Part shown: piece by piece, positions 1 through 64,000 of the stretch
Position numbering within the stretch: the stretch's first letter is position 1
How the letters are laid out: the number at the start of each line of letters is the position of its first letter
Source of the DNA: Nitrospiraceae bacterium
GTDB lineage: Bacteria; Nitrospirota; Nitrospiria; Nitrospirales; Nitrospiraceae
Reading direction: 5' to 3'
NCBI GenBank assembly: GCA_041748925.1
Contig: JBGTCI010000002.1
Span: forward strand, 20,086-84,085
Length of the DNA stretch: 64,000 nucleotides
The notes under the pieces: model-generated
The model's database searches: none
The model's input: only the letters and a program-made list of their open reading frames with translations
What the model was told of the DNA's origin: nothing
Program-made: the position numbers and the translations under genes

Positions 1-92
1 GCATCTGCATTTCTTCTTGTGGGATCACGTCACCCCCACAGACTGTGAAAGCGGCATCTGAGACCGTGTAGCAGGAACAAGGAGGTGCTCTC

Positions 93-479
93 ATGAAACG
101 AGAACAGGTCGCATCTGGAAACGGGCTTCAATCTGTGGCGGAAGCGGTCAATCGAAGACAAGTTCCCCGGCCCTCGGTAGAGTTCGGGTTGATGTACTCA
201 GCACAAGACTCTTCCGGCGAGCTTCTCATGGGCGATGGTATGGTCACGGATCTCTCGTCTACGGGATTGGGCATTCGTGGCAACGCCTGCGTCACGCCGG
301 GGACAGAACTCACGATTTTTCTCTACCTCCCCGACGGGCAAGACCCACTGTTCGTCATGGAAGCGAAGGTGGCTTGGGCATCAGGACATCGGTTCGGAGT
401 CAAGATCCTCAAGATGAACCTGCGGGAACGAAACCGACTCTGTTACTTCTTACGGTCGAATCTCGCGCATTCCAATTAG
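93..479 (+). CDS. PilZ domain protein (stand-alone c-di-GMP receptor type)
   Basis: 128-aa ORF with RxxxR (RRQVPR) and D-x-S-x-x-G (DLSSTGLG), the two halves of the PilZ c-di-GMP site. AGGAGG lies about 7 nt upstream of the ATG. Confidence 0.8.
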   Translation: MKREQVASGNGLQSVAEAVNRRQVPRPSVEFGLMYSAQDSSGELLMGDGMVTDLSSTGLGIRGNACVTPGTELTIFLYLPDGQDPLFVMEAKVAWASGHRFGVKILKMNLRERNRLCYFLRSNLAHSN

Positions 480-536
480 ACCGATCGCCGGCTCATAGAA
501 AATTCTATCGCCGCGCGGCAAGGGACAGGCACATAA

Positions 537-962
537 GTGAAGACCCACCCCCCAGTTCAGGCCGCTGACCGCAGGACGGCTCAGCGAGTCCCTGTTCAGA
601 TCATGGTTCGACTTTCAGCAGCAGATAGCTTTCAACATGTCGGTCACGGGGTGGCCCTTGACCTGTCCGAGAGCGGGTGCAAACTCTGCAGCGCACAGCT
701 GTTGCCCGTAGGAAGCTTCTGGGATCTTTACCTGACAATCCCTGAGACACCCCGTCCGATTCTCATCTCGGAAGTTCGAGTGATCTGGGCCGTAGAAGAC
801 GAATACGGAATCGAATTTCTTCTCGTCAAGGCACGTGAACGTACTCGGTTACGTCATTTCATCTGGAAGCACATGGACCGCTCCACACTCAGCGTAGGGC
901 CTCCTTTGTTTACGCTTGTTGACCATTCGCGCCCGCGGCGACCACTCAAATCCCTGCCCTAA
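537..962 (+). CDS. PilZ domain protein
   Basis: 141-aa ORF with RxxxR (RRTAQR) and DLSESGC motifs. A GTG start is needed to include the RxxxR motif. Lies in tandem with the previous PilZ gene. Confidence 0.7.
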   Translation: MKTHPPVQAADRRTAQRVPVQIMVRLSAADSFQHVGHGVALDLSESGCKLCSAQLLPVGSFWDLYLTIPETPRPILISEVRVIWAVEDEYGIEFLLVKARERTRLRHFIWKHMDRSTLSVGPPLFTLVDHSRPRRPLKSLP

Positions 963-1107
963 CCTGCACTATTCATGACGTTTCTACTGCGCGCGCGGAT
1001 ACGCGCCTGCGACGAGTTCTGAAACCCCTTAGAACCCGTATTACTCGTACGGGCTATCAGTTCCGATCCAACGCTTGTCCTCTAGAAGCGCTGCGTGCTA
1101 GGATTTA

Positions 1108-1129
1108 GGTGAGTGAGCACTTACTTACC
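1108..1129. promoter_or_regulatory. Imperfect 22-bp palindrome abutting the TetR start (candidate TetR operator)
   Basis: GGTGAGTGAGCACTTACTTACC matches its own reverse complement at 16 of 22 positions. It ends 1 nt before ATG 1130. Confidence 0.35.
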
Positions 1130-1771
1130 ATGAAGAAACGAACGACACACACCACGAACGCGCAGCGGACTTCTGCGCGCGAGCGTCAAGCCAGCCTCAT
1201 CGTGGCCGCCGCTTCGCTCTTCGCGGCGAAAGGCTTCAACGGCACCACCACAAAGGAAATTGCCAAGGCGGCGGGTGTGAGCGAAGCCTTGGTCTTCAAA
1301 TACTTTCCGACAAAACGGACGCTCTACGCGGCAATCCTGGCAGAAAAAGTGACCGTCAACGAACTGCTTGAAGCGGTGGAGGCGGCGGCCAAGGATCACG
1401 ACGACCACCGTGTATTTACGATGATCGCGGGCTATCGCATTCGCCCCGGCGTCGATTCGACGCTCTTACGACTCCTCTTGTTCAGCGCGCTCGAAGGGCA
1501 TGAACTATCCGAGATGTTCTTCGGCAAGCACCACAAAGTGTTCTACGATCACCTCGCCGCGTACATTCGCACAAGGATTGCCGACGGCGCATTTCGTCCG
1601 GTCGATCCCCTTCTGGCAGCCCGCGCATTCATCGGCATGGTCGTCCATCACCGTCTGCTCCATGAGATCTTCGGAGTTCCGATGCATCAATCCCATGAGG
1701 ATACGGTGGCGACCTACGTCGATCTCTTCCTCACCGGATTGATCAAGCCGCCGGGGAGGCGTTCGCGATGA
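1130..1771 (+). CDS. TetR/AcrR family transcriptional regulator
   Basis: N-terminal HTH region (FNGTTTKEIAKAAGVSEALVFKYFPTK) typical of TetR. In-frame alternative GTG start at 1109. Its stop overlaps the next gene's start (ATGA at 1768-1771). Confidence 0.85.
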   Translation: MKKRTTHTTNAQRTSARERQASLIVAAASLFAAKGFNGTTTKEIAKAAGVSEALVFKYFPTKRTLYAAILAEKVTVNELLEAVEAAAKDHDDHRVFTMIAGYRIRPGVDSTLLRLLLFSALEGHELSEMFFGKHHKVFYDHLAAYIRTRIADGAFRPVDPLLAARAFIGMVVHHRLLHEIFGVPMHQSHEDTVATYVDLFLTGLIKPPGRRSR

Positions 1772-2955
1772 ATCCCCTGAAACAACATCCGATTGTCACG
1801 CTCGGGGTAATCATTTTCTTTGCAATCTCAGCGCTCGTCGTATTTCGCCTCAGCAGCGGCGCGAAGACCGATATTCGCAAAGCCCGCGTCATCACCGTCG
1901 CCACTGTGGCGCCGGTGAAGCAGGACATGGACATTCGGCTCACCTATACCGCCGACATCACCCCCAACCAATCAGTCAATCTGTTCTCACGGGTTGACGG
2001 CTACATCGCCAAAATCTACGTCGAAAAAGGCGACCTGGTCAAAGCCAACCAGCTTCTGATCGAGATCGATCACACGGATTATCAGCATGCCGTCCACCAG
2101 GCCAAGGCAAACCTGGCTGCAGCCAGAGCGAGAGTCGCGCAGCAGGACGCCAGTGTCCGCAACACCACCCTCACGCTCAATCGGATGCAAGCCTTGATCA
2201 AAGACCAGTTTGTCTCGCAGCAGGATCTGGATAACGCCCAGGTCGCGTACGACGCGGCTGCGGCTGCGCTCGACTCACTCCGCGCGCAGGTCCAGCAGAT
2301 GGAGGTCGCCTTGGCACAGGCCGAGACGAACCTGGCCTACTCGTATATCCGTGCGCCCTTCGCGGGCTACGTAGCCGAGCGCAACCTCGACCTCGGCTCC
2401 TATGTGAGCGGGGCAACCGCCGGCACTTCTACCATCTCGCGCGGGATTCTCACCCTCCATGAGATCCAGACGGTTCGTATTCTGATCGAGGTCGTTGAAA
2501 AAGACGTTCCGCTCATCCATGTGGGTCAAAAGGCGGAAGTTCGCGCCGAGGCCTATCCAGATCGCGCTTTCGAGGGCACGGTCACCCGCGTCGTCCAGGC
2601 ACTGAACCGAGCCACCCGCACGATGACGATCGAGGTGGATCTCCTCAACAAAGATCGTGTGTTGAAAGGCGGCATGTTCGCCAGGGTAGAGATCTTGGTC
2701 GGCACCCATCGAAACGCGATTCAGGTCCCCATCGACGCCGTGAGTCGATTAGAAGACTCCCAATATGTCTACATTGTTCGTGAAGGAAAGGCTCAACGGG
2801 TTCAGGTGGACATCGGAGCCCGCGACGAAAACCGGGTGGAGATCACCAAGGGATTGGACGGATCGGAACAGGTGATCGTCTCCGGAAAGGACCTCGTGCA
2901 CGACGGCGCCCCCGTGCAGACGCAGTCGATGGATGCCGTAAAAGATGAGAAGTAA
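1768..2955 (+). CDS. Efflux RND transporter periplasmic adaptor subunit (MFP/HlyD family)
   Basis: 395 aa with an N-terminal TM helix, a coiled-coil rich in A/Q/L, and lipoyl and beta-barrel segments (IRAPFAGYV). Positioned between a TetR and an RND permease gene. Confidence 0.9.
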   Translation: MNPLKQHPIVTLGVIIFFAISALVVFRLSSGAKTDIRKARVITVATVAPVKQDMDIRLTYTADITPNQSVNLFSRVDGYIAKIYVEKGDLVKANQLLIEIDHTDYQHAVHQAKANLAAARARVAQQDASVRNTTLTLNRMQALIKDQFVSQQDLDNAQVAYDAAAAALDSLRAQVQQMEVALAQAETNLAYSYIRAPFAGYVAERNLDLGSYVSGATAGTSTISRGILTLHEIQTVRILIEVVEKDVPLIHVGQKAEVRAEAYPDRAFEGTVTRVVQALNRATRTMTIEVDLLNKDRVLKGGMFARVEILVGTHRNAIQVPIDAVSRLEDSQYVYIVREGKAQRVQVDIGARDENRVEITKGLDGSEQVIVSGKDLVHDGAPVQTQSMDAVKDEK

Positions 2956-3059
2956 AAAGTGAAACGTGATCTAAAACCACCCTGCCATCCTCCACGTCCC
3001 AACTCATTCCCTGAAGTCTTACGTTTCACATTTCACTTTTCACATTTAACCTCTTCATC
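2938..3059 (+). repeat. Heptamer-arm hairpin (GTGAAA/TTTCAC type) spanning the MFP stop to the RND start
   Basis: GTGAAACGT (about 2959-2968) pairs perfectly with ACGTTTCAC (about 3022-3030). GATGAGAAG, the last MFP codons, pairs with CCTCTTCATC immediately 5' of ATG 3060. The right arm is TTTCAC-type 7-nt repeats. Confidence 0.7.
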
Positions 3060-6000
3060 ATGTGGCTGACCCTTCTCGCACTTCGCAACCGCATCGGCAT
3101 CCTGATGCTGTCCCTGGCTATGATGATTTTGGGCGGCACCTCCGTGCAGCGGCTACCCGTCGATCTCTTTCCGCAGATTCAAGTGCCCGTCGCCTTCGTC
3201 GGCGTCATCTATAAAGGCGCGCCGCCGCTCGACATCGAACAGAGTGTCGTCTATCCCATCGAGAAAGCCGTCAGTTCTGCCTCGAACGTCGAGCATGTCG
3301 AGTCGTTCGCAAAGCAAGGCATCGGCGCGGTGCAGATCTGGTTCAACTGGGGCGCGGACATCAACGTTGGCCAGATGGAGGTGATGCAACGCGTCACCCA
3401 AATTCTCAATAGCCTCCCGCCGGGCATTGGGCAACCCTTCATCGTTAAGTTCGACGTCTCCAATATCCCCGTCTCCCTCGTCACCGTCTCCAGCGACGAC
3501 CTCGATGAACGGGCTCTGTACGACCTGGCCTCGAACACGATCGCTCCGCAGATCGAACAGATCGCCAACGTCGCCGCTGCCACCGTGGAAGGCGGGAAGA
3601 TCCGCCAGATCAATATCAACCTCGATCCGGCACTCCTGAACGCCCGAAGCCTCTCGATCCTCGATGTCGTCAACTCCGTGAAGGCGGCCAACCTCATTCT
3701 CCCCTCGGGTGACATCAAAGCCGGCAATCTGGACTACAATGTCTTCACCAACAATCAGTTCCGCGCGGTCGACCCGATTCAAGACGTGATTGTGAAGATC
3801 AACGCACAGGGCAGCCCTGTGCGTGTACGAGATGTCGGGACGGTGACCGATTCGTCTGACATTCAGACCAACATCGTCAGAACGGACGGGGCCAGAGCCG
3901 TGTACTTACGCGTCAATAAACAACCCATCGCCAACACCGTCGCGGTGGTGGATGCGCTGCGCAAGACCTTGCCGAACTTGGTGGGCCTTCCTCCCAGCGT
4001 AAAGGTCGGGATTTCCTTCGACCAATCGGTCTATATCCGCCAATCGATCAGCAACCTCATCGAACAAGCCTTGCACGGATCGCTGTTGGCCGCGTTGGTC
4101 ATCTTGATTTTTCTCCGTAGTGTGACGAGTACACTGATTATTTCCGTCGCCATTCCTCTCTCGATCATGGTGACGTTCATCGTGCTGTACTTCTCCGGCC
4201 AGACCTTGAACGTGTTCACGCTGGGAGGACTGGCACTCGGGATCGGCCGGCTCGTCGACGATTCCATTGTGGAACTCGAGAACATTCAACGACATCTCAA
4301 CACCTCGTCCCGTCGCTGGGAGGCGATCCTGGAAGCGGCCCGCGAGGTGGCGATGCCCATTCTTGCGTCGACGGTCACTACAGTGGTCGTCTTTCTCCCG
4401 ATTTTCTTCGTCGCCGGAATTGCTCGCTTGCTTCTAATTCCCCTAACCATCACGATTGCGATCTCACTGTTTACCTCCTTTTTCGTCTCCCGCACGGTGA
4501 CTCCGGCGCTCTGCTACAAATTCCTCAGGCCGGAGCAGGAGTCTCATCGTTCAATGCCGGCATGGTTCAAGCGCCTGATGGATTGGAGCCGTGAACGGTA
4601 CGAATCGTTGGACAAAGGCTACGAGGAATCGCTCCGCTGGGTCTTGGCCCATCGCTGGCGCTTCATCGCCGGCATTCTGCTCCTCTTCGCCGCGTCGCTC
4701 GCGCTGGCGCCCAAGATCGGTACGGAGTTTCTGCCGGTGTCGGACGAAAGCCAGTTCCGCATCGTTCTGCGCGGACCGGTCGGTCAGCGAGTGGAGAAAA
4801 CTGAGCAGCAGGTGGCCGAGGTCGAACGGGCGCTGCGAGCACAGATCCCTGCCAATGAGTTGGAAACCATCGTGTCCAGTACCGGCGTGTTGGCTCAGGG
4901 CCGCTCCTCTCTGTTCAATTCGAACACCGGCCCCCATACGTCGGTCATCTCCGTCCATCTCGTCACGCCGGACAAACGGACGAGAAACCAAGTGCAAATC
5001 ATGAACGACGTGCGGCCCAAGGTCTTACAGCTCTTTCCGGGTGTCGCGATGTCGTTCGATCCGGGCGGGATCATCAAACGAATCACCAGCTTTGGGTCGC
5101 AGAAGTCCGTCGACGTGGAGATCTACGGCTACGATTTAGAGCATGCGCGCGGGGTCATCCGGCAGGTCGAAAGCATGATGCACCAAATACCAGGCCTGGC
5201 CGACATCGAAGTCAGCCGCGAGGAGAACTATCCCGAGGTCAACGTGGTGGTGGATCGCGAGAAGGCCGCTCTCCTTGGTATCAGTGAAACGAACGTCGCC
5301 ACCGCCGTGCTCTACTCACTCAACGGCAACGGCCCAACCGACCCCATCATCTACACCGACCCTCAAAACGGGAACGAATACTTCATCAGTGTCTGGCTCG
5401 CGGAAGAACACCGAAAGAGTCTCACAGACATCGAGAACATCGTGTTGACCACGCGAGCCGGAGAACCAGTCCTCCTCAAGAACGTCGCTTCACTCAAGCT
5501 CAATGCCGGCCCGGTAAAAATCGACCGCAAGTACTTTCAGCGGGTGGTCCATCTGACCGCCAACCCTGTAGACCGTGACCTCGGCGCCGTCGCCGCCGAC
5601 CTGGAAGCAGGCTTAGCCAAGATCCAGCTCCCCACCGGCTTCAGTATCCGGTTAGCCGGCCAGATTCAACAACAGCGAGAAACCTTTGAGGGCCTGCTGT
5701 TTGCCACAGTCTTGGCGCTGGTGCTCGTGTACATGGTGATGGCGGCTCAGTTCAAATCGCTGATCGACCCCTTCGTCATCATGTTTTCAGTCCCGATGGG
5801 CTTCCCTGGCGTGATCCTGATCCTTTTTCTGACCGATACCACTCTCTCCACCACATCGATGATGGGCATCATCATGATGCTGGGCATCGTGGTCTCAAAC
5901 GGCGTGCTCCTGGTGGATTATACGAACATCCTACGCCGGCGAGGTCGAGAGTTACACGACGCGGCCATCACTGCTGCGCGGACGCGCCTCCGGCCCATAC

Positions 6001-6239
6001 TGATGACCTCTCTCGCCACCGTCCTGGGGTTGCTCCCCATGGCCATCGGGTGGGGCACCGGCGGCGAAACCAACGCCCCGTTGGCGCGCACGGTCGTCGG
6101 AGGGCTCAGCTTCTCGACGATCCTCACGCTCTTTCTCGTCCCCACGATTTATGTGATGTTGGAAGAACGGTTCCCGCGCCATGCGGACAAGACCCCAGAG
6201 GATGTCGACTGGGTGCCGGCAGAACCAGCTGCTCGATAG
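3060..6239 (+). CDS. Efflux RND transporter permease subunit (AcrB/HAE family)
   Basis: 1059 aa with a 12-TM architecture and two large periplasmic loops. Conserved RND segments present (GLALGIGRLVDDSIVELENI). No outer-membrane factor gene follows. Confidence 0.95.
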   Translation: MWLTLLALRNRIGILMLSLAMMILGGTSVQRLPVDLFPQIQVPVAFVGVIYKGAPPLDIEQSVVYPIEKAVSSASNVEHVESFAKQGIGAVQIWFNWGADINVGQMEVMQRVTQILNSLPPGIGQPFIVKFDVSNIPVSLVTVSSDDLDERALYDLASNTIAPQIEQIANVAAATVEGGKIRQININLDPALLNARSLSILDVVNSVKAANLILPSGDIKAGNLDYNVFTNNQFRAVDPIQDVIVKINAQGSPVRVRDVGTVTDSSDIQTNIVRTDGARAVYLRVNKQPIANTVAVVDALRKTLPNLVGLPPSVKVGISFDQSVYIRQSISNLIEQALHGSLLAALVILIFLRSVTSTLIISVAIPLSIMVTFIVLYFSGQTLNVFTLGGLALGIGRLVDDSIVELENIQRHLNTSSRRWEAILEAAREVAMPILASTVTTVVVFLPIFFVAGIARLLLIPLTITIAISLFTSFFVSRTVTPALCYKFLRPEQESHRSMPAWFKRLMDWSRERYESLDKGYEESLRWVLAHRWRFIAGILLLFAASLALAPKIGTEFLPVSDESQFRIVLRGPVGQRVEKTEQQVAEVERALRAQIPANELETIVSSTGVLAQGRSSLFNSNTGPHTSVISVHLVTPDKRTRNQVQIMNDVRPKVLQLFPGVAMSFDPGGIIKRITSFGSQKSVDVEIYGYDLEHARGVIRQVESMMHQIPGLADIEVSREENYPEVNVVVDREKAALLGISETNVATAVLYSLNGNGPTDPIIYTDPQNGNEYFISVWLAEEHRKSLTDIENIVLTTRAGEPVLLKNVASLKLNAGPVKIDRKYFQRVVHLTANPVDRDLGAVAADLEAGLAKIQLPTGFSIRLAGQIQQQRETFEGLLFATVLALVLVYMVMAAQFKSLIDPFVIMFSVPMGFPGVILILFLTDTTLSTTSMMGIIMMLGIVVSNGVLLVDYTNILRRRGRELHDAAITAARTRLRPILMTSLATVLGLLPMAIGWGTGGETNAPLARTVVGGLSFSTILTLFLVPTIYVMLEERFPRHADKTPEDVDWVPAEPAAR

Positions 6240-6365
6240 CAGGATGCTGAAAAATCCCGCCAGCGGCGTTCTCACCTCGAAAGCATCCTCAACGTAGCCC
6301 AGAGGCTACGCCTCCGGTGCTTTCATCGGCTGCGGCCTTGCTGATCGGTCTTTTTGAGCATCCTG
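6240..6365 (+). repeat. P125 palindromic element, copy A
   Basis: CAGGATGCTGAAAAA...TTTTTGAGCATCCTG, 126 nt. Starts immediately after the RND TAG stop (6237-6239). Centre is CCTCAACGTAGCC-loop-GGCTACGCCTCCGG. Confidence 0.9.
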
Positions 6366-6393
6366 TGAAAGCTCTGGGCAGAGCGGCTACAGA

Positions 6394-6726
6394 TCACCTG
6401 ACAGATGGAAAGAGCGCCTTCAGTTGCATCGCCAAGCCGATGTCCCCGCTGATCTTGAGCCGTCCGGACATGGCAACGGCTGGTCCACTCAACTGGCCCT
6501 TCAGAATCTTAATGCAATCCTCTCCCGCCATCGAGAGCACCACGTGCGGGTCCGCATGCATTCCTTCTACAACCTGGCAGGCTCCATCCCGGACTGTGAG
6601 AATGTACTGCCCGCCCTGCGCGCCGCTCAGATCGAATTGGTAAACCACATCAAGATCTTCGGCGGCATCTGCATTGAGCCGACCTGGGAGAAGCTGAAGA
6701 AACTCTTTGACAGTGGTGGGGTTCAT
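6394..6726 (-). CDS. SCP2 sterol-binding domain protein
   Basis: 110 aa. Pattern D..V.QF.L.G..GG.Y.L....G......G.....D....M...D...I..G.L....A.M.GRLKI.GD..LAM.L is typical of SCP-2. Confidence 0.75.
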   Translation of the reverse strand: MNPTTVKEFLQLLPGRLNADAAEDLDVVYQFDLSGAQGGQYILTVRDGACQVVEGMHADPHVVLSMAGEDCIKILKGQLSGPAVAMSGRLKISGDIGLAMQLKALFPSVR

Positions 6727-6874
6727 GGTTCGTGTGAAGGCGAGGACATCAAGCAGGATGCTGCAACAGTCCGCAAGCTTTCTGAAAATTTAAGACTCAG
6801 ACCAAGGCTGAGATTGCAAGAGTTTGGTCTTCGGTCAACACCTTGACCTCAACCTCAGTCTGGTCAAATCGATA

Positions 6875-6902
6875 CCGGGAGCCGCTGCCCCGCGGCTCCC
6901 GG
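6875..6902 (-). terminator. GC-rich hairpin 3' of the AdoMetDC-like gene
   Basis: CCGGGAGCCGC-tgcccc-GCGGCTCCCGG, an 11-bp stem starting 8 nt after stop 6910 on the minus strand. It is followed by a weak U-containing tract (UAUCGAUUU). Confidence 0.55.
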
Positions 6903-6909
6903 TCTCTTC

Positions 6910-7350
6910 CTAGTAACGGAGCGTGACCGTCGCGGCACTGCGACGCGCGCCGAAAAAGTCCTTGGAGAACGCCTCGACGACGGCAGGGTCATAGCCCTTG
7001 CAGCTGAAAATGTCGAGGTACGCGTTGTTCGTATCGTTCGCAAAATGGCCGCTGATCAACGAGGTCGAGATCAGCTGCACCATGGAATAACCCGCGACGC
7101 GGCCGGAGCCGAAATCGACGACCTGGCACTCGCCAAAACGCTTCATGTCGATAAGCTCGCAGAGCTCAACGACATAGCGGCGAATATGGTCGGCATTTCG
7201 AATCAGGTCGGGATGACAATCTTGGAGGTCGACGGCAGTGCACAGTCCCCACGCCTTCCCCTCACCCACCATTTCCTGGGGGGCAATGGAAGCAGCTACT
7301 GGGGACTCGGATGGAAAGATCGCGGACTCGGATTCAGGCGAGCTACTCAT
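6910..7350 (-). CDS. S-adenosylmethionine decarboxylase-related (SpeH/PF02675-like) protein, divergent
   Basis: 146 aa. Core VAGYSMVQLISTSLISGHFAND...YLDIFSCKG aligns to SpeH ...LIAESHISIHTWPE...VDVFTCG. The self-processing Glu-Ser site reads Thr-Ser here. Has a 35-aa N-terminal extension. Confidence 0.6.
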   Translation of the reverse strand: MSSSPESESAIFPSESPVAASIAPQEMVGEGKAWGLCTAVDLQDCHPDLIRNADHIRRYVVELCELIDMKRFGECQVVDFGSGRVAGYSMVQLISTSLISGHFANDTNNAYLDIFSCKGYDPAVVEAFSKDFFGARRSAATVTLRY

Positions 7351-7519
7351 AGCAGTTGTACACCTTTCTGTTAGGAGGGTAAAAAAGCTGTGACGGCGGA
7401 CTATTGTTTCGGACTATACCATGAAACTTTTCACATCAGGGAGAATGATGAAACTTTTTTCACACCGAGGCGTTCAGGGTCACTCGATCAATTGACAAGG
7501 TTCTCAGCGGTCGGAGAGA

Positions 7520-7726
7520 ATGCCGCACATGGCTCATATCACTCCACTCACACCGAACCCGACTCCGCCCTCAGCCGACCTCCCCGATCGCCTCTGCACC
7601 TGGTGCCAGGTGCCGATGAAGAAACGTCTCGTCGGTGGGAAACAGTTCGTCCACTACACCTGCCCGAAGTGCATCTTCCAGCACACAACCAGGATAGGCC
7701 CCAAACCACCCAGTCCCGCGCACTAA
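7520..7726 (+). CDS. Small zinc-ribbon protein (hypothetical)
   Basis: 68 aa with CTWC...(21 aa)...CPKC, a 4-Cys ribbon. GGAG lies just upstream. Weakly supported, and ends 5 nt before N9 repeat copy 1. Confidence 0.4.
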   Translation: MPHMAHITPLTPNPTPPSADLPDRLCTWCQVPMKKRLVGGKQFVHYTCPKCIFQHTTRIGPKPPSPAH

Positions 7727-7731
7727 AACTC

Positions 7732-7821
7732 GGTCTATCTGGTCTATTCGGTCTGTCTCGTCTGTTTGGTGGAACAAAACTAACCAGATGAACCAGACAG
7801 ACTAGATAGACCGGATAGACC
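7732..7821. repeat. N9 nonamer-arm hairpin, copy 1
   Basis: Left arm GGTCTATCT GGTCTATTC GGTCTGTCT CGTCTGTTT, a short loop, then a right arm that is the imperfect reverse complement (...CAGACAGAC TAGATAGAC CGGATAGACC). Fills the gap between convergent stops at 7726 and 7837. Confidence 0.9.
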
Positions 7822-7836
7822 AAACGAACAAGACCG

Positions 7837-8160
7837 CTACCGGCGAGAAAAACTTGTTTGCACGTGATCGTCGAAGATATGGGAGAGTCGCTCCCTGTCC
7901 TCCGGACTGATCGAGGTGATCTTCGCTCCGAACTTCGGGGAACGCACGTGGATGACTTGCAGGCCACAGGTCAAGGTTCTCCCTTGCTCAAGTTCAATCA
8001 CGAGTTGGAGCGCATCGCCGCTTTTCACGAACAAGCGGCTTTCAATTCGAACGCCTGTCTCGCTGACATCCAAAACCTTGCACGGCGCCGAAAGGGCCCC
8101 TCGCTGCAGACGGCCGCCCCGGCTTACCTCGACACGTGACCCTTTTCGCTTAAACGCCAT
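7837..8160 (-). CDS. PilZ domain protein
   Basis: 107 aa with RKGSR (RxxxR) and DVSETGV (DxSxxG) motifs. Confidence 0.75.
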   Translation of the reverse strand: MAFKRKGSRVEVSRGGRLQRGALSAPCKVLDVSETGVRIESRLFVKSGDALQLVIELEQGRTLTCGLQVIHVRSPKFGAKITSISPEDRERLSHIFDDHVQTSFSRR

Positions 8161-8231
8161 CGGCTCCGGCCTCCTGTGGTCGACATCTTAGCAAGCGGCC
8201 ACACCGCTCCAAAGGAAATTGCCAAATAAAG

Positions 8232-8615
8232 CTAGAGCTTTTCCCCTGCGAGGGCACGCACCTGTTCCATCCGCTTGCGATTGACGCCAAGATCGCCGTA
8301 GCCGGTGCGGGAAGCGGAACGGAAATGGATGGTCTTGGCTTCGTCGTCGAACAGAAACTCGACATCGTCGACAAAGCGAATCAGCAGGCTGGTGAATTCG
8401 TAATGCAGATACGACTCATCTTCTTCAACAAGCGTGGTGCGGGGCAAGGAACGGATGACTTCCTTGAGTGCCTCCTTCGCCTCAGCCCGCGACTTGCGAT
8501 AGCGAAATGGCGCGATGGCATGGCCCTGATCCTGAGCCTGTGTGGACACACAGTTGGGGCTGGAGGGGCAGGGGGCTAGGGTGCGAAGCGTCATGAAACA
8601 ACTCCCGGCAATCAT
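8232..8615 (-). CDS. DUF1499 family protein
   Basis: 127 aa. CPSSPNCVST...HYEF.S.L.RFVDDVEF motifs match my recollection of DUF1499. The start overlaps the FKBP stop (ATGA), with an alternative start at Met8. Confidence 0.65.
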   Translation of the reverse strand: MIAGSCFMTLRTLAPCPSSPNCVSTQAQDQGHAIAPFRYRKSRAEAKEALKEVIRSLPRTTLVEEDESYLHYEFTSLLIRFVDDVEFLFDDEAKTIHFRSASRTGYGDLGVNRKRMEQVRALAGEKL

Positions 8616-9013
8616 TCAATCGAGGACAGACTCTCAATCTTGCGCGACCAGATCTCACAAATCAACACCGCGTTGGGAGGAATGAGGTCCGGAATGCCTT
8701 TATCTCCGTAGGCCAGGTGGGGACTGATTCGCACTTTCCGATAGCCGCCGGCTTTCGTGCCGATGACGGCATGATCGATTCCCGCGACCGCCTCACGGCG
8801 TCCCAGTACGATCGTGTGATCGATCAAGGGCTCACCATCGACAAATCGTATCAGCTCCTTCGGAAGGGGCTTTGCCTGTGTCTTGTTTAGCGGAGCCTCA
8901 TCACCCTTGTTCAGAAAGAGCCTTATATTGAACATGACACGGTCGCCTTTGTTCGCAGGCACGCCTTCGCCTTCTCGTTCCTCAAGCAATTCGAGACCAC
9001 TGAGTTGTTTCAT
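8612..9013 (-). CDS. FKBP-type peptidyl-prolyl cis-trans isomerase
   Basis: 133 aa. C-terminal GYRKVRISPHLAYGDKGIPDLIPPNAVLICEIW matches the FKBP signature (..iPp.laYG......IPpna.L.fev.l). Confidence 0.85.
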   Translation of the reverse strand: MKQLSGLELLEEREGEGVPANKGDRVMFNIRLFLNKGDEAPLNKTQAKPLPKELIRFVDGEPLIDHTIVLGRREAVAGIDHAVIGTKAGGYRKVRISPHLAYGDKGIPDLIPPNAVLICEIWSRKIESLSSIE

Positions 9014-9017
9014 CTCA

Positions 9018-10127
9018 TTAGTACAAGAACGATCTGGACGTCGCCCCTATCCCTTCCCCCTCCGCCACGACAACGGACACGCGTCCAATAATTCGGCCGT
9101 CTTCCGTTTCGACGTCCACACGCCAATCACCCGGATCTAGTCGTTGCTTGAACGTATAGGTGCGGTAGCCGCCTTCCCGGCCGCCGGAAATCTTGATCGG
9201 AATTTTGTCGGCATGAGTGAAGGGCTTGCCGCTGTTCGTTCTGAAGTACCAATGATGATAAATGGTCGTATTCAAATCGACCGGGGCAAAGACTGCCGTG
9301 AAGCAATAGATCGGCTCGTTGGCCGGGTAGAGGTCATCCGACCGTTTCCAGATTTGATACCACTCTCTCTCGTACGAGAGTTCGAACCGGTCGCCGGTCT
9401 TCTTCACCTCATGGTAGATCCCGCCGAACTTCAGCGAGAGCGGCACAGGCGGAATCCAGTTCAGGAAATAAAACCCAACGAGCAGTCCAATGAGTGTGAA
9501 GGCGGGAGCCGTGACCAGGACCACCTCACGCTTCGAATGATCCGGATTGTTGCGATAGACCAATTGGACCACGCGAAATGTCACGACCGCGCTTAGGACA
9601 GCTCCGACCAGAAAGATCGCCGCATTCATATACCCGGTCATGACCGGGAGAAAGAACGTGAAAAAAGCGAAGCACACCAATGCATAGAGGCTCACGAGGA
9701 GGCGCAGGCTGGAGAGCCGATCACGCAAAAATTCGTTACCGACCAGCAGCACGACCAACAGGGCAAAAAAAACTGCGGTGCTGGTGAGTGTGGCACTCCG
9801 GGAATAGAAAATCGCATACGCGCTGAACAGCCCCCCCAAGAGAAACTGCACGGCCATCGGGTAGAAGGGCCTCGCACGCAGCACCCAACGCACAAACGGT
9901 GAGAACGTGGCTAACTGTTCCCGCTCTGGCGCGGGCTCGCTCCCCAACCGCCCAGTCAGCACGATGAGCACACCCAAGAGGAGCAGATAGATCAACAACA
10001 AGAGGTTGTCCTGCAGTCGGTCGATACGCGTCAGCGTCAGAGTGTCATAGGTCACACCGGAGAAAAAGAACACCGGCGGCATGAAGGGCTTACCCAAAAT
10101 GGTTTTGAGCGTAGAGGAAGGAGACAT
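9018..10127 (-). CDS. Polytopic membrane protein with C-terminal DUF2914-like beta domain
   Basis: 369 aa with about 7 predicted TM helices, then a soluble C-terminal domain (YHHWYF...GGYRTYTFKQ...PGDWRVDV.TEDGR.IG). The DUF2914 assignment is from memory. Confidence 0.7.
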   Translation of the reverse strand: MSPSSTLKTILGKPFMPPVFFFSGVTYDTLTLTRIDRLQDNLLLLIYLLLLGVLIVLTGRLGSEPAPEREQLATFSPFVRWVLRARPFYPMAVQFLLGGLFSAYAIFYSRSATLTSTAVFFALLVVLLVGNEFLRDRLSSLRLLVSLYALVCFAFFTFFLPVMTGYMNAAIFLVGAVLSAVVTFRVVQLVYRNNPDHSKREVVLVTAPAFTLIGLLVGFYFLNWIPPVPLSLKFGGIYHEVKKTGDRFELSYEREWYQIWKRSDDLYPANEPIYCFTAVFAPVDLNTTIYHHWYFRTNSGKPFTHADKIPIKISGGREGGYRTYTFKQRLDPGDWRVDVETEDGRIIGRVSVVVAEGEGIGATSRSFLY

Positions 10128-10255
10128 GGAGTCTAAACTTCAGGATATTCGTAGGATTGTCAAACAAAGAGGAGAAAGCGGGCGGCGCAAAACGATCGTG
10201 TACCGAGACCCCCAATCCCCACGCGTGTAATGCAACAGGAGAATCGTCCCACGAA

Positions 10256-10484
10256 CGGCTCAAAACTATCATCCTTCTCACCCGCCCAACCCTGGCGCGC
10301 CGAGACGCGCCTTGTCCCAAGCAAGGCCGCAGGAGAGAAATAACCGGAGGCGTACCCTCTGGGGCGCACGGTGCGACGAATAAGGAGCACCACGTCTGTG
10401 CGCGCCACCGAGTCGGTGAGGCGGCCGGGTCCCCGTTGAGGATTATTTTGACCCGAGAACGAAGTTGGGGATAGTTTTCAGCCG
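10256..10484 (-). repeat. P125 element, copy I, with two nested insertions
   Basis: Termini CGGCTCAAAACTATC / GATAGTTTTCAGCCG. Conserved GGCCGCAG, GGAGGCGTACCC and GTTGAGGAT...GAGAACGAAG blocks. Carries the TTCTCACCCGCCCAACC module at about 10275-10312 and an extra insert in the apical loop. Ends 4 nt before stop 10489. Confidence 0.8.
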
Positions 10485-10488
10485 GGCG

Positions 10489-11550
10489 CTAGACGAAAGG
10501 AAGGAGCGGTGCATACACCACCGAACACCCAATCACCCGTTCCAACCAGGGAGCCATGAGATCTTCGTTCAGCGGGGCTCGGTTCAGACGGGCCTCAATG
10601 TGAAATCCAGCCTCGTTGCCGACGATCCCGATGATGGCGGAGGCATCCTCCGCATCTGGAAGCAATTCCCGTGTTTGAAACTCACAGAGGGTACTGTAGA
10701 GGCGGCCGTCAGGATTGATCACAGATCGAATCTCCGGCAAGTCGTCGAGCGGACAATGCACCGAACAGCGATAGACGGAGCGGGCGGTGGGTTCAAGCGC
10801 TTGAAAGTCGCCGAGCGCGTCCTCTGAGAAGCCCGTGAGGTAGGCACGGACGCTCGCTGGCCCCGGCGCAGAGGTCTCGGCCAATTTGCTGGCCGGCACC
10901 AGGAACTCGTAGGCGTCCGCCGTGTTGTATTCAAACTGACAGGGGCCAAAGGCATCAGGCCATGAGCAGAAGAAGGGCACGGAGGGATCGACAGGACGCA
11001 GCACTAACTGCAGCTTCTCGACCAATGTCTCGATAGGAAGCTCCAAGAGCGTGATCGCTTCGAGAAACGCCGTGCGCCGCTCCTCCAGCCACTGCACCCG
11101 CTCGGCATCGCCGCGCGTCTCGCCGGGGGTGATGACCTCTCTCGTTTGGAGCCGTACACGGATGAACGAATGGGCATGGCGAAATCCCAGCCAGAACATA
11201 CTGCGGGGATCGTGGAGCTGTAACGGATCGCGAATGCGCCAGGGATGGCTAATCGAGCAGTAGGTGCCCACATCCTGATAACGCTGATACACCGTGTGGT
11301 AGGCCCCGGCCAGGAGAAAAAAATCGCCCTGCCAACCCTCTCGGACGTGGATCAGGGTGACATCTTCCGTGGACCACGCGTCTAGCTGGTCAAAATCCTC
11401 AGGAGACTCGATTGTCCATTCTTCGACATAACAGATCACGTCCTTCGCAGGCACCGCCGGCTTCAACCCCAACGCAGCCAACCGTTCGCCCACGGCGAGC
11501 ACCTGACCGAAGGTCAGCGGGGTCGTCGTTTCCCAACGACGTTCACGCAC
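10489..11550 (-). CDS. Hypothetical protein
   Basis: 353-aa ORF with coding-like composition and no domain I recognise. Confidence 0.65.
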   Translation of the reverse strand: MRERRWETTTPLTFGQVLAVGERLAALGLKPAVPAKDVICYVEEWTIESPEDFDQLDAWSTEDVTLIHVREGWQGDFFLLAGAYHTVYQRYQDVGTYCSISHPWRIRDPLQLHDPRSMFWLGFRHAHSFIRVRLQTREVITPGETRGDAERVQWLEERRTAFLEAITLLELPIETLVEKLQLVLRPVDPSVPFFCSWPDAFGPCQFEYNTADAYEFLVPASKLAETSAPGPASVRAYLTGFSEDALGDFQALEPTARSVYRCSVHCPLDDLPEIRSVINPDGRLYSTLCEFQTRELLPDAEDASAIIGIVGNEAGFHIEARLNRAPLNEDLMAPWLERVIGCSVVYAPLLPFV

Positions 11551-11576
11551 CGTGGATCATCTCTTCCCCCGGCCTT

Positions 11577-12260
11577 TCAACGTGCCGGTCTCAACGCCTT
11601 GTGTTCGATCATTGTTTCGGCAAGATACCGATCAATACCGTCCTTCAGGGTCTCCACCAGTAACTGTTGCACATCGTCTTCGCTGAACCAGACCACGGTA
11701 TCACGTTGTGCGCCCTCGACACCTCTAGTCGTCGAGCTCCGGTCGCCGATATTCTTCGCGACGAGCACCAGCTTGCTGCTCGTGGTCACCACTGTCGAAA
11801 AAAGTCGACTCTTGGCATTGGCTGAAAAATCGAGCACCTGTCCGCTGATGACGATGTCGGCATCGTTCAGATTCGTCGAGGCCCCGCTGGACGCCACCCG
11901 CACCGTCCAGGGTCGATCCTTCCATCCGCGCGTTGCCAGACGATCGGCGAGGGCCTGGGCGATCACGTCTCCTGTCCGCTCACCCGCCACGTTGAAGTAG
12001 GTCACCCCGCCCCACAAATGGGTCCGCAGACCGACTCGATTTCTTTCCAGTCGCCGATCCTCGAAGGGCTCAATGACGATCTTGACCGATTCCGGCTCCA
12101 CGAATTGCGCTGCGGCTTGTTTCTGTTGAAGATTAAGATAGACCGTTTTCCCGGTCCCTCCGCAACCCGCTCCCATCAGCAGACTCGCTGTAAGCACGAT
12201 ACCGACGCCCAGCCGCCCCATAGTCTGTTTCACAATACAACCCTCCTTGAATTTGGCCAC
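11577..12260 (-). CDS. Putative lipoprotein (hypothetical)
   Basis: 227 aa with a signal peptide and lipobox (LLMGAG-C-GG). The start may be Met14 (12221). Confidence 0.7.
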   Translation of the reverse strand: MAKFKEGCIVKQTMGRLGVGIVLTASLLMGAGCGGTGKTVYLNLQQKQAAAQFVEPESVKIVIEPFEDRRLERNRVGLRTHLWGGVTYFNVAGERTGDVIAQALADRLATRGWKDRPWTVRVASSGASTNLNDADIVISGQVLDFSANAKSRLFSTVVTTSSKLVLVAKNIGDRSSTTRGVEGAQRDTVVWFSEDDVQQLLVETLKDGIDRYLAETMIEHKALRPAR

Positions 12261-12410
12261 TCCACTGATGAAGCGAGCCCAGTGTACCCAAGATATAGGT
12301 CAGAGACAAATACTGAGGTCGGCAGAGACTGGTGCGGAACTCCATTGACCAAACGATAGAATGGAGGCTAATATCCCTCCGCAAAATCTACCCAACCCCT
12401 AGGAGGACGT

Positions 12411-12710
12411 ATGGCTGAAACCCCTGATGTCTATGCCGACCAATTTCAGCTCAATCTGGGGCCGCTTGGGTGCACGCTGAATTTTCAAGTCTCTGGAGCA
12501 AATCCAGTGGCTCCAGGTACTCCTCCACCCATTGAACGTGTTGCCACTATTCGACTGAGCCTTCAGCATTTAAAGGCCATGGCGTTCATTCTGCATAAAC
12601 AAATCGTGGGGTATGAAGCCCAAGCTCAGGTGTCCACTGCTCTTCCGATCGATGTGCTTCGGGTGCTGCAAATTCGGCAAGAGGATTGGGAAGCATTCTG
12701 GCGTCCATAG
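12411..12710 (+). CDS. DUF3467-like small protein
   Basis: 99 aa with AGGAGGA 6 nt upstream. The VYADQFQLNLGPLGCTLNF ... LKAMAFILHKQIVGYE pattern resembles DUF3467 from memory. Confidence 0.6.
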   Translation: MAETPDVYADQFQLNLGPLGCTLNFQVSGANPVAPGTPPPIERVATIRLSLQHLKAMAFILHKQIVGYEAQAQVSTALPIDVLRVLQIRQEDWEAFWRP

Positions 12711-12782
12711 TCCCTGTTATCGAAGTTTCAAAAATCTGGAGTTCAAACCTCGATCCCTCTCCCGTCTCGCATAGCATTCCTG

Positions 12783-13403
12783 CTAGCGGGTGACGATCGG
12801 AAGAATGGCCCGAAAGGTCTCGAGGCTGAATTCCGGCATCTGACCCGATTGAATCCGCGGATCGGTGAACGGCAGGAAGCGCACAATCTTCAAGAAGGTC
12901 CGTTCAGCTAAGACGGCGGCGATCTGCGCCTTGCGATCGTGGGTGATCGGTAACGTGTACCCCTCGCCACGCTTCCATTCCCACAACGTCGGCGCCAACG
13001 ACAGTTCCAGCCCCTGCCCGGCAAGCTGATGAAACCGGTTCACGATCCGTACTTTGTGCTGCTTGATCCCCTCCCCCTCCAAGAGTAAGGCGCATACGAC
13101 GTGGTGGCCCCACCAAAAGAGCGTCCGAAAGGTAAAGATGTTCGAGTCGTGGAAGTGTTTGGGGAAGTCTAGATATTGGTAGGGAAAGAATTCGAGAGAC
13201 TCTCCCTTCACAAATTGGCGGTTGGTTGGATCGAAATCCGGCGGAGTTGCAAGCGATGCCGACGCCACTTCCTCTTTTAACGTAGCATGCGTGGCCTCGA
13301 GCAGCCGGCGCACCTTCGCCATGATCTGCGCCTTGGCGAGAAAGAAGTGTTGGTCGGCCATTAAGGCCGCTTCTTCGTTAGTAAACTGTGATGGCGAAAT
13401 CAT
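12783..13403 (-). CDS. Hypothetical protein
   Basis: 206-aa ORF with no recognised domain. Confidence 0.6.
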   Translation of the reverse strand: MISPSQFTNEEAALMADQHFFLAKAQIMAKVRRLLEATHATLKEEVASASLATPPDFDPTNRQFVKGESLEFFPYQYLDFPKHFHDSNIFTFRTLFWWGHHVVCALLLEGEGIKQHKVRIVNRFHQLAGQGLELSLAPTLWEWKRGEGYTLPITHDRKAQIAAVLAERTFLKIVRFLPFTDPRIQSGQMPEFSLETFRAILPIVTR

Positions 13404-13437
13404 GATTCGGCTGGATGGCCGGCTCGAACGGCGCTAA

Positions 13438-13806
13438 CTATTTCTGATGCGTTTCGAACTGGGAGACCGTCAGGTCGTACTGCGCCCGGCATTCCGCACA
13501 GCGGACCCATACGGCATCTTGGAACACATCCATCTCTCGAAGCGACAAGGCTGGAGCATGGATACCCATACAGGTCTTGAGCGCCGCGAGTCCATCCGGC
13601 TGCGCAGGATCCGGTTTAGGCATAGAGGAGTCCCCTGTCGATACTTGCCTGGTCACCGCATTGGTGGTCACTCGATGCACCATGCGGCATGAACTGCAGG
13701 TCAGCACCACAATGCGTTCCGGCTCGACGCGCTTGACCGTCAGACAGAGCGGGTGTACCGACCAACATTGTTGAAGGAATGCTCCGCTGCGGATAATCTC
13801 AGCCAT
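13438..13806 (-). CDS. Hypothetical Cys-rich protein
   Basis: 122 aa with CSSC near the N-terminal half and CAEC near the C-terminus, a possible split zinc ribbon. Confidence 0.5.
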   Translation of the reverse strand: MAEIIRSGAFLQQCWSVHPLCLTVKRVEPERIVVLTCSSCRMVHRVTTNAVTRQVSTGDSSMPKPDPAQPDGLAALKTCMGIHAPALSLREMDVFQDAVWVRCAECRAQYDLTVSQFETHQK

Positions 13807-13828
13807 CGACCGTCCTCACACCGAAATA

Positions 13829-13963
13829 GGTTGTCTGTCTGGTCCATCTGGTCTGTCTGGTTTCTCTGATTACTTCGTCGAGTTAGTCTGGTTTAATCCG
13901 ATAAACTACCCAATTAAACGAGATAGACCAGATAGACCGAACAGACCAGATAGACCAAATAAA
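13829..13963. repeat. N9 nonamer-arm hairpin, copy 2
   Basis: Left arm GGTTGTCTGTCTGGTCCATCTGGTCTGTCTGG, about 55 nt of central sequence, right arm AGATAGACCAGATAGACCGAACAGACCAGATAGACC. Right end lies 9 nt from stop 13973 (minus-strand gene). Confidence 0.85.
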
Positions 13964-13972
13964 CACGCCTGC

Positions 13973-14308
13973 CTAGATCGCCCAAAGGGCAACCATCACC
14001 AACGCGCCGATTACATAAGGAAGCGCGCATGAATAGAGCAGCGCCGACCACGCGCGGCCCGGTGCCGCATTGCGCGACAATTGTTCCTTGTAGACGAATT
14101 CACGGGAGAGAATCAGCACCGTGAGCGTCAAGGCCAACGTCCGACTTGTCTGCGACCAGGTGTAGGAGCCGCCGATGATGTAATTCGCTGTGAAAAATCC
14201 AGTGAAGAGGAGAATCAGTGGTGCCAGAACGAACCGGACTGACTCGGAAAAGAAGGTGTGCCAACCAAGACGGGCTTCCACCGGGCTTGATTGTGAATGG
14301 GGAGTCAC
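13973..14308 (-). CDS. Small membrane protein (hypothetical)
   Basis: Three predicted TM helices. I place the start at GTG 14308, which overlaps the upstream TGA (GTGA), rather than at the track's ATG 14386. Confidence 0.5.
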   Translation of the reverse strand: MTPHSQSSPVEARLGWHTFFSESVRFVLAPLILLFTGFFTANYIIGGSYTWSQTSRTLALTLTVLILSREFVYKEQLSRNAAPGRAWSALLYSCALPYVIGALVMVALWAI

Positions 14309-14592
14309 GACCCGACAGCCACCGGAATCGCTGTCTTCGGCGACGATGAAGGAGTGCCCCCTTCGGCAGTACGGCAGATCTTGCACACACGAGGGCGGGC
14401 TTTTAAGAAGGAGACTTTGCCGCTGGCCAGGCAGCTATAATGGACAAACTCCTCGCATAAGGCGCAACGGGACCACCCGCCAGTGAACATCGTCTTGTTA
14501 CGGTAGAGCCCTTCCTTGCAGACTGGGCAAATCCGGGGATCAATCCCCAACAGCATCGGCTCCCAGGTTCCGCCGGCTTTTCTAATACTCAT
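14305..14592 (-). CDS. Multi-CxxC zinc-ribbon protein (hypothetical)
   Basis: Start taken at MSIRK (ATG 14592). Contains CPVC, CALC and CKIC motifs. The track's N-terminal extension runs through repeat sequence. TATACT lies 7 nt upstream of the ATG. Confidence 0.55.
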   Translation of the reverse strand: MSIRKAGGTWEPMLLGIDPRICPVCKEGLYRNKTMFTGGWSRCALCEEFVHYSCLASGKVSFLKARPRVCKICRTAEGGTPSSSPKTAIPVAVGS

Positions 14593-14606
14593 GCATGGGA
14601 GTATAG

Positions 14607-14672
14607 CGAAGGCGCGAGGCGCGAGGCAAGGGGCGATGGGAGACGTGAGGCGTAAGGCGGTGGGATAGGGGT
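14607..14672. repeat. 7-nt-periodic G-rich tract
   Basis: GAAGGCG CGAGGCG CGAGGCA AGGGGCG ATGGGAG ACGTGAG GCGTAAG GCGGTGG GATAGGG. No complementary arm nearby. Confidence 0.6.
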
Positions 14673-14717
14673 GGTCAAGGCTGCCCTTCACTGCGCGCAT
14701 CGATCGATATACACGTT

Positions 14718-14843
14718 CCCTCCAAGCTTGCTCGTTTTTTCTCTAGGGATGGGGGCTGATTGATCTTCTACTGCGCGCGTCCAACGAGGGCCTTCCGAGG
14801 CCGCGCGTTGCGCGAGCACAGAAGATCATCAGGCTCCATCCCC
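14718..14843. repeat. T-family GC-rich palindromic element, copy T1
   Basis: About 125 nt, homologous to 52990-53114. GGGATGGGGGCTGATTGATCTTCTACTGCGCGCG pairs with CGCGCGTTGCGCGAGCACAGAAGATCATCAGGCTCCATCCCC. Apical GGCCTTCCGAGGCC. A half-copy of T3 lies at 14673-14704. Confidence 0.85.
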
Positions 14844-14851
14844 CGCTCTGT

Positions 14852-14880
14852 TTGACAGCCTCCAGACCATTTGTTACGCT
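14852..14880 (+). promoter_or_regulatory. Sigma70-like promoter upstream of ispA
   Basis: TTGACA, 17-nt spacer, TACGCT, with TG at the extended -10 position (TGtTACGCT). Lies 45 nt upstream of ATG 14925. Confidence 0.45.
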
Positions 14881-14924
14881 CCGCGCCGATTCCTGGCCTG
14901 TTGCGATAACCCCGGCCTCACCCC

Positions 14925-15815
14925 ATGAACATTAAGGACTACCTCGAACAGAAGCGGGACGATGTGGATCGGTTCCTCGATTCTGTCATGCCCAGCACCA
15001 CCACGCCTCCTACCACGCTTCACGAAAGCATACGGTATAGTCTCATGGCGGGAGGGAAGCGAGTCCGCCCGATCCTGGCCATCGCCGCGGCAGAAGCGGT
15101 GGGGCAGCCCGCGCCGGGGTTGATGCCGATCGCCTGTTCGCTCGAACTGATCCACACCTACTCCTTGATTCACGATGACTTGCCCGCGATGGATAACGAC
15201 GATTTCCGTCGCGGAAGGCCGACAAATCACAAGGTCTACGGCGACGCGATGGCGATCCTGGCCGGCGACGCCTTGCTGACGATGGCATTCGATCTGTGCA
15301 CCCGCCCAGACCTGATGAAAGGCTGCGACCCGGCACGCCAAGTGCGGCTGATTCAAGAACTGGCGTACGGCTCAGGGAATGTGGGGATGGTGGGCGGTCA
15401 GGTTCTCGATATCCAGGCTGAACATAAAGACATCGATCTCGCGACGCTCCAGAACATCCACAAGCATAAGACCGGCATGTTGATCCGCGCAGCGGTGCGA
15501 ATGGGCGCCATTGCCGGGGGCGCACAGGATCGCCAACTGGACGACCTCACGAGTTATGCCCAGGATGTCGGACTGGCTTTTCAGATTGCGGATGACGTGC
15601 TCAACGTGACCGGAACGCGCGAGGAACTGGGCAAGAATCCCAATACCGACGCGGAGCGAGGGAAAAAAACCTACCCGACATTCTACGGAGCCGAGGGAGC
15701 CAGAAAACTGGCGGACGATTGTGTGGCCCGCGCGATCGCACGACTCTCCTCGTTCGGTCCGGCCGCCGACCCGCTCTGTGAGCTGGCCCGCTACATCACG
15801 TCGCGGAAGAACTGA
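14925..15815 (+). CDS. ispA: Polyprenyl (farnesyl/geranylgeranyl) diphosphate synthase
   Basis: 296 aa. First Asp-rich motif LIHTYSLIHDDLPAMDNDDFRRGRPTNH, with the same YSLIHDD context as E. coli IspA. Second motif FQIADDVLN. Confidence 0.85.
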   Translation: MNIKDYLEQKRDDVDRFLDSVMPSTTTPPTTLHESIRYSLMAGGKRVRPILAIAAAEAVGQPAPGLMPIACSLELIHTYSLIHDDLPAMDNDDFRRGRPTNHKVYGDAMAILAGDALLTMAFDLCTRPDLMKGCDPARQVRLIQELAYGSGNVGMVGGQVLDIQAEHKDIDLATLQNIHKHKTGMLIRAAVRMGAIAGGAQDRQLDDLTSYAQDVGLAFQIADDVLNVTGTREELGKNPNTDAERGKKTYPTFYGAEGARKLADDCVARAIARLSSFGPAADPLCELARYITSRKN

Positions 15816-15822
15816 TCGTCGT

Positions 15823-15921
15823 TCGTGAAACGTATCTCGTGAAGCGCATGATCGCTCATCTTGACAACCAATCCCAATCCCAACGTTTCACGCTTCACGT
15901 TTCACGCTTCACGTCTTCATC
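15823..15921 (+). repeat. Heptamer-arm hairpin (GTGAAA/TTTCAC type) between ispA and the HpnA-like gene
   Basis: Left arm CGTGAAACGTATCTCGTGAAGCG. Right arm CGTTTCACGCTTCACGTTTCACGCTTCACG, followed by TCTTCATC, which directly abuts ATG 15922. Confidence 0.75.
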
Positions 15922-16905
15922 ATGAAGGTCCTCGTCACTGGCGCAACCGGATTTGTCGGCGGTGCGGTGGTACGCGCGCTGGTCCACCGCGGCATCGACG
16001 TCCGCGTTCTGGCCCGTGCCGGAGCAGACCTCCGGAATCTTGAAGGACTGACCGTCGAACGGGTCGAAGGCGATCTGCGCGATCAAACCTCGTTGCGCAA
16101 ATCGCTCGCCGGCTGCCGACAGCTCTACCATATCGCGGCGCACTATGCGCTCTGGGCCAAAGATCCGGCGATCTTTTATGACGTCAACGTTACCGGCACA
16201 AAGAATCTCCTGGAAGCGGCCCGCGAGGCCGGCACCGAACGGATCGTCTACTGCAGCACCATTGGCGCGATCGGCCTTCCGCCCGGCGGAGGGCTCGGCA
16301 CGGAAGAAACGCCCGTCTCACTCGAACAGATGGCCGGCCACTACAAACGGTCAAAGTACCTGGCCGAGCAAGAAGTCTTCACGCTCGCAAAGGCAGGGCT
16401 GCCGGTCGTCATCGTGAACCCCAGTGCCCCGGTCGGCGCCAGCGACGTGAAACCGACCCCGACGGGGCAGGTCATCGTAGATTTCATGAAGGGCCGCATG
16501 CCGGCCTATATCGAAACCGGGATGAACATCGTGGACGTGGATGACGTCGCCGCCGGCCATCTGCTCGCGATGGAGAAGGGCCGGATCGGCGAGCGATACA
16601 TCCTGGGGAATAAGAACTTGATGTTGCGCGAAGTGTTTGAGATCTTGAGCCGCCTGACCGGCATCAACGCGCCCTCGATCAAGTTGCCGCGATTGGCAAT
16701 TTTGCCTCTGGCCTATCTCAATCTCTGTATGGCGAACATCACAGGGCACCCACCGCGTATTCCACTGGAAGGGGTGAAAATGGCCAAATACAAGATGCAC
16801 TATGATTGCAGCAAAGCGATCAGAGAGCTCGGCATCCCACAAACACCGCCGGAAGTGGCGTTAGAGAAAGCGGTGAGGTGGTTCCGAGATCATGGCTATG
16901 CATAA
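15922..16905 (+). CDS. NAD-dependent epimerase/dehydratase, HpnA-like (hopanoid-associated sugar epimerase family)
   Basis: 327 aa. Rossmann motif VTGATGFVGGAVV. Overall resemblance to the HpnA family (LRNLEGL.VE.VEGDL.D..SL, Y..SK catalytic pair) from memory. Confidence 0.7.
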   Translation: MKVLVTGATGFVGGAVVRALVHRGIDVRVLARAGADLRNLEGLTVERVEGDLRDQTSLRKSLAGCRQLYHIAAHYALWAKDPAIFYDVNVTGTKNLLEAAREAGTERIVYCSTIGAIGLPPGGGLGTEETPVSLEQMAGHYKRSKYLAEQEVFTLAKAGLPVVIVNPSAPVGASDVKPTPTGQVIVDFMKGRMPAYIETGMNIVDVDDVAAGHLLAMEKGRIGERYILGNKNLMLREVFEILSRLTGINAPSIKLPRLAILPLAYLNLCMANITGHPPRIPLEGVKMAKYKMHYDCSKAIRELGIPQTPPEVALEKAVRWFRDHGYA

Positions 16906-16940
16906 CTGCCGGTCATTCGACGAGTTGTGTGTTTTGAATT

Positions 16941-17780
16941 GTGAGTGTTGAGTTTTCGTCAACTCAATTGATGGATACGCTTGCCCTATTCTTAAAAACG
17001 ATTTTGTTCCGTCCCTACGTCTTCGTCTTCCTTGCAGCCTTTCTCTTCGCCGCGATCATGCTGATCGGCTGGCCGCGAACTTGGCGCTTCTGGCTGATTA
17101 GCTGGGCCACGGCTTTCGTCTGCGAATTTTCGTCTACGCGCAACGGCATTCCCTTCGGGTGGTACCACTACAATGGTTCGACCGTGGGCCAGGAACTCTA
17201 CTTCTCCAACGTCCCATTCATGGACTCGATCTCGTTCAGTTTTCTGCTGTATGCCGCCTACTGCGTCGCCCTCTGTCTCCTTCTTCCAATCAAGGGATCA
17301 TCTGCTTCCACTCAGCCGATGCTCACACCGCTGCATCTTCATGTGGGCGCGCGAACGAATTGGTCTGTGCTCTTCCTGACAGCCTTCTTGTTTGCCTTTA
17401 TCGATATGGTGATCGATCCCGTCGCACTACGTGGCGACCGCTGGTTCTTGGGGAAGATTTACTATTATCCCGACCCGGGCCTTCACTTCGGCGTGCCGTT
17501 GGCCAACTACGTCGGGTGGGCGGTCGTGGGACTCATTTCTCTCGCTATCTACTTCCCGCTCGAACGCCGACTGCCCGCGCTCTCGCTGCCTCCTTCGGTC
17601 ACGCCTCGACTTCTGTTAGGTGTCGGCCTTTACTATGGCGTCCTGGTCTTTAACCTGAGCGTCACGTTTTGGATCGGCGAATCGTTCATGGGAATGAGCG
17701 GTCTGCTGATGCACCTCCCCGTCATCGCGCTGCTGATGTTTCGCGTTGCACGACCATGTGTCATCTCCCACTCGGGCTAA
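16941..17780 (+). CDS. Polytopic membrane protein, carotenoid-biosynthesis-protein (DUF422)-like
   Basis: 279 aa with about 7 TM helices. GTG start, with an alternative ATG at 16971. The family call is tentative and rests on motifs (GWYHY, ANYVGWAVVG) and isoprenoid gene neighbours. Confidence 0.6.
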   Translation: MSVEFSSTQLMDTLALFLKTILFRPYVFVFLAAFLFAAIMLIGWPRTWRFWLISWATAFVCEFSSTRNGIPFGWYHYNGSTVGQELYFSNVPFMDSISFSFLLYAAYCVALCLLLPIKGSSASTQPMLTPLHLHVGARTNWSVLFLTAFLFAFIDMVIDPVALRGDRWFLGKIYYYPDPGLHFGVPLANYVGWAVVGLISLAIYFPLERRLPALSLPPSVTPRLLLGVGLYYGVLVFNLSVTFWIGESFMGMSGLLMHLPVIALLMFRVARPCVISHSG

Positions 17781-17827
17781 CCCGGTGGCAATCGGATAAG
17801 AGACTTTGTATAGTCATAGCAGTAGTT

Positions 17828-18448
17828 ATGGTAACGAAACTGATCATCTTCATCGCCGTGGTTGGCCTCGGGTTTGTCGGCGCCATCGGATGGATCGGGT
17901 ATCAATTGTTCGCGACCGGATTTAGCGCCAAAACCGAGCCGCATGCATTAGAGGTCTTGGCCGCGCGGCAAATTCGCCGTTTGGCTATCCCGCTCGAACA
18001 GCGAAACGCGCAGAATCCCATCCCGTTGAGCCCTGCCGTGATCAAGGAGGCGCTGGCGCATTTCGCCGACCACTGCGCGCTATGCCATGCGAACGACGGG
18101 AGCGGAGAGACGCCCATCGGCAAAAACGTCAACCCCAAAGCCCTTGACCTGCGGTTACCCGACATCCAATCGATGTCGGATGGTGAGATGTTCTGGATCA
18201 TCCACAACGGTATCCGTTTTACCGCGATGCCGGCCTGGGGAAAGGGTGATCCAGCTGAGGACAAGGACAGCTGGAAGCTGGTCCACTTCATTCGCCATCT
18301 CCCACAACTGACGCCGGAGGAGCTCGAGCAGATGAAGACGTTCAATCCCAAAACGAAGCACGACCTGGAAGAAGAAGCCGCCTTCGGACAATTCCTGCAG
18401 GGAGACGATGGGGCGGCGGCACGGACTGAGACCGGCCATCGTCACTAG
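17828..18448 (+). CDS. Membrane-anchored c-type cytochrome
   Basis: Start moved to ATG 17828 because the track start overlaps the previous gene. N-terminal TM helix, one CxxCH heme motif (CALCH), and a distal Met candidate (FTAMPAWG). Confidence 0.8.
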   Translation: MVTKLIIFIAVVGLGFVGAIGWIGYQLFATGFSAKTEPHALEVLAARQIRRLAIPLEQRNAQNPIPLSPAVIKEALAHFADHCALCHANDGSGETPIGKNVNPKALDLRLPDIQSMSDGEMFWIIHNGIRFTAMPAWGKGDPAEDKDSWKLVHFIRHLPQLTPEELEQMKTFNPKTKHDLEEEAAFGQFLQGDDGAAARTETGHRH

Positions 18449-18528
18449 TCTGGTTTATTTTGTTTATCTGGCTTGTTTGGTTCATCTCGTTAATCTTCCA
18501 ACGAAACAAACCAACCAAACCAACAACG
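18449..18528. repeat. N9-type hairpin, copy 3 (GGTTTRT variant)
   Basis: Starts the nucleotide after the cytochrome c stop. Left arm GGTTTATTTTGTTTATCTGGCTTGTTTGGTTCATCTCGTT. Right arm AACGAAACAAACCAACCAAACCAACAACG. Confidence 0.8.
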
Positions 18529-18557
18529 ATCTTCATATACAGGAAAGAGGATTCACC

Positions 18558-18893
18558 ATGTGGTTACGTCAGATTGTGACTGTCACGTGCCTGTTCATCT
18601 CAACATTAAGCTTTGCCCACGACGGCGACCAACATGTGCTCGGCACGATTATGGCCATTGACGGGACCCATATCGAAGTCAAAACATCCAAGGGCCAGTC
18701 GGTGAACGTGCGGGTCAACAAAAAAACCCTGTACAAGGACCAACGTTATCCGAAAGACGCCAACATACCGGAGGTGGGTGATCGTGTCGTCGTCAAGGCG
18801 ATCAAAGACGGCAAAGTGTTGCTCGCCACCGAAGTCCATTTTTCCGCAGCCAAGCACGTACCGGCCCCCATACCACCCACGCCGGTCAACTAG
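18558..18893 (+). CDS. Small secreted protein (hypothetical)
   Basis: Start at ATG 18558, preceded by AGGAAAGAGGA. Signal peptide MWLRQIVTVTCLFISTLSFA. The track's upstream extension is translated N9 repeat. Confidence 0.7.
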   Translation: MWLRQIVTVTCLFISTLSFAHDGDQHVLGTIMAIDGTHIEVKTSKGQSVNVRVNKKTLYKDQRYPKDANIPEVGDRVVVKAIKDGKVLLATEVHFSAAKHVPAPIPPTPVN

Positions 18894-18954
18894 GATAATC
18901 GATGTCGCCCATTCGCGTCACAGGGGAATTCAACAATCATTTTGAGGTTACGGG

Positions 18955-19359
18955 ATGCGCGCAGCGATCATTCGAGTCCTGATCACGGGGATCGCGGTCT
19001 TTCTGGCAGTCATGATCGTGCCCGGCCTTCAGGTCGACTCGTTCCTCGCCGGAATCGCCGTGGTCCTGGTGCTCACAATTCTGAACCTCTTGGTCCGGCC
19101 CATTCTCCTGATGCTGACCCTTCCCTTGATCGTCCTCTCGTTGGGGCTCTTTCTCATTGTGGTCAACGCGCTCCTTCTGGAATTGACCGCATACCTGGTC
19201 ACGGGATTTTCGGTCACGGGATTCTGGCCGGCAGTCGGCGGCTCAGTCGTAATCAGTCTGGTCACCATGATCCTCAACATATGGACCTCTGACCGCCCCC
19301 CGACGGAACGTCCTTCGTTTCCCCAACGCCCGCCCAAGATCATCAACCCCGACGAATAA
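18955..19359 (+). CDS. Phage holin family protein (PF04020, YvlD-like membrane protein)
   Basis: 134 aa. VPG..V.SF..A...VLVL..LN.L.RPIL..LTLP......LGLF..VVNA..L pattern is typical of this family. Four TM helices. Confidence 0.75.
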   Translation: MRAAIIRVLITGIAVFLAVMIVPGLQVDSFLAGIAVVLVLTILNLLVRPILLMLTLPLIVLSLGLFLIVVNALLLELTAYLVTGFSVTGFWPAVGGSVVISLVTMILNIWTSDRPPTERPSFPQRPPKIINPDE

Positions 19360-19366
19360 CGAGACC

Positions 19367-19493
19367 CTGTCTGTCTCGTCTATCCGGTCTGTCTGGTCTA
19401 TTCAGTCTGTTCGGTCTATCTTGTGTGTTTCTTTCAACGAAACTGACCAGAGCACCAGATAGACTAGATAGACAAGACAAACCAGATAGACCC
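19367..19493. repeat. N9 nonamer-arm hairpin, copy 4
   Basis: CTGTCTGTCTCGTCTATCCGGTCTGTCTGGTCTATTCAGTCTGTTCGGTCTATC ... CCAGATAGACTAGATAGACAAGACAAACCAGATAGACC. Begins 8 nt after stop 19359. Confidence 0.9.
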
Positions 19494-19531
19494 AGTCTGC
19501 TGTTCCTTTTCATTGAATTGCTCACCCTGCG

Positions 19532-21385
19532 TTGTTACAATGCCGCGCGCCCGGCTTTCCTAATTCACGAATGACACCCACAGCTCCACAGAGTAAACCC
19601 ATTCCCGACACGCATCTCCAGCGGACCTTGACCTCCGTGATCAACGAGCTGCCGGTCGACTCGGCGCTCGCCGCCGTGTTCCACCGTGACCAAGGCCCGC
19701 TGGTCGGCCATGCCGCACGAGGCTTCACACCTCGCGATATTCAAGCCATCCTCAGAACACTTTCGGCCCACGCCATTGCTGCATCGGCCCCCTCGAACGA
19801 TCAGGAGGGCGGGCGGACTATTCGCCTCCGCTTGATTACGCCGGGCACAAAGTCATTGATCGGGGTTTCCCTCCAGCATCGGAACCGGACATACGGCTAC
19901 CTCGTCATCGGACGAAAAGAGAGCGCCACGTTCGCGAAAAAAGAGAAGAGCTTGATGGAGCAGGCCAGCGACGATGTCACGAAAGCGCTGGATCGCGAAG
20001 GCCTGTTCGATATGAACGTCGTGCTCAGCCGCCCGTTTGTCGCGCACGAACCGGTCCCTCCGGCGCCTTCTCCGGCAGAAATGTTCTCGGCACCGGCGTC
20101 TCAACTCACACCGGAACTCCAAGATAAGGTGATTGCCGCTTTAACGGATGCCAACCAATACGTCGCCTACGATCGCATCTGGGCCTGCCGCTACGATCCG
20201 CTCGCGGGCAATGTCGAAGTCCTGGGGCTAGCCGGTGATCTGAAGAGCGAACAGAAGGACAGTAAGAAAGATCTGAAGCCAGGCCATCGCCTCGCGCTCG
20301 ACAGCTCAGCCTCCGGGTGGGCAGTCCGCCATCGTAAACCACGCGTGGATCACGATCTCGCCTCCACACAGGGGCGATTCCTCGATCATAAGTATCTGTT
20401 CAAAGACCGGCTTCTCTCCTCGCTTGTCGTGCCGTTCTTCGTTCGGGGACAAGTGGGCGGGACCATCACCCTGGCCTCGAAAGAAGCCGGGCGCTACCAA
20501 CAATCGGATGCCCGTACGCTTGAGCCGACGATTGTGAAGATCGCGGACATTCTCCAGGCCCCGATACCGGGACCAGCCAACCAGGTTCCCGCTACTGGAT
20601 CAGCGGGCGCGCCCGGGACAACTATCGCCCCAGGTCCCTCAGAACCCATCATCAGAAAGCAAGAGCGGCAGGCTGCGATCGGCGAGTTCAGCCTGTTCCT
20701 GGCCGCAGAAGTGCGTGAGCCGCTCGCCTCGATCCGCGCCCAATTGGAGGAGGTCACTGGTGAAGGCATCCTCGACTTCGACCCGCAGACGCGCGTCGAG
20801 AACGCGATGCGCGATTTGATTAGGATCGAAGCCATCCTGAACGAGATTCTGGATTTTGCGAAACCGCTCGAGTTGACTCGCCGGCTCCTCCGCATTCCCG
20901 AAGTGATCCAGAGCGCGCTCACGGTCATCGCGACCGATCTTGAAGTCACCAGGATCCAGGTGACCAAGGACTATGCAACGATGATCGCGCCGGTCCGCGG
21001 CGACGAAGCCAAGCTTCAGCAAGTCTTTCTCAGTATTTTCAAGAACGCGTGTGAAGCGATGAACCCCGGTGGGCACCTCCATATTCAGGTCACCCAGCAT
21101 CGCGCGGGGCGCGGCGTAGAAGATCAAATCCTCATCAAGAACGACGGAGCTCCGATTCCAGCGGAAATCGTCGATAAGGTCTTTGAGCCGTTTTTCACCA
21201 CCAAGCGAGCCGGCATCGGTCTAGGCCTAGCTTCGGTCAAGAAGATCGTCGAAGAACATGGCGGCTCGATTGCCATCGGCAGCGCGCCCGGCGAAGGGAC
21301 CACCGTCACCATCCGCCTCCCAGGTCTCAGCCATGGTCCGTCCTATCGAGGACGCGGACGCCGCCGTCCACCGTCACGCCGCTAA
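19532..21385 (+). CDS. GAF-domain sensor histidine-kinase-like protein with degenerate H-box
   Basis: 617 aa, no TM helix, two GAF-like regions. HATPase_c N/G1/F/G2 boxes are intact (FKNACEAM, KNDGAPIP, FEPFFTTK, GIGLGLA). The H-box reads FLAAEVREPL, with Ala392 (20705-20707) where the phospho-acceptor His is expected. Alternative start at 19571. Confidence 0.85.
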   Translation: MLQCRAPGFPNSRMTPTAPQSKPIPDTHLQRTLTSVINELPVDSALAAVFHRDQGPLVGHAARGFTPRDIQAILRTLSAHAIAASAPSNDQEGGRTIRLRLITPGTKSLIGVSLQHRNRTYGYLVIGRKESATFAKKEKSLMEQASDDVTKALDREGLFDMNVVLSRPFVAHEPVPPAPSPAEMFSAPASQLTPELQDKVIAALTDANQYVAYDRIWACRYDPLAGNVEVLGLAGDLKSEQKDSKKDLKPGHRLALDSSASGWAVRHRKPRVDHDLASTQGRFLDHKYLFKDRLLSSLVVPFFVRGQVGGTITLASKEAGRYQQSDARTLEPTIVKIADILQAPIPGPANQVPATGSAGAPGTTIAPGPSEPIIRKQERQAAIGEFSLFLAAEVREPLASIRAQLEEVTGEGILDFDPQTRVENAMRDLIRIEAILNEILDFAKPLELTRRLLRIPEVIQSALTVIATDLEVTRIQVTKDYATMIAPVRGDEAKLQQVFLSIFKNACEAMNPGGHLHIQVTQHRAGRGVEDQILIKNDGAPIPAEIVDKVFEPFFTTKRAGIGLGLASVKKIVEEHGGSIAIGSAPGEGTTVTIRLPGLSHGPSYRGRGRRRPPSRR

Positions 21386-21405
21386 GCCTAGCCTCACGTC
21401 TAATT

Positions 21406-21450
21406 GGTGTGTTTGATTTATCTTGTTTATTTGGTTGAGCCAGACAGACC
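21406..21450. repeat. N9-type repeat, copy 5 (truncated)
   Basis: GGTGTGTTTGATTTATCTTGTTTATTTGGTTGAGCCAGACAGACC. The left arm is complete, but only about 12 nt of right arm remain. Lies 20 nt after stop 21385. Confidence 0.6.
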
Positions 21451-21523
21451 GGGCTTGTGCCGCTCGTGCGAACCATCAAAGTTCTAGCGTGGCACAATAG
21501 TTTTCCCGCAGCCTGCTCGTCAC

Positions 21524-21668
21524 GGGAGGGTGGTCTGCTTGGTCTCCACTACGCGCGGCTTTCTCACCCTCCCACCCACTGGCACGCCGAGACGTGCCAT
21601 TAGCCCGAGCGAGGGCCTTCGGAAGCCGCGCGTTGCGCGAGCAAAAGAGGACAACGGGCCACCCTCCC
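21524..21668. repeat. T-family palindromic element, copy T4, with nested module
   Basis: GGGAGGGTGGTC...ACTACGCGCG // CGCGCGTTGCGCGAGCA...GGGCCACCCTCCC. The TTCTCACCCTCCCACCC + TGGCACG-CCGAGA-CGTGCCA module is inserted at 21561-21612. Confidence 0.8.
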
Positions 21669-21677
21669 ATTCTCCCT

Positions 21678-21707
21678 TTGACAGAGCCACCCCTTCCTGG
21701 CTATGAT
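21678..21707 (+). promoter_or_regulatory. Sigma70-like promoter upstream of ORF 21782
   Basis: TTGACA, 18-nt spacer, TATGAT. Confidence 0.4.
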
Positions 21708-21781
21708 CCCTGCTGCTTGACTCGACCTTGAAGTAGTAAATCTATCTGCTCAAGCCACTATCATTTCAAAGGAGTAGGCGT

Positions 21782-22150
21782 ATGAAGTTCGTAATCGGCA
21801 CTGTTGCGACCGTCTCCGGTGTCCTCTTCGCGCTGTCGATGGCCTCGGCGAATCCATCGCTCCTCCCGAAGCATGAAGGCTACCCGATGAAGAACAGCGG
21901 AAGCCCCGTGACGGGCCAGCCAACCGCCAATGACCCAGGCCAGACCAATGCAAGCGGCGAGAAAGCCGGACTCAAGGCCGCTGCGTTCGACGATAAGCAT
22001 GTCCAGCAGAATCTCATGAAAACGGACAATGAGCGAATTACCACAGGTCAGGGGGCGAATCAGCTCCCGACCGTGCAGGGGCCACAGATCAAGATCGCTC
22101 CTCCCGTCACCTCCGCCACGAAGATCAGCGGCGACCGGAAGCTCGAGTAG
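21782..22150 (+). CDS. Secreted hypothetical protein
   Basis: 122 aa. AAAGGAG SD. Signal peptide MKFVIGTVATVSGVLFALSMASA. Low-complexity mature part. Confidence 0.7.
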   Translation: MKFVIGTVATVSGVLFALSMASANPSLLPKHEGYPMKNSGSPVTGQPTANDPGQTNASGEKAGLKAAAFDDKHVQQNLMKTDNERITTGQGANQLPTVQGPQIKIAPPVTSATKISGDRKLE

Positions 22151-22171
22151 TCGAGCCGTTCAGCGGAATAT

Positions 22172-22214
22172 AAAAGGGGGGCGCCGGATTTATCCGGCGC
22201 CCCCCTTTGTTTTT
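22172..22214. terminator. Bidirectional intrinsic terminator
   Basis: AAAA-GGGGGGCGCCGGA-ttta-TCCGGCGCCCCCC-TTTGTTTTT, a perfect 13-bp GC stem flanked by A- and T-tracts. Lies between convergent genes, and the glycosylase stop falls in the loop. Confidence 0.9.
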
Positions 22215-22780
22215 AGGCGGCCGGGTCGAGTGGGGGCCGTGACCCGCCGCAGTCGAAATCGCCAGAGCTTCTTGGCCCATGTGCCCGCATAATCGACACC
22301 GATTCGAGGGTGCGTTCGCACATCTGATTTCTTGACCAATACTCCTCGATCCTCGAACCAGAGTGACTCGCCGGTCGTGAGATCCACACGGTTGAGACGC
22401 CGATCGATCTGCAGCGCGCGACAAATCCGCCCAGGGCCATCGACCAATTCTCCATCGATTTCAATCGCCCTGATCAATATAGCTGAGGGAAACTCTTCCC
22501 GCTCCGTCACGACGTTTAGACAATGGTACATCCCATAGATAAGGTAGACGTAGGCAATCCCTGGGGGACCAAAAAGCACCTCGGTTCGCTGCGTCCTCCC
22601 TTTCGACGCATGGCAGGCCTTGTCCTCTGCCCCGACATAGGCCTCGACCTCAATGATTTTCCCCGCTATTTCTCTACCGTGGATGCAACGGATAAGATAT
22701 TTTCCCACAAGTGACCGCGCCACCTGAACCGTAGGGCGGGTGAAATAAATGCGAGGCAAGACTCTTCGCGTTAACTTCAT
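22190..22780 (-). CDS. DNA-3-methyladenine glycosylase (AAG/Mpg family)
   Basis: 196 aa. FY.R....VA..L.GK.L.......G.I.E.EAY.G..D.A.H...G.T.R....FG..G.AYVY..YG...C.N.V matches the Mpg family. Confidence 0.85.
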   Translation of the reverse strand: MKLTRRVLPRIYFTRPTVQVARSLVGKYLIRCIHGREIAGKIIEVEAYVGAEDKACHASKGRTQRTEVLFGPPGIAYVYLIYGMYHCLNVVTEREEFPSAILIRAIEIDGELVDGPGRICRALQIDRRLNRVDLTTGESLWFEDRGVLVKKSDVRTHPRIGVDYAGTWAKKLWRFRLRRVTAPTRPGRLKTKGGAG

Positions 22781-22794
22781 TTGGCTTCCCTATA

Positions 22795-22916
22795 GACCGC
22801 TCAAAATGATCTTCCAACAAGGCCACAGGCGAAGAAAGCACCGGAGGCGTACCCGCTGGGGTACGTTGAGGATGCTTTCGAGACGAGAACGCAGTTGGAA
22901 GTCATTTTCAGCGGTC
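22795..22916 (-). repeat. P125 element, copy B
   Basis: GACCGCTCAAAATGA...GGAGGCGTACCC-gctg-GGGTACGTTGAGGAT...TCATTTTCAGCGGTC. Its outer stem differs from other copies but remains self-complementary. Ends 2 nt from the TBDR stop (TAG TAG ACCGCTGAAAA on the minus strand). Confidence 0.9.
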
Positions 22917-22918
22917 TA

Positions 22919-24970
22919 CTAAAAGTACCAGGCCACTCCGCCCATCACCATCCGCGGGTTTCCCGGCACGAAGTGGATATCGGTCACCCCGGCCCCGTCG
23001 GTCCTCAGTCTCGATTCAAACGCGAAGATTGCCTGTTCCCACTCGGTATTGAGGAGATTCTGCACAAAGAGAAACGCTTCCATCCGCCCATGCGGCAATG
23101 TGATCGGCAACCGATAGCGCTCCGACAAATCGAAGCTGAGCCACGAGGGTGAGGTAATGCTCCTATCTTCCATGAGCGGTCTTACCCCGAGATAGGTGGC
23201 CTGGAGTTGCGAGGTCAGTCCTTCGGGCCATCTCAGAATCACGGCGCCAAACGCCGTGTATTTCGGCGCCAAAGGAATCGCATCGCCGTTGCGAAATTGG
23301 GCGTTCGTCCATGTCATGCTGCCGTTCACATAGAGCGGACCCCAGACCTGTCCGCGCGCGGCGACCTCGACGCCCTCCCGTCTGCTCGGTCCTCGGATCT
23401 CCGTCGTCCCTTCGTCCCCCACGAACACCAGTTCCGACTGGAGATCCAACCGCCAGACCGTGGCGATGAACTCCAAGCCGTCAGGCCCCCACGGCTTGGA
23501 TCGGATGCCGACTTCATAGCTCTTTGCGCGCGCGAGCGGCGAGGATCCCGGTGCCACGGCCGAGCGTGCGTCATTGCTGTGAAAGCCCTCGCCATAGTTG
23601 GCAAAGAATTCGGTGCCGACCCACGGCCCCAGGATCATGTTCATTTTCGGGAGAATAATCCCCGAGCTTTTTCGTCCGTCCGGTTGCTCCGCACATGTGC
23701 TGCAGCGATTCTGCACATCGAAGGTAAAAGTCTCCGCGCGCAGTCCGCCCGCGAGTCGCATCCACGAGATCGGCTGCACCTCCGCTTTGACGAAGGGGGC
23801 ATACGACGCCTCGAAAATGTCGCTATCGGTGGTCGTGCCGGTCGGCATTCTCGTCGTCTGAGTCCCGAGTCTGGCATGGATGTCATCGACTCGAGTTTGA
23901 AATCCAATGGTGCCCGTACTAGGTACGCCGAACACCTCGCCTCTGTGTTTGTATCCGATATCGCCGCCGTACATCACGCGGCGATCGGCCTGCTGAATCC
24001 CGTCGCCATTGACGGGGTCGTTGAGAAAGAACGTAAAATTCGTGAACAGGTCCAGCCGGTAATACTGCCCATACGCGTTGGCAAAAAACTGACCGCTCGA
24101 TGGTGTGTCGTAATGGTAGTTCAGCCGGGCGGTGCTGCGGAGCGTATTGCCTCCCTCCGAAGGATCGATGGCGCCGAATCGACCGATCGTGCCGTCAGTA
24201 ACGGCACGAAAGGGAATCTCTCCTGAACCATTCCACTGAGACTTCAGAAACGTGCCGGTCAGACTGAGTTCATCCCGACTGGTCAGATTGGTGGTCATTT
24301 TGCCCAACAGGTTGATCCGAAAGTATCGATTCTCATTGTCGTACGGGCCATTGGTGTAATACCCCTCGGCCGCGAACAAGGTGCGGATCTTCTCCTTAGT
24401 CGGTGAGAACATGAGCAGATACCGTTGCGTATCAAACTGACCGCCGGCCGCCTGGGCGACGCCCTCCTGCACCACCTGTCGCGTCCTGAAATTCACCACC
24501 CCGGCCGTGGCGAAGTCCCCATATTCAGGCAGGTAGGCCCCTTTGGAGACCTCCAATCCCTCGATCGTTTCGGGAATAATGAAATTCAAGTCGGTGTAGC
24601 CTTGCCCATGCGCGTGGGTGCGCAAATTGATCGGCATCCCGTCGGTGAAGAATGCGACATCGGTGCCGTGATCGGCATCGAAGCCACGCAGAAAATATTG
24701 ATCGGCCTTCCCGGCGCCACCGGAGTGTTCGATGGCAAGAAACCCAGGAATGAGCCGCAGCACTTGTGCAGGACGGCCCTGCGGCTGGAGAAGAATTTCC
24801 TTGTCCGGGATGAATAGCTGTGAGGAGGCCGAAATGGGCCGTTCTCCAATAGTTGCGACTTCTGGAATTTTCAACTCGGGTACGTCAGGGTCGTGAGCCA
24901 GCACCGACTCCACGAAGGTCAATCCCATGATCACGACCGACATGAACAATCGAAGGCGCCGCATACTCAC
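22919..24970 (-). CDS. TonB-dependent outer-membrane receptor
   Basis: 683 aa with a signal peptide, plug and beta-barrel. Ends in an aromatic residue (..GGVAWYF). Last gene of the nikR-DUF3842 transcription unit. Confidence 0.9.
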   Translation of the reverse strand: MSMRRLRLFMSVVIMGLTFVESVLAHDPDVPELKIPEVATIGERPISASSQLFIPDKEILLQPQGRPAQVLRLIPGFLAIEHSGGAGKADQYFLRGFDADHGTDVAFFTDGMPINLRTHAHGQGYTDLNFIIPETIEGLEVSKGAYLPEYGDFATAGVVNFRTRQVVQEGVAQAAGGQFDTQRYLLMFSPTKEKIRTLFAAEGYYTNGPYDNENRYFRINLLGKMTTNLTSRDELSLTGTFLKSQWNGSGEIPFRAVTDGTIGRFGAIDPSEGGNTLRSTARLNYHYDTPSSGQFFANAYGQYYRLDLFTNFTFFLNDPVNGDGIQQADRRVMYGGDIGYKHRGEVFGVPSTGTIGFQTRVDDIHARLGTQTTRMPTGTTTDSDIFEASYAPFVKAEVQPISWMRLAGGLRAETFTFDVQNRCSTCAEQPDGRKSSGIILPKMNMILGPWVGTEFFANYGEGFHSNDARSAVAPGSSPLARAKSYEVGIRSKPWGPDGLEFIATVWRLDLQSELVFVGDEGTTEIRGPSRREGVEVAARGQVWGPLYVNGSMTWTNAQFRNGDAIPLAPKYTAFGAVILRWPEGLTSQLQATYLGVRPLMEDRSITSPSWLSFDLSERYRLPITLPHGRMEAFLFVQNLLNTEWEQAIFAFESRLRTDGAGVTDIHFVPGNPRMVMGGVAWYF

Positions 24971-25088
24971 GTCTCACTTTTTCAAGGCATGGACGGATGA
25001 GACGCCCACGAGGATCGCTCGACAGCCGACTCATCGACTGGCGCAGACCCTCATGGCCCGGCGACAACAATGACCCAAGATCACCTGA

Positions 25089-25517
25089 CTAGGTTGGCTG
25101 GACTGAGCTGACCAAAGAACGGACTCGGGACAGAGACTGCGTAATCAACGCCTCAAGGGTCCATGACCCCGCACCCACGATCTCCAGGCGAGTCCGATTG
25201 AGTGGCAGCATGACCTTCGTGGCCCGTGCACCGAGAATGGCGTGAACGACCTCCGGCGTCACCTCACCGATCAGCGCGCCGGGCAACACCAGATTCAACG
25301 AGGTCACAATGACGTCCCCCACCGTAGGCAGTGTGTCAGCAATCGCGCGAGGCCCGACACCCACCTGCGTCGCACCGGCCCGCTTCATCGCCTCAGCCGC
25401 CACACGGTTGGTCCCCAATGCCAGAATGTTATGGGCGTGGCCGAGTTCCGAGCGGAGTCCTGCTACCAATCGAGACCCAAGCCCGCCGCCTCTCCCGTCG
25501 ATGACACACACGCGCAC
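25089..25517 (-). CDS. DUF3842 family protein
   Basis: 142 aa. MRVCVIDGRGGGLGS...ILALGTN..A...M.RAGA. pattern as I recall for DUF3842. Separated by 3 nt from the nikR stop. Confidence 0.65.
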   Translation of the reverse strand: MRVCVIDGRGGGLGSRLVAGLRSELGHAHNILALGTNRVAAEAMKRAGATQVGVGPRAIADTLPTVGDVIVTSLNLVLPGALIGEVTPEVVHAILGARATKVMLPLNRTRLEIVGAGSWTLEALITQSLSRVRSLVSSVQPT

Positions 25518-25520
25518 GGC

Positions 25521-25937
25521 CTACACCAGACCCTTCCCGGTCGTCGTCATGGTGAGTTTGCCATGCTTCACACCCTTGACCGATACCAGCGCGTCCGCCA
25601 CCTTCCGAATATCCGACCCTTTGCCTTTTACCACCAAGACTTCAAGACAATGGTCATGGTCGAGATGGACATGCATGCCGGAGAGAATCTGCCCATGGTA
25701 GTCATGCTGAATATCGGTCAGCTTTCCTGTCAAGTCACGCACATGATGGTCATACACAAATGTGATGGTCCCGACCGTCTCTTTGTTGTCGTCCCATTCC
25801 TGCCCGACCAGATTGTCACGGATCAGATCCCGTAATGCCTCAGACCGGTTGGTGTACTTGCGCTTCTTGATGTGCAGATCGAAATCATCAAGCAAGTGAT
25901 GGTCCAACGACACACCGAATCGAATAAGCTTTTTCAT
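25521..25937 (-). CDS. nikR: Nickel-responsive transcriptional regulator NikR
   Basis: 138 aa from ATG 25937. N-terminal ribbon-helix-helix (IRFGVSLDHHLLDDFD...YTNRSEALRDLIR) and C-terminal His/Cys nickel cluster (HVHLDHDHCLEV). The track's longer N-terminus is not supported. Confidence 0.85.
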   Translation of the reverse strand: MKKLIRFGVSLDHHLLDDFDLHIKKRKYTNRSEALRDLIRDNLVGQEWDDNKETVGTITFVYDHHVRDLTGKLTDIQHDYHGQILSGMHVHLDHDHCLEVLVVKGKGSDIRKVADALVSVKGVKHGKLTMTTTGKGLV

Positions 25938-26317
25938 GGCAACCTCTGGAGTAGCACGATTTTTATATTCATAGCACAGGCACTGCGTGCGAGCAATCGG
26001 AATTTGTCGATCCTGAGCTAGCAGTTGCTCAGCAAACCGGAAAGAAGGAGTTCGCAGCGCGTTAGATCCGAATCGAACAAACCTTCGTAGTGGAGACAAG
26101 CCGTCCACAGGTACAAGGCAGAACGAGCGTATCATCCTTCTCCACTCGCTTTAGTTTTGACAAAAATAGCTCAGAGACCGGTAACAATCTGGTCAAGATT
26201 CCTCAGGGGGAAAAAATTGATCTGATACCAGCGTGGCGCTCCGCAAGCGTGCGAGGAAGGCCCGCAAGCTAACCGAAGCAAGTGCGAGGGAGCGAGTAAA
26301 TCGCTGTGGGTGGACTT

Positions 26318-27748
26318 CTATTCGCCCTTCACGGGAATGTACATGACATTCCCCTGCCGATTGACAAGTAGAAGCGCCAGATCGGATGGCTTGATAGGAT
26401 CGGCCAGTCGCTGAAATACGTCGAAGTTGGGAATAGGTTGACGATTGAGTTCCAGCACCACGTCACCTGGCTGGAGACCGGAGGATTCCGCCAAACTACC
26501 TTCTTCGATGTCCGTCACTACCACCCCGCTGGTGACAGCCAGATCCATCTGCCGAGCCAGCGGGGCCGTCACATCGTCGAAGACGACGCCGGCAAGGGGG
26601 TGAGCCGTGGCAGCTGAAGCCGATCCGGCTTGATTCTTCTTGGTTCGTTCACGCGGCGCCTCTTGCACAACCATTTCAGTCTGGTACGGCTTACTCTCCC
26701 GCATGAGATCCAGCCGGTGCTTACTCCCGATCGTAGACGCGGCCACGAGGTTCCGAAGATGACCGCTGTCCATCACGTCCCGCCCGTCGAATCGTACAAC
26801 CACATCGCCGCGCTTGAGCCCGGCTTTCTCGGCAGACCCTTTCGCCTGCACATCGGTCACGATCGCGCCTTTCACATCAGGGAGACGAAAGATCTTGCCT
26901 AATAGGGGCGTGACGTCTTGTGTCGAGGCACCGAGGAATCCACGGACCACATGCCCGGTCTTGAGCAGGCTCTGCATGGCGGTCCTGGCCATATTACTCG
27001 GAATGGCAAATCCCACACCGACACTCCCGCCCGTAGGACTGGCGATGGCAGTATTGATCCCCACCAATTCTCCATTGAGGGTCACCAAGGCCCCGCCGGA
27101 GTTGCCTGGATTGATGGGGGCATCGGTTTGAATGAAATCTTCGAGGTCGGCGACACCGACATCGGCACGGCCGACGGCACTGACAATGCCGAACGTCACA
27201 CTGCGACTCAACCCAAGGGGATTCCCGATTGCGAGCACAAATTCGCCGACGGCGAGTGTGCTCGAATCTCCCCACGTCACCGTCGGCAGATTGGTTGCCT
27301 GAATCTTCACTACAGCCACGTCGGTCTTTGGATCGGTGGCCACCACTCGTCCTTTGTACTGCCTCCGGTCGGCGAGAATCACTTCCACATCGACCGCATC
27401 GGCAATGACATGGTTGTTCGTCATGATGTAGCCGTCCGACGATACGATGACACCGGAGCCTTGGCCATATTGCCTTCGCGACGGGACATCTTTGAACAAT
27501 CCGAACGGCAGCGCTTCGTCGCTGAACGCTTGATCGCGGACCATCACCGTGGAGGCAATGCTGACAACAGCGGGGATCACTTTGGTCGCAGCCGCCTTGA
27601 TCTGCGCCTGAAGTTCACCGCCGCCCGCTACAGGAATCACGCGACTCCCGGCCAGAGCTGTTCCACTCGCAATCAAGACTCCCGCACAGACCCCGATCAC
27701 GACTCGAAAAAGATGATTGGGTCGAAACACGCCACGATCCTTTCTCAC
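26318..27748 (-). CDS. Periplasmic serine endoprotease, DegP/DegQ/HtrA family (two PDZ domains)
   Basis: 476 aa, GTG start. Catalytic triad contexts TNNHV, D, GNSGGAL. Two PDZ-like C-terminal domains. Confidence 0.9.
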   Translation of the reverse strand: MRKDRGVFRPNHLFRVVIGVCAGVLIASGTALAGSRVIPVAGGGELQAQIKAAATKVIPAVVSIASTVMVRDQAFSDEALPFGLFKDVPSRRQYGQGSGVIVSSDGYIMTNNHVIADAVDVEVILADRRQYKGRVVATDPKTDVAVVKIQATNLPTVTWGDSSTLAVGEFVLAIGNPLGLSRSVTFGIVSAVGRADVGVADLEDFIQTDAPINPGNSGGALVTLNGELVGINTAIASPTGGSVGVGFAIPSNMARTAMQSLLKTGHVVRGFLGASTQDVTPLLGKIFRLPDVKGAIVTDVQAKGSAEKAGLKRGDVVVRFDGRDVMDSGHLRNLVAASTIGSKHRLDLMRESKPYQTEMVVQEAPRERTKKNQAGSASAATAHPLAGVVFDDVTAPLARQMDLAVTSGVVVTDIEEGSLAESSGLQPGDVVLELNRQPIPNFDVFQRLADPIKPSDLALLLVNRQGNVMYIPVKGE

Positions 27749-27762
27749 AGGCTATTGAAAAA

Positions 27763-27868
27763 GTCTGTCTCGTCTATCTGGTCTATTCGGTCTGTCTCGT
27801 CTGTTTGGTTGAACGAAACAAACCAGATGAACCAGAAAGACCAGATAGACCGAACAGACCAGACAGAC
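27763..27868. repeat. N9 nonamer-arm hairpin, copy 6
   Basis: Shares the exact 30-mer GGTCTATTCGGTCTGTCTCGTCTGTTTGGT with copy 1. Right arm CCAGATGAACCAGAAAGACCAGATAGACCGAACAGACCAGACAGAC. Lies between the copA stop and the htrA start. Confidence 0.9.
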
Positions 27869-27914
27869 TGACGGTAAACGACTGTAGCCTAGCATGCGTG
27901 CGTCGGAGGCGCAC

Positions 27915-30455
27915 TTACAATTCCACATGACGCAGGCGAAGGGCGTTGGAGATGACGGACACGGAACTGAAGGTCATGGCGGCGCTGGCGATCATGGGGC
28001 TCAAGAGCATTCCCCAGACCGGATAGAGCACGCCGGCCGCGATCGGCACTCCAATTACGTTATAGAGAAAAGCGAACAAGAGATTTTGCCGAATATTCCG
28101 CATCGTGGCTTGACTCAGCCTCCGCGCCCGGAGCAGCCCGCGCAGATCTCCTTTCACCAGCGTGATCCCCGCGCTCGCAATAGCCGTGTCCGCTCCCGTT
28201 CCCATGGCGACCCCGACATGGGCCAACGCAAGGGCTGGGGCATCGTTCACGCCGTCCCCGGCCATCGCAACCACTCGGCCTTCCGACTTGAGACGGGCGA
28301 TGATCTGTCCCTTTTGGTCTGGAAGGACTCCAGCCATGACTTCCTCGATGCCAAGTTGCCGGGCCACGGCCTCTGCCGTATCGCGATGATCTCCCGTCAC
28401 CATGACGATGCGGATACCCTCGCCCTTGAGCTCCTGCACCGCGTCATGAGTAGAGGCTTTGATCGGATCTGCCACGCCAAGTAAGCCCGCGATCTGTTCA
28501 TCAATGGCGACAAACAGGATCGTCTGCCCTTCATGACGAAGCGAGACCGCTTGTTCGTCCAACGGCGTGAGGGTCTGGAGGGATACCCTAACATCATTTT
28601 GCAAGAACGCAGCCGTCCCGATGGCGACACGACGACCAGCGACCGTCCCGGTCACACCTTTCCCTGTCACTGATCCAAACTGCTCGACCGGAGCGAACGT
28701 GATCCCTCGCTCTTTTGCTCCCGCTACCACCGCCGCAGCCAGGGGATGTTCGCTGCTCCGCTCTAGACTTGCAGCAAAGCGCAACAGTTCGACCTCCGAC
28801 CATGATGAAACGGCCAGCATCGACAGCAGTTTCGGTTTGCCCTCGGTGAGGGTCCCGGTCTTATCAACCACCAACGTATCCACCTTGCCGAATACCTCCA
28901 GCGCTTCGGCCTTCTTCACCAAGACACCGGTCGTCGCTCCGCGACCAGTCCCGACCATGATCGACATCGGAGTGGCCAATCCCAACGCACAGGGACAGGC
29001 GATAATAAGCACCGCCACGGCGTTGACCAGCGCATAGGCCAACTTCGGCTCCGGCCCCCAGATCGCCCAAGCCACCGCCGTCATCAACGCTGCAGCCACA
29101 ACCAGCGGGACAAAATACGCCGCAGTCACATCGGCGAGACGCTGGATCGGCGCCCGACTCCGTTGCGCCTCACTGACCATCTGCACGATCCGAGCAAGCA
29201 TTGTGTCTCGCCCGACCCGTTCAGCGACCATCACAATCCCGCCCGTGCCGTTGATGGTTCCCCCGGTCACCTGTACCCCGACTGCTTTCTCGACCGGGAT
29301 CGACTCCCCCGTAATCATGGATTCATCCACTGCGGTCGTGCCTTCTTGGACGATCCCATCGACCGGTACCCGCTCTCCAGGCCTGACACGCAATCGATGG
29401 CCGACTTGAATATGCTCCAGCGGCACATCTTCTTCCCGTCCATCCGGCTTGATCAGCCGGGCTGCCTTTGGTGCAAGTTTGAGCAAGGCGCGAATCGCGG
29501 AACTCGTCTGACTCCGAGCCCTCAACTCAAGAACCTGGCCGAGCAGGACGAGCACCGTAATCACCGCCGCAGCCTCAAAATAGACCGCGATCGAGCCATC
29601 ATGCAGTCGGAATGAACTGGGAAGCAGCGTCGGCGCAATGGTGACAACAGTGCTGTAGCTATAGGCCGCGCCCGTTCCCATGGCAATGAGCGTGAACATG
29701 TTGGGAGCCCGGTTCACCACCGAGGTCCAGCCTCGCTGGAAAAACGGCCAGCCGCCCCAGAGCACCACCGGCGTCGCCAACAGCCATTGCGCCCAGTTCC
29801 CCGTCGAACCGGTGAGTATCTGCGGAAGCGAGAAGCCGGGAATCATCTCGGCCATGGCCAAAAGCATGACCAAGAGCGAAGGCCCGAGACAAATCCAAAA
29901 CCGCCTGGTCATGTCCTCGAGTTCGGGGTTCCGTTCATCTTCGAGCGAGACGACTTTGGGCTCCAGCGCCATCCCACAAATCCGGCAGGCTCCTGGTTGT
30001 GTCTCAAGCACCTCCGGGTCCATCGGACAGATGTACTCGACCACTCCACCGGATGGAACCGGCATGACGCGAGGAGCGCGCTGCTCAGCGGGCGTCAGAT
30101 AGTAGATCGGGTCGTTCCGAAACTTGGTGAGGCAACTCGTCGCACAGAAATGGTAGGTCTTCCCTTGATACTCATAGGAACCGGCTGCCGTGGGCGGTTG
30201 CACCGTCATTCCGCACACGGGATCGATCACCGCAGCCTCCGTCGCAGCGGGGGCAGGCTGCATCATCGTAAGGGGCTTTCGTGTGGTCGGCTTAGCGGGA
30301 GTGACTGACTGTGGCTGCAACGCCCGCTCCGGATCGGCTTTGAATCGTTCCAGACAGGACAGGCCGCAAAAGTAGTAGCGCTGGCCTCGATGATCGTGAC
30401 TTCCGGCCGCCGTAGCCGGATCGACCGTCATTCCGCAGATAGGATCGATCGCCAT
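27915..30455 (-). CDS. copA: Cu(I)-translocating P1B-type ATPase
   Basis: 846 aa with DKTGTLT, CPC (TM6), YN....P (TM7) and M..SS (TM8), the P1B-1 signature. The N-terminus has two TRASH/YHS-type modules (ICGMTV...FCGLSC, VCGMTV...FCATSC) and a CPMDPE...CRICGM module. No ferredoxin-fold HMA (GMTCxxC) module was seen. Confidence 0.9.
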
Positions 30456-30467
30456 CTCTCCTCAGAA

Positions 30468-30536
30468 GGAGTGCTGAGTGTAACGTTCTGGGTCCTGAGT
30501 GTTCGGACTCACCGTAACGCAATACTCAGCACTCAG
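30468..30536 (-). repeat. Heptamer-arm hairpin (GAGTGCT type) between the dsbA-like gene and copA
   Basis: GGAGTGCTGAGTGTAACGTT...CGTAACGCAATACTCAGCACTCAG. On the transcript it lies between the DsbA-like stop and the copA SD (GGAGA). Confidence 0.75.
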
Positions 30537-30547
30537 AATTTACGAGT

Positions 30548-31198
30548 TTATTTTTTTGCATCGGCATCCAGAATACTCTGGATGATCAACTTGAGATTCT
30601 CCGGGTCGATACTCTCCGCCTTAATATTCCCGTCGATGAGCACAGTTGGAGTGGACTTAAGTTGGATGCGCTCGCCCCACTTGCGCCCCTCTTCAAATAT
30701 CTTGGCCGGCTTCCCGCTGGCCATTCCTTCCTCAAACGCTTTCGGATCGAGCCCGACTTCCTTGATCAGACCTTCTCGTAGCGAGCGATCCAGCACTCCG
30801 GTGATGTTGTCCTTATGGATGGTGCGAAAGAGGACGGCTTTCATTTCATTCCCCTTTCCCATCATCTTCGCTTGTTCATACATATCGAATGCCGTCGGCA
30901 ACTTGCCAGGGATCACCGGGAACCCTACCATCGTGGTCTCAAGCTTTTTCCCGAATTCTTTCTCAAGAAACGCCAGCGCTTCTTCATCGAACCGGTGACA
31001 GTGCGGGCAATAGAAGTCGGCGAATTCAATCAACTTCACTTTGCCGGGCGTATGTGTGGAGACCTCACCCTGCAGGATTTCGAACTTGCCCTTCAATTCG
31101 GAAACAGCAGCGAGAGCTGGTACTCCCCAGAGGACCACGACACTCCAGACAATCGCATAGACCGCCAAGGCCCATTGCGCATAGTGTCTATTCGCCAT
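30548..31198 (-). CDS. DsbA-family thiol:disulfide oxidoreductase
   Basis: 216 aa with an N-terminal TM or signal anchor and a thioredoxin-fold CPHC active site (FADFYCPHCHRF). Confidence 0.85.
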   Translation of the reverse strand: MANRHYAQWALAVYAIVWSVVVLWGVPALAAVSELKGKFEILQGEVSTHTPGKVKLIEFADFYCPHCHRFDEEALAFLEKEFGKKLETTMVGFPVIPGKLPTAFDMYEQAKMMGKGNEMKAVLFRTIHKDNITGVLDRSLREGLIKEVGLDPKAFEEGMASGKPAKIFEEGRKWGERIQLKSTPTVLIDGNIKAESIDPENLKLIIQSILDADAKK

Positions 31199-31219
31199 TT
31201 CAACTCCTTTCTTGAGTCA

Positions 31220-31233
31220 ATACTGATCAGTAT
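31220..31233. promoter_or_regulatory. Perfect 14-bp palindrome in the divergent dsbA-copA / slp control region
   Basis: ATACTGATCAGTAT is identical to its reverse complement. Lies 22 nt upstream of the dsbA-like start. Confidence 0.35.
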
Positions 31234-31282
31234 ATCGAATACGCCGCGAACTTACTCGCCTGCTCTTTGTTATACTGCAAGC

Positions 31283-31816
31283 ATGTTGTCAGGTATGGTC
31301 TCAACCATCGTCGTCTTGTTCGTCATGCTCACTGGCTGTGCCTCGAGGCAAGAGGCAGAGAACAGTCAGACAGTCACCTTCGCTCAAGTCAAGGCGGCCC
31401 CGGATTCCTTCACCGGTCAATCAACAGTCCTTGGCGGAAAAGTTTTGACTGCCCGGCGACTAAAAGACAGCACGAGGATCGAGATCTTACAATTGCCGCT
31501 CGATCAATCGCTGCGTCCCGGACATGACTTGACCCAGTCACAAGGCCGTTTTATCGCTCTGCAGCGAGAATTTCTCGATCCCGCGACCATCCCACCTGGG
31601 AGCAGAGTCACCGTGACAGGCGTGGTATCCGGCTCCATCACACTACCATTGGATGAGACGGACTATACGTATCCCGTCATCGATATCAAGCGTGTGCAAG
31701 TTTGGGGCGGATCGGAAGACATGGCACGTCGTACCCCCCCCAACTATTATATGGGGGCAGGTCCCTATTGGGGACCTTATTGGGGTCCTTACTGGCGTCC
31801 CTGGCCCTACTGGTAA
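31283..31816 (+). CDS. Slp-family outer-membrane lipoprotein with aromatic repeat tail
   Basis: Start at ATG 31283, because the track ORF upstream is antisense to the dsbA-like gene. Lipobox LTG-C. Slp-like core (FTGQ.V.LGG.V......D.T.IEILQLPLD). C-terminus GPYWGPYWGPYWRPWPYW. Confidence 0.8.
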   Translation: MLSGMVSTIVVLFVMLTGCASRQEAENSQTVTFAQVKAAPDSFTGQSTVLGGKVLTARRLKDSTRIEILQLPLDQSLRPGHDLTQSQGRFIALQREFLDPATIPPGSRVTVTGVVSGSITLPLDETDYTYPVIDIKRVQVWGGSEDMARRTPPNYYMGAGPYWGPYWGPYWRPWPYW

Positions 31817-31894
31817 GCGAGACGAGCACACCTCCAATTCTGCTCTCTCCGAAACATGCTCGCAAGCCGCACCCTGCTCGCACGTCTCGAGTAT

Positions 31895-32959
31895 TCACCG
31901 ACCCGAGGACCCGACGATCCGTGTGACACGATCGTCGCGCCCTCCGAGGCTGAGATATTTCTGATAGTGGGCCAGCGCTTTCGGCATATCTTTCCGATGC
32001 AACTCATAGAACACACCTAAGTTGTAGTGCGCTTCGGCATAGTTCGGCTTCAATGCGACGGCGCGCTCATAGGACAGCTCCGCCTCGTCAAGTCTATTCA
32101 GCTCGGTATAGATGACACCCAGGTTCATATGCGCTTCGGCATACGCCGGGCGGTACCGCACGACCTCAAGAAACTCCTGCGCCGCCTCCAAGAGCCTGCC
32201 TTGACTCCGATGAATAAATGCGAGGTTATAGTGCGCGTCCACGAATGAAGGGTTCGCTGCGATGGCCTGTCTGTACGAAGAGGCGGCTTCATCGAGAGCG
32301 TTGTTCTTCTCCGCCACTCGCCCGGCGAGGTACCAGGCATCGGCATTTTTGGGATCGAGCTTGAGCAGCCGGCCCACCGTCTCTCGCGCCCCGCGACTAT
32401 CTCCCTGCGCCTCGTACAACAATGCGAGATTGTACAGGCCTTCACGGTGGTTCGGATGGACGGCCAGCAAGGCTTGATAGGTCTTGGTGGCCGAGGCGAC
32501 ATCACGACGTTGCTCGTACAGCTTGGCTAAGTCGAAATACGAGTCGGCATGGCGAGGATCGATTTCAATCGCCCGCTTCAGTGCCTGCTCCGCTTCGGCC
32601 GACTTTCCTCGAATCCGATTGACCTGCGCCAAATCGTTCAAGGCATCGGGATAGGCCGGCTTCAGCTTAAGCGCATGAGTAAAAGCATCGGCGGCCTGAG
32701 CCGGCTTCTTCTCCTTGAAATAGATCACCCCGAGCAGATGGTGCGCTTCAGCTGAGGAGGGATTCAATTCAATGGCTTTCTTGGCAGCGTCGGATGCCGC
32801 GGCAAGATCGCCTTTTTTCAGTAAGGCAGCACCTCGCTCGTAGTAACGCTGTGCCTCGTCCGATTGCTCAGCCGCCGCCAGGATCGGGACAAGAGGAGAA
32901 ACTAGAGCCAGGCACAGGGCAAATAACACAACGACGCTATGCCTGAGAAGGCTATTCAT
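31895..32959 (-). CDS. Secreted tetratricopeptide (TPR) repeat protein
   Basis: Start placed at MNSLLRH (32959), where the signal peptide begins. About 8 consecutive 34-aa TPR units (A.A...LG..Y.......A...Y..AL...P). Confidence 0.85.
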   Translation of the reverse strand: MNSLLRHSVVVLFALCLALVSPLVPILAAAEQSDEAQRYYERGAALLKKGDLAAASDAAKKAIELNPSSAEAHHLLGVIYFKEKKPAQAADAFTHALKLKPAYPDALNDLAQVNRIRGKSAEAEQALKRAIEIDPRHADSYFDLAKLYEQRRDVASATKTYQALLAVHPNHREGLYNLALLYEAQGDSRGARETVGRLLKLDPKNADAWYLAGRVAEKNNALDEAASSYRQAIAANPSFVDAHYNLAFIHRSQGRLLEAAQEFLEVVRYRPAYAEAHMNLGVIYTELNRLDEAELSYERAVALKPNYAEAHYNLGVFYELHRKDMPKALAHYQKYLSLGGRDDRVTRIVGSSGR

Positions 32960-33161
32960 TATCAGCCGACGCCTTTCCACACCAACAACAGTCCCGCAAA
33001 CTATAGACGGCAGCAACCATGAAATCAACGACGCGCGCAACAACGTGAGATCAGTGCGCCAGAGACGCTCACAGGGTGAGTAGTAGATAAGACGGGGGAG
33101 CCATCATCTTTGGCGGGAGTCGGATGCTGCGTGGCAAGACTTGATTCAATTTTTCAGGTTG

Positions 33162-33392
33162 TCATGACCAACCGTACGCGTTGAGTTCCTGAGCACGATG
33201 ACGTTTCCGAGCCGGAGTGAATTCATCGTAGTGCTCGTTCAAAAAGGCGCCGAATACTCTGAGTTTTGAGAGAACCGGTGCCTTGCGGCCTCGCCAATCG
33301 TTCGGCGAGTGAACAAGCTCCCAGCGACCATTGAGGATTTCAGGCACTTCGTCTTTCGGATTACCCCATTCACCGACACACTTTGCGCACAA
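33162..33392 (-). CDS. Hypothetical small protein (possibly the 3' part of a frameshifted gene)
   Basis: 76-aa ORF in a visibly lower-GC patch. Its frame stays open a further 15 codons upstream of the ATG and overlaps the end of ORF 33410-33799. Confidence 0.35.
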   Translation of the reverse strand: MCAKCVGEWGNPKDEVPEILNGRWELVHSPNDWRGRKAPVLSKLRVFGAFLNEHYDEFTPARKRHRAQELNAYGWS

Positions 33393-33409
33393 GTGACTCT
33401 CGAACTCAG

Positions 33410-33799
33410 TCAGCCAGACCTCGCCGTGGGTGATTCCAACGACTGCTGTGCGAACCTACCGTCAAGCGACGGTTCATTTTGCTCGGCCCATGCCAGGAGC
33501 AAAGGTGTTAGGCGTCGAATGCATACTTCATTCGCCGCCAGCCCAGCATCTGGTGATTCGAAGTATGCGCCGCGATAGCCGCTTTCGGAATTGAAGAAGA
33601 GGTCAAATGTCGATGTAGGGACGCGAAGATTGAAGATGACTCTCGAAAAGCCAGCCATGTCGTCACAGCTCTGTATGTGACAACAGAGCACTTCCATGTC
33701 GCGAACGACGATTTCGACGACCTCGGTGAACGCGCTTTCTCGAAGAAGTGCGTCGATTCGCTTGTCGCCAACTATTGAGCTGAAATGCCACGCACTCAT
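33410..33799 (-). CDS. Hypothetical protein (orphan, lower-GC patch)
   Basis: 129-aa ORF with no recognised domain and an AT-rich upstream region. Confidence 0.4.
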   Translation of the reverse strand: MSAWHFSSIVGDKRIDALLRESAFTEVVEIVVRDMEVLCCHIQSCDDMAGFSRVIFNLRVPTSTFDLFFNSESGYRGAYFESPDAGLAANEVCIRRLTPLLLAWAEQNEPSLDGRFAQQSLESPTARSG

Positions 33800-33886
33800 A
33801 TAGGGACCAATGCTTGTGACTTTAACCTTAGATGTAACTGAACATTATGAACCAACGCGGGCCATGACAACAGAAAGCCATTCTCG

Positions 33887-34011
33887 CAGGATGCTCAAAA
33901 TGTCATCCCAGCAAGGCCGCAGGGAGCTCGGCGACTGAAGCGTACCCTTGCGGTACGTTGCAGGGAGACGGGCGACTGAGAACGATGCTGGGGGACATTT
34001 TCAGCATCCTG
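33887..34011 (-). repeat. P125 element, copy C
   Basis: CAGGATGCTCAAAATG...GAAGCGTACCC-ttgc-GGTACGTTGCAGG...CATTTTCAGCATCCTG, 125 nt. Directly abuts stop 34012 (TAG|CAGGATGCTGAAAA on the minus strand). Confidence 0.9.
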
Positions 34012-34776
34012 CTAAGAGCGTCGATTCGAACCAGTGATCGCCTGCTTAAACACCGCGCGGAGGCCGAAGTAGGCGACGGAATCTTTGAGGTTGGAATAGA
34101 GACGCTTGAAGGTTCCCATGTCCGGGTTGGTAACATATTCCATCGTCAAGGCGATCCGTTCTTCTCCCTCGCCAAGGGGAGTCACCGAATGCCACAGCTT
34201 ATCTCCATTGAAAATCACGAGATCGCCCGGTTGTGTAATGAGTTCCAGATGCCGCGGGGCTTTTACAGGATCATCCTTAAACAGCTCGCAGACCAGTTTG
34301 CATTGTGTCGACTTATCAACGAGCCCCATCAGAATGGTGTAGCGAGCCCCTTTATAGTAGGACGTGTCATAGTGAAACCCGATATGATCCCCCGGCTCCG
34401 TATAGTAATAGAGCGCACAGGAGTGGGGATCGTTCTCAGGGCATTGACTGAGTTTGGCCTGCACCAGTCGGCTCAAGAAATCGATAAAGGCGCCGGATCG
34501 ATAGAGATCGAGAAAGCGCGGGGCCTTCTCCATTACCGTGTAGTAGCTCACGCTCCCGCCCTTTTTATGGCCGGGAATGTAGTTGCGATTCAGCTCGCTC
34601 TTCACCCCTTGTGCCTGCGGGACGAGATGCTCTTCCACCACCGATCGTGAGAGAAACTGTGGGATAACTAGGAACTCGTTCTGGTCCCAATACTCACGGG
34701 AGAGTCGGTCGAAATCCAACCGCTTGACTGCGTCTTCAACCGCTTCAACCAAAGAGCCGACCATGGCTTGATTCAT
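34012..34776 (-). CDS. Fe(II)/2-oxoglutarate-dependent oxygenase superfamily protein
   Basis: 254 aa with an HxD...H facial triad candidate (GFHYD ... LWHSV) in a jelly-roll-like context. Exact family uncertain. Confidence 0.6.
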   Translation of the reverse strand: MNQAMVGSLVEAVEDAVKRLDFDRLSREYWDQNEFLVIPQFLSRSVVEEHLVPQAQGVKSELNRNYIPGHKKGGSVSYYTVMEKAPRFLDLYRSGAFIDFLSRLVQAKLSQCPENDPHSCALYYYTEPGDHIGFHYDTSYYKGARYTILMGLVDKSTQCKLVCELFKDDPVKAPRHLELITQPGDLVIFNGDKLWHSVTPLGEGEERIALTMEYVTNPDMGTFKRLYSNLKDSVAYFGLRAVFKQAITGSNRRS

Positions 34777-34803
34777 ACCTTCACCTATTCATCAATCGTC
34801 CGG

Positions 34804-34823
34804 CAGGATGCTGAAAAAGTCCC
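34804..34823 (+). repeat. P125 terminal fragment
   Basis: CAGGATGCTGAAAAAGTCCC only. No matching right end nearby. Confidence 0.6.
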
Positions 34824-34832
34824 ACTTAAGAA

Positions 34833-34922
34833 CTGTGAAAAGTAAAATGTAAAAGGTGAAACGTAGCACCGTCAAATGCTCTTCCTCTGAAACCTTTCAC
34901 GCTTTACCTTTCACTTATCACG
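34833..34922 (-). repeat. Heptamer-arm hairpin (GTGAAA/TTTCAC type) between lolA and the oxygenase gene
   Basis: Plus strand reads CTGTGAAAAGTAAAATGTAAAAGGTGAAACGT ... AACCTTTCACGCTTTACCTTTCACTTATCAC. On the minus-strand transcript the GTGAAA arm comes first, as in the two plus-strand copies. Confidence 0.75.
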
Positions 34923-34938
34923 GATCGCTGGGTCGCAT

Positions 34939-35628
34939 TCACTGCGGAGCGCTGAACACCGGAGCCTTTACGACTTCCACATCCGGCGGCAATTTGAGAT
35001 CGAAGAGTGAGTCGCCAAGACCGGTGTTGGGTTGAAGCGACGAAAATTCAAAGTTCGAGACATTGCCGCTGACTTCATGGAGAGAGAGAGTGCGAATGAA
35101 ATAGGTTTTCGGAAACACTTCAAGCACGATTCGTTGTAACGATCTCCCCGCCTCACCTTCACGCGACTTAGGCAGGAGCGTGAGTAACCGGATTCCTCCC
35201 ACGCCACGCCCCTTCCCGGGCGTCGGCTCAATGTCGAACGACTCCTCCAACTTCGCCGCCCCCAGTAACAGCTCCAACGGGGCCTTGGAGGCTGCCATTT
35301 GTGTCAGCTTCCCCACCAGTACTTGCTTGTGCTCCGGTACATACACTTTAACATCATCTCGATTGACATAGATGTCCTCGACTGAAGGATCGAGATAATT
35401 CCACCGCAACCGGCCTGGCTTCTTGATATAGACCTTCCCCGAGGACGCAATAGACCGTTCGAAACCCTCGATCACGGTCTTCTGCGTAAAATCTGCCTGG
35501 AGATCTTTCGTTTTCTCATACCGCGCCTGGAGCTGCTTGACCACCTCCCGCACTTCCTGCAACGCTTTCTCATCACTCTCTTCGGCGCCAAGAAACGACA
35601 CAGGTAAGAGGACCCACAGACACACCAT
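34939..35628 (-). CDS. lolA: Outer-membrane lipoprotein carrier protein LolA
   Basis: Start set at MVCLWVLLPVSFLG (35628). ADFTQ......F.R...S.G.VYIKKPG.LRW.Y..P is typical of LolA. The track's upstream extension translates repeat T5. Confidence 0.85.
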   Translation of the reverse strand: MVCLWVLLPVSFLGAEESDEKALQEVREVVKQLQARYEKTKDLQADFTQKTVIEGFERSIASSGKVYIKKPGRLRWNYLDPSVEDIYVNRDDVKVYVPEHKQVLVGKLTQMAASKAPLELLLGAAKLEESFDIEPTPGKGRGVGGIRLLTLLPKSREGEAGRSLQRIVLEVFPKTYFIRTLSLHEVSGNVSNFEFSSLQPNTGLGDSLFDLKLPPDVEVVKAPVFSAPQ

Positions 35629-35667
35629 TGCAAGTCCCACTCTGGGCAGACCAGATGGGGTGGCTAA

Positions 35668-35730
35668 GGTACGCGCTATTCTGCGCGTCCAGCGAGGGCC
35701 TTCGGAGGCCGCGCGATGTGTGAGCACCGG
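35668..35730. repeat. T-family element, copy T5 (short)
   Basis: GGTACGCGCTATTCTGCGCGTCCAGCGAGGGCCTTCGGAGGCCGCGCGATGTGTGAGCAC, in the ftsK-lolA spacer. Confidence 0.75.
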
Positions 35731-35756
35731 GAGCGCCTTCGTCACCCCATGCCCCC

Positions 35757-38168
35757 TCACGCCTCCTCTGCTCCCACCGGCCCGGTCCGCCCGACGACCT
35801 CTCTCCGTCCATCCCGGCCTGCCGCGCCCACAAGGCCCTCTGCCTCCATTTGCTCGATCATCCGAGCCGCTCGAGGATAGCCCACCCGCAACCGGCGCTG
35901 AATCAGAGAAGCAGAAGCCGAACCGGTGGACAGGACCAACTCTTTCGCCTGCTCGTATACTTCGCCCAGCGACTCATCCTCTTTCGCCCCTTCCTGTTTC
36001 AGCGCGATCTGCAACTCCTGATTGTAGGCGGGAGCAGCTTGGTCTTTCACGAACTCGACTACGCGGCGGACGTCGTCATCCGACACAAACGACCCGTGCA
36101 GTCGCATGACACGTCCCGTCCCCGAAGCCATATAGAGCATGTCTCCACGACCAAGGAGCGCCTCCGCACCGTTGGCATCCAGAATGGTGCGAGAATCGGT
36201 CTTCGACGACACCTGAAAGGCAATGCGGGCCGGAAAGTTCGCCTTGATCAAGCCGGTCAACACATCAACCGACGGGCGCTGCGTCGCCAGCACGAGATGG
36301 ATACCTGATGCGCGGGCCATCTGCGCCAAGCGCGCAATCTTGTCTTCCACTTCTTTCGGGGCCACCATCATCAAATCCGCCAATTCATCGATCATCACGA
36401 CGATATAGGGCAAGGGCTCCGGCGGAGTCGCCGGCGGTGTGAACGATCCGGGGCTGCCATCCGGAACCGCAGTCTCTCCGGCAGAGAGCCGGTCCTCTTC
36501 GGACAGAAACTGAATGGGCAATTCCGGCTGGTCTAACTTGGCCACCGATTCTGCTTCCAGCACACCCTGCTTTCCGGCGACTTTTCGATTATAGGTATCG
36601 ATGTTTCGCACGCCTGCCTCAGCGAGCAATTTGTAGCGTCGCTCCATTTCAGCCACTACCCAACCGAGCCCTCGCGCCGCCGACTTGGGATCGGTGATGA
36701 CCGGTCGTAAGAGGTGAGGGATGCCGTCGTACGTTTGAAATTCGAGCATCTTGGGGTCGATCAGGAGTAACTTGACTTCATCGGGGCGCGCCGAAAACAG
36801 CAAGCTCAGGAGCATCGTATTGAGGCTGACACTTTTCCCGGCCCCTGTGGCGCCGGCGACCAGCAAGTGCGGCATCGTTTTCAGATCGGCGATCAGAGGG
36901 GTTCCGAAAATATCCTTCCCCAAGGCCAAGCTGAGCTTCGATCTGGCGCGGGAAAATGCTTCGCTCGTCATGACTTCCTTCATCGACACCGTCTCGCGAT
37001 AGAGGTTCGGCACCTCGATGCCTACCACAGATTTTCCCGGAATCGGCGCGACGATCCGGAGACTGATCGCTTTCAGTGCCAATGCCAGATCATCGGCAAG
37101 GTTCACAATGCGCGCGACTTTCGTTCCCGGCGCCGGCTCAAACTCGTACATCGTCACGACTGGCCCGGGACGAACTTCCGTCACCTTCCCTGCGATGCCA
37201 AAACTGAGCAGAGCGCGGGTCAGCACATCGGATTGCGCCTTGATTTCTTCTTCCGTCACACGCCCCAGGGGGCCCGACGGTTCGCTCAGGAGCACAGCCG
37301 GATCCGGCAAGATATAGTCCCCCGCCTTTGCTTGAGCAGCCACGACTTGTTGGTCCGGCTCGGGCTCGATCGGTTCAGCCGGTTCGGGAATCGGTCGTCG
37401 TGCCGGCTGAATGACCGGCCAATCCAATTCCGGCTCTGCAGACGCCTCCGGAAGCGCCTCCTCAATCACCGCACGGATGGATGCAGTGGATTTCTGTCTG
37501 GATTTCCGTGGCGACTCAGGAACTTCTTCTTCCACCGGCCGGTCCGGAATCAACGTACGCGCCCTGTTGAACACCCTATTGCCCCAACCGGGAATCCGTC
37601 GACCAATCTCCGACAGAGAGATGGGCGCCGTGAAGAGGAGCGAGACTAGTAGTCCCGCGATGATCAGAATGTGGGCGCCGGTACTTGCAAAATAGGCTCG
37701 CAAACTCTCGGCCAACACTTGCCCGAAGAAGCCTCCCGCCATCCCTCGGTAAATCAAACCGCTAGAGACGGTCGGCACCGCCGAGATTTCGAGATGAAAC
37801 AGACCGCTGAGAAACAGCAATGCCGCCAGCGAAGCGCCGGCGTTCCGCAGACGGATCGATAGATCGCTCTGAGTGAAACAGCGGACACCCAAGAGGCCTA
37901 GGAGAATGGGAAACAGGTATGCAGCCCCGCCGATCGACCAGAACAAGGTGGACGCGAAGAACGCGCCGACCGATCCGATGAGGTTTCTGGGCGGAGGCGT
38001 CGAAGCCGCTCCGGCCTTCATCTCCCCTGGGACAAAGGACAACAAGCTCAGCAGCGTCAAGAGCGCCAACGCGATCAGGACGACTCCGATCACTTCTCGC
38101 TTGATGTGTGAGGGGGGGGCAGCGGCGCCGCGGGTCTCGCCCCGCTTGGCCGAACTGGTGACAGCCAT
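35757..38168 (-). CDS. ftsK: DNA translocase FtsK
   Basis: 803 aa. N-terminal TM helices, Pro/Glu-rich linker, motor domain with Walker A (GATGAGKSV), and a C-terminal winged-helix gamma domain (SASLIQRRLRVGYPRAARMIEQME). Confidence 0.95.
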   Translation of the reverse strand: MAVTSSAKRGETRGAAAPPSHIKREVIGVVLIALALLTLLSLLSFVPGEMKAGAASTPPPRNLIGSVGAFFASTLFWSIGGAAYLFPILLGLLGVRCFTQSDLSIRLRNAGASLAALLFLSGLFHLEISAVPTVSSGLIYRGMAGGFFGQVLAESLRAYFASTGAHILIIAGLLVSLLFTAPISLSEIGRRIPGWGNRVFNRARTLIPDRPVEEEVPESPRKSRQKSTASIRAVIEEALPEASAEPELDWPVIQPARRPIPEPAEPIEPEPDQQVVAAQAKAGDYILPDPAVLLSEPSGPLGRVTEEEIKAQSDVLTRALLSFGIAGKVTEVRPGPVVTMYEFEPAPGTKVARIVNLADDLALALKAISLRIVAPIPGKSVVGIEVPNLYRETVSMKEVMTSEAFSRARSKLSLALGKDIFGTPLIADLKTMPHLLVAGATGAGKSVSLNTMLLSLLFSARPDEVKLLLIDPKMLEFQTYDGIPHLLRPVITDPKSAARGLGWVVAEMERRYKLLAEAGVRNIDTYNRKVAGKQGVLEAESVAKLDQPELPIQFLSEEDRLSAGETAVPDGSPGSFTPPATPPEPLPYIVVMIDELADLMMVAPKEVEDKIARLAQMARASGIHLVLATQRPSVDVLTGLIKANFPARIAFQVSSKTDSRTILDANGAEALLGRGDMLYMASGTGRVMRLHGSFVSDDDVRRVVEFVKDQAAPAYNQELQIALKQEGAKEDESLGEVYEQAKELVLSTGSASASLIQRRLRVGYPRAARMIEQMEAEGLVGAAGRDGRREVVGRTGPVGAEEA

Positions 38169-38200
38169 GATCGCGATGCTAGCACAGGGAAACGGTCAAT

Positions 38201-38992
38201 TCAAACGAGCGCGCGCGCGAGCCGGAGAAAATCTTCAACCGACAACGTTTCTGCCCTGCGGGTCGGAGCGATATCCAAGCGCTGCAATGTTTCGGCAACA
38301 GGATGAAGTTCATATCCTTCGTCGCGCAGAGAATTGACAAGCGTTTTCCTTCGATGCGCGAAAGCCGCCTTCACAAGCGCGCGAAATGCGGCTTCTTCCT
38401 GCTGGCTGAGCCTCGTGCGGTTCGTTCGCAGCAAGACCACCGCCGAAGCCACCTCCGGCCTGGGGCGGAAACACTGGGCAGAGACACGAAACGATTTGGT
38501 GACTTCGGCTGCGTACTGCGCCATGACTGAGAGCACCCCATAATCGGACCCGCCTGGCTTTGCCACCAATCGATCGACCACTTCATCCTGCAACATGAGC
38601 ACCATCCGGGGGAACCGACTCCGTTGGTCGAGTAGCGTAAAGAGCAATGGAGTGGAAATGTAGTAAGGTAAATTGGCTACGACAACTGTCCCCATCGGCA
38701 GACTCTCGACCGGATAGGCCAGCGCATCCTCACAGACCAGATCCACATTCGGAAGATCCGCCTGCCTGGTTTCGAGATAGGCATGGAGCCGTGGATCTAA
38801 TTCGATCGCCGTCACACGACCGGCTGCGCGGCACAACGCCTTGGTCAGGATTCCGCGGCCCGGACCGATTTCCAACACGTGGTCGCTGCTGTTCAATTCT
38901 GCCAGCGCAACGATTTTACGTACGATGTTGGGATCGATCAGAAAATTTTGGCCGAGCCGTTTGTTGGGCGGAGGGAGTTCAGGGGGTAACAC
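38201..38992 (-). CDS. rsmA: 16S rRNA (adenine1518-N6/adenine1519-N6)-dimethyltransferase
   Basis: 263 aa. LGQNFL.D.NI..KIV and SAM motif EIGPG.G.LT. NLPY motif present. Confidence 0.9.
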   Translation of the reverse strand: MLPPELPPPNKRLGQNFLIDPNIVRKIVALAELNSSDHVLEIGPGRGILTKALCRAAGRVTAIELDPRLHAYLETRQADLPNVDLVCEDALAYPVESLPMGTVVVANLPYYISTPLLFTLLDQRSRFPRMVLMLQDEVVDRLVAKPGGSDYGVLSVMAQYAAEVTKSFRVSAQCFRPRPEVASAVVLLRTNRTRLSQQEEAAFRALVKAAFAHRRKTLVNSLRDEGYELHPVAETLQRLDIAPTRRAETLSVEDFLRLARALV

Positions 38993-38995
38993 CGG

Positions 38996-39322
38996 TCAAT
39001 TCCTGCCGGAAGGACGAGGAGCGGCCTGCGTATGTTGCTTCGCCAAACCTGCAAGCGGGATTCGGAAATAGTCGATGAGATCGGTAAACTCTTCCACCAG
39101 GTCGTTGGTAAAAGAGGGCCCCGGCTGCAAGGCGGCAAACTTCTGCCCTTCTTGCTGACCCAAGGATTCAGTGATGAGTGCATTCGTCCTGACTTTCCAT
39201 TTTGCCACTCGCTCTGCTCCGGCAACGGTATTGAGCGTCTCCATCGTGTCTTGGAGAATTGTGTCCAATTCCTTCAACTGCTTCTGAAGCATGTGATACG
39301 CCGCGTCCGATTGGTTGGTCAT
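38996..39322 (-). CDS. Hypothetical protein
   Basis: 108-aa ORF, predicted helical, no recognised domain. Sits 3 nt upstream of rsmA. Confidence 0.55.
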   Translation of the reverse strand: MTNQSDAAYHMLQKQLKELDTILQDTMETLNTVAGAERVAKWKVRTNALITESLGQQEGQKFAALQPGPSFTNDLVEEFTDLIDYFRIPLAGLAKQHTQAAPRPSGRN

Positions 39323-39333
39323 CTCAATGACTC

Positions 39334-39429
39334 CTGTCTATCTGGTCTGTCTGGTCTATTTGGTCTATCTGGTTCGGTCCAAACTAGGAAACCAGACAGA
39401 CGAGATAGACCAGACAGACCAGATAGACC
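39334..39429. repeat. N9 nonamer-arm hairpin, copy 7
   Basis: CTGTCTATCT GGTCTGTCT GGTCTATTT GGTCTATCT GGTTCGGTC - loop - CCAGACAGACGAGATAGACCAGACAGACCAGATAGACC. Ends 2 nt from the pdxA stop (39432). Confidence 0.9.
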
Positions 39430-39431
39430 TA

Positions 39432-40469
39432 TCACCGTCTTTTGACTAACGTGGCGGCCAGCGTGATCGCCTCGACCAGACTACCGGGATCTGCGATGCC
39501 CTTCCCTACGATATCGAAGGCTGTTCCGTGATCGACCGAGGTACGGAGAATCGGCAGCCCCACCGTCAGGTTCACGCAGGTTCCGAAGGCGACAAGCTTT
39601 AAGGGAATGAGCCCTTGATCGTGGTACAGAGCCACCACACCATCGTATTCACCTCTTGCCGCCTTGCCAAATAGGGTATCAGCCGGCAAGGGATCGCTGG
39701 CGCGAATGCCCTGCGCTTGCGCCGCACGAGCCGCCGGGAGAATGACCCGCGCCTCTTCGTCGCCAAACAGTCCATGTTCTCCGGCATGAGGGTTCAACGC
39801 GGCAACACCGACTCTCGGTTTCTTAATTCCGAACAGATCCTTCAACGCCAGATGAGCCAGTCTGATGGCTTTCTCGACTTTGGCCTGGGTGAGAAGCGCC
39901 GGCAAGTCCTTGATCGCGACGTGGGTTGTCACAAACATGATTCGGAGCGGTCCGCCGATAATCATCATGCCGGACTCCTGTGTCTTGGTCAGGTCTGCCA
40001 GGAGTTCCGTATGGCCGGGGAAATGACAGCCGGCCATATTGATCGCTTCTTTGTTGATCGGCCCGGTGACGATTCCGTCAATGCAACCGAGTTGCGCAAG
40101 CTCCACGGCTTTCTTGATGAACAGGACGGACGCCGCTCCGGTTTCAATCGCCGCGACTCCTCGCGGGAAGCGTCCAAGCGGATGTTCGAGCGGGTCCAGC
40201 ACGGCGAGATGGTTCGGCCGAGGAGTCACCGTTTCGTGACCCTCCACACGAATCACGTTCAACTTGAGTTTTAAGTTCTTGACCGTCTGCTGCATAACCG
40301 GAAACGAGCCGATAATCAGCGCACGGCAAAGTCGTTGCACTTTTGCCACAGCCAACGCCTTCGCAATCACTTCAGGACCGATCCCAGCCGGATCTCCCAT
40401 GGTGATTCCAAGGAGCGGTTTGTCTTTCATCCTCGTCATGTTTTTCCTAACATTCATACCCTTCGCCAA
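39432..40469 (-). CDS. pdxA: 4-hydroxythreonine-4-phosphate dehydrogenase PdxA
   Basis: 345 aa. GDPAGIGPE, HTE.LA, and SVDHGTAFDI(A)GKG motifs. Confidence 0.9.
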   Translation of the reverse strand: MAKGMNVRKNMTRMKDKPLLGITMGDPAGIGPEVIAKALAVAKVQRLCRALIIGSFPVMQQTVKNLKLKLNVIRVEGHETVTPRPNHLAVLDPLEHPLGRFPRGVAAIETGAASVLFIKKAVELAQLGCIDGIVTGPINKEAINMAGCHFPGHTELLADLTKTQESGMMIIGGPLRIMFVTTHVAIKDLPALLTQAKVEKAIRLAHLALKDLFGIKKPRVGVAALNPHAGEHGLFGDEEARVILPAARAAQAQGIRASDPLPADTLFGKAARGEYDGVVALYHDQGLIPLKLVAFGTCVNLTVGLPILRTSVDHGTAFDIVGKGIADPGSLVEAITLAATLVKRR

Positions 40470-40481
40470 TCATTGATCGAG

Positions 40482-40605
40482 CAGGATGCTCAAAAAGGCC
40501 GTTCAGCGCGGCCGCAGCGAGCGAAGATCGGAGGCGTACCCTCAGGGGTACGTTGAGGATCTAAGCGATGCGAGAACAAAGCTGGCGGACTTTTTCAGCA
40601 TCCTG
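40482..40605 (-). repeat. P125 element, copy D
   Basis: 124 nt. CAGGATGCTCAAAAAGG...GGAGGCGTACCC-tcag-GGGTACGTTGAGGAT...CTTTTTCAGCATCCTG. Abuts the CaCA stop (TAA|CAGGATGCTGAAAAA on the minus strand). Confidence 0.9.
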
Positions 40606-41610
40606 TTAAACCCAGTACAGATACACCACATACCCTATATAAAGGATGGCGCTCCCGCTCAGCAACCAGGGCCGCCAGAGAGCGCCCCATGCAGCCTGCG
40701 CCAATAAGAAGGTGGCCGCGGCCACAGCGAGCACCATGGTAATCAATGCCGTCGGGGCCAGCATCCAGTCCGTGCCCAGGAGCCCGATCGAGACCGGAAT
40801 GGTACCCTGAAAGACGATCGCGCCGGTGACATTCCCTACAGCCAGCCGATCCTTCTTTCGGTAGAGCCAGAGAAAACTGTTCGACATCTCGGGCAGCTCG
40901 GTCGCCAGGGGCGCGACCAGGAGGGCCAAGATCAACGGAGAAATCGACAAAGCCCCCGCAATCGTTTCTGCAGCAAGTACGAAGAGATGCGCCCCGAGCG
41001 CGAGCCCGGCCAAGCCAAGGATTCCTTGAACACCGATAAGTCCAAACGATGGAACTGCCGCCTTTCTGGCAAACAGCAGCGGTTCAAGCCCGCTCTCGCT
41101 CCCCTCCTCATCAGTCTCACTGAACTTCAGCTTAACGTAATAGAGATAGAGCCCCACCAACCCGACGGCGGCGACGGCATGCACCGGTCGAGACGGAATA
41201 AACGCACAGACCAGTGCCACGCTGTATGCCGCCACAAAAAAGGAGAGATCGCCCCTCACATCACGATAATTCAATCGAAAGGCGGCGGCTCGCTTGCCCA
41301 GTCCTGCATAGACCACCAGCAAGATGGCTAAGATCGGAATCACCAGGGTGGTCAGCATGAAGGGCGCGCCGAGGATCGCGCCCAACCCCACTTCTGCTTC
41401 GGCACGGCTGTCCCCAAAGAAAATAGCAATGATGGGGATCGACGTTTCGGGAAGTGTGGTGCCGATAGCCGCCAACACACCGCCGATCGCGCCTTCGGAC
41501 AGATTGAATCGCTTGCCCAACCACTCAATGGCGTTCGTGAAGAGCGTGCAGGCGCCCAACGTCACCGCGACGGATACGAGAAACAGCAGTGTATAGAGGA
41601 GGACCGTCAT
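40606..41610 (-). CDS. Sodium/calcium (CaCA family, YrbG-like) antiporter
   Basis: Start at ATG 41610 (MTVLLYTLLF), overlapping the larC stop (ATGA). About 10 TM helices with two alpha-repeat motifs (GTTLPET..., GNVTGAIVFQ). Confidence 0.8.
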   Translation of the reverse strand: MTVLLYTLLFLVSVAVTLGACTLFTNAIEWLGKRFNLSEGAIGGVLAAIGTTLPETSIPIIAIFFGDSRAEAEVGLGAILGAPFMLTTLVIPILAILLVVYAGLGKRAAAFRLNYRDVRGDLSFFVAAYSVALVCAFIPSRPVHAVAAVGLVGLYLYYVKLKFSETDEEGSESGLEPLLFARKAAVPSFGLIGVQGILGLAGLALGAHLFVLAAETIAGALSISPLILALLVAPLATELPEMSNSFLWLYRKKDRLAVGNVTGAIVFQGTIPVSIGLLGTDWMLAPTALITMVLAVAAATFLLAQAAWGALWRPWLLSGSAILYIGYVVYLYWV

Positions 41611-42812
41611 CCCCGGCCCGTCGGCCGATCTATCCGCTGTTTGGCATAGACGAGGACCGCGTCTTCGAGCACTTCCTTCACGGGACGGCCCGTTCGTTCG
41701 GCGATCCGTTTGCAATCGAGGTATTCCGGAGCCGCCTTGGCCGTCATCTCGTTCACATCGGCGATCTTCATCCGGACGACTCCTCCACGCACGTTCACCG
41801 AAACAAACCGCCGAGGAAGAATCTGTCGCATCACCTCACGAATCCGGACTCCCAATGTCGTCGTTTCCTGAAACAAGACATCGAGAATCCGATCCAGCTG
41901 CGCGGGAGCCGCCACACAGGTCAAGATGATGCCGGGCCGTCCACGTTTCATGATGACCGGCGCCAACGTCACATCGAGCGCCCCACACGCGAATAACTGC
42001 TCCATGACATATTCATACGTTTGCGGGTTCACATCGTCGAGATTGGTTTCTAGCTGCAGCACCGTATCCCGTTCGCGCACCTTTCGAGATGACGGTCGCG
42101 CGAGAAACACACGCAAGGCATTCGGCCAGCCGTCGGGATCGGCATCGCCCGCGCCATAGCCGATAGCTGTCGGCGTCATCACCGGCATGGGACCGAACTC
42201 CGATGTCAGCGTGCGCAGCAGCGCGATGCCGGTCGGCGTGGTGAGTTCACGCGGAGGGCCTGCGCTGTATATCGGAATCCCTTTCGCCAAAATGGAGACC
42301 GCCGGACCAGGCGCCGGGAGGATCCCGTGAGCCGATTGCAGCGTCCCTGTTCCAACGTTGACGGGAGAGGCGGTCACACGCGTCACGCCCAACAGATCGC
42401 AGCACATCAGCCCGCCGACGATATCGACAAACGAATCCAGGACCCCCACTTCATGGAAATGGACGTGATCCTTGGCTACGCGATGGGCATGCCCTTCCGC
42501 TTCGGCCAATCGATCGAACACCAATCGGCTTTGTTGCTTGATCTTGTCGGGGAGTCTACTCGCACCGAGGATGGCATGGATCCGATGAAGCGAGAGAGGC
42601 TTGCGCAACCCTGAGGTGATGATGACGTCCACTTTCACGGCATGGATCGCCCCTCGATGCACCCGCCGCTTTCGTAGCGTGAACCCTGAAAGCCGGAGTC
42701 GTTTCAGCCCGCTCACCAAGTCGGGAAACGGCACTCCCGCATCCACGAGCGCGCCAAGGATCATGTCGCCGCTGATGCCGGAATAACAATCGAAATGGAG
42801 ATGCGCGCCCAC
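41607..42812 (-). CDS. larC: Nickel-pincer cofactor biosynthesis protein LarC (nickel insertion)
   Basis: 401 aa, GTG start. N-terminal HFDC.SGISGDM.LGAL.DAG signature of the DUF111/LarC family. Confidence 0.85.
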   Translation of the reverse strand: MGAHLHFDCYSGISGDMILGALVDAGVPFPDLVSGLKRLRLSGFTLRKRRVHRGAIHAVKVDVIITSGLRKPLSLHRIHAILGASRLPDKIKQQSRLVFDRLAEAEGHAHRVAKDHVHFHEVGVLDSFVDIVGGLMCCDLLGVTRVTASPVNVGTGTLQSAHGILPAPGPAVSILAKGIPIYSAGPPRELTTPTGIALLRTLTSEFGPMPVMTPTAIGYGAGDADPDGWPNALRVFLARPSSRKVRERDTVLQLETNLDDVNPQTYEYVMEQLFACGALDVTLAPVIMKRGRPGIILTCVAAPAQLDRILDVLFQETTTLGVRIREVMRQILPRRFVSVNVRGGVVRMKIADVNEMTAKAAPEYLDCKRIAERTGRPVKEVLEDAVLVYAKQRIDRPTGRG

Positions 42813-42883
42813 GTGCGTCCTTTCCCTTCTTCACTCAGACGGAGCCCATCTTACCCAAGCCGCCTGCGAACGGCAATCGGCTC

Positions 42884-42980
42884 GCCGAAGCGAGACTTGC
42901 GCGAGGAGCGTGACTCGCGTGAGGTGTGAGCCTTGCTCCCTGCTAGTCGCGCTTTTCCCGCAAGTCGCGCCTGTCTCGCC
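42884..42980. repeat. R-family heptamer-periodic palindrome, R1
   Basis: GCGAGACTTGCGCGAGGAGCGTGACTCGCGTGAGG ... CCCTGCTAGTCGCGCTTTTCCCGCAAGTCGCGCCTGTCTCGC. The right arm is about 95% identical, apart from an 8-nt indel, to the reverse complement of 45522-45585. Confidence 0.8.
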
Positions 42981-42982
42981 CG

Positions 42983-43011
42983 TTGACAGCCTACCGACGC
43001 TATGTTATCCC
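42983..43011 (+). promoter_or_regulatory. Sigma70-like promoter for ORF 43095
   Basis: TTGACA, 17-nt spacer, TATCCC, with an extended -10 TG (TGtTATCCC). The TTGACAGCCT start of the element matches the ispA promoter. Confidence 0.4.
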
Positions 43012-43094
43012 CACTGGTCTCGCCCACCGATCGGGCACTTCGAAACGGGCTAGTGACGTGCGTATCCACTATGACAATCTGCCGGTCCTTGATC

Positions 43095-43622
43095 ATGCCC
43101 TGCTCAGAGTTATTCGGATCGTGGAAGGGGCGGGTTGTCTGGATGCTATTCTGCGCCGCGCTGTTGCTCTTGATTCCGCCTGTCGCCTCGGCCAAATCGA
43201 AAGTCCCCCGCGCCCCGCGCCCGGAACCGGAACTGAAGATTCTCGACTTGAACGTCTCCCCCAACCCCTACACGATCTCGTCCGGCTCATTGCAGTTTTC
43301 TGCTCTAGTCCAGCTACCGAAGGAGCTGAACGGCGCAACCCTGCTGGAAGTCTCTTCCTTCATCACGTCGCCGTCGAAAAACTCGCTCCGTTTTCTCACC
43401 ATACGTAAACCCCTGGAGCCTCACGCCGCCTCGACCAACGGCGCCGCCCCTCCACATATCTCTGTGCTCTTGACCTGGGACGGATTGGACCAAAAGAAAA
43501 TCCCGGCGGGAGCGGGGCTCTATAATTTTGAAGTGCGAGCCAAGTTGCTCGCGAACGGTGAGAAGGGTCCCAGAACGCAGATGGTTGCCTGGCCGAAACG
43601 CGGAACAATCGAGGTCAAGTGA
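43095..43622 (+). CDS. Secreted hypothetical protein
   Basis: Start moved to ATG 43095 because the track start lies inside the predicted promoter. Signal peptide ...WKGRVVWMLFCAALLLLIPPVASA. Confidence 0.6.
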   Translation: MPCSELFGSWKGRVVWMLFCAALLLLIPPVASAKSKVPRAPRPEPELKILDLNVSPNPYTISSGSLQFSALVQLPKELNGATLLEVSSFITSPSKNSLRFLTIRKPLEPHAASTNGAAPPHISVLLTWDGLDQKKIPAGAGLYNFEVRAKLLANGEKGPRTQMVAWPKRGTIEVK

Positions 43623-43662
43623 GTCGTCATGTCTGAACGTCATCAAGTCGAGGGTCGAGACC

Positions 43663-44442
43663 TTATGACTTTACGACGTGATGACTTTTGACCTCCTCAC
43701 CTAACATATTAATCCGGTGCGCAAGACAGCCCGCCCCAAACCCGTTGTCAATGTTCATCACACCGACCCCGGCTGCACAGGAGTTCAGCATCGTCAACAA
43801 TGCAGCGAGTCCGCCGAAACTCGCGCCATAGCCCCGGCTCGTCGGCACGGCCACGACCGGACAGGGAACCAACCCGCCGACCACGCTCGGTAAGACACCG
43901 TCCATCCCTGCTACCACCACGACCACCCGGGCTTGCATCAGCCGGCTCTGGCGCTCCAGCAACCGATGAATGCCGGCCACGCCTACGTCATAGAGCGTTT
44001 CAACCCGGCTCCCCATCACCTCTGCCGTCACTTTCGCTTCTTCCGCGAAAGGAATATCCGAGGTGCCGGCTGTAATCACTAAGACATGCCCTTGCAGCCG
44101 CTGCTTAGGGTCACGGATCGACACAATGCGCGCCTCGTCATGATAGACCGCTCGACGGTCGAGCCGTTTGATGAGCGCGGCCACTTGGCGAGTCGCGCGC
44201 GTCGCCAACAACGGACGATGATGCTTTAACAACGCCTTCGCAATGGCCCGAATCTGGACTGACGTCTTCCCCTCGCAGAAAATGACCTCTGGGAACCCTT
44301 GCCGCAACGACCGGTGGTGATCGACCGAAGCAAATCCGAGATTTTCATAAGGCAACGTGCGGAGCTGCCCGATCGCCGTTGCCACGGACAGGGTACCCGT
44401 TTGCACCTTAGTCAGTAGTCGTTCAAGCGCCTCAGGATTCAT
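43663..44442 (-). CDS. larB: Nickel-pincer cofactor biosynthesis protein LarB
   Basis: Start at ATG 44442 (MNPEALE), overlapping the gpsA stop (ATGA). AIR-carboxylase-like core VLVITAGTSDIPFAEEA ... VVVVVAGMDG.LPSVVGG. Confidence 0.85.
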   Translation of the reverse strand: MNPEALERLLTKVQTGTLSVATAIGQLRTLPYENLGFASVDHHRSLRQGFPEVIFCEGKTSVQIRAIAKALLKHHRPLLATRATRQVAALIKRLDRRAVYHDEARIVSIRDPKQRLQGHVLVITAGTSDIPFAEEAKVTAEVMGSRVETLYDVGVAGIHRLLERQSRLMQARVVVVVAGMDGVLPSVVGGLVPCPVVAVPTSRGYGASFGGLAALLTMLNSCAAGVGVMNIDNGFGAGCLAHRINMLGEEVKSHHVVKS

Positions 44443-45458
44443 GGCTGCCCTTTCTCTGGCTTTGCGTCGCGTTCCATCAAGTCGGTCACCGCCTTGCGGC
44501 ACGACTTACCTTCAAACAATACCGCGTTGATCTCCTGCACGATCGGCATGTCGACGCGATGACGTCTCGCTAATCCTAACGCCGCCTTCGCCGTCCGCAC
44601 ACCTTCGGCCACGGCCTGCATGCTTCCGAGGATCGCCTCCAACCGCTCGCCCTTCCCTAATCTCACGCCGACCATGTGATTCCGACTCAAGGCTCCGGTG
44701 CAGGTCAGCACCAAATCGCCGACACCGGAGAGGCCGTAGAACGTTCGTGAATCCGCGCCCATTGCGACGCCCAACCTCACCATCTCAGCTAGTCCTCGCG
44801 TAATCAATGCCGCCCGCACATTATGACCGAGATCCAATCCATCCACCACGCCGGCTGCGAGCGCCATCACGTTCTTGAGCGCGCCGCCGAGCTGGACGCC
44901 CACCACATCGCTGTCGGCGTACACGCGAAAGGCCGGTGTCATCAACACGGCCTGAAATGTCTTGACCAGTCCCTCGTTGCTCCCCGCTAAACAGAGTACC
45001 GCCGGTTTCCCTGCTATGACTTCTGTCGCAAAGCTCGGGCCGGATAGCACCATGAGGTCCCGGTGCATGGCAGGAGGAAGTACGTCGGTCATGACCTGAG
45101 TCATCACGTTGAGCGTATCTTCTTCAACTCCCTTCGTCGCGTTGATGAGCGGGATCGAAGCGGGAAGGGACCGGACCAGCTCTCGCAGCACAGAACGTGC
45201 GACATGGGACGGCACCACAAACAGCAGTCCCTCGCTCTGCTCGGTGAGATCTATCAACGATCCGGTCGCGAGAAGCGATGAAGGAAGCGCCACGCCGGGA
45301 AGAAAGACCTGATTCTCGTGTTTCTTGTTGATCCCATCCACGACCTCTCGTTCATAGGCCCAGAGCCGAACCTCGAGACCCTTCACCGCCAGATGCTTTG
45401 CCAAAGCAGTGCCCCAGGCGCCGGCTCCGATGACTCCTATTCGGTTTATGGTCTGCAT
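44439..45458 (-). CDS. gpsA: NAD(P)H-dependent glycerol-3-phosphate dehydrogenase
   Basis: 339 aa. GAGAWGTALA dinucleotide fold and GALKNV.A.A.G motif. Confidence 0.9.
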   Translation of the reverse strand: MQTINRIGVIGAGAWGTALAKHLAVKGLEVRLWAYEREVVDGINKKHENQVFLPGVALPSSLLATGSLIDLTEQSEGLLFVVPSHVARSVLRELVRSLPASIPLINATKGVEEDTLNVMTQVMTDVLPPAMHRDLMVLSGPSFATEVIAGKPAVLCLAGSNEGLVKTFQAVLMTPAFRVYADSDVVGVQLGGALKNVMALAAGVVDGLDLGHNVRAALITRGLAEMVRLGVAMGADSRTFYGLSGVGDLVLTCTGALSRNHMVGVRLGKGERLEAILGSMQAVAEGVRTAKAALGLARRHRVDMPIVQEINAVLFEGKSCRKAVTDLMERDAKPEKGQP

Positions 45459-45521
45459 GTATGGGATCGGCCGCCTTGGCCAGCATGGTTCATAAGCGCT
45501 TTTACAGCAATTGCCGATTCC

Positions 45522-45585
45522 TGACTCACGCGAGACGAGCGAGACAGGCGGGATAAGCGCGACTGGCAGGGACAGGACTCACGCG
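45522..45585. repeat. R-family element, R2 (half copy, inverted relative to R1's right arm)
   Basis: GACTCACGCGAGACGAGCGAGACAGGCGGGATAAGCGCGACTGGCAGGGACAGGACTCACGCG, 64 nt upstream of the gpsA start. Confidence 0.75.
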
Positions 45586-45832
45586 TTCTGCAACTCCCTC
45601 TCCTCGCGCTTGCGGCAGCGGATTATAGGAACCGGTTCTTTCACCTGTCAATGAATGAGAGACGGTCTTTGAGTTTTGTCAAGTCAGGTCAGACGCCACC
45701 GCTCTGCCAAACGAGGACAAGAGAATGGAATGGCACATGCCTTGCTCCCCTTACGTACGATTTCACAATTTCCTTCGTCATGTCGTATCGGACGACTAGT
45801 ATAGGAAGTACGCAAGTAGGGCCTCGTTACAG

Positions 45833-46555
45833 GTGAAAGTGAGGGAGATGGCAATGAGAACCACGCAAATGGCAAGGCGCTTTGTGATGACAAGTCTACT
45901 GATTCTCCTGGCGCCGATTGTCCCCTTCTCGCCTCAAGCGTATGGAGAAACCTACGTGGCAGGCCAGGTCGGGTATGTTGAGCCACAGGACTTGAGCAAT
46001 GGAGAAGTCACCCAAACCCAAATCAGTGGACTCAGTATTTCTGATCAGCCGATGCAGAACACCCTCAGCCTGGGCGGAAAAGTTGGCCACTTTTTCACAA
46101 AAGCTCGCTGGATAGGTATCGAGACCGGAGTGTTCTACTCCACCCCACATATCAAAGAAGGGTCTCTGGTATTCTCGGGTCCCGGTGGGTCGTTAACTTC
46201 GCCAGTCTTTGCGGGCGTTCACCAGCGCATGATTACGTGGGATAACAGCATCGTGGTCCGGTATCCTGGTTATCGCCTTCAACCATATGTTGGGATCGGA
46301 CCCTCCATTTACTTTGCCTCATTAAATGGTCCTGATGCACCGCCGGGACAATCCGCCACCGCATTCGGCTTCAATGCTGAACTCGGGCTACGTTACTATA
46401 TTACCCGTAGCTTGGCTTTGTTCGGAGAAGGAAAGTATAACTACGCACGCATAAACTACGCCTCAAACGATAGCGATCCGAACGCGGACCCGTTCGCATT
46501 TAAAGCAACTTATACCCCCCTTACATTCAGCCTCGGCGTCAGCTACCACTTCTGA
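45833..46555 (+). CDS. Outer-membrane beta-barrel protein (OmpW/OmpA-like small porin)
   Basis: 240 aa with a signal peptide ending AYG, alternating hydrophobic beta-strand pattern, and C-terminal ...LGVSYHF. Several in-frame start candidates. Confidence 0.75.
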   Translation: MKVREMAMRTTQMARRFVMTSLLILLAPIVPFSPQAYGETYVAGQVGYVEPQDLSNGEVTQTQISGLSISDQPMQNTLSLGGKVGHFFTKARWIGIETGVFYSTPHIKEGSLVFSGPGGSLTSPVFAGVHQRMITWDNSIVVRYPGYRLQPYVGIGPSIYFASLNGPDAPPGQSATAFGFNAELGLRYYITRSLALFGEGKYNYARINYASNDSDPNADPFAFKATYTPLTFSLGVSYHF

Positions 46556-46630
46556 TCGACCAAACCACCCGCCACTGCTTATATCTAGCAAACCAACGCG
46601 GTTCGGTGTAGCTTAGACACTGAGCCGCTC

Positions 46631-46996
46631 ATGAAAATTTGTCCATCATGCCGACGGGAACTCCCGGAGATTAGTCGCTACTGTGCGCAATGCGGTCAAC
46701 GGCTTCATGCAGACCCCGTTGAACTCCCTCCGCCACCGCCACCACCCACAAGACCTGGGCCAGGACAACTCAACATCGAAGTCCTGTATGGCATGGTGGC
46801 TACTCTGTCTCTCGCCATCATCTTCCCACCCTGGGAAACCCCGCCGTCACAGGCCCCCGAATTTCTAGGCCTGCATTTCATCTTAAACCCACCGATACCT
46901 GATGCCGTCGTAAGTCGATTGCTGTTGACGATCGAACTCGTCACCATCGCCATCGCGGGATTGTATGGATCTTTCCTCTTCCGGCAAAAGCCTTGA
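46631..46996 (+). CDS. Zinc-ribbon / proline-rich / TM protein (hypothetical)
   Basis: 121 aa. CPSC...(10 aa)...CAQC ribbon, LPPPPPPPTRPGPG linker, two TM helices. Confidence 0.6.
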   Translation: MKICPSCRRELPEISRYCAQCGQRLHADPVELPPPPPPPTRPGPGQLNIEVLYGMVATLSLAIIFPPWETPPSQAPEFLGLHFILNPPIPDAVVSRLLLTIELVTIAIAGLYGSFLFRQKP

Positions 46997-47097
46997 AGTT
47001 GAGTCAGAAGGTCTACAAGTCAAACGTCATCAAGTCATCCTCAGACTTTTAGACTTGAAGACATGGAGAATTTTGTGACTGTTGGCGAGCGACATTA

Positions 47098-47898
47098 TTA
47101 GTCGAGGGCCAGCGTGAGACACTTGCCCGAGCCGCCCGATTTCATGAATTCATCCAGCGGGACTGGATGAGGAAGATAGCCGTTTGAGGTCAACAGCGAT
47201 TCTGTTTCCGGACAGCCTGCGGGCAGCACAACATGTTTCCCGACACAGACGGCATTACAGGCAAACCTGAGCGCCTCAGCTTCCGGCGCCACGAGACGTT
47301 TGGAAGGAGCGATCCGTTCGATAAGTACCTCTTGTCCATAACGATCGAAGGCGGGAGGGAAATACAGAAGTTCACCGCCGCTCAAGGGACACAAGCAGGT
47401 ATCGAGGTGATAGAATCGCTTGTCGACTAGTTCGAGGGGAATGATCTCTCGGTGGAACCAGTCGCTGAGCGTCGAGTACACACGAATGTCCGATCGCTGT
47501 CGGTAGCCACCGAACCAGGTGTCGGGAAATCTCAAGAGGTCTCCAGCCCCCTCGAAGAAGCAACCCGGATCCAACGTGATGACTTCGTACCCCTGTCCAC
47601 GAAACCAGTTCTCAAAGTACGTCTCTTCCTTCTGCCGTTCGGTATAGCGAAAACGGCTCGGCACCGCTTTGCCTCCAGCGACGATACCAGCATTCGCCGT
47701 GAATACGAGATCGGGCAGTCCCGGCACCGGCTTCATCCGTTCCAGCACCACACCCACATCTTGTTCGAGCACTTGCATGAGGTGATGCCATTGGCGGACG
47801 GCCTCGTCTGAATTGACGGCGTTCGAACGGCGCATCCATGGGTTAATCTCGTATTCGATACTGAAATAGTCCGGCGGGCAGACCAGTAGGCGACTCAT
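47098..47898 (-). CDS. Guanidino-group-modifying enzyme superfamily protein, ArgZ-like arginine dihydrolase / amidinotransferase
   Basis: 266 aa. CPPDYF.IEYEINPWM, FYHLDTC, and C-terminal nucleophile context GGSGKC. Confidence 0.7.
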   Translation of the reverse strand: MSRLLVCPPDYFSIEYEINPWMRRSNAVNSDEAVRQWHHLMQVLEQDVGVVLERMKPVPGLPDLVFTANAGIVAGGKAVPSRFRYTERQKEETYFENWFRGQGYEVITLDPGCFFEGAGDLLRFPDTWFGGYRQRSDIRVYSTLSDWFHREIIPLELVDKRFYHLDTCLCPLSGGELLYFPPAFDRYGQEVLIERIAPSKRLVAPEAEALRFACNAVCVGKHVVLPAGCPETESLLTSNGYLPHPVPLDEFMKSGGSGKCLTLALD

Positions 47899-47918
47899 GG
47901 CCTCTCCTCCGACAAAGT

Positions 47919-48007
47919 GTCGGTCGGTTGTTTTGGTTTGTTTGGTTTGTCTCGTTCATTTGGTTGAACAAAACAAACCAGAGAAACCGGATAAACCAAA
48001 TAAACCA
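47919..48007. repeat. N9-type hairpin, copy 8 (GGTTTGT variant)
   Basis: GTCGGTCGGTTGTTTTGGTTTGTTTGGTTTGTCTCGTTCATTTGGTT - loop - AACAAACCAGAGAAACCGGATAAACCAAATAAACC. Ends 3 nt from stop 48011. Confidence 0.85.
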
Positions 48008-48010
48008 CAA

Positions 48011-49255
48011 TCACAGACGGGCTCCAAGCTCGCGCGCTAGCTCGCGCAAAAATGACGCGGCGTCCATCACCAGCCCAACAGCTTGAAAACTTCCTCGATC
48101 CGCGAGTTTCGTCGGGACGGCCGGATTGACATCGACGCAGACGGAAGGAATCGTGGCAGGCAACAAATTGCCCGTCGCCACTGCGTGCAGAGTCGAGGCG
48201 ACGAGCAAGGCGAGTCCGATACCGGAGATGGCTGCACGCATGGCTGCCTGGGCTTCCAGCGAATCCGTGATGACGCCGGGCAGCGGACCGTCGTCGCGGA
48301 TCGTGCCGGCCATGACGACCTGGACACCCCGCCTGACGCAGGCCGCCATAATTCCTGTTTTGATGACACCGGACCTGACTGCTGCTTCGATGCTGCCGAT
48401 GGCCCTGATCCGATTGATGGTTCGCAGATGGTGTTCATGCCCGTGCGGCACGACACGACCAGCCGCGTGCCCATACCCGAGGGATGTGCCGTAAAGATCG
48501 ACTTCCATATCATGGGCGGGCAAAGCGTTCCCGCAGAACAAGACATGGATGAATTCTTCATCGATGAGCCAGGTCAACGCCTCGCGCCCTCCTGCGTGAA
48601 CAATCGCCGGGCCTCCCGCTAGCAGCACCTTGCTCTCCGCTTTCCCCTCACGGAACCTTGTTCGCAACTGCACGAGACGCTTGGCGATGTCGCTGATGAC
48701 AAGTGCGTGGGGACGCTCGGACGAGACCTGCGATTCCATGAAGCTGAACACATCGCGGTCACGGGGCCGCTGGAGGGGAATCACCCGCACGCCGTCACGG
48801 CCGATTACAATCTGCTCTCCCCGCTTCACGTCTCCCATCGGTACGGTCCGAGCAGTCAGGCGCACGAGGTCTACACGAATCCCCAGATCCATCTCGATTC
48901 CCTCCACCTCCACCCACTGGTCACGCACTCGCACCTGAGTGGGCAAATGGGTTGTGGCGTAAAATTCGTCGGGGAAGATACCGTCAGAGGGCGCCGCACT
49001 CAGCCGGCAGTCCCGTTCACTTTCGACCGACGCACCGTGGGGTTGAATGGCATGGAGAATATCGCTGAGCAGTTTCCCGGACGAGGCCCGCACGACAATT
49101 CTGGCGCGCGACGGTTCCTCGCGAGTCTTACCGATTTGCATCTCCTGGAGGTCAAACGTCCCCCCCATCATCAGAATCGTGTCCAGCACCTTCGCCAAGA
49201 TCAACGAATCGATGATATGGCCCTGGAGCAAGACGGTTTCTTGGTCATGCGTCAT
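48011..49255 (-). CDS. LOR/SDH-conserved-region protein (TIGR00300 family)
   Basis: 414 aa. N-terminal LQGHIIDSLILAKVLD.I...GG.F is typical of TIGR00300 from memory. Homologous to the C-terminal part of cyanobacterial ArgZ. Confidence 0.7.
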   Translation of the reverse strand: MTHDQETVLLQGHIIDSLILAKVLDTILMMGGTFDLQEMQIGKTREEPSRARIVVRASSGKLLSDILHAIQPHGASVESERDCRLSAAPSDGIFPDEFYATTHLPTQVRVRDQWVEVEGIEMDLGIRVDLVRLTARTVPMGDVKRGEQIVIGRDGVRVIPLQRPRDRDVFSFMESQVSSERPHALVISDIAKRLVQLRTRFREGKAESKVLLAGGPAIVHAGGREALTWLIDEEFIHVLFCGNALPAHDMEVDLYGTSLGYGHAAGRVVPHGHEHHLRTINRIRAIGSIEAAVRSGVIKTGIMAACVRRGVQVVMAGTIRDDGPLPGVITDSLEAQAAMRAAISGIGLALLVASTLHAVATGNLLPATIPSVCVDVNPAVPTKLADRGSFQAVGLVMDAASFLRELARELGARL

Positions 49256-49351
49256 AAATCACACTCCCACTCGTGATGGATATGCTCCGCACAAATTCTA
49301 CCACCAGTATCAACCGCTGCAGATCAGATCCTGACTATGCATTAATCCTAG

Positions 49352-49521
49352 CAGGCTGCTCAAAATGCTCCGCTAGCGAGGCCGCAGGCGAGAAGAAACC
49401 GGAGGCGTAGCATTCTCACCCGCCCAACCCCGAGCTGTCTGAACAGCTCTTTTCCCGGGTCGGCTACGTTGAGGATTTCTTCGACCCGAGAACGAAGCTA
49501 GCGGACATTTTCAGCAGCCTG
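49352..49521 (-). repeat. P125 element, copy E, with nested module, overlapping the truD 3' end
   Basis: CAGGCTGCTCAAAATG...GGAGGCGTA[GCATTCTCACCCGCCCAACCCCGAGCTG-TCTGAA-CAGCTC...]TACGTTGAGGAT...CATTTTCAGCAGCCTG. The last 8 truD codons and its stop lie inside the right arm. Confidence 0.85.
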
Positions 49522-50547
49522 TACGTCGGGTTTCATGAGTTCGCGGAGGATACTCGTCGCATAGCCCCCGGGGGGAAGTGAAAAAGAAAGGGTGAGCACC
49601 GACCCCTCCAGGGCCCAATCAAAATCGGCAAGCGGGATTCGGAACGAGCGTCGTTCACCACGAAACCCGCAGGCCTTCGCAGCGTCGGTGAGAGCTTCCG
49701 GCGTGGCTCCGCTCTCAGCGATCACGGCCCGTTCGATTTCACCAGGTTCTCCGCCGGCCCACGAGGCGCGCGATCCGAACAGAATGCCGGTGGGACTGAT
49801 CTCAAACCGGTCGGCCCGTGACTGTTCCTTTATGGCATCCTCGACTAGAAAACAGGCACCGTTTTCCATTTTCATCGCCCAGTCTCCAACCAGAATTTGA
49901 TCGAGTCGATCCAGGCGTCGGGCCAACATGGCATTAAAGAAATGCGATTGATAGGCGTTGAGATACCACATGCGCTTGGACCGGCTCAGCCTGTTCCGGC
50001 GGGCAGGGTCCACCAATAGTTCGGCTCCAGTCTGGTAATTCTGTCCGCTTCGCCCTTGCCGTTGCGGGCCAAAATAGTTCGGCATGCCTCGCCGCACCAA
50101 GATGTCTGTAACCAGGGGCACCGTCTCGCGGGCGTGCGTGGCGACATCCCGAATCACCAATCGAAAGTGATTGCCTGCATGATGCCCTGGACGCAAGCGA
50201 TTGCGATGCCGGCCCAGCACTTCCACAGATAAGAGTTGTTCGTCTAATTTCAGTCGATCCAGCCGTTCGGGTGCGACGCCGAGAAGCGAGACCATTTGCG
50301 TGGTCACGGCCCTGGCGTCCTTGAGGCCAGCCACTCCGATCGCTTGCGCTTTCACCCCCAAGACCGAAGACAGTCGCAGGACGAGATCCGGCGTCGAGAG
50401 CAGGCGCTTTCTGATCTTGACGTATAGATGCTCGCCCTCTCCACAGGGAAGATAGAGCGGACGTTCCTCAACCTGGAAGTCTTCCGGAACCGCCCGCATC
50501 TGTCCGCCGATCCCCGGCAACGCCGCGGTTAAAAAGGGCATGGTCAT
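49498..50547 (-). CDS. truD: tRNA pseudouridine(13) synthase TruD
   Basis: 349 aa with GLKDARAVTTQ catalytic Asp motif. C-terminus (PDVQAAENVR*) is encoded by repeat sequence. Confidence 0.9.
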   Translation of the reverse strand: MTMPFLTAALPGIGGQMRAVPEDFQVEERPLYLPCGEGEHLYVKIRKRLLSTPDLVLRLSSVLGVKAQAIGVAGLKDARAVTTQMVSLLGVAPERLDRLKLDEQLLSVEVLGRHRNRLRPGHHAGNHFRLVIRDVATHARETVPLVTDILVRRGMPNYFGPQRQGRSGQNYQTGAELLVDPARRNRLSRSKRMWYLNAYQSHFFNAMLARRLDRLDQILVGDWAMKMENGACFLVEDAIKEQSRADRFEISPTGILFGSRASWAGGEPGEIERAVIAESGATPEALTDAAKACGFRGERRSFRIPLADFDWALEGSVLTLSFSLPPGGYATSILRELMKPDVQAAENVR

Positions 50548-50626
50548 GGCGCAATCGGCCTCTTCTTCCTTTGCACGTAATCGCCTTACCGTTCAGTCAA
50601 TCTGGATAGGGATGTGACAACTCGCA

Positions 50627-50635
50627 TGATATACT
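50627..50635 (+). promoter_or_regulatory. Extended -10 element 6 nt upstream of ATG 50642 (leaderless-type context)
   Basis: TGaTATACT then tttcct then ATG. No SD. Confidence 0.35.
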
Positions 50636-50641
50636 TTTCCT

Positions 50642-51283
50642 ATGTTATTGCGCCCCATGATAGTCCATCAGCCTACAGTCTTCTTGTTAGCGGCGGGAGT
50701 GTTCCTCACCATTCTGATGTGTGCGCTGTTCCCGGGGAACTTGTTGGGTGGAGACAATGCAATCTTTCAACAGTTCACCCAGCACATCAGCCGGCAGATC
50801 CACAAAGACAAACAGGCCTTTGCACAAGCGAACACCTGCGTCACATGGTTTTATAAGGCGGGAAAGACGCCTCCTCCGACCGTGCAGGGAATCGGCTGGA
50901 ACCCCAGTCTTTTATCCCAGCCCGAAGCGGATTGTCTTCGCAATTACCCGAGCGGAATGGACGATGCGCGAGGTGATCTTGCCAAGACACAGGCGTTGCT
51001 CTCGGTAAGTCTGACCTTCTATGAATTTGCTCTGGTCGCCGACCGGAATGATGATGCGATCTACAGTCCCGTTGAGCTTCAAGACTTGCTCGGCTCCCTC
51101 ACTCTCTCCTACCATGACGGGGAGCCGACCTCGAAGCAGGTTACAGCACTCATAGAGCGGTTCGACAGCTGGTACCGCAGCCGCAATATGGACGCCTTGA
51201 TGCAAAGCATGAGCGATCTGTATGAACGAGGCTATCGCGTGACCCCCTCCGATCGTGTCGAACTGGATCGGGTGATGGGATGA
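50642..51283 (+). CDS. Secreted hypothetical protein with EF-hand-like loop
   Basis: 213 aa with an N-terminal hydrophobic segment. DRNDDAIYSPVE fits the canonical 12-residue EF-hand loop (D-x-N-x-D-x-x-x-x-x-x-E). Confidence 0.6.
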   Translation: MLLRPMIVHQPTVFLLAAGVFLTILMCALFPGNLLGGDNAIFQQFTQHISRQIHKDKQAFAQANTCVTWFYKAGKTPPPTVQGIGWNPSLLSQPEADCLRNYPSGMDDARGDLAKTQALLSVSLTFYEFALVADRNDDAIYSPVELQDLLGSLTLSYHDGEPTSKQVTALIERFDSWYRSRNMDALMQSMSDLYERGYRVTPSDRVELDRVMG

Positions 51284-52122
51284 CACCACGCACCACGCCT
51301 TGGCCCGATCGAGCCCGTTCCTTCATCGGATATTGTCTCAGCGAGCCGCTCTATCGGCTCTTTAGTCTCGTTCCCCACTGGGAGGTCGGACTGTCCACAC
51401 ATGAGATTTCCCGACTCACCTACGCGCACAGACCCTTGGCAGGCCGGCGGGCCGTGCATCTGAGCGATCTGCACCTCGACCGCTATCAGCCGCGGCACGA
51501 TCTCGTTGTCGCAACTATCGGCGAACTCCGCCCCGACTGGATCTTTGTCACCGGCGACCTGCTCAACGTGCCGGAGGGGCTGCCGCATGTGTTTCGATTT
51601 CTCGCCGGCTTGCGCGAGATTGCGCCGGTCTTCGTCACCTTGGGCAATCACGATCACTACAGCGGCGTGCCGATCGATCGATATTGCGAACTCGCCGATC
51701 GCCACAAGATCACCCTCTTGATCAATCAGGCCACCTTCATTTCCACGGACTGTGGCGAGATCGCCATTGTCGGCGTCGACGATCCCTCACTGCATCGGGC
51801 CGACTTGAGCTGTCTACCGCCAAGCGCAGAGAACCGCTTCACGCTGCTGCTGGCCCATGCGCCGAACATCCTCGATCAGCTGGAGGATCACCACGCCGTC
51901 GATCTGATCCTCTGCGGGCATAGCCACGGAGGCCAGTGGCGCATACCCGGCGTTCCGACATTCTGGCTTCCTCCCGGGTGTAACGGACGTATTGAGGGGC
52001 ATCACGGAGGACCTAGCCGCCGGCTCTATGTCAATCGCGGGCTTGGATGGTCGTTTCTTCCCCTACGTTTGAATTGCACGCCGGAAATTGTCTGTATTGA
52101 ATGGATAGACAAAGAGACGTAA
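51280..52122 (+). CDS. Metallophosphoesterase (calcineurin-like)
   Basis: 280 aa. HLSDLHLD, TGDLLN, LGNHDH and CGHSHGGQ motifs. ATGA overlap with the upstream ORF. Confidence 0.85.
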   Translation: MTPRTTPWPDRARSFIGYCLSEPLYRLFSLVPHWEVGLSTHEISRLTYAHRPLAGRRAVHLSDLHLDRYQPRHDLVVATIGELRPDWIFVTGDLLNVPEGLPHVFRFLAGLREIAPVFVTLGNHDHYSGVPIDRYCELADRHKITLLINQATFISTDCGEIAIVGVDDPSLHRADLSCLPPSAENRFTLLLAHAPNILDQLEDHHAVDLILCGHSHGGQWRIPGVPTFWLPPGCNGRIEGHHGGPSRRLYVNRGLGWSFLPLRLNCTPEIVCIEWIDKET

Positions 52123-52133
52123 CCTTGCATGGG

Positions 52134-52772
52134 TCATGAATGCTTGATCCGTTCCAGCGCCTCCTTCGATCGGCTCCTGACGGTTTGGTCATAATCCCCC
52201 TCCATGACGGTCGTCAGTTTCTCCTTCGCCTCACTGGCGCGCAACCGGCCCAATCCCAACGCCGCACTGGAACGTACATAGGCATGATCATCTTCCAACG
52301 CCTTCAGCAACAAGGGAACCACTGTCCCATCGTTCAAGACGCCGAGGTGACTGGCCGCCATCCCGCGAACCCGATGCTGCTTGTCCCCCAGCGCCGACTG
52401 CAACGTCGTCGCGAAGAGGTCTCGTAACGCAGGCGTCACAGTTTCCAACCCTTCTGCCCGATACTTATTCACTTCAATCAGTGCAAAGGCGATTTCCAGC
52501 TTTTTCTCCTGTCCGGTAGCCTGTTCGAACGCAGCTATTAACTTCGCACGTTCACGCCGTTGCCCCCTGCGGCGGATGAATACCCGAACCAACATCCACA
52601 GACCAGCCGCGATCACCAGGCCGGCGAACGCCACGGGAATGGCTTGATCGATCACATACTCTTGAGCATCGAGCGACAGACGCTTCCACGCCCAGACGCC
52701 GGCAATCACGACGCCGAGGATGATCGCGATGGCGGTCAGATTGGTCTTGCTAGATTCAGAACGAGTACTCAT
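52134..52772 (-). CDS. Membrane-anchored HEAT-repeat protein
   Basis: 212 aa with two N-terminal TM helices, then PBS-lyase/HEAT-like repeats (VR..AA..LG.L). Confidence 0.7.
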   Translation of the reverse strand: MSTRSESSKTNLTAIAIILGVVIAGVWAWKRLSLDAQEYVIDQAIPVAFAGLVIAAGLWMLVRVFIRRRGQRRERAKLIAAFEQATGQEKKLEIAFALIEVNKYRAEGLETVTPALRDLFATTLQSALGDKQHRVRGMAASHLGVLNDGTVVPLLLKALEDDHAYVRSSAALGLGRLRASEAKEKLTTVMEGDYDQTVRSRSKEALERIKHS

Positions 52773-52788
52773 GGGGATAGTATCTTAG

Positions 52789-52948
52789 CAGGATGTCGAA
52801 AAAGTCTGCCAGCAATGCGGGGCCTGGTCGATCCTCGATTGCGCGCAACTTTCTCACCCGCCCACCCACTGGCAGATATTTTCACCTACCCTACCCTCCG
52901 ATGGCTTCGCAATCGATTTCCCGAGACGTGCCAGTAGCCCGAGCGAGC
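52789..52948 (+). repeat. Mosaic: P125 left-end fragment plus TTCTCACCC module split by a further insertion
   Basis: CAGGATGTCGAAAAAGTCTGCCAGC... then TTCTCACCCGCCCACCCACTGGCA[about 47-nt insert]GAGACGTGCCAGTAGCCCGAGCGAGC. Compare the uninterrupted copy at 21561-21612. Confidence 0.7.
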
Positions 52949-52989
52949 ACATTCTGTCGTGCGCGTTCCGCGAACACTTCCCATGTGGC

Positions 52990-53114
52990 CCTTCCAAGCT
53001 TGCTCGTTCCCTCTCAGGGATGGGGGGTGATTGATCTCCTACTGCGCGCGTGCAACGAGGGGAGTCTTCGACCGCGCGTTGCGCGAGCACAGGAGATCAA
53101 TCAGTCTCCATCCC
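52990..53114. repeat. T-family palindromic element, copy T2
   Basis: CCTTCCAAGCTTGCTCGTTCCCTCTCAGGGATGGGGGGTGATTGATCTCCTACTGCGCGCG ... CGCGCGTTGCGCGAGCACAGGAGATCAATCAGTCTCCATCCC. Collinear with T1. Confidence 0.85.
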
Positions 53115-53156
53115 GCATTGTTCTGAGACCTAATTCCTTTTATCTCTCTTTAGGGG

Positions 53157-53243
53157 AGCGGCCAGGCTGCCCTTCACTGCGCGCATCGAACGAGGCCCTT
53201 CTCAGGGCGCGCGTTCTGCGAGCAAGAAGGGCACCCGGCCGCT
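53157..53243. repeat. T-family-related hairpin, T3
   Basis: GCGGCCAGGCTGCCCTTCACTGCGCGC-ATCGAACGAGGCCCTTCTCAGGGC-GCGCGTTCTGCGAGCAAGAAGGGCACCCGGCCGC. Its left half recurs at 14673-14704. Confidence 0.8.
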
Positions 53244-53257
53244 CCCCGCCTCCCCTC

Positions 53258-53286
53258 TTGACCATTGTTCTAATGCGGACTATTCT
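53258..53286 (+). promoter_or_regulatory. Sigma70-like promoter ending 6 nt before the MarR ATG (leaderless-type context)
   Basis: TTGACC, 17-nt spacer, TATTCT, then ctcgat, then ATG 53293. No SD. Confidence 0.4.
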
Positions 53287-53292
53287 CTCGAT

Positions 53293-53754
53293 ATGGAGTT
53301 GCCGGATCTGAAAGATGATCCCTATCTGAAAGTGCTGCGGCCACTGGTCGAAGCCTATCTGGCCTTCTGGCGCATCGATATTCGCCATATTAAATCTCTG
53401 CGGCTGACGCCTTCACAGTTCGATGTCATTGCCACGCTGGGAGATACGGAGGGCATGACCTGCTCAGAGCTCTCGTCCCATACGCTCGTCACGAAAGGCA
53501 CGCTCACCGGTGTCCTCGATCGCCTCGTCTCCAAAGGCCTGATCCGGAGGGATGCCATGAAACAAGATCGCCGTTGCACCAAGATCTCGTTGACCGCGAA
53601 AGGCGATGCGCTCTTTCGAAAAACATTCGCAGCCCACTTGGCCTTTCTCCGTCCATTCTTTGAGCGGGCGTTACGCCCCGAAGAAGCGGAGCAGACTCGC
53701 GTGTTACTCCTGCGTCTGCGGGATAGCTTTCGCCAGAAGATTGAGGCAATCTGA
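53293..53754 (+). CDS. MarR family transcriptional regulator
   Basis: 153 aa with a winged HTH (LTPSQFDVIATLGDTEGMTCSELS...LVTKGTLTGVLDRLVSKGLIRR..D..DRR). Confidence 0.85.
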   Translation: MELPDLKDDPYLKVLRPLVEAYLAFWRIDIRHIKSLRLTPSQFDVIATLGDTEGMTCSELSSHTLVTKGTLTGVLDRLVSKGLIRRDAMKQDRRCTKISLTAKGDALFRKTFAAHLAFLRPFFERALRPEEAEQTRVLLLRLRDSFRQKIEAI

Positions 53755-53757
53755 CCC

Positions 53758-54513
53758 ATGCACGTCACCATTCTCGGCTCCGGCACGAATATACACCCCA
53801 CGCGAGCAGCTGCGGGCTATCTCGTCCGCACCGACCATACGATACTCTTGGACTTTGGCCCACGCACATTGGCGAATTTACTCAAAACAGGCATGAACCG
53901 GCATCGAATCACCCACATCCTCTTCTCCCATTACCACGCCGATCACTTTTCCGACTTCATCACCTATTTTTTCGACGCGATGATTTTCACCAAATACCAA
54001 GGAGGAACCAGGCCACCGCTCACGGTGATCGGACCCCGGGGGACCAAAAAATTCTTCAAGGCCCTCTTCACTACCTTACCCGGCTTTACGCGCGCGCCCT
54101 TCGCGGTGCATTTCAAAGAAGTGTCGGATCGGGCGTTTACGATCGGAAAGACGACGGTCATTCCTCGAACTGTGACCCACACGCAGAATCTTCATTGCCT
54201 GGGGTATCGAATCGAATATGGCGGGAAGGCTCTGGCGTATTCAGGCGATTCGCAATACTGTGACAGTCTCGTGCGCCTCTGTGGAGACGTCGATCTCGCG
54301 GTGCTGGACTGTTCCTTCCCGGCGAGTCGGCCAAGTCCGGTCCATCTGCATGCCGGCCAATGCGGGCTGGTGGCGAGAGAGGCCGGGGTCGGCCGGCTCG
54401 TGCTGTCGCATTTGTATCCGGTTACCGACCGATACAATGTGCGGGAACAGGCAGGGGAAGCATTCGGGGGAAAGATAGTGGTTGCGCGGGACTTAATGAC
54501 AATCAAACTCTAG
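53758..54513 (+). CDS. MBL-fold metallo-hydrolase (RNase Z/ElaC-like)
   Basis: 251 aa with the HxHxDH motif (HYHADH) and downstream His/Asp ligand candidates. Confidence 0.8.
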   Translation: MHVTILGSGTNIHPTRAAAGYLVRTDHTILLDFGPRTLANLLKTGMNRHRITHILFSHYHADHFSDFITYFFDAMIFTKYQGGTRPPLTVIGPRGTKKFFKALFTTLPGFTRAPFAVHFKEVSDRAFTIGKTTVIPRTVTHTQNLHCLGYRIEYGGKALAYSGDSQYCDSLVRLCGDVDLAVLDCSFPASRPSPVHLHAGQCGLVAREAGVGRLVLSHLYPVTDRYNVREQAGEAFGGKIVVARDLMTIKL

Positions 54514-54517
54514 GGGC

Positions 54518-54639
54518 CTGTCTATCTGGTCTATTTGGTCTATCTGTGCGATGAGCAAAAAAGACAACCTCCGGTCCGGATTACCCGATCTATCTGATCA
54601 GTCAATTCAACCAAACAAACCAGACAGACCAAATAGACC
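54518..54639. repeat. N9 nonamer-arm hairpin, copy 9 (large central insert)
   Basis: CTGTCTATCT GGTCTATTT GGTCTATCT G ... about 70 nt ... AACCAAACAAACCAGACAGACCAAATAGACC. Fills the gap between convergent stops at 54513 and 54645. Confidence 0.85.
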
Positions 54640-54644
54640 GCCTG

Positions 54645-55505
54645 CTAGAGTCCACCTTCGCGACTATCGCACCCAAGGATCTCGATGAATTTCGTCAGGC
54701 GGGCCTTCTTGAGGGGGTCGTCGAGTTTGGCATAGATGGCCAAGAGGTTCTTGATCATGCGGGAGAGAATCGCGCGCACCGGACTTTCTTGAAGGTATTT
54801 CTCGTCGAATCCATAGCCGGCTTCCGTGAGAAACCGCTGGCAATTCTTCTCGGTCAGCAACGCCCCTCCGTTGAAACAATCGACGAAGACCTTGTAGCGG
54901 TCCGATTCGTACTTCACTAAGAAATGGCCCGGCATCCCGATCCCATGAACCGGAAGACCCAGCCGCTTGCCGACAAGGAGGTACACCGTCGAGAGGCTGA
55001 TCGGAATTCCCGTTCTCCGGTCGATCACACAGTTGAGATAACTATTTTCCAATTCATAATAATTCTTGGTGTTGCCCTTGAAGCCCTGCTCCGTAAAGAG
55101 ATACCGGTTCAACGTCTTGATCGTTTCCTCCCCCGAAGCTCGCGGACCAATCCGATCCTGCACTTCCTGCGCCATTTCATCGAGCTGTCGCGTGTACGAG
55201 GTGACGGTCAGGGAAGGATAGGCATACCGGGCAATCAGAAAGGCGCCTTGCTCCAGATCCATCGGACCATCCGGCAACGCCGCCAACTGCGTAAGTTCAT
55301 CTTCGAGACTTCCACCGCGGATTTCTTCAAGCACCGAGACAAGACGGTCGGCCATTTCCGGCTGTTCGATTTCCGCTTCCTGTAGCAGGGGAACCGCGGT
55401 GGAGCCGATGTCGATAAGTTTCCCGCTGATGGTCCGAACGATCTTCTCGTCCTCATCGGCCAGCAGCCGGATCAGCGCCCGGATTTGACTTTCGTTTGTC
55501 AGCAT
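54645..55505 (-). CDS. SirB1-like transglutaminase-fold/TPR protein with N-terminal HEAT-like region
   Basis: Start set at MLTNESQ (55505) because the track extension overlaps the permease gene. Core LN.YLF...GF.GN...YY...NS.LN.V...R.GIPISL...YL.V..RLGLP..G...PGHFLV. Confidence 0.7.
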   Translation of the reverse strand: MLTNESQIRALIRLLADEDEKIVRTISGKLIDIGSTAVPLLQEAEIEQPEMADRLVSVLEEIRGGSLEDELTQLAALPDGPMDLEQGAFLIARYAYPSLTVTSYTRQLDEMAQEVQDRIGPRASGEETIKTLNRYLFTEQGFKGNTKNYYELENSYLNCVIDRRTGIPISLSTVYLLVGKRLGLPVHGIGMPGHFLVKYESDRYKVFVDCFNGGALLTEKNCQRFLTEAGYGFDEKYLQESPVRAILSRMIKNLLAIYAKLDDPLKKARLTKFIEILGCDSREGGL

Positions 55506-55531
55506 GGTGAGACTCTCCGAAAGCCCGCCCA

Positions 55532-56311
55532 TCAGCCCATCGCCCGACGGAACACCTTGGCGCTCCCGTAAAGACAGAGGGCGTCGAATATCACCATGAC
55601 TATCACGACCATTGCGACATGAGGGAGCGCCTCGGTCCAGCCGGTGAGGATCAACGGCCTCACCGCGTCGATCGCCCAGGTCATCGGATTGAAGCGCGCC
55701 AGGAACCCCATCCACGCAGGCATCCCCGCCAAGGGCACCAAAGCCGAGCTCAAGAAAATCATTGGGAGCGACAGGAATCCCAGGACTGAAAAGAAATCGC
55801 CGTGACTCTTCACGGAAAAAGCCATCGCCATGGAAATCGCGGTGAGACCGACGCCAAAGAGCATCCCGATCATCAAGATTGCGGCGATACCTAGGAAGCC
55901 CGTCGCCGGCTGGACGCCGAACAGAAAGGCCACCCCGAGGATCACGAGTACTTGGAGCGAGGTAATCGTCATGACGAAGATGAAGCGACTCAGGATCACG
56001 GAACTACGATGGATCGGCGTGGTCATCAACCGCTCCAGAAACCCATTCTCCTTGTCGAACAACAGATCGACGCCTCCGGCGAGTCCATTGTTGAGCACCG
56101 TCATGACGACCACGCCGGCGGTCAGGAAGCTGATATAGTCTGGGGCCTGCGTCACTTGCACATCCGCGGCCCGCTGGAACAGATTGCCGAAGAAGATCAG
56201 CCAGAACAGCATCGGCTGTACGAGCGTGAACAACATACTGAATTTCTCGCGACTGAGCCGCCGAACCCATCGCATCGTCAACGCATGAATTTCCTGCCAG
56301 TACTCTTGCAT
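55532..56311 (-). CDS. ABC-2 type transporter permease
   Basis: 259 aa with 6 TM helices and ABC-2 family layout, directly downstream of the ATPase gene. Confidence 0.85.
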   Translation of the reverse strand: MQEYWQEIHALTMRWVRRLSREKFSMLFTLVQPMLFWLIFFGNLFQRAADVQVTQAPDYISFLTAGVVVMTVLNNGLAGGVDLLFDKENGFLERLMTTPIHRSSVILSRFIFVMTITSLQVLVILGVAFLFGVQPATGFLGIAAILMIGMLFGVGLTAISMAMAFSVKSHGDFFSVLGFLSLPMIFLSSALVPLAGMPAWMGFLARFNPMTWAIDAVRPLILTGWTEALPHVAMVVIVMVIFDALCLYGSAKVFRRAMG

Positions 56312-56329
56312 CCGCTTCGCTCCAGTTAC

Positions 56330-56356
56330 GAGTGCTGAGTGCTGAGTGCTGAGTAT
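56330..56356 (-). repeat. Tandem heptamer GAGTGCT x3 between the ABC ATPase and permease genes
   Basis: GAGTGCTGAGTGCTGAGTGCTGAGTAT. Same unit as the dsbA-copA hairpin. A partial complement (GAGACTGTTGAGTGATG on the transcript) lies in the last ATPase codons. Confidence 0.7.
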
Positions 56357-56375
56357 TCAGACGGGATATCCAACA

Positions 56376-57350
56376 TCACTCAACAGTCTCTTTCGGCAAT
56401 TCGTCTTTAATCGATCGCCCCGTATGGGCGATGAACACGTCGTCCAGCCGCGGGCGGTGGTACTCAATAAACTCCAGTTGGCAATCTAATCGATTGGCGG
56501 ACTCGAGGATTGCTGGCAGGGCTTTTTCGGGCGACTCGACCCGGATATCCAGGCCGGTCGGCGTCGCCTTGACCGCTCGCATCGCGGGTTGTCTCGTCAA
56601 CGCAGCCACCAACGTAGAAATCTTACTCTGGTCCTTTAAGGTCAACGACACAATATCGCCGCCCAGCCCGACCTTCAGCTCAGCTGGCGACCCGAGCGTC
56701 TTGATCTTTCCCACGTCGATAATGGCCAACCGATCGCAGAGCTGATCCGCCTCATCCAAATAATTCGTCGTCATCACGATCGTCATGCCGCGCGCCTTCA
56801 ACATCCGCACGTAGTCCCAAATCCTGAGCCGGCTCTGCACATCCAAGCCCAACGTCGGCTCGTCGAGGAACAATATCTTGGGGTCCGGCAGAAGACCGCA
56901 GGCAATGTCGAGCTTCCGCTTCATCCCCCCGGAGTACGTTTTCGCCGGGCGATCGGCAGCCTCTTCCAGTTCCACGAGCTTCAGCAACTCGGCAATGCGT
57001 TTCGCGGCTTCGGCCTTCGGCAAGTGGTACAGTGCGCCGAGCAGTTCGAGGTGTTCCCGACCGGTGAGAAAGCGATCGATGGCCCGTTCTTGAGGCACGT
57101 AGCCGATGAGTTGCCGGACGACATCCGCCTCGCGCACCGTATCGTGGCCTAATACGCTGGCCGTGCCTGACGTCGGCGTCAGCAGCGTGATGAGCGTCCG
57201 GAGCGTGGTGCTTTTCCCCGCCCCGTTCGGCCCCAGCAGACCGAAAATCTCGCCTGAATAGACCTCAAACGACAGATCGGAGACGGCCGTATGGCCATCA
57301 TAGGATTTCGTGAGCCGAGATACCTGGATCGCGATTGCGCGATCCATCAA
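56376..57350 (-). CDS. ABC transporter ATP-binding protein (DrrA/ABC-2 exporter type)
   Basis: 324 aa. Walker A GPNGAGKST, signature YSGGMKRKL, Walker B ILFLDEPT. Confidence 0.9.
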   Translation of the reverse strand: MMDRAIAIQVSRLTKSYDGHTAVSDLSFEVYSGEIFGLLGPNGAGKSTTLRTLITLLTPTSGTASVLGHDTVREADVVRQLIGYVPQERAIDRFLTGREHLELLGALYHLPKAEAAKRIAELLKLVELEEAADRPAKTYSGGMKRKLDIACGLLPDPKILFLDEPTLGLDVQSRLRIWDYVRMLKARGMTIVMTTNYLDEADQLCDRLAIIDVGKIKTLGSPAELKVGLGGDIVSLTLKDQSKISTLVAALTRQPAMRAVKATPTGLDIRVESPEKALPAILESANRLDCQLEFIEYHRPRLDDVFIAHTGRSIKDELPKETVE

Positions 57351-58045
57351 CCCCAGCCCTTTGCGCCAGATTGATCGTGCATCATGAACTCGATGAGGTC
57401 ACTAAGACGGCGGGCTTGTTGGTGGAGACTGTCGGCCTCCAACAGAAACTGTTTTTCCAAGGGCGTACACTCCAGGTAGGTGGACAGGGTATTGACGACA
57501 ATCTCATCGCTGACTTCTTCCCGAAAAAGCTCCTGCCATGTGGGCACGTCATCGCGGGACCGGAGATAGGACTCCAGGATGGTGAACAGGCGCCGGCGGA
57601 CCGTGGGATCCAGCGACGCCCCTGTGCCTCGAACAGCGACAGAAATCGTGGCCTCACGATAGGGGTTATCGTACCACTCGCGTTCAATCTCAAACCGTTC
57701 CAGCCCTTGCAGCAGGATGTTGGATCGACCATCGGCCAGTGGCTGCACGCTCGCCAATCGACCGACACAGCCCATCGAGAACACGGGCGGATGACCATAA
57801 TAGTCCGTTTCCCATCCATCCTTGAGCAGGGCCATGCCGATGCACTGCCCGCTCATCGCCGCATCCGAGACCATAGCGCGGTAGCGCGGCTCGAAGATGT
57901 GCAGGGGGAGATAGGTCTTGGGGAACAGCACGAGATTTGGAAGCGGAAACACCGGAATCCTCGCGGGAATGGGAAACGGCATGACGCTGTCAGGCTGGTC
58001 TCGTTCGTGGTGCTCAGGCCCGTGATCGATCTGCATGGGGCTCAC
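57347..58045 (-). CDS. LON peptidase substrate-binding (LON N-terminal) domain protein
   Basis: 232 aa, GTG start. IPVFPLPN.VLFP...LPLHIFEPRYR.MV is typical of the stand-alone LON-N family. Stop overlaps the ATPase start. Confidence 0.8.
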   Translation of the reverse strand: MSPMQIDHGPEHHERDQPDSVMPFPIPARIPVFPLPNLVLFPKTYLPLHIFEPRYRAMVSDAAMSGQCIGMALLKDGWETDYYGHPPVFSMGCVGRLASVQPLADGRSNILLQGLERFEIEREWYDNPYREATISVAVRGTGASLDPTVRRRLFTILESYLRSRDDVPTWQELFREEVSDEIVVNTLSTYLECTPLEKQFLLEADSLHQQARRLSDLIEFMMHDQSGAKGWG

Positions 58046-58152
58046 GATAGCTGATGGTCGACAAAGTTGTCAACGGCGTGAGAGGGGCATCTTTCACCCA
58101 TCGAATTGACGAAAACCCGTATCAACACAGGAGATTTGTGCCGGCAGTCTAA

Positions 58153-58340
58153 CCCATATTATTCATGAACACTTCTGCTGCAATCGCCGATCCGCTACTA
58201 CGACGAGCCTTCGGCCGGCGGGCTCACCCCTCGGACCCTCACCGTACTGCACGAGTACGCATCGGGTCCTCACGGCTCCGCGCGCCGGTCTCGCGACGCG
58301 GGTCAGCGATTTCGCGACGAACCGTCATGAATAATGCGGG
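58153..58340. repeat. 188-bp long imperfect palindrome with AT-rich termini
   Basis: Termini CCCATATTATTCATGA / TCATGAATAATGCGGG. Internal arms also pair (GCAATCGCCGATCCGC vs GCGGGTCAGCGATTTCGC, GACCC..CGTACTGCACGAGTACG..GGGTC). Confidence 0.7.
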
Positions 58341-58398
58341 CTAAGCATGGTATAAGCGCACGAGACGATTCCCGTGCCTTACGGACCATCCATCACAC

Positions 58399-59532
58399 AT
58401 GTACGAATTGTTGCGTCAGCTTCGACACATACTGTTCCTGTCGAGCAGTCTGCTGATCGTCGTGCCAGGGCTCGCAGCCGATACCGCACAGGAATTCCGC
58501 TTCGCCACGGAAGGCTATCGATATGCCTTTCCGCGCGACCACGGGGCGCATGAGGAGTTTCGCACCGAATGGTGGTACTACACAGGTCAGGTCAGGGCGA
58601 AGGACGGTCGGCCATTCGGTTATGAACTCACCTTCTTCCGCCGTGGCATGCTGCGCGATCAGACGAAAACCCTGCCGTCACAGTGGGCTGTCACGCACCT
58701 CTATCTAGCCCATTTTGCCATCAGCGATCTCAGCAAGGGTCGGTTTCACTATGCGGACAAAATGAGCCGGGCCGGTTTGGGCAAGGCCGGCGCGGCGCAC
58801 GATCGGCTCCACGTCTGGATCGATCGATGGAGCGCCGAATCGCCATCGGTCGCTCCCGGCACTCAAACCCTCCAGGCAGCGGAGGGCGACATGGCCATCC
58901 AACTCACGGTTTCGTCGGGGAAACCACTGGTCGTACATGGCACCGACGGGATCAGCCGCAAAGGTTCGGCCACAGGACAAGCCTCCCATTATTATTCCTT
59001 CACCAGACTAGCCACAACCGGCAAGCTCACGATCGGGAACGAATCGTTCGACGTGACCGGCACAAGTTGGATGGACCATGAGTTCGGGTCCGCCGATCTC
59101 GATAAGGACCTGGTCGGATGGGACTGGTTCAGCCTGCAACTCGACGACCAAAGGGAACTCATGCTCTATCAACTCCGCCGGGCAGACGGATCGGCTCATC
59201 CAGCCTCAAGTGGCACGTTAATCGACCGAGACGGACGTGGACACCATCTTTTGATCGGAGACTTCACGCTCAAACCGACAAGTTATTGGACCAGCCCTGC
59301 GAGCAAAGCCCACTATCCGCAGCGTTGGCACTTGACCATTCCTTCACAACAACTTTCATTGGAACTCGTGCCCCGCATGGCCGATCAAGAACTCTCCCCC
59401 AAACGCAGCACACAAGTGGCCTATTGGGAAGGCGCCATCGAAACAACCGGCACAACACAGGGGAAGCCAATTCACGGACAGGGCTACATGGAACTGGTCG
59501 GCTATGCCGAACGGATCATGCAGAAACTCTAA
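58399..59532 (+). CDS. AttH/CrtC-like (carotenoid 1,2-hydratase / lipocalin-like) family protein
   Basis: 377 aa with a signal peptide. FP.DHG.H..F.TEWWY.TG.......G..FGYELTFFR and WMDHEFG motifs. Confidence 0.75.
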   Translation: MYELLRQLRHILFLSSSLLIVVPGLAADTAQEFRFATEGYRYAFPRDHGAHEEFRTEWWYYTGQVRAKDGRPFGYELTFFRRGMLRDQTKTLPSQWAVTHLYLAHFAISDLSKGRFHYADKMSRAGLGKAGAAHDRLHVWIDRWSAESPSVAPGTQTLQAAEGDMAIQLTVSSGKPLVVHGTDGISRKGSATGQASHYYSFTRLATTGKLTIGNESFDVTGTSWMDHEFGSADLDKDLVGWDWFSLQLDDQRELMLYQLRRADGSAHPASSGTLIDRDGRGHHLLIGDFTLKPTSYWTSPASKAHYPQRWHLTIPSQQLSLELVPRMADQELSPKRSTQVAYWEGAIETTGTTQGKPIHGQGYMELVGYAERIMQKL

Positions 59533-59654
59533 CAGGATGCTGAACAAGGCCGCCAGCGGCGTTCTCGCGTCGCTCAGAGGCTCAACGCACCGAAGCGTAC
59601 GCCTCGCCTCTCCGCTCGCTGCGGCCTTGCTGCACAGCCTTTTTGAGCATCCTG
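59533..59654 (+). repeat. P125 element, copy F
   Basis: 122 nt. Begins immediately after the TAA stop (TAA|CAGGATGCTGAACAAGG) and ends ...TTTTTGAGCATCCTG. Same orientation relative to its upstream gene as all other copies. Confidence 0.9.
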
Positions 59655-59866
59655 AGGCTCCTGGGGTATCAACACCGTTCCGTGAGATTCTAACGATTGC
59701 TCTGCGCGACCCAAGTTTTTCCGCAGCCTCCTTGGCCGGAAACACGTCGGTTTCCTTCAGCCAGACCAGCATCCTGCATCACTCAGGCCTCTCGATCATG
59801 TACGATGAAGCGCCTGTCTCGTCCTCTTGAAACATGGAGAAAATCGGGAAGTAATCGAGAGGCTCA

Positions 59867-61126
59867 GTGCTGATGACCGAAGATGAAGTCAAAGACGTGC
59901 GTCTGGTGGTGGATGCCATCTATCGCGCGGAATCGCGCCAGGTGCTTGCCACGCTGATTCGTCTCCTCGGCGACTTTGAGACTGCCGAGGAGGCGCTGCA
60001 CGATGCGTTCGCCGCCGCAGTCGCACAGTGGGCCCGGGACGGCGTGCCCGCGAATCCCAGAGCCTGGCTCGTCTCGACAGGTCGTTTCAAGGCCATCGAC
60101 GGCATACGCCGACGTGCCCGGTTCGATGCGTCGCTGACGGAGCTTGCCACACAACTCGAACACACCACCAGTGACACCGAAGAGTGGAACGAGGAGAGTG
60201 TTGAGGATGACCGGCTTCGGCTGATCTTTACCTGTTGCCATCCGGCCTTGTCGCCAGAGGCACAAGCTGCCATGACGCTCCGTGAAGTCTGCGGACTCGC
60301 GACCGAGGAACTCGCGCGCGCGTTCCTGACGAAGCCAGCCACGATCGCCCAGCGGATCGTCCGCGCCAAGGCGAAGATCCGCGACGCCCGTATTCCCTAT
60401 GAAGTGCCGTCGGAGAAAGAGCTGCCGAATCGCCTGGACGCTGTGCTCCGTGTGATTTACCTCGTCTTCAACGAAGGATACTCCGCTTCATCCGGTGGGT
60501 CGCTCACACGGCACGATCTATCAGGCGAAGCTATCCGTTTGGGGCGATTGCTGATCGAGTTGCTCCCGGAGCCTGAAGCCATGGCACTCTTGGCGCTCAT
60601 GCTGCTTCACGATTCGCGGCGTGCCGCACGCACCTCACCGACCGGTGATCTGATACTTTTGGAAAATCAGGATCGCGCTCTGTGGAATCAAGATCAGCTA
60701 GCGGAAGGGGCGTCGCTGGTGGAAAGGGCGCTGTCGGCAGGCCAAGTGGGTTCATACACCATCCAAGCAGCTATCGCGGCGGTGCATGCCCAGGCGCCCA
60801 GTCCCTCCGCCACGGACTGGGCCCAGATCGTTTCACTCTACGACCTGCTGATGCGGGCGGGACCGTCGCCTGTAGTCGAGCTGAATCGTGCTGTGGCAGT
60901 CGCGATGCGCGACAGTCCGTCGGCGGGTCTTGTGTTAATCGACGCCATCCTCGCGCGAGGCGAACTAGCGAACTATCACCTTGCACACGCGGCCCGAGCT
61001 GATCTCTGCCGGCGACTTGGGCGAACAGCGGAAGCCCGAAACTCCTACGAGCTGGCCCTCGGTCTCACCCAGCAAGAGCCGGAGCAGCGGTTCCTCGAGA
61101 GACGGCTGAGCGAGCTGCCGGACTGA
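59867..61126 (+). CDS. ECF sigma factor with long C-terminal extension (ECF42-like)
   Basis: 419 aa. Sigma region 2 (ALHDAFAAAV..W...GVP.NP.AWL....R.KAID..RR), region 4 (LREVCGL.TEELARAF....ATIAQRIVRAK.KI), and a helical extension of about 200 aa. YCII/DGPF gene nearby. Confidence 0.8.
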   Translation: MLMTEDEVKDVRLVVDAIYRAESRQVLATLIRLLGDFETAEEALHDAFAAAVAQWARDGVPANPRAWLVSTGRFKAIDGIRRRARFDASLTELATQLEHTTSDTEEWNEESVEDDRLRLIFTCCHPALSPEAQAAMTLREVCGLATEELARAFLTKPATIAQRIVRAKAKIRDARIPYEVPSEKELPNRLDAVLRVIYLVFNEGYSASSGGSLTRHDLSGEAIRLGRLLIELLPEPEAMALLALMLLHDSRRAARTSPTGDLILLENQDRALWNQDQLAEGASLVERALSAGQVGSYTIQAAIAAVHAQAPSPSATDWAQIVSLYDLLMRAGPSPVVELNRAVAVAMRDSPSAGLVLIDAILARGELANYHLAHAARADLCRRLGRTAEARNSYELALGLTQQEPEQRFLERRLSELPD

Positions 61127-61297
61127 TGCGGCGGGTGCTGCCTTGCCTCACACAACGTACCTATCCACATCGGGCAGTCCATGTTGAGTGATTTGGTTAT
61201 GGTTAGGCAGTGTCTGAATCGCCATAGCTGACCATGCCCGGCCGTGTATGGGCTGATTTGTCGACGATCTGCTTCAACACCTGGTTGGTCGACAACA

Positions 61298-62077
61298 TTA
61301 CAACCGTTCATACTCCGCCCTCACAAACTGCGGGTCATATGTTCGTTCCAGCCTGCGGACAATGAAGTGGCCCCGTGCCATCTCCTGGAAATGGTCTATG
61401 AACAGGACATTGATCACCACACCTCCGGCAGCACCGATCACCGGTACGGCTTGCGCGGCGACCTTCTCGGAGACGTTCACGCCGAAGCGCGCGGCCAACT
61501 GTGTGATGAACCTGACGATTGCTGGCGCGCCCTCCTCAACCAGACCTCTCTCGGTGATGTACACTGCAGCCTCTGAGACCGACTTCGCCAGAGCCCCACG
61601 TATCAGGAAGTAGGCGGATTCACTCGCGTCGTCGCTCTTGCTACGCCCGCCAAGAGCGAAGACCTCAAGGCAGGCCAGTTTGGCGCCCGGCGTCCTGAGA
61701 CGCTCGCCCTCGCTTCGTGCGATATCTGCAATGGAACGCAGCATGATCGTGGTGGATAAAGGCAGTTCGAGCGGGAGGCCGAGCAGTCCAAAGGCGCCTC
61801 CCCCCGCGCCGGTCGCCGCTACCGCGAGCTTGTGCAGAAACTCCCAAGAATTCTGCTGCGATTTGTCGTCAATTGTCAGCAGCGCCGCCTGTAGTGCCGT
61901 CTCCAGCGACCTCCTGGTCGCCTCGTTGACGACCATTGCCCATTTCTCTGGAAGCAGCTTGAGCGCCTTCTCAATCGGCATACCGATCAATCCCGTTATC
62001 TTCACTGCGAGGCCGGGATTTTCAAGGAGAGCCTTCGCGTACCGCAGAGCCTCTTGATCTTCGTACGATAGATTCAC
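61298..62077 (-). CDS. EcsC family protein
   Basis: 259 aa. The N-terminal L....L.NPGL..K.....G.PIE......P and glycine-rich middle match my recollection of EcsC. Confidence 0.65.
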   Translation of the reverse strand: MNLSYEDQEALRYAKALLENPGLAVKITGLIGMPIEKALKLLPEKWAMVVNEATRRSLETALQAALLTIDDKSQQNSWEFLHKLAVAATGAGGGAFGLLGLPLELPLSTTIMLRSIADIARSEGERLRTPGAKLACLEVFALGGRSKSDDASESAYFLIRGALAKSVSEAAVYITERGLVEEGAPAIVRFITQLAARFGVNVSEKVAAQAVPVIGAAGGVVINVLFIDHFQEMARGHFIVRRLERTYDPQFVRAEYERL

Positions 62078-62237
62078 GCGGCCCTCCTTCTCTCAATTAC
62101 TGCCCGGCTAGTAGGTGAGCTGGAACTGTGATCGTGGTCCAAACGGCCTATTCCTAGCTACTCCCTTTTTCAAGGAAGCCCCATTCTGCCTGAAATGTCA
62201 CTCGCTTACGATGACTTGTCAAGTACCGAAATACCCC

Positions 62238-62263
62238 TGTCGATTTTCTCTCTTGCCAACGAC
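62238..62263 (+). promoter_or_regulatory. Candidate ECF42-type promoter upstream of the YCII gene
   Basis: TGTCGA, 16-nt spacer, CGAC. This matches my recollection of the reported ECF42 motif (-35 TGTCGA, -10 CGA/TC). Lies about 190 nt upstream of ATG 62453. Confidence 0.35.
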
Positions 62264-62452
62264 TATCTTATGTCAGGACATTGTGGACGAGACAAGCAAG
62301 ACGTGCGCGACAAGCGCGCCTCGCGAGGATGAAACTTTCGACCAATCGCGCTTGCCTCGCACCTCTCGCGAATCTCAGTCGAATGACGAGATACGCGTCA
62401 CAAGAAACGAGCGACAACGAAGAGGACGGATACAACTAGAGGAGGCGCCCAT

Positions 62453-62803
62453 ATGAAATACATGTTGCTGATTTACGGAGATGAGAATGGGTTGAGTGAA
62501 ACTGAGCGGAAGGACTGTTACGTAGAGTCCACGCAGCTTGCACATCAGCTGCACTCGAACGGACAGTACATAGCGGCCAATCCGTTACACTCCACAGCCA
62601 TGGCGACCAGCGTGCGCGTGCGCGATGGCAACCGGCTCTTGACCGACGGTCCGTTCGCGGAGACACGCGAACAACTGGGCGGTTACTTTCTCATCGAGGC
62701 AAACGATCTTGACGAGGCGATCGCCGTCGCGGCAAAGATCCCCATGGCCCGCAAAGGTACCGTCGAGGTTCGTCCGGTCATCGAGATTCCGAATCTGCCC
62801 TAG
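62453..62803 (+). CDS. YCII-related (DGPF) domain protein
   Basis: 116 aa. MKYMLLIY start, DGPF motif (LTDGPFAETRE), GGYF.IEA.DLDEA. GGAGG SD. Confidence 0.85.
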   Translation: MKYMLLIYGDENGLSETERKDCYVESTQLAHQLHSNGQYIAANPLHSTAMATSVRVRDGNRLLTDGPFAETREQLGGYFLIEANDLDEAIAVAAKIPMARKGTVEVRPVIEIPNLP

Positions 62804-62821
62804 CAATCGCAAGGAGACGAT

Positions 62822-63307
62822 ATGCAAAAGATCACCCCCTGTTTGTGGTTTGATAGCCAAGCTGAAGAGGCGGCGAAGTTTTATGTGTCGATTTTCAAGA
62901 AATCTAAGATCCGAAACATGACCCGCTATGGAGAGGCAGGCGCAGAAGTCTCCGGAAGGCCAAAGGGGTCGGTCATGACCATTACATTTGAGATCGAGGG
63001 GCAGGAATTCGTTGCCTTAAACGGTGGGCCGCATTTCACATTTTCCGAGGCTATTTCGTTGATGGTAAAGTGCGCGACGCAGAAGGAAATAGACGAGATG
63101 TGGGAGAAACTCTCCCACGGAGGAGAAGAAGGACAGTGTGGCTGGTTAAAGGATAAATATGGTCTGTCGTGGCAAATCGTGTCTCCGGAGTGGGACGAGA
63201 TGTTGCGGGACAAGGATGTTGAGAAATCCGAAAGAGTCATGAAGGCCGTCCTTCAAATGACCAAGCCCGACATCAAGACCCTCAAGCAAGCGTATGACGG
63301 TATATAA
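62822..63307 (+). CDS. VOC-superfamily protein (PhnB / 3-demethylubiquinone-9 3-methyltransferase-domain type)
   Basis: 161 aa. [19 protein letters not shown] ... V.F.I.GQ.F.ALNGGP ... DKYG.SWQI. Confidence 0.85.
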
Positions 63308-63348
63308 AATGGTCATGACATACGCTCTAAAACCAAAAGGAGATCAAG

Positions 63349-64000
63349 ATGAGAAATGTTCAGACTCTTATAGTAATTGTGGGTCTCTTGTTCACGCTTA
63401 GCGCGAACGCACAAAATAATAGAGCTCCCAAGGTCGAGCCGCTCCCGTGAGATTTGGAAATTCAGCTAGCGCTGAGCGCACTGCCGCCGCACCTCAGAGA
63501 CAGTGCAACAGTATATACTTTAAACTCCGACAAAGGATTTGAAGTTGCCCGCAAGGGTACAAATGAATTCCATGCCTTCGTTGCTCGAACCGGCGATGAT
63601 ACGTTCAGGGGATCCTGGCCCTTAACGGAATATCGAGATGATATTCTCTACCCGGTTTCCTTTGATAAAGCGGGCGTTAAGGCATAAATGCGGGTCTTCT
63701 TTGATGCCGCAGAGATGCAAGCTAAGGGCACTCCTCCCGGCGAACTAAAGAAACTCCTCCAAGACCGTTTCAATGGAGGATTCTATATAGCGCCGGAACG
63801 AGCCGGAATCTCGTACATGCTGTCCCCAGTGCTTAGGGGTTACATTAATCCGGAAGAAAACGACAGCGTAGCGACGCTAAACATTCCCCACGTCATGCAT
63901 TACGCCCCCCATGTATCTAATAATGACATAGGTGGTGGGAAGCCCGGTGGCATGGATCCTTTTGTTATCTTTCACGGCCCCCATGGATACACCATACAGT
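63349..64000 (+). pseudogene. Secreted-protein gene interrupted by two in-frame stops (runs off the window)
   Basis: One continuous frame. Signal peptide MRNVQTLIVIVGLLFTLSANA (AGGAGA SD), TGA at 63448-63450, open 63451-63684, TAA at 63685-63687, then open again to 64000. The region is visibly AT-richer than the rest. Confidence 0.55.

Follow-up and report, generated by a model that had tools for sequence, protein, structure and literature searches.

Five co-directional gene pairs in the window (the whole 64,000-nucleotide stretch that was analysed, from a Nitrospira MAG of 3.77 Mb that is 96% complete with ~7% contamination) have 7-nt repeats at their junctions. These pairs are MFP and RND, ispA and an hpnA-like gene, lolA and an oxygenase gene, a dsbA-like gene and copA, and an ABC ATPase and an ABC-2 permease gene. 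The gene names and shared orientation agree with the initial annotation, as do the spacer lengths of 104 nt and 106 nt at the RND and HpnA-like junctions. Hairpins with heptamer arms had been described at all five loci. Genuine hairpins with 7-nt-periodic arms are present at four of these (2938-3055, 15824-15919, 34833-34922 and 30468-30536), but the ABC locus has a single array for which no significant partner arm was found. The features are listed below.

2938..2969, + strand: 5' arm of the MFP to RND hairpin (GTAAAAG ATGAGAA GTAAAAA GTGAAAC GTGA; period 7)
3021..3059, + strand: 3' arm of the MFP to RND hairpin, (TTTCACN)n decaying to CTCTTCATC; ends at the RND ATG (3060)
15824..15846, + strand: 5' arm of the ispA to hpnA-like hairpin (CGTGAAA CGTATCT CGTGAAG CG)
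15883..15921, + strand: 3' array of the ispA to hpnA-like hairpin, (CGYTTCA)x5; period 7, 5.1 copies
34833..34922, - strand: lolA heptamer hairpin, 16 nt past the lolA stop (34939)
34803..34822, - strand: half of a P125-type terminal repeat adjoining and following the lolA hairpin (CTTTTTCAGCATCCTG on the gene strand)
30468..30536, - strand: hairpin of the GAGTGCT type, separating the dsbA-like gene (stop 30548) from copA (ATG 30455); inverted repeat of 19 nt, 84%
30456..30471, - strand: CTCC-TTCTGA-GGAG mini-stem with the copA SD (GAGGAGAG); kept in 10 congeners
56330..56354, - strand: (AGCACTC)x3.6 array with one arm only, in the spacer from the ABC ATPase (stop 56376) to the ABC-2 permease (ATG 56311)

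The 5' arm of the MFP-RND hairpin covers the last five codons of the MFP gene and its TAA stop (2953-2955), and the arms are 30 nt long and 77-80% complementary (two inverted-repeat pairs). The ispA stop (15813-15815) lies 8 nt upstream of the following 5' arm. At this junction the inverted repeat is 23 nt (78% complementary), and the degenerate final unit of the 3' array, GTCTTCATC, directly abuts the ATG at 15922. The lolA hairpin, whose loop GCTCTTCCTCTGAAACCTTTC is common to other copies, is separated by 57 nt from the oxygenase ATG (34776) downstream. The oxygenase start has its own purine-rich SD-like run, as do the copA and ABC-permease starts (in the last, GGAG 8 nt ahead of the ATG). 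Folding of these sequences as RNA is weaker than had been claimed: it is pronounced at hpnA (z = -2.33), lolA (-3.1/-3.8) and copA (-3.2), but not at RND (-1.25) or ABC (-0.2). No Rfam match was found within the window.

The RND and HpnA-like ORFs each begin at the first start codon past an in-frame stop. CTTCATC precedes both and neither has a GGAG-type SD, as reported from the sequence, but the statement that this distinguishes them from most genes is wrong: using our own crude codon-usage gene caller, a core SD was found at only 43% of unambiguous starts genome-wide, compared to 11.5% of random positions. CTTCATCATG had been put forward as a start context for a genome-wide census; it has 34 occurrences, and the only gene starts among these are RND and HpnA-like. 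Rather than a start motif, this sequence is the degenerate unit with which the array ends. The predicted pairing between GATGAGAAG and CCTCTTCATC contains seven Watson-Crick pairs and one G.U, but it also has one mismatch and is absent from the minimum-energy fold. The purine-rich arm is indeed transcribed first, although the same is true on either strand of any palindrome. The actual bias is one of family polarity, with the stop-containing arm on the 5' side in 56 hairpins versus 11. A leaderless promoter in the 3' arm was also considered and rejected: inspection by eye revealed no suitably spaced -10-like hexamer before the RND or HpnA-like ATG, and there was no promoter hit at the loci.

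In the genome census, a period-7 array was scored as paired if it had a reverse-complement partner within 170 nt, and the reversed sequence served as a control. By this criterion 97 of 268 arrays are paired (control: 7), and the Nitrospira genome carries at least 74 heptamer hairpins. Almost no paired arrays have periods of 6, 8, 10 or 11; only periods 7 and 9 build such palindromes. The main units (GTGAAAC, GTGAAGC and GAGTGCT) have no G-runs, with the GGGGTAA type in the minority. Because GTGAAAC-type units contain TGA or TAA, the array often itself provides the stop codon. Stems are ~20-30 bp, often with only 75-85% pairing, and 3' arms finish 0-20 nt ahead of the ATG. No common tag or conserved binding motif was found across the unit families. 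The loops are unique within the genome in 53 of 67 cases (the exceptions fall into three small subfamilies, one of them with the lolA-type loop within P125-type ends), which indicates that most hairpins are not pasted copies; a MITE copy-paste origin was rejected on the same count. A REP/RAYT origin was likewise rejected, as PF01797 (Y1 transposase) was not found in the 96% complete genome and the unit families lack a common tag.

With respect to gene context, 58 hairpins are co-directional, 6 divergent and 5 convergent (genome background: 68.5% co-directional). Hairpins were termed flush if no more than 15 nt separates their beginning from the upstream stop and no more than 25 nt separates their end from the downstream start. 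Between co-directional genes, 29/59 heptamer hairpins are flush on both sides versus 6/64 nonamer hairpins, and in 20/59 heptamer hairpins the stop falls at the array edge or within the array. A large number of copies fall outside this definition of flush, and some have weak pairing or a single arm. The junctions occupied lie within core operons whose genes need to be expressed together, including nuoA-B, nuoJ-K, guaB-A, hisA-F and exbD-tonB. An SD is present at 8 of the 29 starts that follow flush hairpins (genome rate: 33-43%), and so SD-less starts are not enriched there.

Orthologous spacers in some 20 congeners retain a heptamer hairpin, although repeat units and copy number differ. The relatives used for these comparisons are mutually non-independent, and z-scores were calculated against mononucleotide shuffles. 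At MFP-RND a hairpin is found in every same-genus genome with a readable spacer, built from at least five unit types and with z<-2 in 16/18. Three unit families occur among congeners in the dsbA-copA spacer, and the ispA-hpnA hairpin is also kept through unit change (z<-2 in 6/17 orthologues). The SD is missing at the RND and hpnA starts genus-wide, whereas an outgroup has AAGGAGG. The ABC-junction insert varies in presence: most congeners lack it and keep a classic stop-overlapping SD, while eight genomes have independent inserts, indicating that these were gained several times. The short SD-bearing spacers, seen in an outgroup and at the ABC junction in most congeners, were read as the ancestral state. 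In a 400-kb sample of one congener 22/40 arrays are paired, compared to 0/16 in an out-family genome. Genome-specific unit repertoires across loci, as would be expected of a trans factor, are not supported (6-mer sharing of 0.049 within the same genome and 0.039 between different genomes; permutation p = 0.12).

Covariation in orthologous spacers had been suggested as a check on the hairpins. The hairpin itself is kept, but within one unit family the columns show no covariation; in the dsbA-copA spacer, 2/15 pairs are compensatory and the covariation term is ~0. On the sense strand, G.U and A.C stem mismatches number 70 versus 59 in this genome, 71 versus 73 in the orthologues and 141 versus 132 in total. 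As G.U is not in excess over A.C, complementarity appears to be maintained at the level of DNA rather than through selection acting on the sense transcript.

Hairpins of this type also enclose small genes. Six genes of the PF05635 family (23S-rRNA intervening-sequence protein, S23p) are present in this genome, each within inverted tandem arrays and wedged stop-to-start between its neighbours. Inverted arrays of the same unit families bracket 8/9 PF05635 genes examined in congeners. The family was found in 18/18 congeners searched, compared to 0/8 genomes from two families that neighbour this one. At one junction, the same arms enclose a DUF559 remnant in this genome and PF05635 in three congeners. 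The 23S rRNA lies outside the assembled portion of the MAG. Regarding descent between empty shells and full cassettes, the five window loci are free of any PF05635/S23p ORF in the loop, both here and in ~20 orthologous genomes, and no leftover PF05635 similarity was detected in any empty loop or in the orthologous spacers, so that such descent, in either direction, is only conjectural.

The proposed explanation for these junctions is that they are copies of a Nitrospira-wide group of IVS-type fold-back elements, which we consider probable. Each element would consist of degenerate 7-nt inverted arrays around a loop and be tolerated in the transcript. The loop would mostly be short and locus-specific (an "empty shell"), with a small, selfish-looking gene in a minority of copies (PF05635/S23p and the one DUF559 remnant). 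The strand-symmetric stem mismatches suggest that the arms are kept complementary by a DNA-level process, which may combine slippage within arms with arm-to-arm templated correction, as in quasipalindromes. Fold-back of the transcript would let inserts survive in essential operons, keeping the stop beside the next start so that termination-linked initiation could continue; RNase III may also cleave the stem, as it does in rRNA intervening sequences. Judged from sequence, coupling or RNase III processing is possible, and any coupling effect would presumably be a condition for tolerance and not the reason that the elements exist. The hairpins look like empty shells of rRNA-intervening-sequence small-gene cassettes rather than a purpose-built translation coupler. 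Three observations go against this explanation: the empty loops show no PF05635 remnant, inserts of 70-170 nt in every congener at MFP-RND and dsbA-copA, despite bacterial deletion bias, hint at a selected function, and the polarity (56 versus 11) and the SD lost at two junctions are compatible with a role tied to translation.

The initial annotation proposed that the hairpin brings stop and start together to couple or gate translation. The geometry is real and specific, but a dedicated device is unsupported given the mismatch symmetry and the lack of SD-less enrichment. Such a coupler would keep the upstream stop alongside a start that lacks an SD, with a ribosome that terminates within the 5' arm melting the base of the stem and either the same ribosome or a new 30S subunit initiating at the freed start across a ~100-nt spacer. 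Coupling by RNA unfolding has precedents in phage f1 genes VII/IX and in rpmI-rplT at +52 nt (PMC12548453). The flush and stop-edge placement counted above (29/59 and 20/59), the location in stoichiometric operons, the genus-wide lack of an SD at the RND and hpnA starts, compared to AAGGAGG in an outgroup, and the stops placed in the 5' arm by polarity would all be expected of a coupler. We nevertheless regard this reading as unlikely, since there is neither a G.U over A.C bias nor column covariation, over half of the genes have no SD and such starts are not concentrated after hairpins, and many copies are non-flush, one-armed or weak (6/17 hpnA orthologues with z<-2). Moreover, the ABC-junction insert is missing from most congeners, the same shell houses selfish-looking small genes, and in a library screen structure right after the stop codon reportedly reduced coupling (reviewed in PMC12548453). 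Alternatively, the stems could be RNase III sites at which operon mRNA is split into differently stable units, leaving the downstream cistron with a very short, unstructured leader for which an SD would be unnecessary. Phage T7 intercistronic sites, which are cut by RNase III, provide a parallel. An rnc (RNase III) gene was found in the Nitrospira genome, stem lengths and the position of 3' arms 0-20 nt before the ATG are suitable, and the architecture is like that of IVS stems cleaved by this enzyme (PMC4990558). The mismatches carry no RNA-strand signature and the stems are often just 75-85% paired, however, and a primary role as RNase III sites is rather unlikely.

A role at the DNA level would account for the strand-symmetric mismatches, the restriction of palindromes to periods 7 and 9 and the fast turnover of units. 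The hairpins would then form cruciforms or bind proteins, as BIME/REP sites bind gyrase or IHF, or they would be purely mutational by-products without an RNA role. This seems improbable, as transcribed operon junctions are favoured and divergent promoter regions depleted, which points to a filter acting on transcripts or their translation, and the unit families share no conserved binding motif. Position directly past stop codons is also what intrinsic terminators or attenuators between genes would show, but the hairpins have no U-tract, none is flagged by a terminator scan, they sit inside the nuo, gua, his and MFP-RND operons and the next start follows within 0-20 nt; this reading is very improbable. 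A bolder proposal, which we think unlikely to be correct, is that Nitrospira makes use of the shells in expressing its genes: on terminating within the stop-rich 5' arm, the ribosome would open the stem and hand over to the SD-less start at the stem base, or RNase III would trim the message to a near-leaderless cistron. If so, core operons (nuo, gua, his, pur and efflux pumps) would rely on a fast-evolving repeat for subunit balance.

Returning to the fold-back element explanation, the closest known systems are the ORF-bearing 23S rRNA IVSs of Coxiella burnetii and Leptospira (PMC4990558). These share a stem of terminal inverted repeats, tandem heptamers of variable copy number, a small decaying PF05635/S23p gene in the loop and a host RNA that tolerates the folded-out insert; in Coxiella, RNase III cuts in the stem. 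They differ in that their host site is 23S helix 25/45, whereas the Nitrospira elements lie at mRNA operon junctions and are mostly empty, and in that excision by RNase III is only putative for the Nitrospira stems. The GGGAATC heptamers of Xanthomonas, with 70-75 inverted pairs per genome (Xcc and Xac) between aligned ORFs and overlapping stop codons, and the GGGGAYT heptamers of Nostoc (PMC4692102), together with cyanobacterial STRR, are likewise heptamer arrays with many convergent inverted pairs. The Xanthomonas and Nostoc arrays are transcribed, enriched between aligned ORFs, depleted between divergent ORFs and within 50 bp of stops and starts, with some over stop codons. In contrast to the Nitrospira units, which are diverse (GTGAAAC, GTGAGGC, GAGTGCT, TCAGCCN and others) and mostly not G4-prone, they are G-rich and quadruplex-forming with a single dominant unit, and that paper reports no PF05635 link (PMC4692102).

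The TAACTGA repeats of marine Beggiatoaceae (PMC4679880) are also stop-containing heptamers a few nt before starts, sometimes over the upstream ORF end, where a canonical RBS is rare; however, they are direct repeats with one inverted case and no hairpin. RAYT-associated REP/BIME and REPIN elements (PMC3733652, PMC3116915) are similarly palindromes of transcribed extragenic spacers, found at operon junctions and at 3' ends, but the Nitrospira hairpins lack a GTAG/CGTC tag and a Y1 transposase and have tandem-repeat arms and locus-specific loops. Coupling by RNA unfolding or reinitiation (PMC12548453) also involves structure across an upstream gene end and a downstream start. The known examples are single evolved structures, whereas the Nitrospira hairpins are a repeat-built, genome-wide family.

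Nitrospira are key nitrite oxidisers and comammox organisms, and around a hundred of their operon junctions (in complex I, purine and histidine operons among others) have repeat hairpins of 70-170 nt where other bacteria have a few bases. These elements bear on how large inserts are tolerated within tightly coupled operons, on how palindrome arms stay matched during sequence turnover and on what purpose is served by the PF05635 "intervening-sequence protein" and by heptamer repeats, which have long gone unexplained. They also matter for annotation, as the arrays provide stop codons, alter C-termini and place true SD-less starts right after long stems.

The source genome belongs to Nitrospira (77 contigs, 3.77 Mb, 56% GC; MAG contamination of about 7%), and the best matches of the HpnA-like protein are to Nitrospira and Nitrospiraceae MAGs (83-89% identity). 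The five gene junctions at which the initial annotation placed hairpins are listed below.

Genes at the five junctions
1768-2955, then 3060-6239; co-directional; MFP gene, then RND gene (Pfam)
14925-15815, then 15922-16905; co-directional; ispA-type polyprenyl synthase, then NAD-epimerase/HpnA-like gene (Pfam)
34939-35760, then 34012-34776; both minus strand; lolA, then 2OG oxygenase (Pfam)
30548-31198, then 27915-30455; both minus strand; DsbA-like gene, then copA (Pfam)
56376-57350; minus strand; ABC ATPase ORF (name from the initial annotation; ORF itself not put through Pfam)
55532-56311; minus strand; ABC-2 permease, downstream of the ABC ATPase ORF (Pfam)

All five junctions are co-directional and, the ABC ATPase name aside, Pfam agrees with the genes as named. 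Four of them carry inverted arms of 7-nt periodicity, with RNA folding z-scores of -1.25 (MFP-RND), -2.33 (ispA-hpnA), -3.1/-3.8 (lolA-oxygenase) and -3.2 (dsbA-copA). The ABC locus consists of a perfect (AGCACTC)x3.6 array lacking any real partner arm (folding z-score -0.2). The five loci are ordinary members of a Nitrospira fold-back class, one of them one-armed. In the short spacer 3' of the HpnA-like gene is a solo period-14 array (TTGTGAGTGTTGAA x1.9; 16925-16951), at a distance of about 19 nt from the gene's stop codon and 16 nt from the following start.

Tandem Repeats Finder detects a large excess of period-7 (244) and period-9 (413) arrays in the whole genome. A reverse-complement partner lies within 170 nt of 97 of the 268 merged period-7 arrays, as compared to 7 in a control sequence reversed but not complemented; for period 9, these values are 150 and 9. 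Almost no paired arrays were found for periods 6, 8, 10 and 11 in the whole-genome pairing scan. The merged totals are 74 heptamer hairpins (two inverted arrays of a degenerate 7-nt unit around a loop) and 101 nonamer hairpins ((GGTCTATCT)n...(AGATAGACC)n), and a large number of additional solo arrays each represent one half of a weaker hairpin. In 400-kb samples, 22/40 period-7 arrays are paired in a same-genus genome and 0/16 in a neighbouring-family genome. As 53 of 67 heptamer hairpin loops occur only once in the genome, most hairpins cannot be copies pasted by a mobile element. A search of this genome for a Y1/RAYT transposase was negative.

Nonamer-armed hairpins in the window
7732-7822
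13833-13961
19369-19491
27763-27868
39336-39429
47932-48007
54520-54639

Based on our own crude codon-usage gene caller (3331 genes), heptamer hairpins lie in 58 co-directional, 6 divergent and 5 convergent contexts; 68.5% of intergenic regions longer than 40 nt are co-directional. In co-directional pairs, the median stop-to-array and array-to-start distances are 5 and 22 nt for heptamer hairpins and 13.5 and 76.5 nt for nonamer hairpins, which lie close to the upstream stop and far from the next start. Hairpins flush on both sides make up 29/59 of the heptamer class and 6/64 of the nonamer class, and nonamer hairpins are also frequent between convergent genes. The proposed bridging of co-directional genes is thus a genuine feature of the heptamer class. 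The stop codon is at the array edge or within the array in 20/59 heptamer hairpins. Flush copies occur in core operons (nuoA-nuoB, nuoJ-nuoK, guaB-guaA, hisA-hisF and exbD-tonB, Pfam-confirmed) and, from translations read by eye, at nuoCD-E, nuoL-M, purL-F, a kinase-regulator pair and MFP-RND. As no flush hairpin has a U-tract and a terminator scan flags none, these hairpins are intercistronic and a terminator identity was rejected.

The RND and HpnA-like ORFs each open at the first possible start downstream of an in-frame stop, and orthologues agree on their N-termini. As first described, CTTCATC precedes both starts and neither has a GGAG-type SD. Their common start context, CTTCATCATG, occurs 34 times genome-wide and at gene starts only for these two genes; it is the final, degenerate YTTCAY unit of the 3' array, and orthologues retain only YCATC-ATG. 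Nor are SD-less starts unusual, as had been suggested: a core SD (GGAG, GAGG or AGGA at -18 to -4) is found at only 43% of unambiguous starts in this genome (versus 11.5% of random positions) and after 8/29 flush heptamer hairpins. Genome-wide, C is favoured just before starts (42% at -1, 37% at -2). The copA SD is enclosed by a CTCC-N6-GGAG mini-stem (30456-30471, minus strand), invariant or nearly so in ten congeners (other Nitrospira genomes) with GAGTTCT-type hairpins.

GTGAAAC-type units include TGA or TAA and, since 7 is not divisible by 3, stops can fall in every reading frame of an array. Array sequence makes up the final codons and the stop of the MFP gene, whose C-terminal tail varies among congeners. 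The statement that the purine-rich arm is transcribed first is, as worded, true of either strand of any palindrome, but a polarity exists: in 56 heptamer hairpins the stop trinucleotides fall mainly in the 5' arm, against 11 where they fall mainly in the 3' arm. Nonamer hairpins are reversed (mostly 5' arm in 11, 3' arm in 56).

A functional RNA helix tolerates G.U but not A.C mismatches. Scored in the sense orientation, G.U and A.C stem mismatches number 70 and 59 in the heptamer hairpins of this genome (p = 0.38), 134 and 120 in its nonamer hairpins (p = 0.41) and 71 and 73 in the orthologous sets (p = 0.93). RNAalifold of ten same-family dsbA-copA spacers gives compensatory changes at 2/15 pairs and no covariation energy. 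Since there is neither a G.U excess nor covariation energy, complementarity is kept symmetrically, as a DNA-level process would predict and selection acting on the sense RNA would not. Between species both arms have changed wholesale, which is concerted evolution rather than covariation in the classical sense.

Orthologous spacers keep the hairpin at MFP-RND and dsbA-copA, but most genomes have no insert at the ABC junction and ispA-hpnA pairing is often weak or one-sided. By folding against mononucleotide shuffles in relatives that are not independent of each other, z < -2 is found in 16/18 MFP-RND, 15/20 dsbA-copA and 6/17 ispA-hpnA spacers. At MFP-RND, a hairpin is found in all same-genus genomes whose spacer is readable (at least five unit types overall), with loops recognisably orthologous among several genomes; an outgroup genus instead has AAGGAGG in a short spacer. 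In one outgroup-genus genome (L099), this junction is occupied by a G/C-rich palindrome (CCCTCCCCCCTCGAGGGGGAGGG) that lacks heptamer periodicity. Nearly all of 20 long dsbA-copA spacers (22 genomes) have a GAGTTCT, GTGATGA or GGGGTAA heptamer hairpin. In about 14 other Nitrospira genomes, heptamer arrays (units including GTGAAAC, GTGAGGC, GTGACNN, GGGGTAA/CCCCTCA and GCTATAC) run from the ispA stop to the hpnA ATG, and none of these spacers has an SD. The ABC junction is a classic TAAGGAGAGACAGTG in most genomes; as the heptamer inserts in eight genomes are of at least five unrelated unit types, gains have been repeated. The lolA-oxygenase spacer is plain, heptamer-armed, nonamer-armed or armed with another repeat, and often adjoins a P125-type terminal repeat.

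Similar arrays enclose genes for PF05635 (S23p, the 23S rRNA intervening-sequence [IVS] protein). This genome has six matches, three with internal stops, all at gene junctions.

PF05635 genes (C-numbers are contigs of the genome under study, G000)
C48:81481-81944
C28:92800-93230
C7:7170-7600
C29:41700-42330
C53:21450-21800
C53:57780-58330

Inverted tandem arrays bracket all six; their units, 7, 8, 9 or 14 nt long, belong to the same families as those of the hairpins. Five or more of these genes share the orientation of the next gene, whose ATG is a few nt past the 3' array. In the case of C48:81481-81944, the end of the upstream gene lies within CGTGAAACGTGA, and the next ATG comes 4 nt beyond TTTCACGG. 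Among congeners, 8/9 PF05635 genes examined are bracketed likewise. PF05635 is found in 18/18 same-genus genomes, 0/8 genomes of two neighbouring families and 2/4 of a third. One cassette is orthologous across three genomes, and one congener cassette corresponds to a 45-nt plain spacer here. At another junction, three congeners have PF05635 where, in this genome, a DUF559 remnant lies between the same TCAGCNN arms. This remnant (C13:91300-91800, outside the window) retains its two terminal regions (N and C), has lost an internal segment and is flanked by a second, inner palindrome (CCTCCCCTTTGTAAGGGGAGG) within the heptamer arms. No PF05635 remnants are detectable in empty loops.

The Coxiella IVS has the same anatomy as these cassettes: an inverted-repeat stem with variable GACAGAT heptamers and a decaying S23p ORF (PMC4990558). 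RNase III cutting in the stem is a Coxiella feature (PMC4990558); the Nitrospira genome studied here also has a gene for RNase III. Xanthomonas GGGAATC heptamers likewise form inverted pairs between aligned ORFs and overlap stop codons (PMC4692102). The most economical account is that the hairpins are a self-maintaining palindromic repeat shell, sometimes with a selfish gene. The shell would survive at operon junctions by folding out of the mRNA path or being cut out, and termination-linked initiation would then go on. The geometry proposed for translational coupling is right and statistically real, but a dedicated coupling device is unsupported by the sequence evidence gathered. A functional role for the hairpins is favoured by their retention in every congener at two junctions, the usual 5' position of the stop-bearing arm and the loss of SD at the RND and hpnA starts, yet we consider such a role unlikely.

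P125-type elements are palindromic, about 125 nt long and have terminal repeats CAGGATGCTGAAAAAG; 37 full copies match a strict pattern genome-wide. In one subfamily, a heptamer hairpin with a conserved loop lies between CAGGATGCTGAAAAAG-type ends.

P125-type copies in the window
6240-6365
22793-22918
33886-34012
40482-40605
59533-59654

A small dispersed family, whose interiors are nearly identical (CGTGAAGCGT arms around GCGAGATACGAGAT), appears to be a genuine mobile subfamily; its C7 copy sits within longer inverted ends (AGCCCGCATTATTCATGA).

Copies of the CGTGAAGCGT-armed family (G000)
C48:11345-11417
C53:76785-76857
C64:18283-18335
C77:34158-34206
C7:23686-23761

Follow-up and report, generated by a model that had tools for sequence, protein, structure and literature searches.

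A palindromic repeat flush with stop codons in Nitrospira is probably the hairpin of a MITE family that inserts at YTAR

The window, a stretch of 64,000 nucleotides from a Nitrospiraceae bacterium, carries seven full copies of a palindromic element, P125, together with pieces of the same family. The first-pass annotation had reported the seven copies and placed each of them at a stop codon; all seven are present, with a conserved core common to them, and each starts directly after, or over, a stop codon. The upstream genes are also those it had named, namely AcrB-type RND pump, TonB Plug, HalD-like oxygenase, Na/Ca exchanger, TruD and CrtC/AttH-like lipocalin. The copies and pieces are the following:

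6240-6365, plus strand: c1, tail-less, beginning at the base after the TAG stop (6237-6239) that ends the AcrB-family pump gene
10179-10488, minus strand: c2, full-length element, its diverged 5' repeat CGCCCGGCTGAAAAC right after a TAG stop (10489-10491)
22793-22918, minus strand: c3, tail-less, beginning at the base after the TAG stop (22919-22921) that ends the TonB-dependent receptor gene
33860-34011, minus strand: c4, palindrome at 33887-34011, immediately following the TAG that ends the HalD-like gene
40482-40605, minus strand: c5, tail-less, immediately following the TAA that ends the Na/Ca-exchanger gene
49352-49521, minus strand: c6, with a nested insert of ~46 nt at the apex and the 3' flank CTAG
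59529-59734, plus strand: c7, complete element, its 5' flank CTAA (59529-59532) containing the TAA stop of the CrtC/AttH-like gene
21455-21515, plus strand: orphan tail of type A, distal 60 nt, ending in TTTTCCCGCAGCCTG
34804-34823, plus strand: solitary 5' terminal repeat CAGGATGCTGAAAAAGTCC, remainder of the element missing
52789-52815, plus strand: 5'-arm fragment CAGGATGTCGAAAAAGTCTGCCAGC, with TTAG before it and other repeat modules after it

Aligned to the family model, 6/7 window copies start exactly at +1 after the stop. The offset of 4 nt after TAG previously described at c2 disappears in this alignment, which shows a diverged outer repeat directly after the TAG, and at c3 the second TAG of a double TAG corresponds to family-model positions 1-3. 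As had been claimed, c6 includes the end of truD, namely its last 8 codons and its TAG. Six of the seven copies are located between same-direction genes and c1 between converging genes, the converging gene ending 28 nt past the c1 3' end. The alignment of the seven copies has 47 invariant columns, a 20-base gapped core pattern matches 6/7 copies (0 expected in shuffles), and each copy folds 3-9 SD better than shuffles. The outer stem of c3 is a variant, TAGACCGC/GCGGTCTA. The c2 palindrome extends as far as about 10256 and has two foreign modules nested in it; insertion in the apical loop, as reported earlier, is right for one of them, and the other lies in the 3' arm. The supposed palindrome fragment at about 21465-21516 belongs to a 76-nt tail module, present here as an orphan copy, which the earlier reading did not recognise; in place of a P125 palindrome, half of a 9-nt-period array (21395-21450) is attached to it.

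P125 is not the whole element. Complete copies are 197-201 bp long and consist, in order, of a 5' terminal repeat CAGGMTGCKGAAAAA, the imperfect palindrome of 122-126 bp, the 76-nt tail and a 3' terminal repeat inverse to the 5' one. The conserved 3' tail, found in about one third of 131 copies and in two sequence types, ends in TTTTTCCGCAGCCTG, followed by YTAR. The terminal repeats are inverted, the 5' end CAGGATGCTGAAAAAG and the reverse complement of the tail end CAGGCTGCGGAAAAAC being 13/16 identical. In c7 the palindrome (59533-59654) is followed by a type B tail (59655-59730) ending in TTTTTCCGCAGCCTC and by the 3' flank CTTG (59731-59734). The tail of c2 (10255-10179) ends in GTTTTGCGCCGCCCG, an inverted match of its own diverged 5' end, so that both repeats have changed together; its 4-bp flanks are CTAG and CTTT. 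On the 3' side of c4 there is a truncated tail remnant, at about 33860-33886. The element has no coding capacity, since the ATG frame on the antisense strand reaches a stop after 22 codons in the median and changes as copy length varies (121-126 nt). About half of the copies have neither the tail nor a 3' duplication, and random deletion would predict a less sharp 3' boundary than they show. These tail-less copies are more diverged (identity to consensus 0.81 versus 0.88 for tailed copies; p = 5e-6) and older than the complete ones.

The flank logo before position 1 reads Y-T-A-R (CTAG, CTAA, TTAG, TTAA), with C or T at position -4 in 81% of copies and G in 9%. Identical 4-mers were seen on both sides of 13/33 full-length copies, and where both flanks are YTAR they are identical in 12/15 full-length copies, the chance rate being ~0.3 by a hand estimate. 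Among these pairs are the non-palindromic CTAA/CTAA, found in three independent copies, and TTAG/TTAG, as well as the non-YTAR pair CGAG/CGAG. Comparison of a filled site (GTTCGT-CTAG-[element]-CTTG-TCCTT in locus L040) with its empty counterpart (GTTCGT-CTTG-TCCTT in L020) confirmed the 4-bp duplication, because the empty site carries a single copy of the 4-mer; L095 is likewise empty at this position, and further filled/empty pairs were seen elsewhere. At the c5 site, four more distant relatives have no insertion, and L119 carries a different palindromic repeat there. IS5 duplicates 5'-YTAR-3' on insertion (PMC5009759), and the complete element displays the target signature reported for IS5. 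Terminal inverted repeats, YTAR duplications of 4 bp in complete copies and presence/absence differences between genomes bear out the MITE alternative of the first-pass annotation, which had placed the enzyme outside the window; the window indeed contains no transposase. A search of the loci for an autonomous element, using end-like pairs 0.9-2.5 kb apart, gave only P125 split by IS110, and the only transposase beside a copy is this unrelated IS110-family insertion. Neither an IS5-like transposase gene nor an autonomous element whose terminal repeats match turned up in the loci, and an IS5-type enzyme is therefore a tentative assignment, drawn from the duplication.

The tail-less copies lack this duplication, and one filled/empty pair of a tail-less copy shows none at all; one palindrome-only copy is flanked by a CCAG/CCAG duplication. 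We regard it as highly improbable that an HUH tyrosine transposase (REP/RAYT-like or IS200/IS605-like) mobilises the palindrome by itself, as single-stranded DNA, inserting it 3' of a short target (TAR) without duplication, with the tailed copies as a separate composite. Such a route would fit the tail-less copies that keep the 5' YTAR without a 3' duplication, the site TGGTAGG[P125]CGAGAG in L119 compared with TGGTAAG-CGAGAC in the window (no duplication), the strictly kept hairpin complementarity, the better folding of one strand than of the other, and the report that GTAG-headed REPs give TAG stops to flanking ORFs, the TAG of the head often being their stop codon (PMC3733652). However, the L119/window case is equally readable as a hairpin-guided precise deletion, and the matching variable 4-mers around complete copies, the empty site with one copy and the CCAG/CCAG duplication all argue against such a transposase. 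Moreover, 125 nt is far longer than a REP, and the tail-less copies, being the older ones, do not form a young class that amplifies separately; no HUH gene was noticed either, short of a systematic search for one.

Genus-wide, TAG, TAA or TGA occupies positions -3 to -1 in 79/134 copies, of which only 55 are real gene ends according to a dicodon caller whose gene calls in the loci contain errors; TAG or TAA precedes about 24 copies where no gene ends. Complete copies contact a stop at the 5' duplication in 9 cases and at the 3' duplication in 6, and in tandem contexts their orientation is 18:12, so that full-length copies occur both ways and the strong orientation specificity of insertion suggested earlier does not hold. 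Contact with stop codons arises because the YTAR target contains TAG or TAA; the copies without a gene end and the contact at either end point to a target site, not to a stop-sensing function. Tail-less copies have a real stop at the 5' end in 38 cases and at the 3' end in 1, and a sense to antisense ratio of 36:9 in tandem contexts. The rule that the GCTGAAAA end faces the gene of the stop, stated from the window, stands there for 7/7 copies and weakens genus-wide to 60:26, about 70:30; it is carried by the older, tail-less copies. This orientation bias is not explained by the target site. The stop-associated share amounts to ~20% of non-coding plus stop YTAR sites versus 45% of full-length copies, with stops ~2.3-fold over-represented even among young copies. 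The neighbouring gene points away in 41/128 copies, and some copies lie 13 nt upstream of a start codon.

Paired cells make up 91.7% of the hairpin alignment, and 159 cells are compensatory (versus 35 in shuffles and 18-42 in slid controls), in agreement with the earlier statement that the stems differ between copies yet stay complementary. Orthologous copies are 95-97% identical, flanks 63-86%, and in 5/8 orthologous pairs the hairpin is better conserved than the neighbouring genes. Copy c4 and its ortholog (L119:9206-9330) share a private central sequence and differ only by two compensatory base-pair changes within 124 nt; their coding flanks are about 15% diverged and the tail remnant far more so (about two thirds of aligned bases identical, by eye). 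Loci L079 and L103 have common flanks and outer repeats and central segments from two different subfamilies, which indicates that gene conversion between copies occurs, and this could mimic purifying selection. That inter-copy conversion and arm-to-arm correction keep the copies alike and self-complementary without any function is, in our assessment, very unlikely. The L079/L103 mosaic favours it, as does the occurrence elsewhere of the c4/L119 compensatory variants (GTTG/GAAC) as subfamily types, but it accords poorly with the private centre and the two changed pairs of c4/L119 between much more diverged flanks and tail remnant; correction between the arms would not slow the rate at which pairs change, and the same consensus persists across species despite the divergence of the flanking genes. 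The invariant loop motifs and the in-situ conservation exceed the needs of a passive relic, and a secondary role for the hairpin is plausible because it outconserves the neighbouring genes in the 5/8 pairs. Selection on a transcribed 3'-end structure, the other alternative of the first-pass annotation, finds support only as regards the hairpin itself, in its compensatory changes and in-situ conservation.

When the hairpin was considered as a terminator, the inner stem GNCCGCCAGC/GCTGGNCGGNC was found to be flanked by A5 and T4-5 and enclosed by a further 9-bp outer stem, spanning about 95 nt. A terminator scan flagged only a c5 sense-strand sub-hairpin with a T-run, and total matches were no more than in shuffles. 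Sense-strand mismatches are A.C in 158 cases and G.U in about 97, an excess that counts mildly against a sense-RNA reading, and the antisense strand folds 0-10 kcal/mol better than the sense strand. These data bear on the explanation that stop contact is itself functional, P125 being a cis-acting mRNA 3'-end structure of one orientation (terminator, 3'-exonuclease block or hairpin melted by the terminating ribosome) that is placed by selection and only delivered by mobility. We consider this unlikely. The window copies, 7/7 in sense at distance 0, the sense bias and one-sided contact of tail-less copies, the compensatory changes and a conservation exceeding that of neighbouring genes would all agree with it, as would the A5/T5 tracts around the inner stem, which resemble bidirectional terminators, the flagged c5 sub-hairpin, and the unrelated palindromic repeats that fill the same gene-end sites in other genomes. 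Against it stand the TAG/TAA before copies without a gene end, the complete, younger copies that meet stops at either end and in both orientations, the genes that point away or start 13 nt downstream, and the mismatch and folding preferences of the two strands. In addition, c5 is inserted between genes that are contiguous in relatives, where a strong terminator is unlikely to be tolerated.

All of the at least 118 stretches listed by a genome scan are Nitrospira-lineage records, and nhmmer found 136 full palindromes in those stretches and the window, where the density is 7 copies per 64 kb; among the matches listed, the family is restricted to Nitrospira and very abundant there. No match to P125 was found in plasmids or phages, nor to the full element by blastn against 5,426 complete E. 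coli genomes. Rfam covariance models gave no match at gathering score over the window and noise only around c1 and c7 (best E = 0.069, 16.5 bits versus a cut-off of 52). The initial view that the family has not been described is correct as far as Rfam and the searchable literature go. An integron attC site was rejected, given that the ends are CAGGATGC/GCATCCTG, not R''/R' core sites (RYYYAAC...GTTRRRY), and that the copies, instead of lying in a cassette array next to intI, are dispersed at distances of 4-12 kb, each following a housekeeping gene on one or the other strand.

The P125 family is probably an undescribed, ERIC-like MITE, the MITE class itself being known. ERIC or IRU, a 127-bp MITE of Enterobacteriaceae, is likewise an imperfect palindrome of ~125 bp with many intergenic copies, which often lie where genes end. 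Unusual conservation at orthologous sites has been reported for ERIC as well (Wilson and Sharp, 2006). ERIC has TIRs and is reported to be co-transcribed with genes and to alter upstream mRNA stability (PMC3184786); it has TA at both termini (PMC3184786), whereas the P125 duplication is a 4-bp YTAR and TA is missing from the 3' flank of tail-less copies. Identity with ERIC/IRU was rejected on the blastn search of E. coli and on the flanks, which gave neither sequence homology nor the terminal TA; P125 differs further in being found in Nitrospira only and in having a complete form with a 76-nt tail and a third terminal repeat. IS5 and IS5-derived MITEs share with P125 the 4-bp 5'-YTAR-3' duplication (PMC5009759) and a bias to non-coding DNA, a likeness that concerns target choice. 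GTAG-tagged REPs and REPINs (RAYT) resemble P125 in their palindromes, a TAG-containing tetranucleotide head and compensatory hairpin upkeep. They are 20-40 bp long and GTAG is part of the element, in contrast to the 125-200 bp of P125, whose YTAR is duplicated target DNA; with neither a palindrome of 20-40 bp nor its own GTAG or CGTC head, P125 does not fit the description of a REP/REPIN. Correia/NEMIS (Neisseria) and bcr1 (Bacillus cereus group) are, like P125, small TIR-bounded repeats with target duplications, that of Correia being TA. Both differ from P125 in sequence and host; they are co-transcribed with genes, and bcr1 duplicates 5 bp and keeps its RNA structure by compensatory changes (PMC3184786). 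The text consulted describes no stop-codon-containing target for either.

We conclude that P125 probably represents the long hairpin within a MITE (non-autonomous DNA transposon) whose family occurs in Nitrospira and inserts at YTAR. A putative transposase supplied in trans would insert the element into YTAR and duplicate 4 bp, as reported for IS5. Insertion exactly on a stop would leave frame and stop intact, because YTAR holds the TAG or TAA and one copy remains on each side, and insertions within genes or 5' control regions would be lost; the copies that survive would therefore be flush with a stop at their start or at the tail end. Over time the tail and the distal duplication may be deleted and the hairpin beside the stop kept, which could account for contact on one side only and for most of the orientation bias. 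As its conservation suggests, the retained hairpin may have been co-opted as a gene-end structure, for 3'-end protection or as a weak bidirectional terminator.

A broader possibility, which we put forward tentatively and hold to be doubtful, is that Nitrospira builds its gene-end structures from mobile palindromes, as selected, interchangeable modules that lie flush with the stop and act on the transcript. The P125 hairpin may then be interchangeable with the unrelated 9-nt-period repeats and GC-rich palindromic repeats that replace it at orthologous sites, and the palindrome may also move alone, leaving no duplication. The invariant loop motifs (GTTCTC, CTCAACG, TACGCCTCC and CTGCGGCC) would be a putative binding site for a dedicated factor, and the role in the transcript would be 3'-end formation or protection, or an interplay with the terminating ribosome.

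The seven full copies of P125, a palindrome of about 125 bp, were all found where the first-pass annotation had placed them, and their alignment in a common orientation contains 47 invariant columns (GCTGAA.A, GTTCTC, CTCAACG, TACGC.TC, CTG.GGCC, and TTTTGAGC). A gapped pattern of the 5′ arm with 20 specified bases matched 6 of the 7 copies, compared to a shuffle expectation of none. Either strand forms a single long hairpin (z-scores of −3 to −9 in the seven copies), the antisense one being more stable by 0 to 10 kcal/mol. Complete copies carry in addition a 76-nt module at the 3′ side, the tail.

Full copies of P125 in the window
6240-6365 (+), c1
10179-10488 (−), c2: complete, with nested inserts; 5′ repeat diverged and matched by the repeat at its own tail end
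22793-22918 (−), c3
33860-34011 (−), c4: tail stump kept
40482-40605 (−), c5
49352-49521 (−), c6
59529-59734 (+), c7: complete element

Pfam bore out the upstream genes that had been named, which encode an AcrB-type pump, a TonB Plug protein, a HalD-like oxygenase, an Na/Ca exchanger, TruD, and a CrtC/AttH-like lipocalin. The reported contact with stop codons is real in the window, since 6 of the 7 copies begin at the base after a stop when aligned to the family profile, and the last eight codons and stop of truD indeed lie inside c6. Orientation relative to the upstream gene is identical in 7/7 copies, including c1 and c7, whose upstream genes are on the plus strand although most genes of the window lie on the minus strand. 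The 4-nt spacer after TAG described at c2 is a diverged outer repeat of the element, and the supposed fragment at 21465-21516 is an orphan tail (21455-21515). The second TAG at c3 is part of the stem.

We built an nhmmer profile on five of the window copies; it recovered the family adequately and gave 136 full palindromes in the window and 118 loci from other records. A core-pattern scan of one genome per prokaryotic species matched at least 118 stretches; among the matches listed, all came from Nitrospira, Nitrospiraceae, or Nitrospirota records or bins, Candidatus N. defluvii being one of the genomes. No Rfam family matched P125 at the gathering score or at permissive thresholds and no description of it was found in the searchable literature, in agreement with the earlier view that it is not a described family. 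Nothing similar was found in phage, plasmid, and E. coli collections, and two viral pattern matches were ruled out as unrelated coding sequence. From this distribution the window is Nitrospira DNA, with 57% G+C. Exact-protein look-ups for strain-level relatives gave no record for two proteins and a 2.8-kb contig for one. Gene calling used a dicodon model, trained on these sequences themselves, that makes some errors; a Slp-family outer-membrane lipoprotein gene (30815-31816, plus strand) was missed owing to an overlapping call, and its ortholog in the recovered stretch L119 has behind it a P125 copy that the window lacks. A small antisense protein, suggested by an RBS-like AGGAGAA in the tail and the ATG of CAGGATG, was ruled out because the reading frame runs for a median of 22 codons before a stop and is displaced between copies of different length.

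The conserved tail lies behind many palindromes and is of two sequence types. Its end, TTTTTCCGCAGCCTG, is the inverse of the 5′ end of the element, and beyond it stands again YTAR (CTAG, CTAA, TTAG, or TTAA), the same motif that the flank logo shows directly before the element. Tailed copies are 197 to 201 bp long with terminal inverted repeats of the CAGGMTGCKGAAAAA type. The flanking 4-mers are direct repeats, identical in 13/33 complete copies (among them CTAA/CTAA at three unrelated loci, TTAG/TTAG, TTAA/TTAA, and CGAG/CGAG), and where both flanks are YTAR they are identical in 12/15, compared to about 0.3 by chance in a hand calculation from flank base frequencies (binomial probability near 1e-4). 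The filled site in L040 reads GTTCGT-CTAG-(palindrome and tail)-CTTG-TCCTT, whereas the empty sites read GTTCGT-CTTG-TCCTT in L020 and GTTCGT-GTTG-TCCTT in L095, which settles the 4-bp duplication; the agreement is less clean in the filled/empty pairs L038 vs L079 and L111 vs L039. A TA duplication of the IS630/mariner type was ruled out by reading of the flanks. The duplication is the same as that of IS5, which has been reported to duplicate a 4-bp YTAR (PMC5009759).

End-like sequences were paired in search of an autonomous element, and the sole result was a P125 copy interrupted by an IS110 insertion. In this one case (L022:3029-4332) the insertion sequence lies between CTCGCC and TGCGGCC and encodes a 328-aa transposase (DEDD_Tnp_IS110 and Transposase_20 domains); the IS110 family is known to target repeats. 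Position 10 is G in both the 5′ repeat and the tail-end repeat and C in the internal repeat that closes the palindrome, hence an invariant G·G mismatch. This difference may explain the asymmetry noticed in the first-pass annotation and, more speculatively, could bar the transposase from the internal end.

The bases before the element are TAG in 51 copies, TAA in 25, and TGA in 3 (79/134), and only 55 of these 79 close a real ORF, so TAG/TAA accompanies the element and not only the genes. When tabulated, the distance to the stop was exactly 0 in about 50 copies with a co-oriented gene. Among complete copies, a gene's stop falls on the 5′ duplication in 9 and a converging gene has its stop in the 3′ duplication in 6, and stops are therefore contacted at both ends of the transposon; converging genes end 72 to 81 nt from the palindrome, i.e., at the tail end, in about ten copies. 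The contact has an ordinary cause, because the target itself contains TAG/TAA, regenerated on both sides, and insertion into YTAR at a stop is harmless. Stop sites represent about 20% of non-coding plus stop YTAR sites in a census outside the elements, compared to 45% of complete copies (15/33), a further 2.3-fold excess (binomial about 0.001, hand estimate) from which we infer that insertions in promoters and leaders were lost. TAG accounts for 32% of stop codons (281/869) in the window and L001-L118, which is high for 57% G+C, the value of the window, and may reflect the CTAG target in a sample biased to element neighbours.

The uniform orientation in the window did not extend to a general rule. 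Across the window and 118 loci, 87 copies share the direction of the gene on their GCTGAAAA side and 41 have that gene facing away, so that the bias amounts to about 70:30, or 60:26 when only tandem contexts are counted. Among 131 copies scored for tail state, the tail was full-length in about 45, truncated in 18, and undetectable in 68. The 5′ YTAR persists in tail-less copies, and a 3′ duplication of 3 to 5 nt at several offsets did not rise above permutation in them, with the exception of one copy with CCAG/CCAG (L079). A real stop lies at their 5′ end in 38 cases and at their 3′ end in 1, and their tandem sense:antisense ratio is 36:9 (p = 7e-5), compared to 18:12 for complete copies, a marginal difference (Fisher p = 0.07). 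The polarity first observed is carried by the tail-less copies.

Tail-less copies show lower identity than complete copies both to the consensus (0.81 vs 0.88; p = 5e-6) and to the nearest neighbour (0.92 vs 0.95; p = 9e-5), and on this sequence divergence they are the older. Complete copies would then be recent insertions that lose the tail and distal duplication by deletion over time, while the stop-side duplication could not be lost and the hairpin would be retained. Such erosion fits uneasily with tail breakpoints that cluster no more than about 15 nt from where the palindrome ends, and with L119, where TGGTAGG-(P125)-CGAGAG faces TGGTAAG-CGAGAC in the window, a tail-less copy with no duplication. 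This difference would be explained if the hairpin had guided a precise deletion in the lineage of the window; the alternative is a duplication-free mode of movement. The orientation bias of the old copies is a residual point of interest.

RNAalifold on a MAFFT alignment resolved the central structure poorly, as indels distinguish the subfamilies, and pairs were therefore counted only in the outer helices and apical stem, which are 91.7% paired in 109 distinct copies, with both-side changes at 18/29 pairs. The stems stay complementary, as had been noted in the window, with 159 compensatory cells compared to 35 in column shuffles (0/500 reach 159) and 18 to 42 in a slid-partner control. In 5 of the only eight ortholog pairs compared, the palindrome is better conserved than its flanks.

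Palindrome and flank identity in ortholog pairs
L034/L051: palindrome 95%, flank 85% (third codon positions 62%)
L029:2862/L116:4109: palindrome 97%, flanks 75% and 63%
L029:3764/L116:5010: palindrome 89%, flanks 76% and 59%

The four differences between c4 and the copy at L119:9206 make up two compensatory pairs. Identity is about 84.5% in the flanking genes, and the c4 tail stump is far more diverged, with about two thirds of aligned bases identical by eye. L079 and L103 share one common insertion yet hold central parts from two subfamilies, so conversion between copies occurs, which counts against a simple selection reading of the hairpin. Sense-strand mismatches are more often A·C (158) than G·U (about 97), and two invariant A·C pairs beside the apical stem are G·U on the antisense strand; these counts, which are not independent events, lean to the antisense strand and do not favour a sense-RNA hairpin. 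Conservation of the hairpin in situ is a second residual point of interest.

The inner stem is bordered by A5 and T5, like bidirectional terminators, and ahead of the sense-strand T-run a small GGCC hairpin can arise from the conserved CTGCGGCC; a terminator scan flagged this hairpin at c5. However, a strong terminator role is unlikely because an outer 9-bp stem encloses both runs and the genes either side of c5 are contiguous in four relatives (L121-L124). No outward-directed sigma-70 promoter was matched within or next to any copy, counts equalling those of shuffles. ERIC and REP-type repeats have been reported as hairpins that protect or process 3′ ends (PMC3184786), and a putative role of this kind is the most economical guess for P125.

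Palindromic arrays of 9-nt units, (GGTCTATCT)n facing (AGATAGACC)n, are a second abundant repeat at gene ends, and at four orthologous sites one genome has an array and another P125; the hybrid at L042:3621-3724 has an array core between P125 ends. That unrelated palindromic repeats take the place of P125 at corresponding gene ends in other genomes is a further residual point of interest. A third family, about 84 nt and GC-rich with core CGAGGGCCTTCGGAGGCCGCGCGTTGCGCGAGCA, has a copy in L126 that stands in place of most of the left arm in the P125 orthologous to c5. A module of about 45 nt that starts with TTCTCACCCGCCCAACC and contains GGCGCGCCGAGACGCGCC is nested at differing positions in several P125 copies and resembles a small element for which P125 is a frequent landing site. 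Short heptamer-like tandem repeats upstream of three genes bear no relation to P125 and are possibly a regulatory motif.

Other repeats
Window 7730-7838, 13821-13982, 18450-18523, 19351-19496, 21395-21450, 27751-27873, 39318-39446, 47927-48019, 54517-54647: 9-nt arrays
L081:3744; L001:5223: array/P125 exchange
L119:2384-2490 vs window c5: array/P125 exchange
L126:484-682 vs window 47927-48019: array/P125 exchange
Window 14745-14834, 21610-21659, 35653-35742, 53016-53105, 53151-53240; L126:8117-8300: third family
Window 10267-10320 (inside c2), 49405-49455 (c6 apex), 21553-21600, 52843-52870; L126:1494-1755, L040:2337-2503, L033:3584-3774: TTCTCACCCGCCCAACC module
Window 3020-3051, 15882-15927, 34891-34922: TTTCACG/CTTCACG tandem repeats

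The PdxA-like gene downstream of c5 (39432-40469) has a wholly different N-terminus among close relatives: its first codons are the 9-nt array in L119:2384-2560, and in L121-L124 hardly any spacer separates it from the exchanger gene that precedes it.

The element replaces the last codons of the upstream gene in at least three genes, namely truD (c6), a gene in L126, and the gene shared by L079 and L103. Out-of-frame insertions occur, and several genes read through to a TGA at element positions 9-11, as does the L126 gene, or further. Insertion a few codons before the original stop gives element-encoded C-terminal residues ending at the TGA of CAGGATGCTGA.

Replaced C-termini
L126:460-500 vs window 48020-48050
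L103:7270-7296 and L079:6015-6040 vs L076:3780-3825

P125 copies give rise to spurious antisense ORFs and to extended C-termini. The Logan contig SRR28170472_1918171 (L201, 2804 nt) carries exactly the gene upstream of c4 and ends about 60 nt beyond it, inside the P125 copy; the repeat breaks short-read assemblies. The frequency of P125 in the window, about 1 per 9 kb, is relevant to assembly and annotation.

P125 works like the ERIC, Correia, and bcr1-type MITEs. It differs from ERIC in the lack of homology and in a duplication that is not TA, and from REP in its size and in a head tetranucleotide that is target DNA; identity with attC sites was rejected. Together, these results show that P125 is an undescribed family of a known kind. 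A transposon with a stop codon in its duplicated target seems to "know" gene ends, which calls for caution with similar claims elsewhere. Nitrospira are the main nitrite oxidisers, including complete ammonia oxidisers, of soils, waters, and treatment plants, and we know of no genetic system in the group. If the hairpin has been co-opted, P125 would be a handle on how Nitrospira transcripts end.

Follow-up and report, generated by a model that had tools for sequence, protein, structure and literature searches.

Hairpins of tandem nonamers dispersed in Nitrospira genomes look like previously undescribed selfish repeats rather than transcription terminators

The window analyzed is a 64,000-nt stretch of DNA from a Nitrospira MAG, a Nitrospiraceae bacterium (GCA_041748925.1 JBGTCI010000002.1:20086-84085). 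All nine hairpins of the N9 family originally predicted within it were found by TRF, motif matching and inverted-repeat search, each as paired inverted nonamer arrays. Copy 1 (7732..7821, fold z = -6.3) consists of four GGTCTRTCT units, the core TGGTGGAACAAAACTAACCA and five reverse units, and is found 16 nt beyond the 3' end of the PilZ gene 7837-8160(-). Copy 2 (13829..13965, z = -7.8) has a central spacer of about 60 nt and stands between two co-directional genes, 10 nt from the stop codon of 13973-14386(-) and 23 nt from the start of 13438-13806(-). Copy 3 (18449..18528), built of the degenerate T-rich variant GGTTTRTTT and weakly folding (z = -2.7), begins immediately 3' of the stop codon of the cytochrome c gene 17669-18448(+), with a DUF5666 gene downstream. 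Copy 4 (19367..19493, z = -6.5) is 7 nt from the stop codon of the holin-like gene 18955-19359(+) and is followed by the histidine kinase gene 19532-21385(+), 20 nt 3' of which lies copy 5 (21406..21450), a remnant of three T-rich left units and one right unit with a weak fold (z = -2.8). Copy 6 (27762..27869, z = -8.0) shares its subfamily core with copy 1 and is located 46 nt from the stop codon of the P-type ATPase gene 27915-30455(-), with the HtrA gene 26318-27748(-) on its other side. Copy 7 (39334..39429, z = -12.5) is the most perfect, with 39-nt arms that are 92% complementary; it starts 2 nt past the pdxA stop codon within a pdxA-(108 aa)-ksgA string, and its last unit adjoins AGGAG, the ribosome-binding site of the gene that follows. 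Copy 8 (47919..48007, z = -5.1), of the T-rich type, separates an ArgZ-like C-terminal gene, 48011-49255(-), from an arginine dihydrolase gene, 47098-47898(-), which jointly match the two parts of the cyanobacterial bifunctional ArgZ. Copy 9 (54518..54639, z = -4.7 and -5.3), with a central spacer of about 65 nt, fills the space in which the MBL-fold gene 53758-54513(+) and the transglutaminase-like gene 54645-55715(-) converge.

With respect to architecture, each 5' array of GGTCTRTCT nonamers is separated by a short spacer, 17 nt at the median, from a 3' array of reverse-complement units, giving copies of approximately 45-135 bp with 3-13 tandem GGTCTRTCT units. TRF returned paired period-9 arrays at 7732-7822, 13833-13961, 19369-19491, 27763-27868, 39336-39429, 47932-48007 and 54520-54639 and a weaker pair at 18449-18524; inverted-repeat arms in the window are 39-53 nt long and 72-92% complementary. 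The 18-mer GGTCTRTCTGGTCTRTCT, allowing up to three mismatches, occurs 40 times in the window versus 0.08 expected, and the 9-mer 37 times versus 2.4 expected. Intergenic, with a tandem unit in the 5-11 nt range and a length far beyond chance, the arrays are simple sequence repeats. The hairpin architecture and the pairing in several registers proved real, and the 9-nt period does explain the spurious open reading frames (GAC-AGA-CCA read as DRP, TCT-GGT-CTA as SGL). The forward array preceded the reverse array 69 times and followed it four times, all four being adjacent elements; this fixed polarity fits the terminal inverted repeats of a MITE. A 23-mer of the N9 unit matched at least 119 loci, about half of them in Nitrospira or Nitrospirota, including N. 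lenta and N. moscoviensis, the latter with six copies in one 8-kb stretch. Among the matches listed, the hairpin form was largely confined to Nitrospira/Nitrospirota loci. In Nitrospira/Nitrospiraceae the family is abundant and widespread. Extrapolated by density (nine per 64 kb), copies per genome would be on the order of hundreds. No published description of the family was found in a literature search.

Strong RNA folds were predicted for seven of the nine copies (-32 to -68 kcal/mol, z = -4.7 to -12.5 relative to dinucleotide shuffles). The stem length of 35-45 bp first proposed held for about six copies but not for the rest, the folds of copies 3 and 5 being weak. If transcribed, as operon context leads us to assume, the predicted stems of about 30-45 bp contain the 20 bp or more of near-perfect dsRNA typical of an RNase III hairpin. 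Stems of this stability raise the alternative, which we consider unlikely, that the hairpins are selected RNA elements setting the relative expression of their neighbours as RNase III sites, 3'-exonuclease blocks or terminators lacking a U-tract. T-rich orthologues agree with it in that both arms have changed with pairing kept and only 1-3 G-U pairs, but compensatory pairs are few (4/28) and the unit variants of the two arms do not follow a matching order. Permuting the right-arm units of 72 elements revealed no unit-level covariation (mean difference +0.09 kcal/mol), nor was the sense strand preferred: it was the more stable of the two in 18 cases, against 32 in which it was the less stable. 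No sign of fine-scale selection on an RNA hairpin was found. The absence of a U-tract, claimed for every copy, was confirmed for 7-8 of the nine; on the sense strand TTTTT follows copy 6, a point in favor of an RNA function, and GAGTTTT follows copy 1. With stems of 30-45 bp and a sense-strand T5 only at copy 6 and T4 at copy 1, the elements do not have the stem and U-tract of intrinsic terminators.

All nine copies lie 0-46 nt from the stop codon of a gene supported by Pfam or NCBIfam, which would suit a selected RNA element. For copies 2, 3, 4, 6, 7 and 8 the start codon or ribosome-binding site of the next co-directional gene also follows at 11-39 nt, and in the window all downstream genes whose start is clear have a ribosome-binding site of their own beyond the element. 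The original prediction that N9 occurs only 3' of genes did not survive wider sampling. By crude gene calls in the fetched loci, the 68 classifiable Nitrospira copies comprised 50 co-directional, 13 convergent and 5 divergent placements, which is not significantly different from the background of 267/47/37; three of the divergent cases have Pfam-validated flanks, and at one orthologous locus the element lies in frame within an ORF. These placements, and the mixed orientation of the core with respect to transcription, argue against a selected RNA hairpin. The context mix, equal to background, is consistent with tolerance. Of the convergent gaps claimed for two copies, only that of copy 9 was verified; at copy 1 the ORF 7390-7791 lacks family support. 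Most copies stand between co-directional genes, including those of the pdxA-ksgA and ArgZ-like operons. The suggested terminator function is not supported: copy 7 interrupts the string pdxA-(small gene)-ksgA and copy 8 stands between genes that overlap (ATGA) in relatives, both internal rather than at the end of a transcription unit as an intrinsic terminator would be. The window also holds a hairpin family with heptamer-unit arms; these hairpins and a second repeat family, fam2, fill intergenic gaps likewise.

Comparison with relatives indicates that N9 copies are insertions, the sites of copies 7, 8 and 9 being empty in some relatives. Downstream of pdxA, an empty spacer of 28-34 nt was found in L125 and L126. 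At site 8 the ArgZ-like gene pair overlaps (ATGA) in L213, L215, L216 and L217, and another repeat family takes the place of N9 in L210, L211 and L214. At site 9 the MBL and transglutaminase-like genes are 3 nt apart and element-free in L217 and L218, and an N9 site that is filled in N. moscoviensis L040 is empty in L053. Empty or otherwise occupied sites in close relatives, and copies inside operons whose genes overlap in relatives, would not be expected of a hairpin under selection for expression. Against this, copy 7 is retained across lineages (L101, L121, L122, L124, L145), in L101 with flanks only about 80% identical, and long retention at orthologous sites together with the co-changed arms of T-rich copies could reflect selection for pairing. 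Relative to copy 7, the L101 element has about four extra units in the arm on the side of the downstream gene and one fewer in the pdxA-side arm; in L127 one arm has been lost. In sister lineages fam2 occurs at N9 sites, indicating turnover.

One-sided arrays of the same nonamer, with up to 26 copies, were found in Desulfobacterota-like MAGs, WOR-3 and Nitrospira. They suggest that the functional unit might instead be the nonamer itself, with GGTCTRTCT/AGAYAGACC arrays binding a trans-acting factor in DNA or RNA and the hairpin as two arrays head to head. One example would be a translation-related factor acting just upstream of starts, as proposed for TAACTGA heptamers (PMC4679880), the published analogue. 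In 19 of 41 one-sided arrays, (AGAYAGACC)n preceded a gene start of the same orientation by at most 40 nt, versus 6 in the opposite arrangement, and many apparent starts were within 12 nt of the array and had no Shine-Dalgarno motif; start calls are, however, uncertain. Such a bias could reflect tolerance, the AGAC strand being free of start codons and self-pairing. That variants are not mirrored between arms places any constraint on the unit rather than on pairing, but slippage homogenizes units without any selection. Genes for TIGR02436 four-helix-bundle proteins are embedded in nonamer arrays in three phyla, although sharing of the unit across phyla may partly result from searching for exactly that unit. 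No binding protein is known, and the presence of separate ribosome-binding sites at the downstream genes of the window also speaks against this reading. We regard this explanation as improbable, while noting that one-sided arrays upstream of starts in other phyla are not predicted by a purely selfish Nitrospira element.

The match between copies 1 and 6, first described as an exact 30-mer, is in fact an exact 38-mer. Their core of 70-105 nt was found again, 87-93% identical, in at least seven other genomes, between flanks that are unrelated; in the 16 copies aligned, the number of outer units varies while idiosyncrasies are shared (ATTC, CGTCT and GTTT variants, and the loop GAACGAAACT). In one subfamily the loop is more conserved than the arms, which hints at sequence-specific recognition. 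Growth of each copy in place by slippage in a pre-existing small hairpin with no transfer between sites, as originally suggested, is largely refuted and very improbable, because this irregular core recurs at unrelated loci of different genomes and empty orthologous sites contain no proto-hairpin (genes at sites 8 and 9 merely overlap or are 3 nt apart), and the array order is fixed (69 versus about 0), even though arms differ by 9-nt steps between orthologues and the heptamer-unit family suggests that array growth in hairpin arms may be a general process. Slippage shapes the arms but does not account for the origin. The expected unit-number variation between orthologous copies was observed, with 2, 4, 8 or 16 units at one locus downstream of a four-helix-bundle gene in different Nitrospira.

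Taken together, these data favor, with a probability of roughly 0.6, the reading that N9 is a family of non-coding foldback repeats dispersed in Nitrospira/Nitrospiraceae, REPIN- or MITE-like and tolerated in short spacers. A master sequence would be copied into new sites with no visible target duplication, probably by a hairpin- or single-strand-based, REPIN-like mechanism. No transposase or RAYT gene was found among the approximately 50 proteins of the 64-kb window, no excision intermediate was seen, and the only gene seen between arrays encodes the TIGR02436 four-helix-bundle protein, which is not a transposase. Target-site duplication was not visible at the nine copies or in filled-versus-empty comparisons, save for a diverged duplication of about 18 nt at site 8 that is also present with an unrelated fam2 occupant. 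Once inserted, copies would persist for long at a site, gain or lose 9-nt units by slippage, and become T-rich by drift, lose one arm or give way to another small repeat family. Copies would take up nearly all of very short spacers, intercistronic or convergent, which in a compact genome may be the sites where a self-folding insert of about 100 nt does least harm; N9 would stand right behind stop codons because of this filling. The stem would keep the distance short between the stop codon on its upstream side and the ribosome-binding site on its downstream side. REP elements and phage intercistronic hairpins are known RNase III substrates or exonuclease barriers, and the 30-45 bp stems of N9, when transcribed, would likely form dsRNA with the same fate as a side effect.

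Among known systems, Rho-independent terminators are likewise stem-loops after stop codons, but N9 stems are 3-4 times longer, 7-8 of the nine copies have no U-tract, and the elements lie inside operons and in either orientation. Long dsRNA stems are found in the intercistronic RNase III hairpins of the phage T7 early region and in 23S rRNA intervening sequences, which resemble N9 in placing near-perfect double-stranded stems between functional RNA segments, whereas selection of N9 for processing is not supported. Intervening sequences that contain an ORF encode PF05635/TIGR02436 proteins, the same family whose genes lie between nonamer arrays in the loci retrieved. Short-unit repeat arrays also include the cyanobacterial STRR heptamers. 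Arrays of TAACTGA upstream of start codons in Beggiatoaceae, Cyanobacteria and Bacteroidetes (MacGregor 2015, PMC4679880) share with the one-sided nonamer arrays a short unit, an intergenic location, a patchy occurrence over several phyla, the lack of a link to gene function and an apparently frequent adjacency, in a single orientation, to start codons; N9 in the window differs in being inverted pairs rather than direct arrays, with a 9-nt unit of different sequence. Eukaryotic foldback transposons such as Drosophila FB and Galileo (PMC3573991) have long inverted arms of short tandem repeats, variable in length, around a short or variable central part, but are of kilobase scale with known transposases, so that the likeness is in architecture only. 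MITEs (Correia/NEMIS, ERIC, RUP, BOX, Nezha) are, like N9, small non-autonomous inverted-repeat insertions, intergenic or intercistronic and polymorphic for presence between relatives, and are co-transcribed with their neighbours, as N9 is assumed to be; N9 departs from them in having no visible target-site duplication at its nine copies, no parent insertion sequence among the genes seen between arrays, and arms that are internally repetitive and variable in length. REPINs (REP-BIMEs) are REP doublets forming hairpins that are dispersed by RAYT transposases (Bertels & Rainey 2011, PMC3116915). Where a REP is a single imperfect palindrome of 20-40 nt with a GTAG head, N9 has variable-number arrays of 3-13 non-palindromic GGTCTRTCT copies, and the window proteins include no RAYT. 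In other respects the two are alike: both are extragenic elements of about 100 nt with two inverted blocks and a spacer, for which hairpins are predicted in ssDNA or mRNA, number in the order of hundreds per genome (as estimated from density for N9), and are spread without target duplications in subfamilies that point to copying from a master.

The nine nonamer-armed hairpins (N9) originally predicted in the window (7732-7821, 13829-13963, 18449-18528, 19367-19493, 21406-21450, 27763-27868, 39334-39429, 47919-48007 and 54518-54639; copies 1 to 9) were borne out by tandem arrays, unit counts and inverted-repeat arms alike. Tandem Repeats Finder returned paired period-9 arrays for seven of the nine copies and, for copy 3, a weaker pair (18449-18524); copy 5 is a short remnant readable directly in the sequence. 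With a tolerance of 3 mismatches, the double unit GGTCTRTCTGGTCTRTCT matched 40 times in the window against 0.08 expected from shuffles, all matches falling inside eight of the nine elements and none in remnant copy 5, and the single unit occurred 37 times against 2.4 expected. Arms identified by an inverted-repeat finder were 39-53 nt long with a complementarity of 72-92%. RNA folding, run on the strand that is sense for the adjacent gene, gave -32 to -68 kcal/mol for seven copies (z -4.7 to -12.5), and copies 3 and 5 folded weakly (z about -2.7); the 35-45 bp stems first predicted therefore stand for about six copies. Copies 1 and 6 are identical over 38 nt, longer than the 30-mer first noticed. 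The reported absence of a U-tract holds for the other copies, but on the sense strand TTTTT follows copy 6 and GAGTTTT follows copy 1. No Rfam family matched N9 at the gathering threshold.

Two proteins encoded in the window fall in clusters whose sources carry the names Nitrospira or Nitrospiraceae. When a 23-mer of the N9 unit was searched for in 185,579 species genomes, at least 119 loci matched; Nitrospira or Nitrospirota made up about half of those listed, N. moscoviensis and N. lenta among them. Nearly all listed Nitrospira/Nitrospirota loci had the paired hairpin layout, with six copies on one 8-kb stretch of N. moscoviensis; matches in Desulfobacterota-like MAGs, WOR-3 and others were mostly one-sided arrays. 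Nine copies in 64 kb suggests hundreds per genome. Viral contigs held just 5 matches to the unit, and a phage link was dropped for this reason; CRISPR, iteron and DnaA-box readings were also dropped, as they are at odds with the spacing, the unit sequence and the layout of single, dispersed hairpins.

The question of origin, for which the original prediction preferred slippage within hairpins to transposition, was settled by orthologous empty and filled sites. Downstream of pdxA (the site of copy 7), N9 is absent from lineages at 72% protein identity, whose 28-34 nt spacer contains a ribosome-binding site, and lineages at 79% or above carry N9 in varied forms, one arm being missing in one lineage. 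At the site of copy 8, two genes overlap by ATGA in relatives at 78-85% identity (comparison loci L213, L215, L216 and L217). The convergent genes flanking copy 9 lie 3 nt apart in a Nitrospira relative, whose 20.7 kb of DNA syntenic to this site held no N9 array, and one N. moscoviensis copy was missing from a related MAG. Blastn of the window against fetched loci recovered a core of about 70-105 nt, common to copies 1 and 6, in seven or more further genomes (87-93% identity), where the flanks were unrelated. Empty orthologous sites and cores at unrelated loci show that N9 copies are insertions and that N9 spreads through copying of master sequences, contrary to an origin by slippage. In an alignment of sixteen core copies the centre, TGGTTGAACGAAACTAACCA, was strongly conserved and the number of outer units variable. 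Copies in N. moscoviensis are distinctive, with one long and one short arm and a GCGCAC bulge in one of the two, which suggests genome-specific subfamilies. The GGTCT-array preceded the AGAC-array 69 times and followed it 4 times, all four being neighbouring elements; such a fixed order is what defined mobile-element ends would give. No short target-site duplication was visible at the window copies or in filled-versus-empty comparisons, and between distant inverted arrays we found a four-helix-bundle gene only and no transposase.

N9 copies, once present, persist over long periods, shift in arm length in 9-nt steps, and get lost and replaced. Copy 7 is common to comparison locus L101, whose flanks are about 80% identical, although in L101 the arm beside the downstream gene is longer by about 4 units and the pdxA-side arm shorter by one. 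The variation in unit number anticipated between orthologous regions was also seen in the array that separates a four-helix-bundle gene from a UpxY/NusG-like gene; this array has 2, 4, 8 or 16 units across Nitrospira. Some lineages carry a T-rich form at the site of copy 7, in which GGTTTGTTT is paired with AAACAAACC, both arms being altered and G-U pairs numbering only 1-3. Replacement involved a second dispersed family, fam2, of about 125 nt with 20-nt inverted ends CAGGATGCTGAAAAAGGCCG...CGGNCTTTTTCAGCATCCTG, which has copies at 6240-6368, 22799-22913, 33882-34015, 40477-40609 and 59527-59655 of the window and at other Nitrospira loci, and which, like N9, fills gaps directly after stop codons. 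The site of copy 8 is occupied by N9 in the window and L212 and by fam2 in L210, L211 and L214; upstream of pdxA, fam2 is present in the window, N9 in L101 and L121, and neither in L123-L126, where the site is empty.

Other repeats were also found in the window. Two hairpins (2956-3059 and 15816-15921) have the N9 architecture with another unit, heptamers (GTGAAAC/GTGAAGC)n facing (GTTTCAC)n; these fill intercistronic gaps in an RND efflux operon (HlyD-like/AcrB) and in a polyprenyl synthase/epimerase pair. Further dispersed repeats of about 100-200 nt lie at 14668-14852, 52822-52956, 52990-53114 and 58138-58343 and have counterparts at 82-92% identity in loci from other Nitrospira MAGs. Since 14717-14840 and 52990-53114 match the same stretch of locus L091, they belong to one family. 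A Nitrospiraceae MAG locus (L099 2954-3171) carries an extra 140-180 nt or so where the orthologous L119 1681-1718 and L027 7236-7313 measure 37-77 nt.

With the flanking genes checked by Pfam and NCBIfam, a real stop codon precedes each of the nine window copies by 0-46 nt, as predicted. Copies 2, 3, 4, 6, 7 and 8 stand between co-directional genes in spacers that they essentially fill, their 3' edges 11-39 nt before the next start. Copy 7 interrupts a classical pdxA-(small gene)-ksgA string, and copy 8 stands between an arginine dihydrolase gene and an ArgZ-like C-terminal gene, which jointly match both parts of the cyanobacterial bifunctional ArgZ; a terminator role, one of the functions first proposed for N9, is unlikely for these two copies. 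The flanks of copy 8 (47898-48011) show a seemingly diverged duplication of about 18 nt of the old ribosome-binding-site/ATGA region. It looks as if this apparent duplication uncoupled the two genes in the window's clade and the site then became a landing place for repeats. Two copies were said to fill convergent gaps; this was verified for copy 9 but not for copy 1, where ORF 7390-7791 has no family support. That ORF extends into copy 1, and about 380 nt (7351-7731) between the start of an AdoMet-decarboxylase gene (7350) and the copy contain no supported gene.

Placement was then counted with crude, uniform gene calls on the window and 61 loci, which comprised Nitrospira/Nitrospirota matches and six hairpin-bearing contigs assigned by their records to other phyla. 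Of the 68 classifiable copies, 50 were co-directional, 13 convergent and 5 divergent, a mix not significantly different from the intergenic background (267/47/37), and in three of the divergent cases the flanking genes were validated with Pfam. Most copies seemingly inside genes were start-codon mis-calls caused by open frames within N9, which also yield long false ORFs, as foreseen from the 9-nt period. At one locus, in four MAGs, N9 lies within a continuous ORF that runs from a heptosyltransferase domain (Glyco_transf_9) to a HAD/GmhB-like phosphatase domain (L004 1782-1899, L079 2279-2360, L010 471-561 and L088 2764-2872). Its translation (...GLSGLS...QTDQTD...) spans 27-40 codons, the frame being preserved despite unequal lengths; the case brings to mind the in-frame palindromic elements of Rickettsia. 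The divergent copies, the background-like mix and this intragenic locus contradict a placement only 3' of genes. Since the mix follows the background, and fam2 and the two heptamer-unit hairpins occupy gaps in the same manner, the placement of N9 is best explained as marking where small self-folding inserts are tolerated.

Three tests gave no sign of selection on the hairpin itself. Among the 50 co-directional copies, sense RNA was more stable than antisense in 18 and less stable in 32. Permuting right-arm units did not weaken the fold (mean change +0.09 kcal/mol, 72 elements), so A/G and C/T variants of one arm are not mirrored in the other, and a mismatch count likewise gave no signal of mirror covariation. 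The consensus fold of the 16 core copies had double changes in 4 of 28 pairs. Orientation of the copy 1/6 core relative to transcription was mixed, and, as a guide to replication direction, the GC skew of the loci showed no consistent relation to it, gene strand dominating in short loci.

The protein-binding reading of the original prediction is kept alive by one-sided arrays and four-helix-bundle genes. One-sided arrays of up to 26 units occur in Nitrospira and in other phyla; long ones in Desulfobacterota-like MAGs and WOR-3 include L036 7389-7586, L089 487-720, L009 3706-3858, L110 2610-2771, L081 2874-2999, L003 4521-4619 and those of L014, L026 and L090. In 19 of 41 one-sided arrays a co-oriented gene begins no more than 40 nt past (AGAYAGACC)n, the opposite arrangement being found in only 6; in the long arrays the sense strand usually carries (AGAYAGACC)n, with the start codon following after 0-25 nt, and many apparent starts, at most 12 nt from the array, have no Shine-Dalgarno motif. 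The arrays parallel the TAACTGA heptamer repeats known from Beggiatoaceae (PMC4679880). Genes downstream are functionally diverse (GlyS, RtcB and cytochrome c among them), the only common theme being four-helix-bundle genes. TIGR02436/PF05635 genes have nonamer arrays on both sides in three phyla, namely Nitrospira (including N. moscoviensis, L201 1501-1881), a delta-proteobacterial MAG and WOR-3, with further examples at L041 4185-4562, L004 6746-7099, L037 7633-7995, L202 1501-1896, L090 423-797, L014 3636-4006 and L003 4164-4520; PF05635 is the 23S rRNA intervening-sequence protein family. The nonamer array would then be a cis-element common to several phyla and recognised by a trans-acting factor, for which the TIGR02436 protein is one candidate; (AGAYAGACC)n directly 5' of start codons would serve Shine-Dalgarno-independent initiation, and the Nitrospira foldback would unite the upstream stop and downstream start at the stem base, where ribosomes could re-initiate. 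Re-initiation across the stem, if true, would explain how a 100-nt insert is tolerated between genes that overlap in relatives. Taken jointly, this whole reading appears improbable to us.

Nitrite oxidation in soils, waters and treatment plants is mainly the work of Nitrospira, which are also the complete ammonia oxidisers there, and repeats as dense as N9 affect assembly, binning and gene calling of their genomes; annotation has to contend with false ORFs and wrong starts alongside one apparently real in-frame linker. Because unit number differs between strains, the copies are ready-made markers for strain typing, and the sites shared by N9 and fam2 offer a tractable case for the movement of small non-autonomous repeats and their tolerance in compact genomes. 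Returning to N9 as a tolerated, copied insert, the stem may be what makes it tolerable, by holding the upstream stop near the downstream start. N9 also places a predicted 30-45 bp of double-stranded RNA in operons and so should influence how mRNA is processed; the stems might be cut by RNase III or might block exonucleases, REP elements and T7 intercistronic hairpins being established models. Movement may proceed through a hairpin or single-strand intermediate and leave no target duplication, for which REPINs offer a comparison (PMC3116915). A full-text literature search found no description of N9 elements. Simple-sequence arrays and palindromic repeats dispersed between genes are both known kinds, and the N9 architecture joins these two usually separate classes, simple-sequence arrays and palindromic mobile repeats; foldback arms built of a tandem nonamer, genus-wide in Nitrospira and sharing sites with another repeat family, appear to be a new combination.
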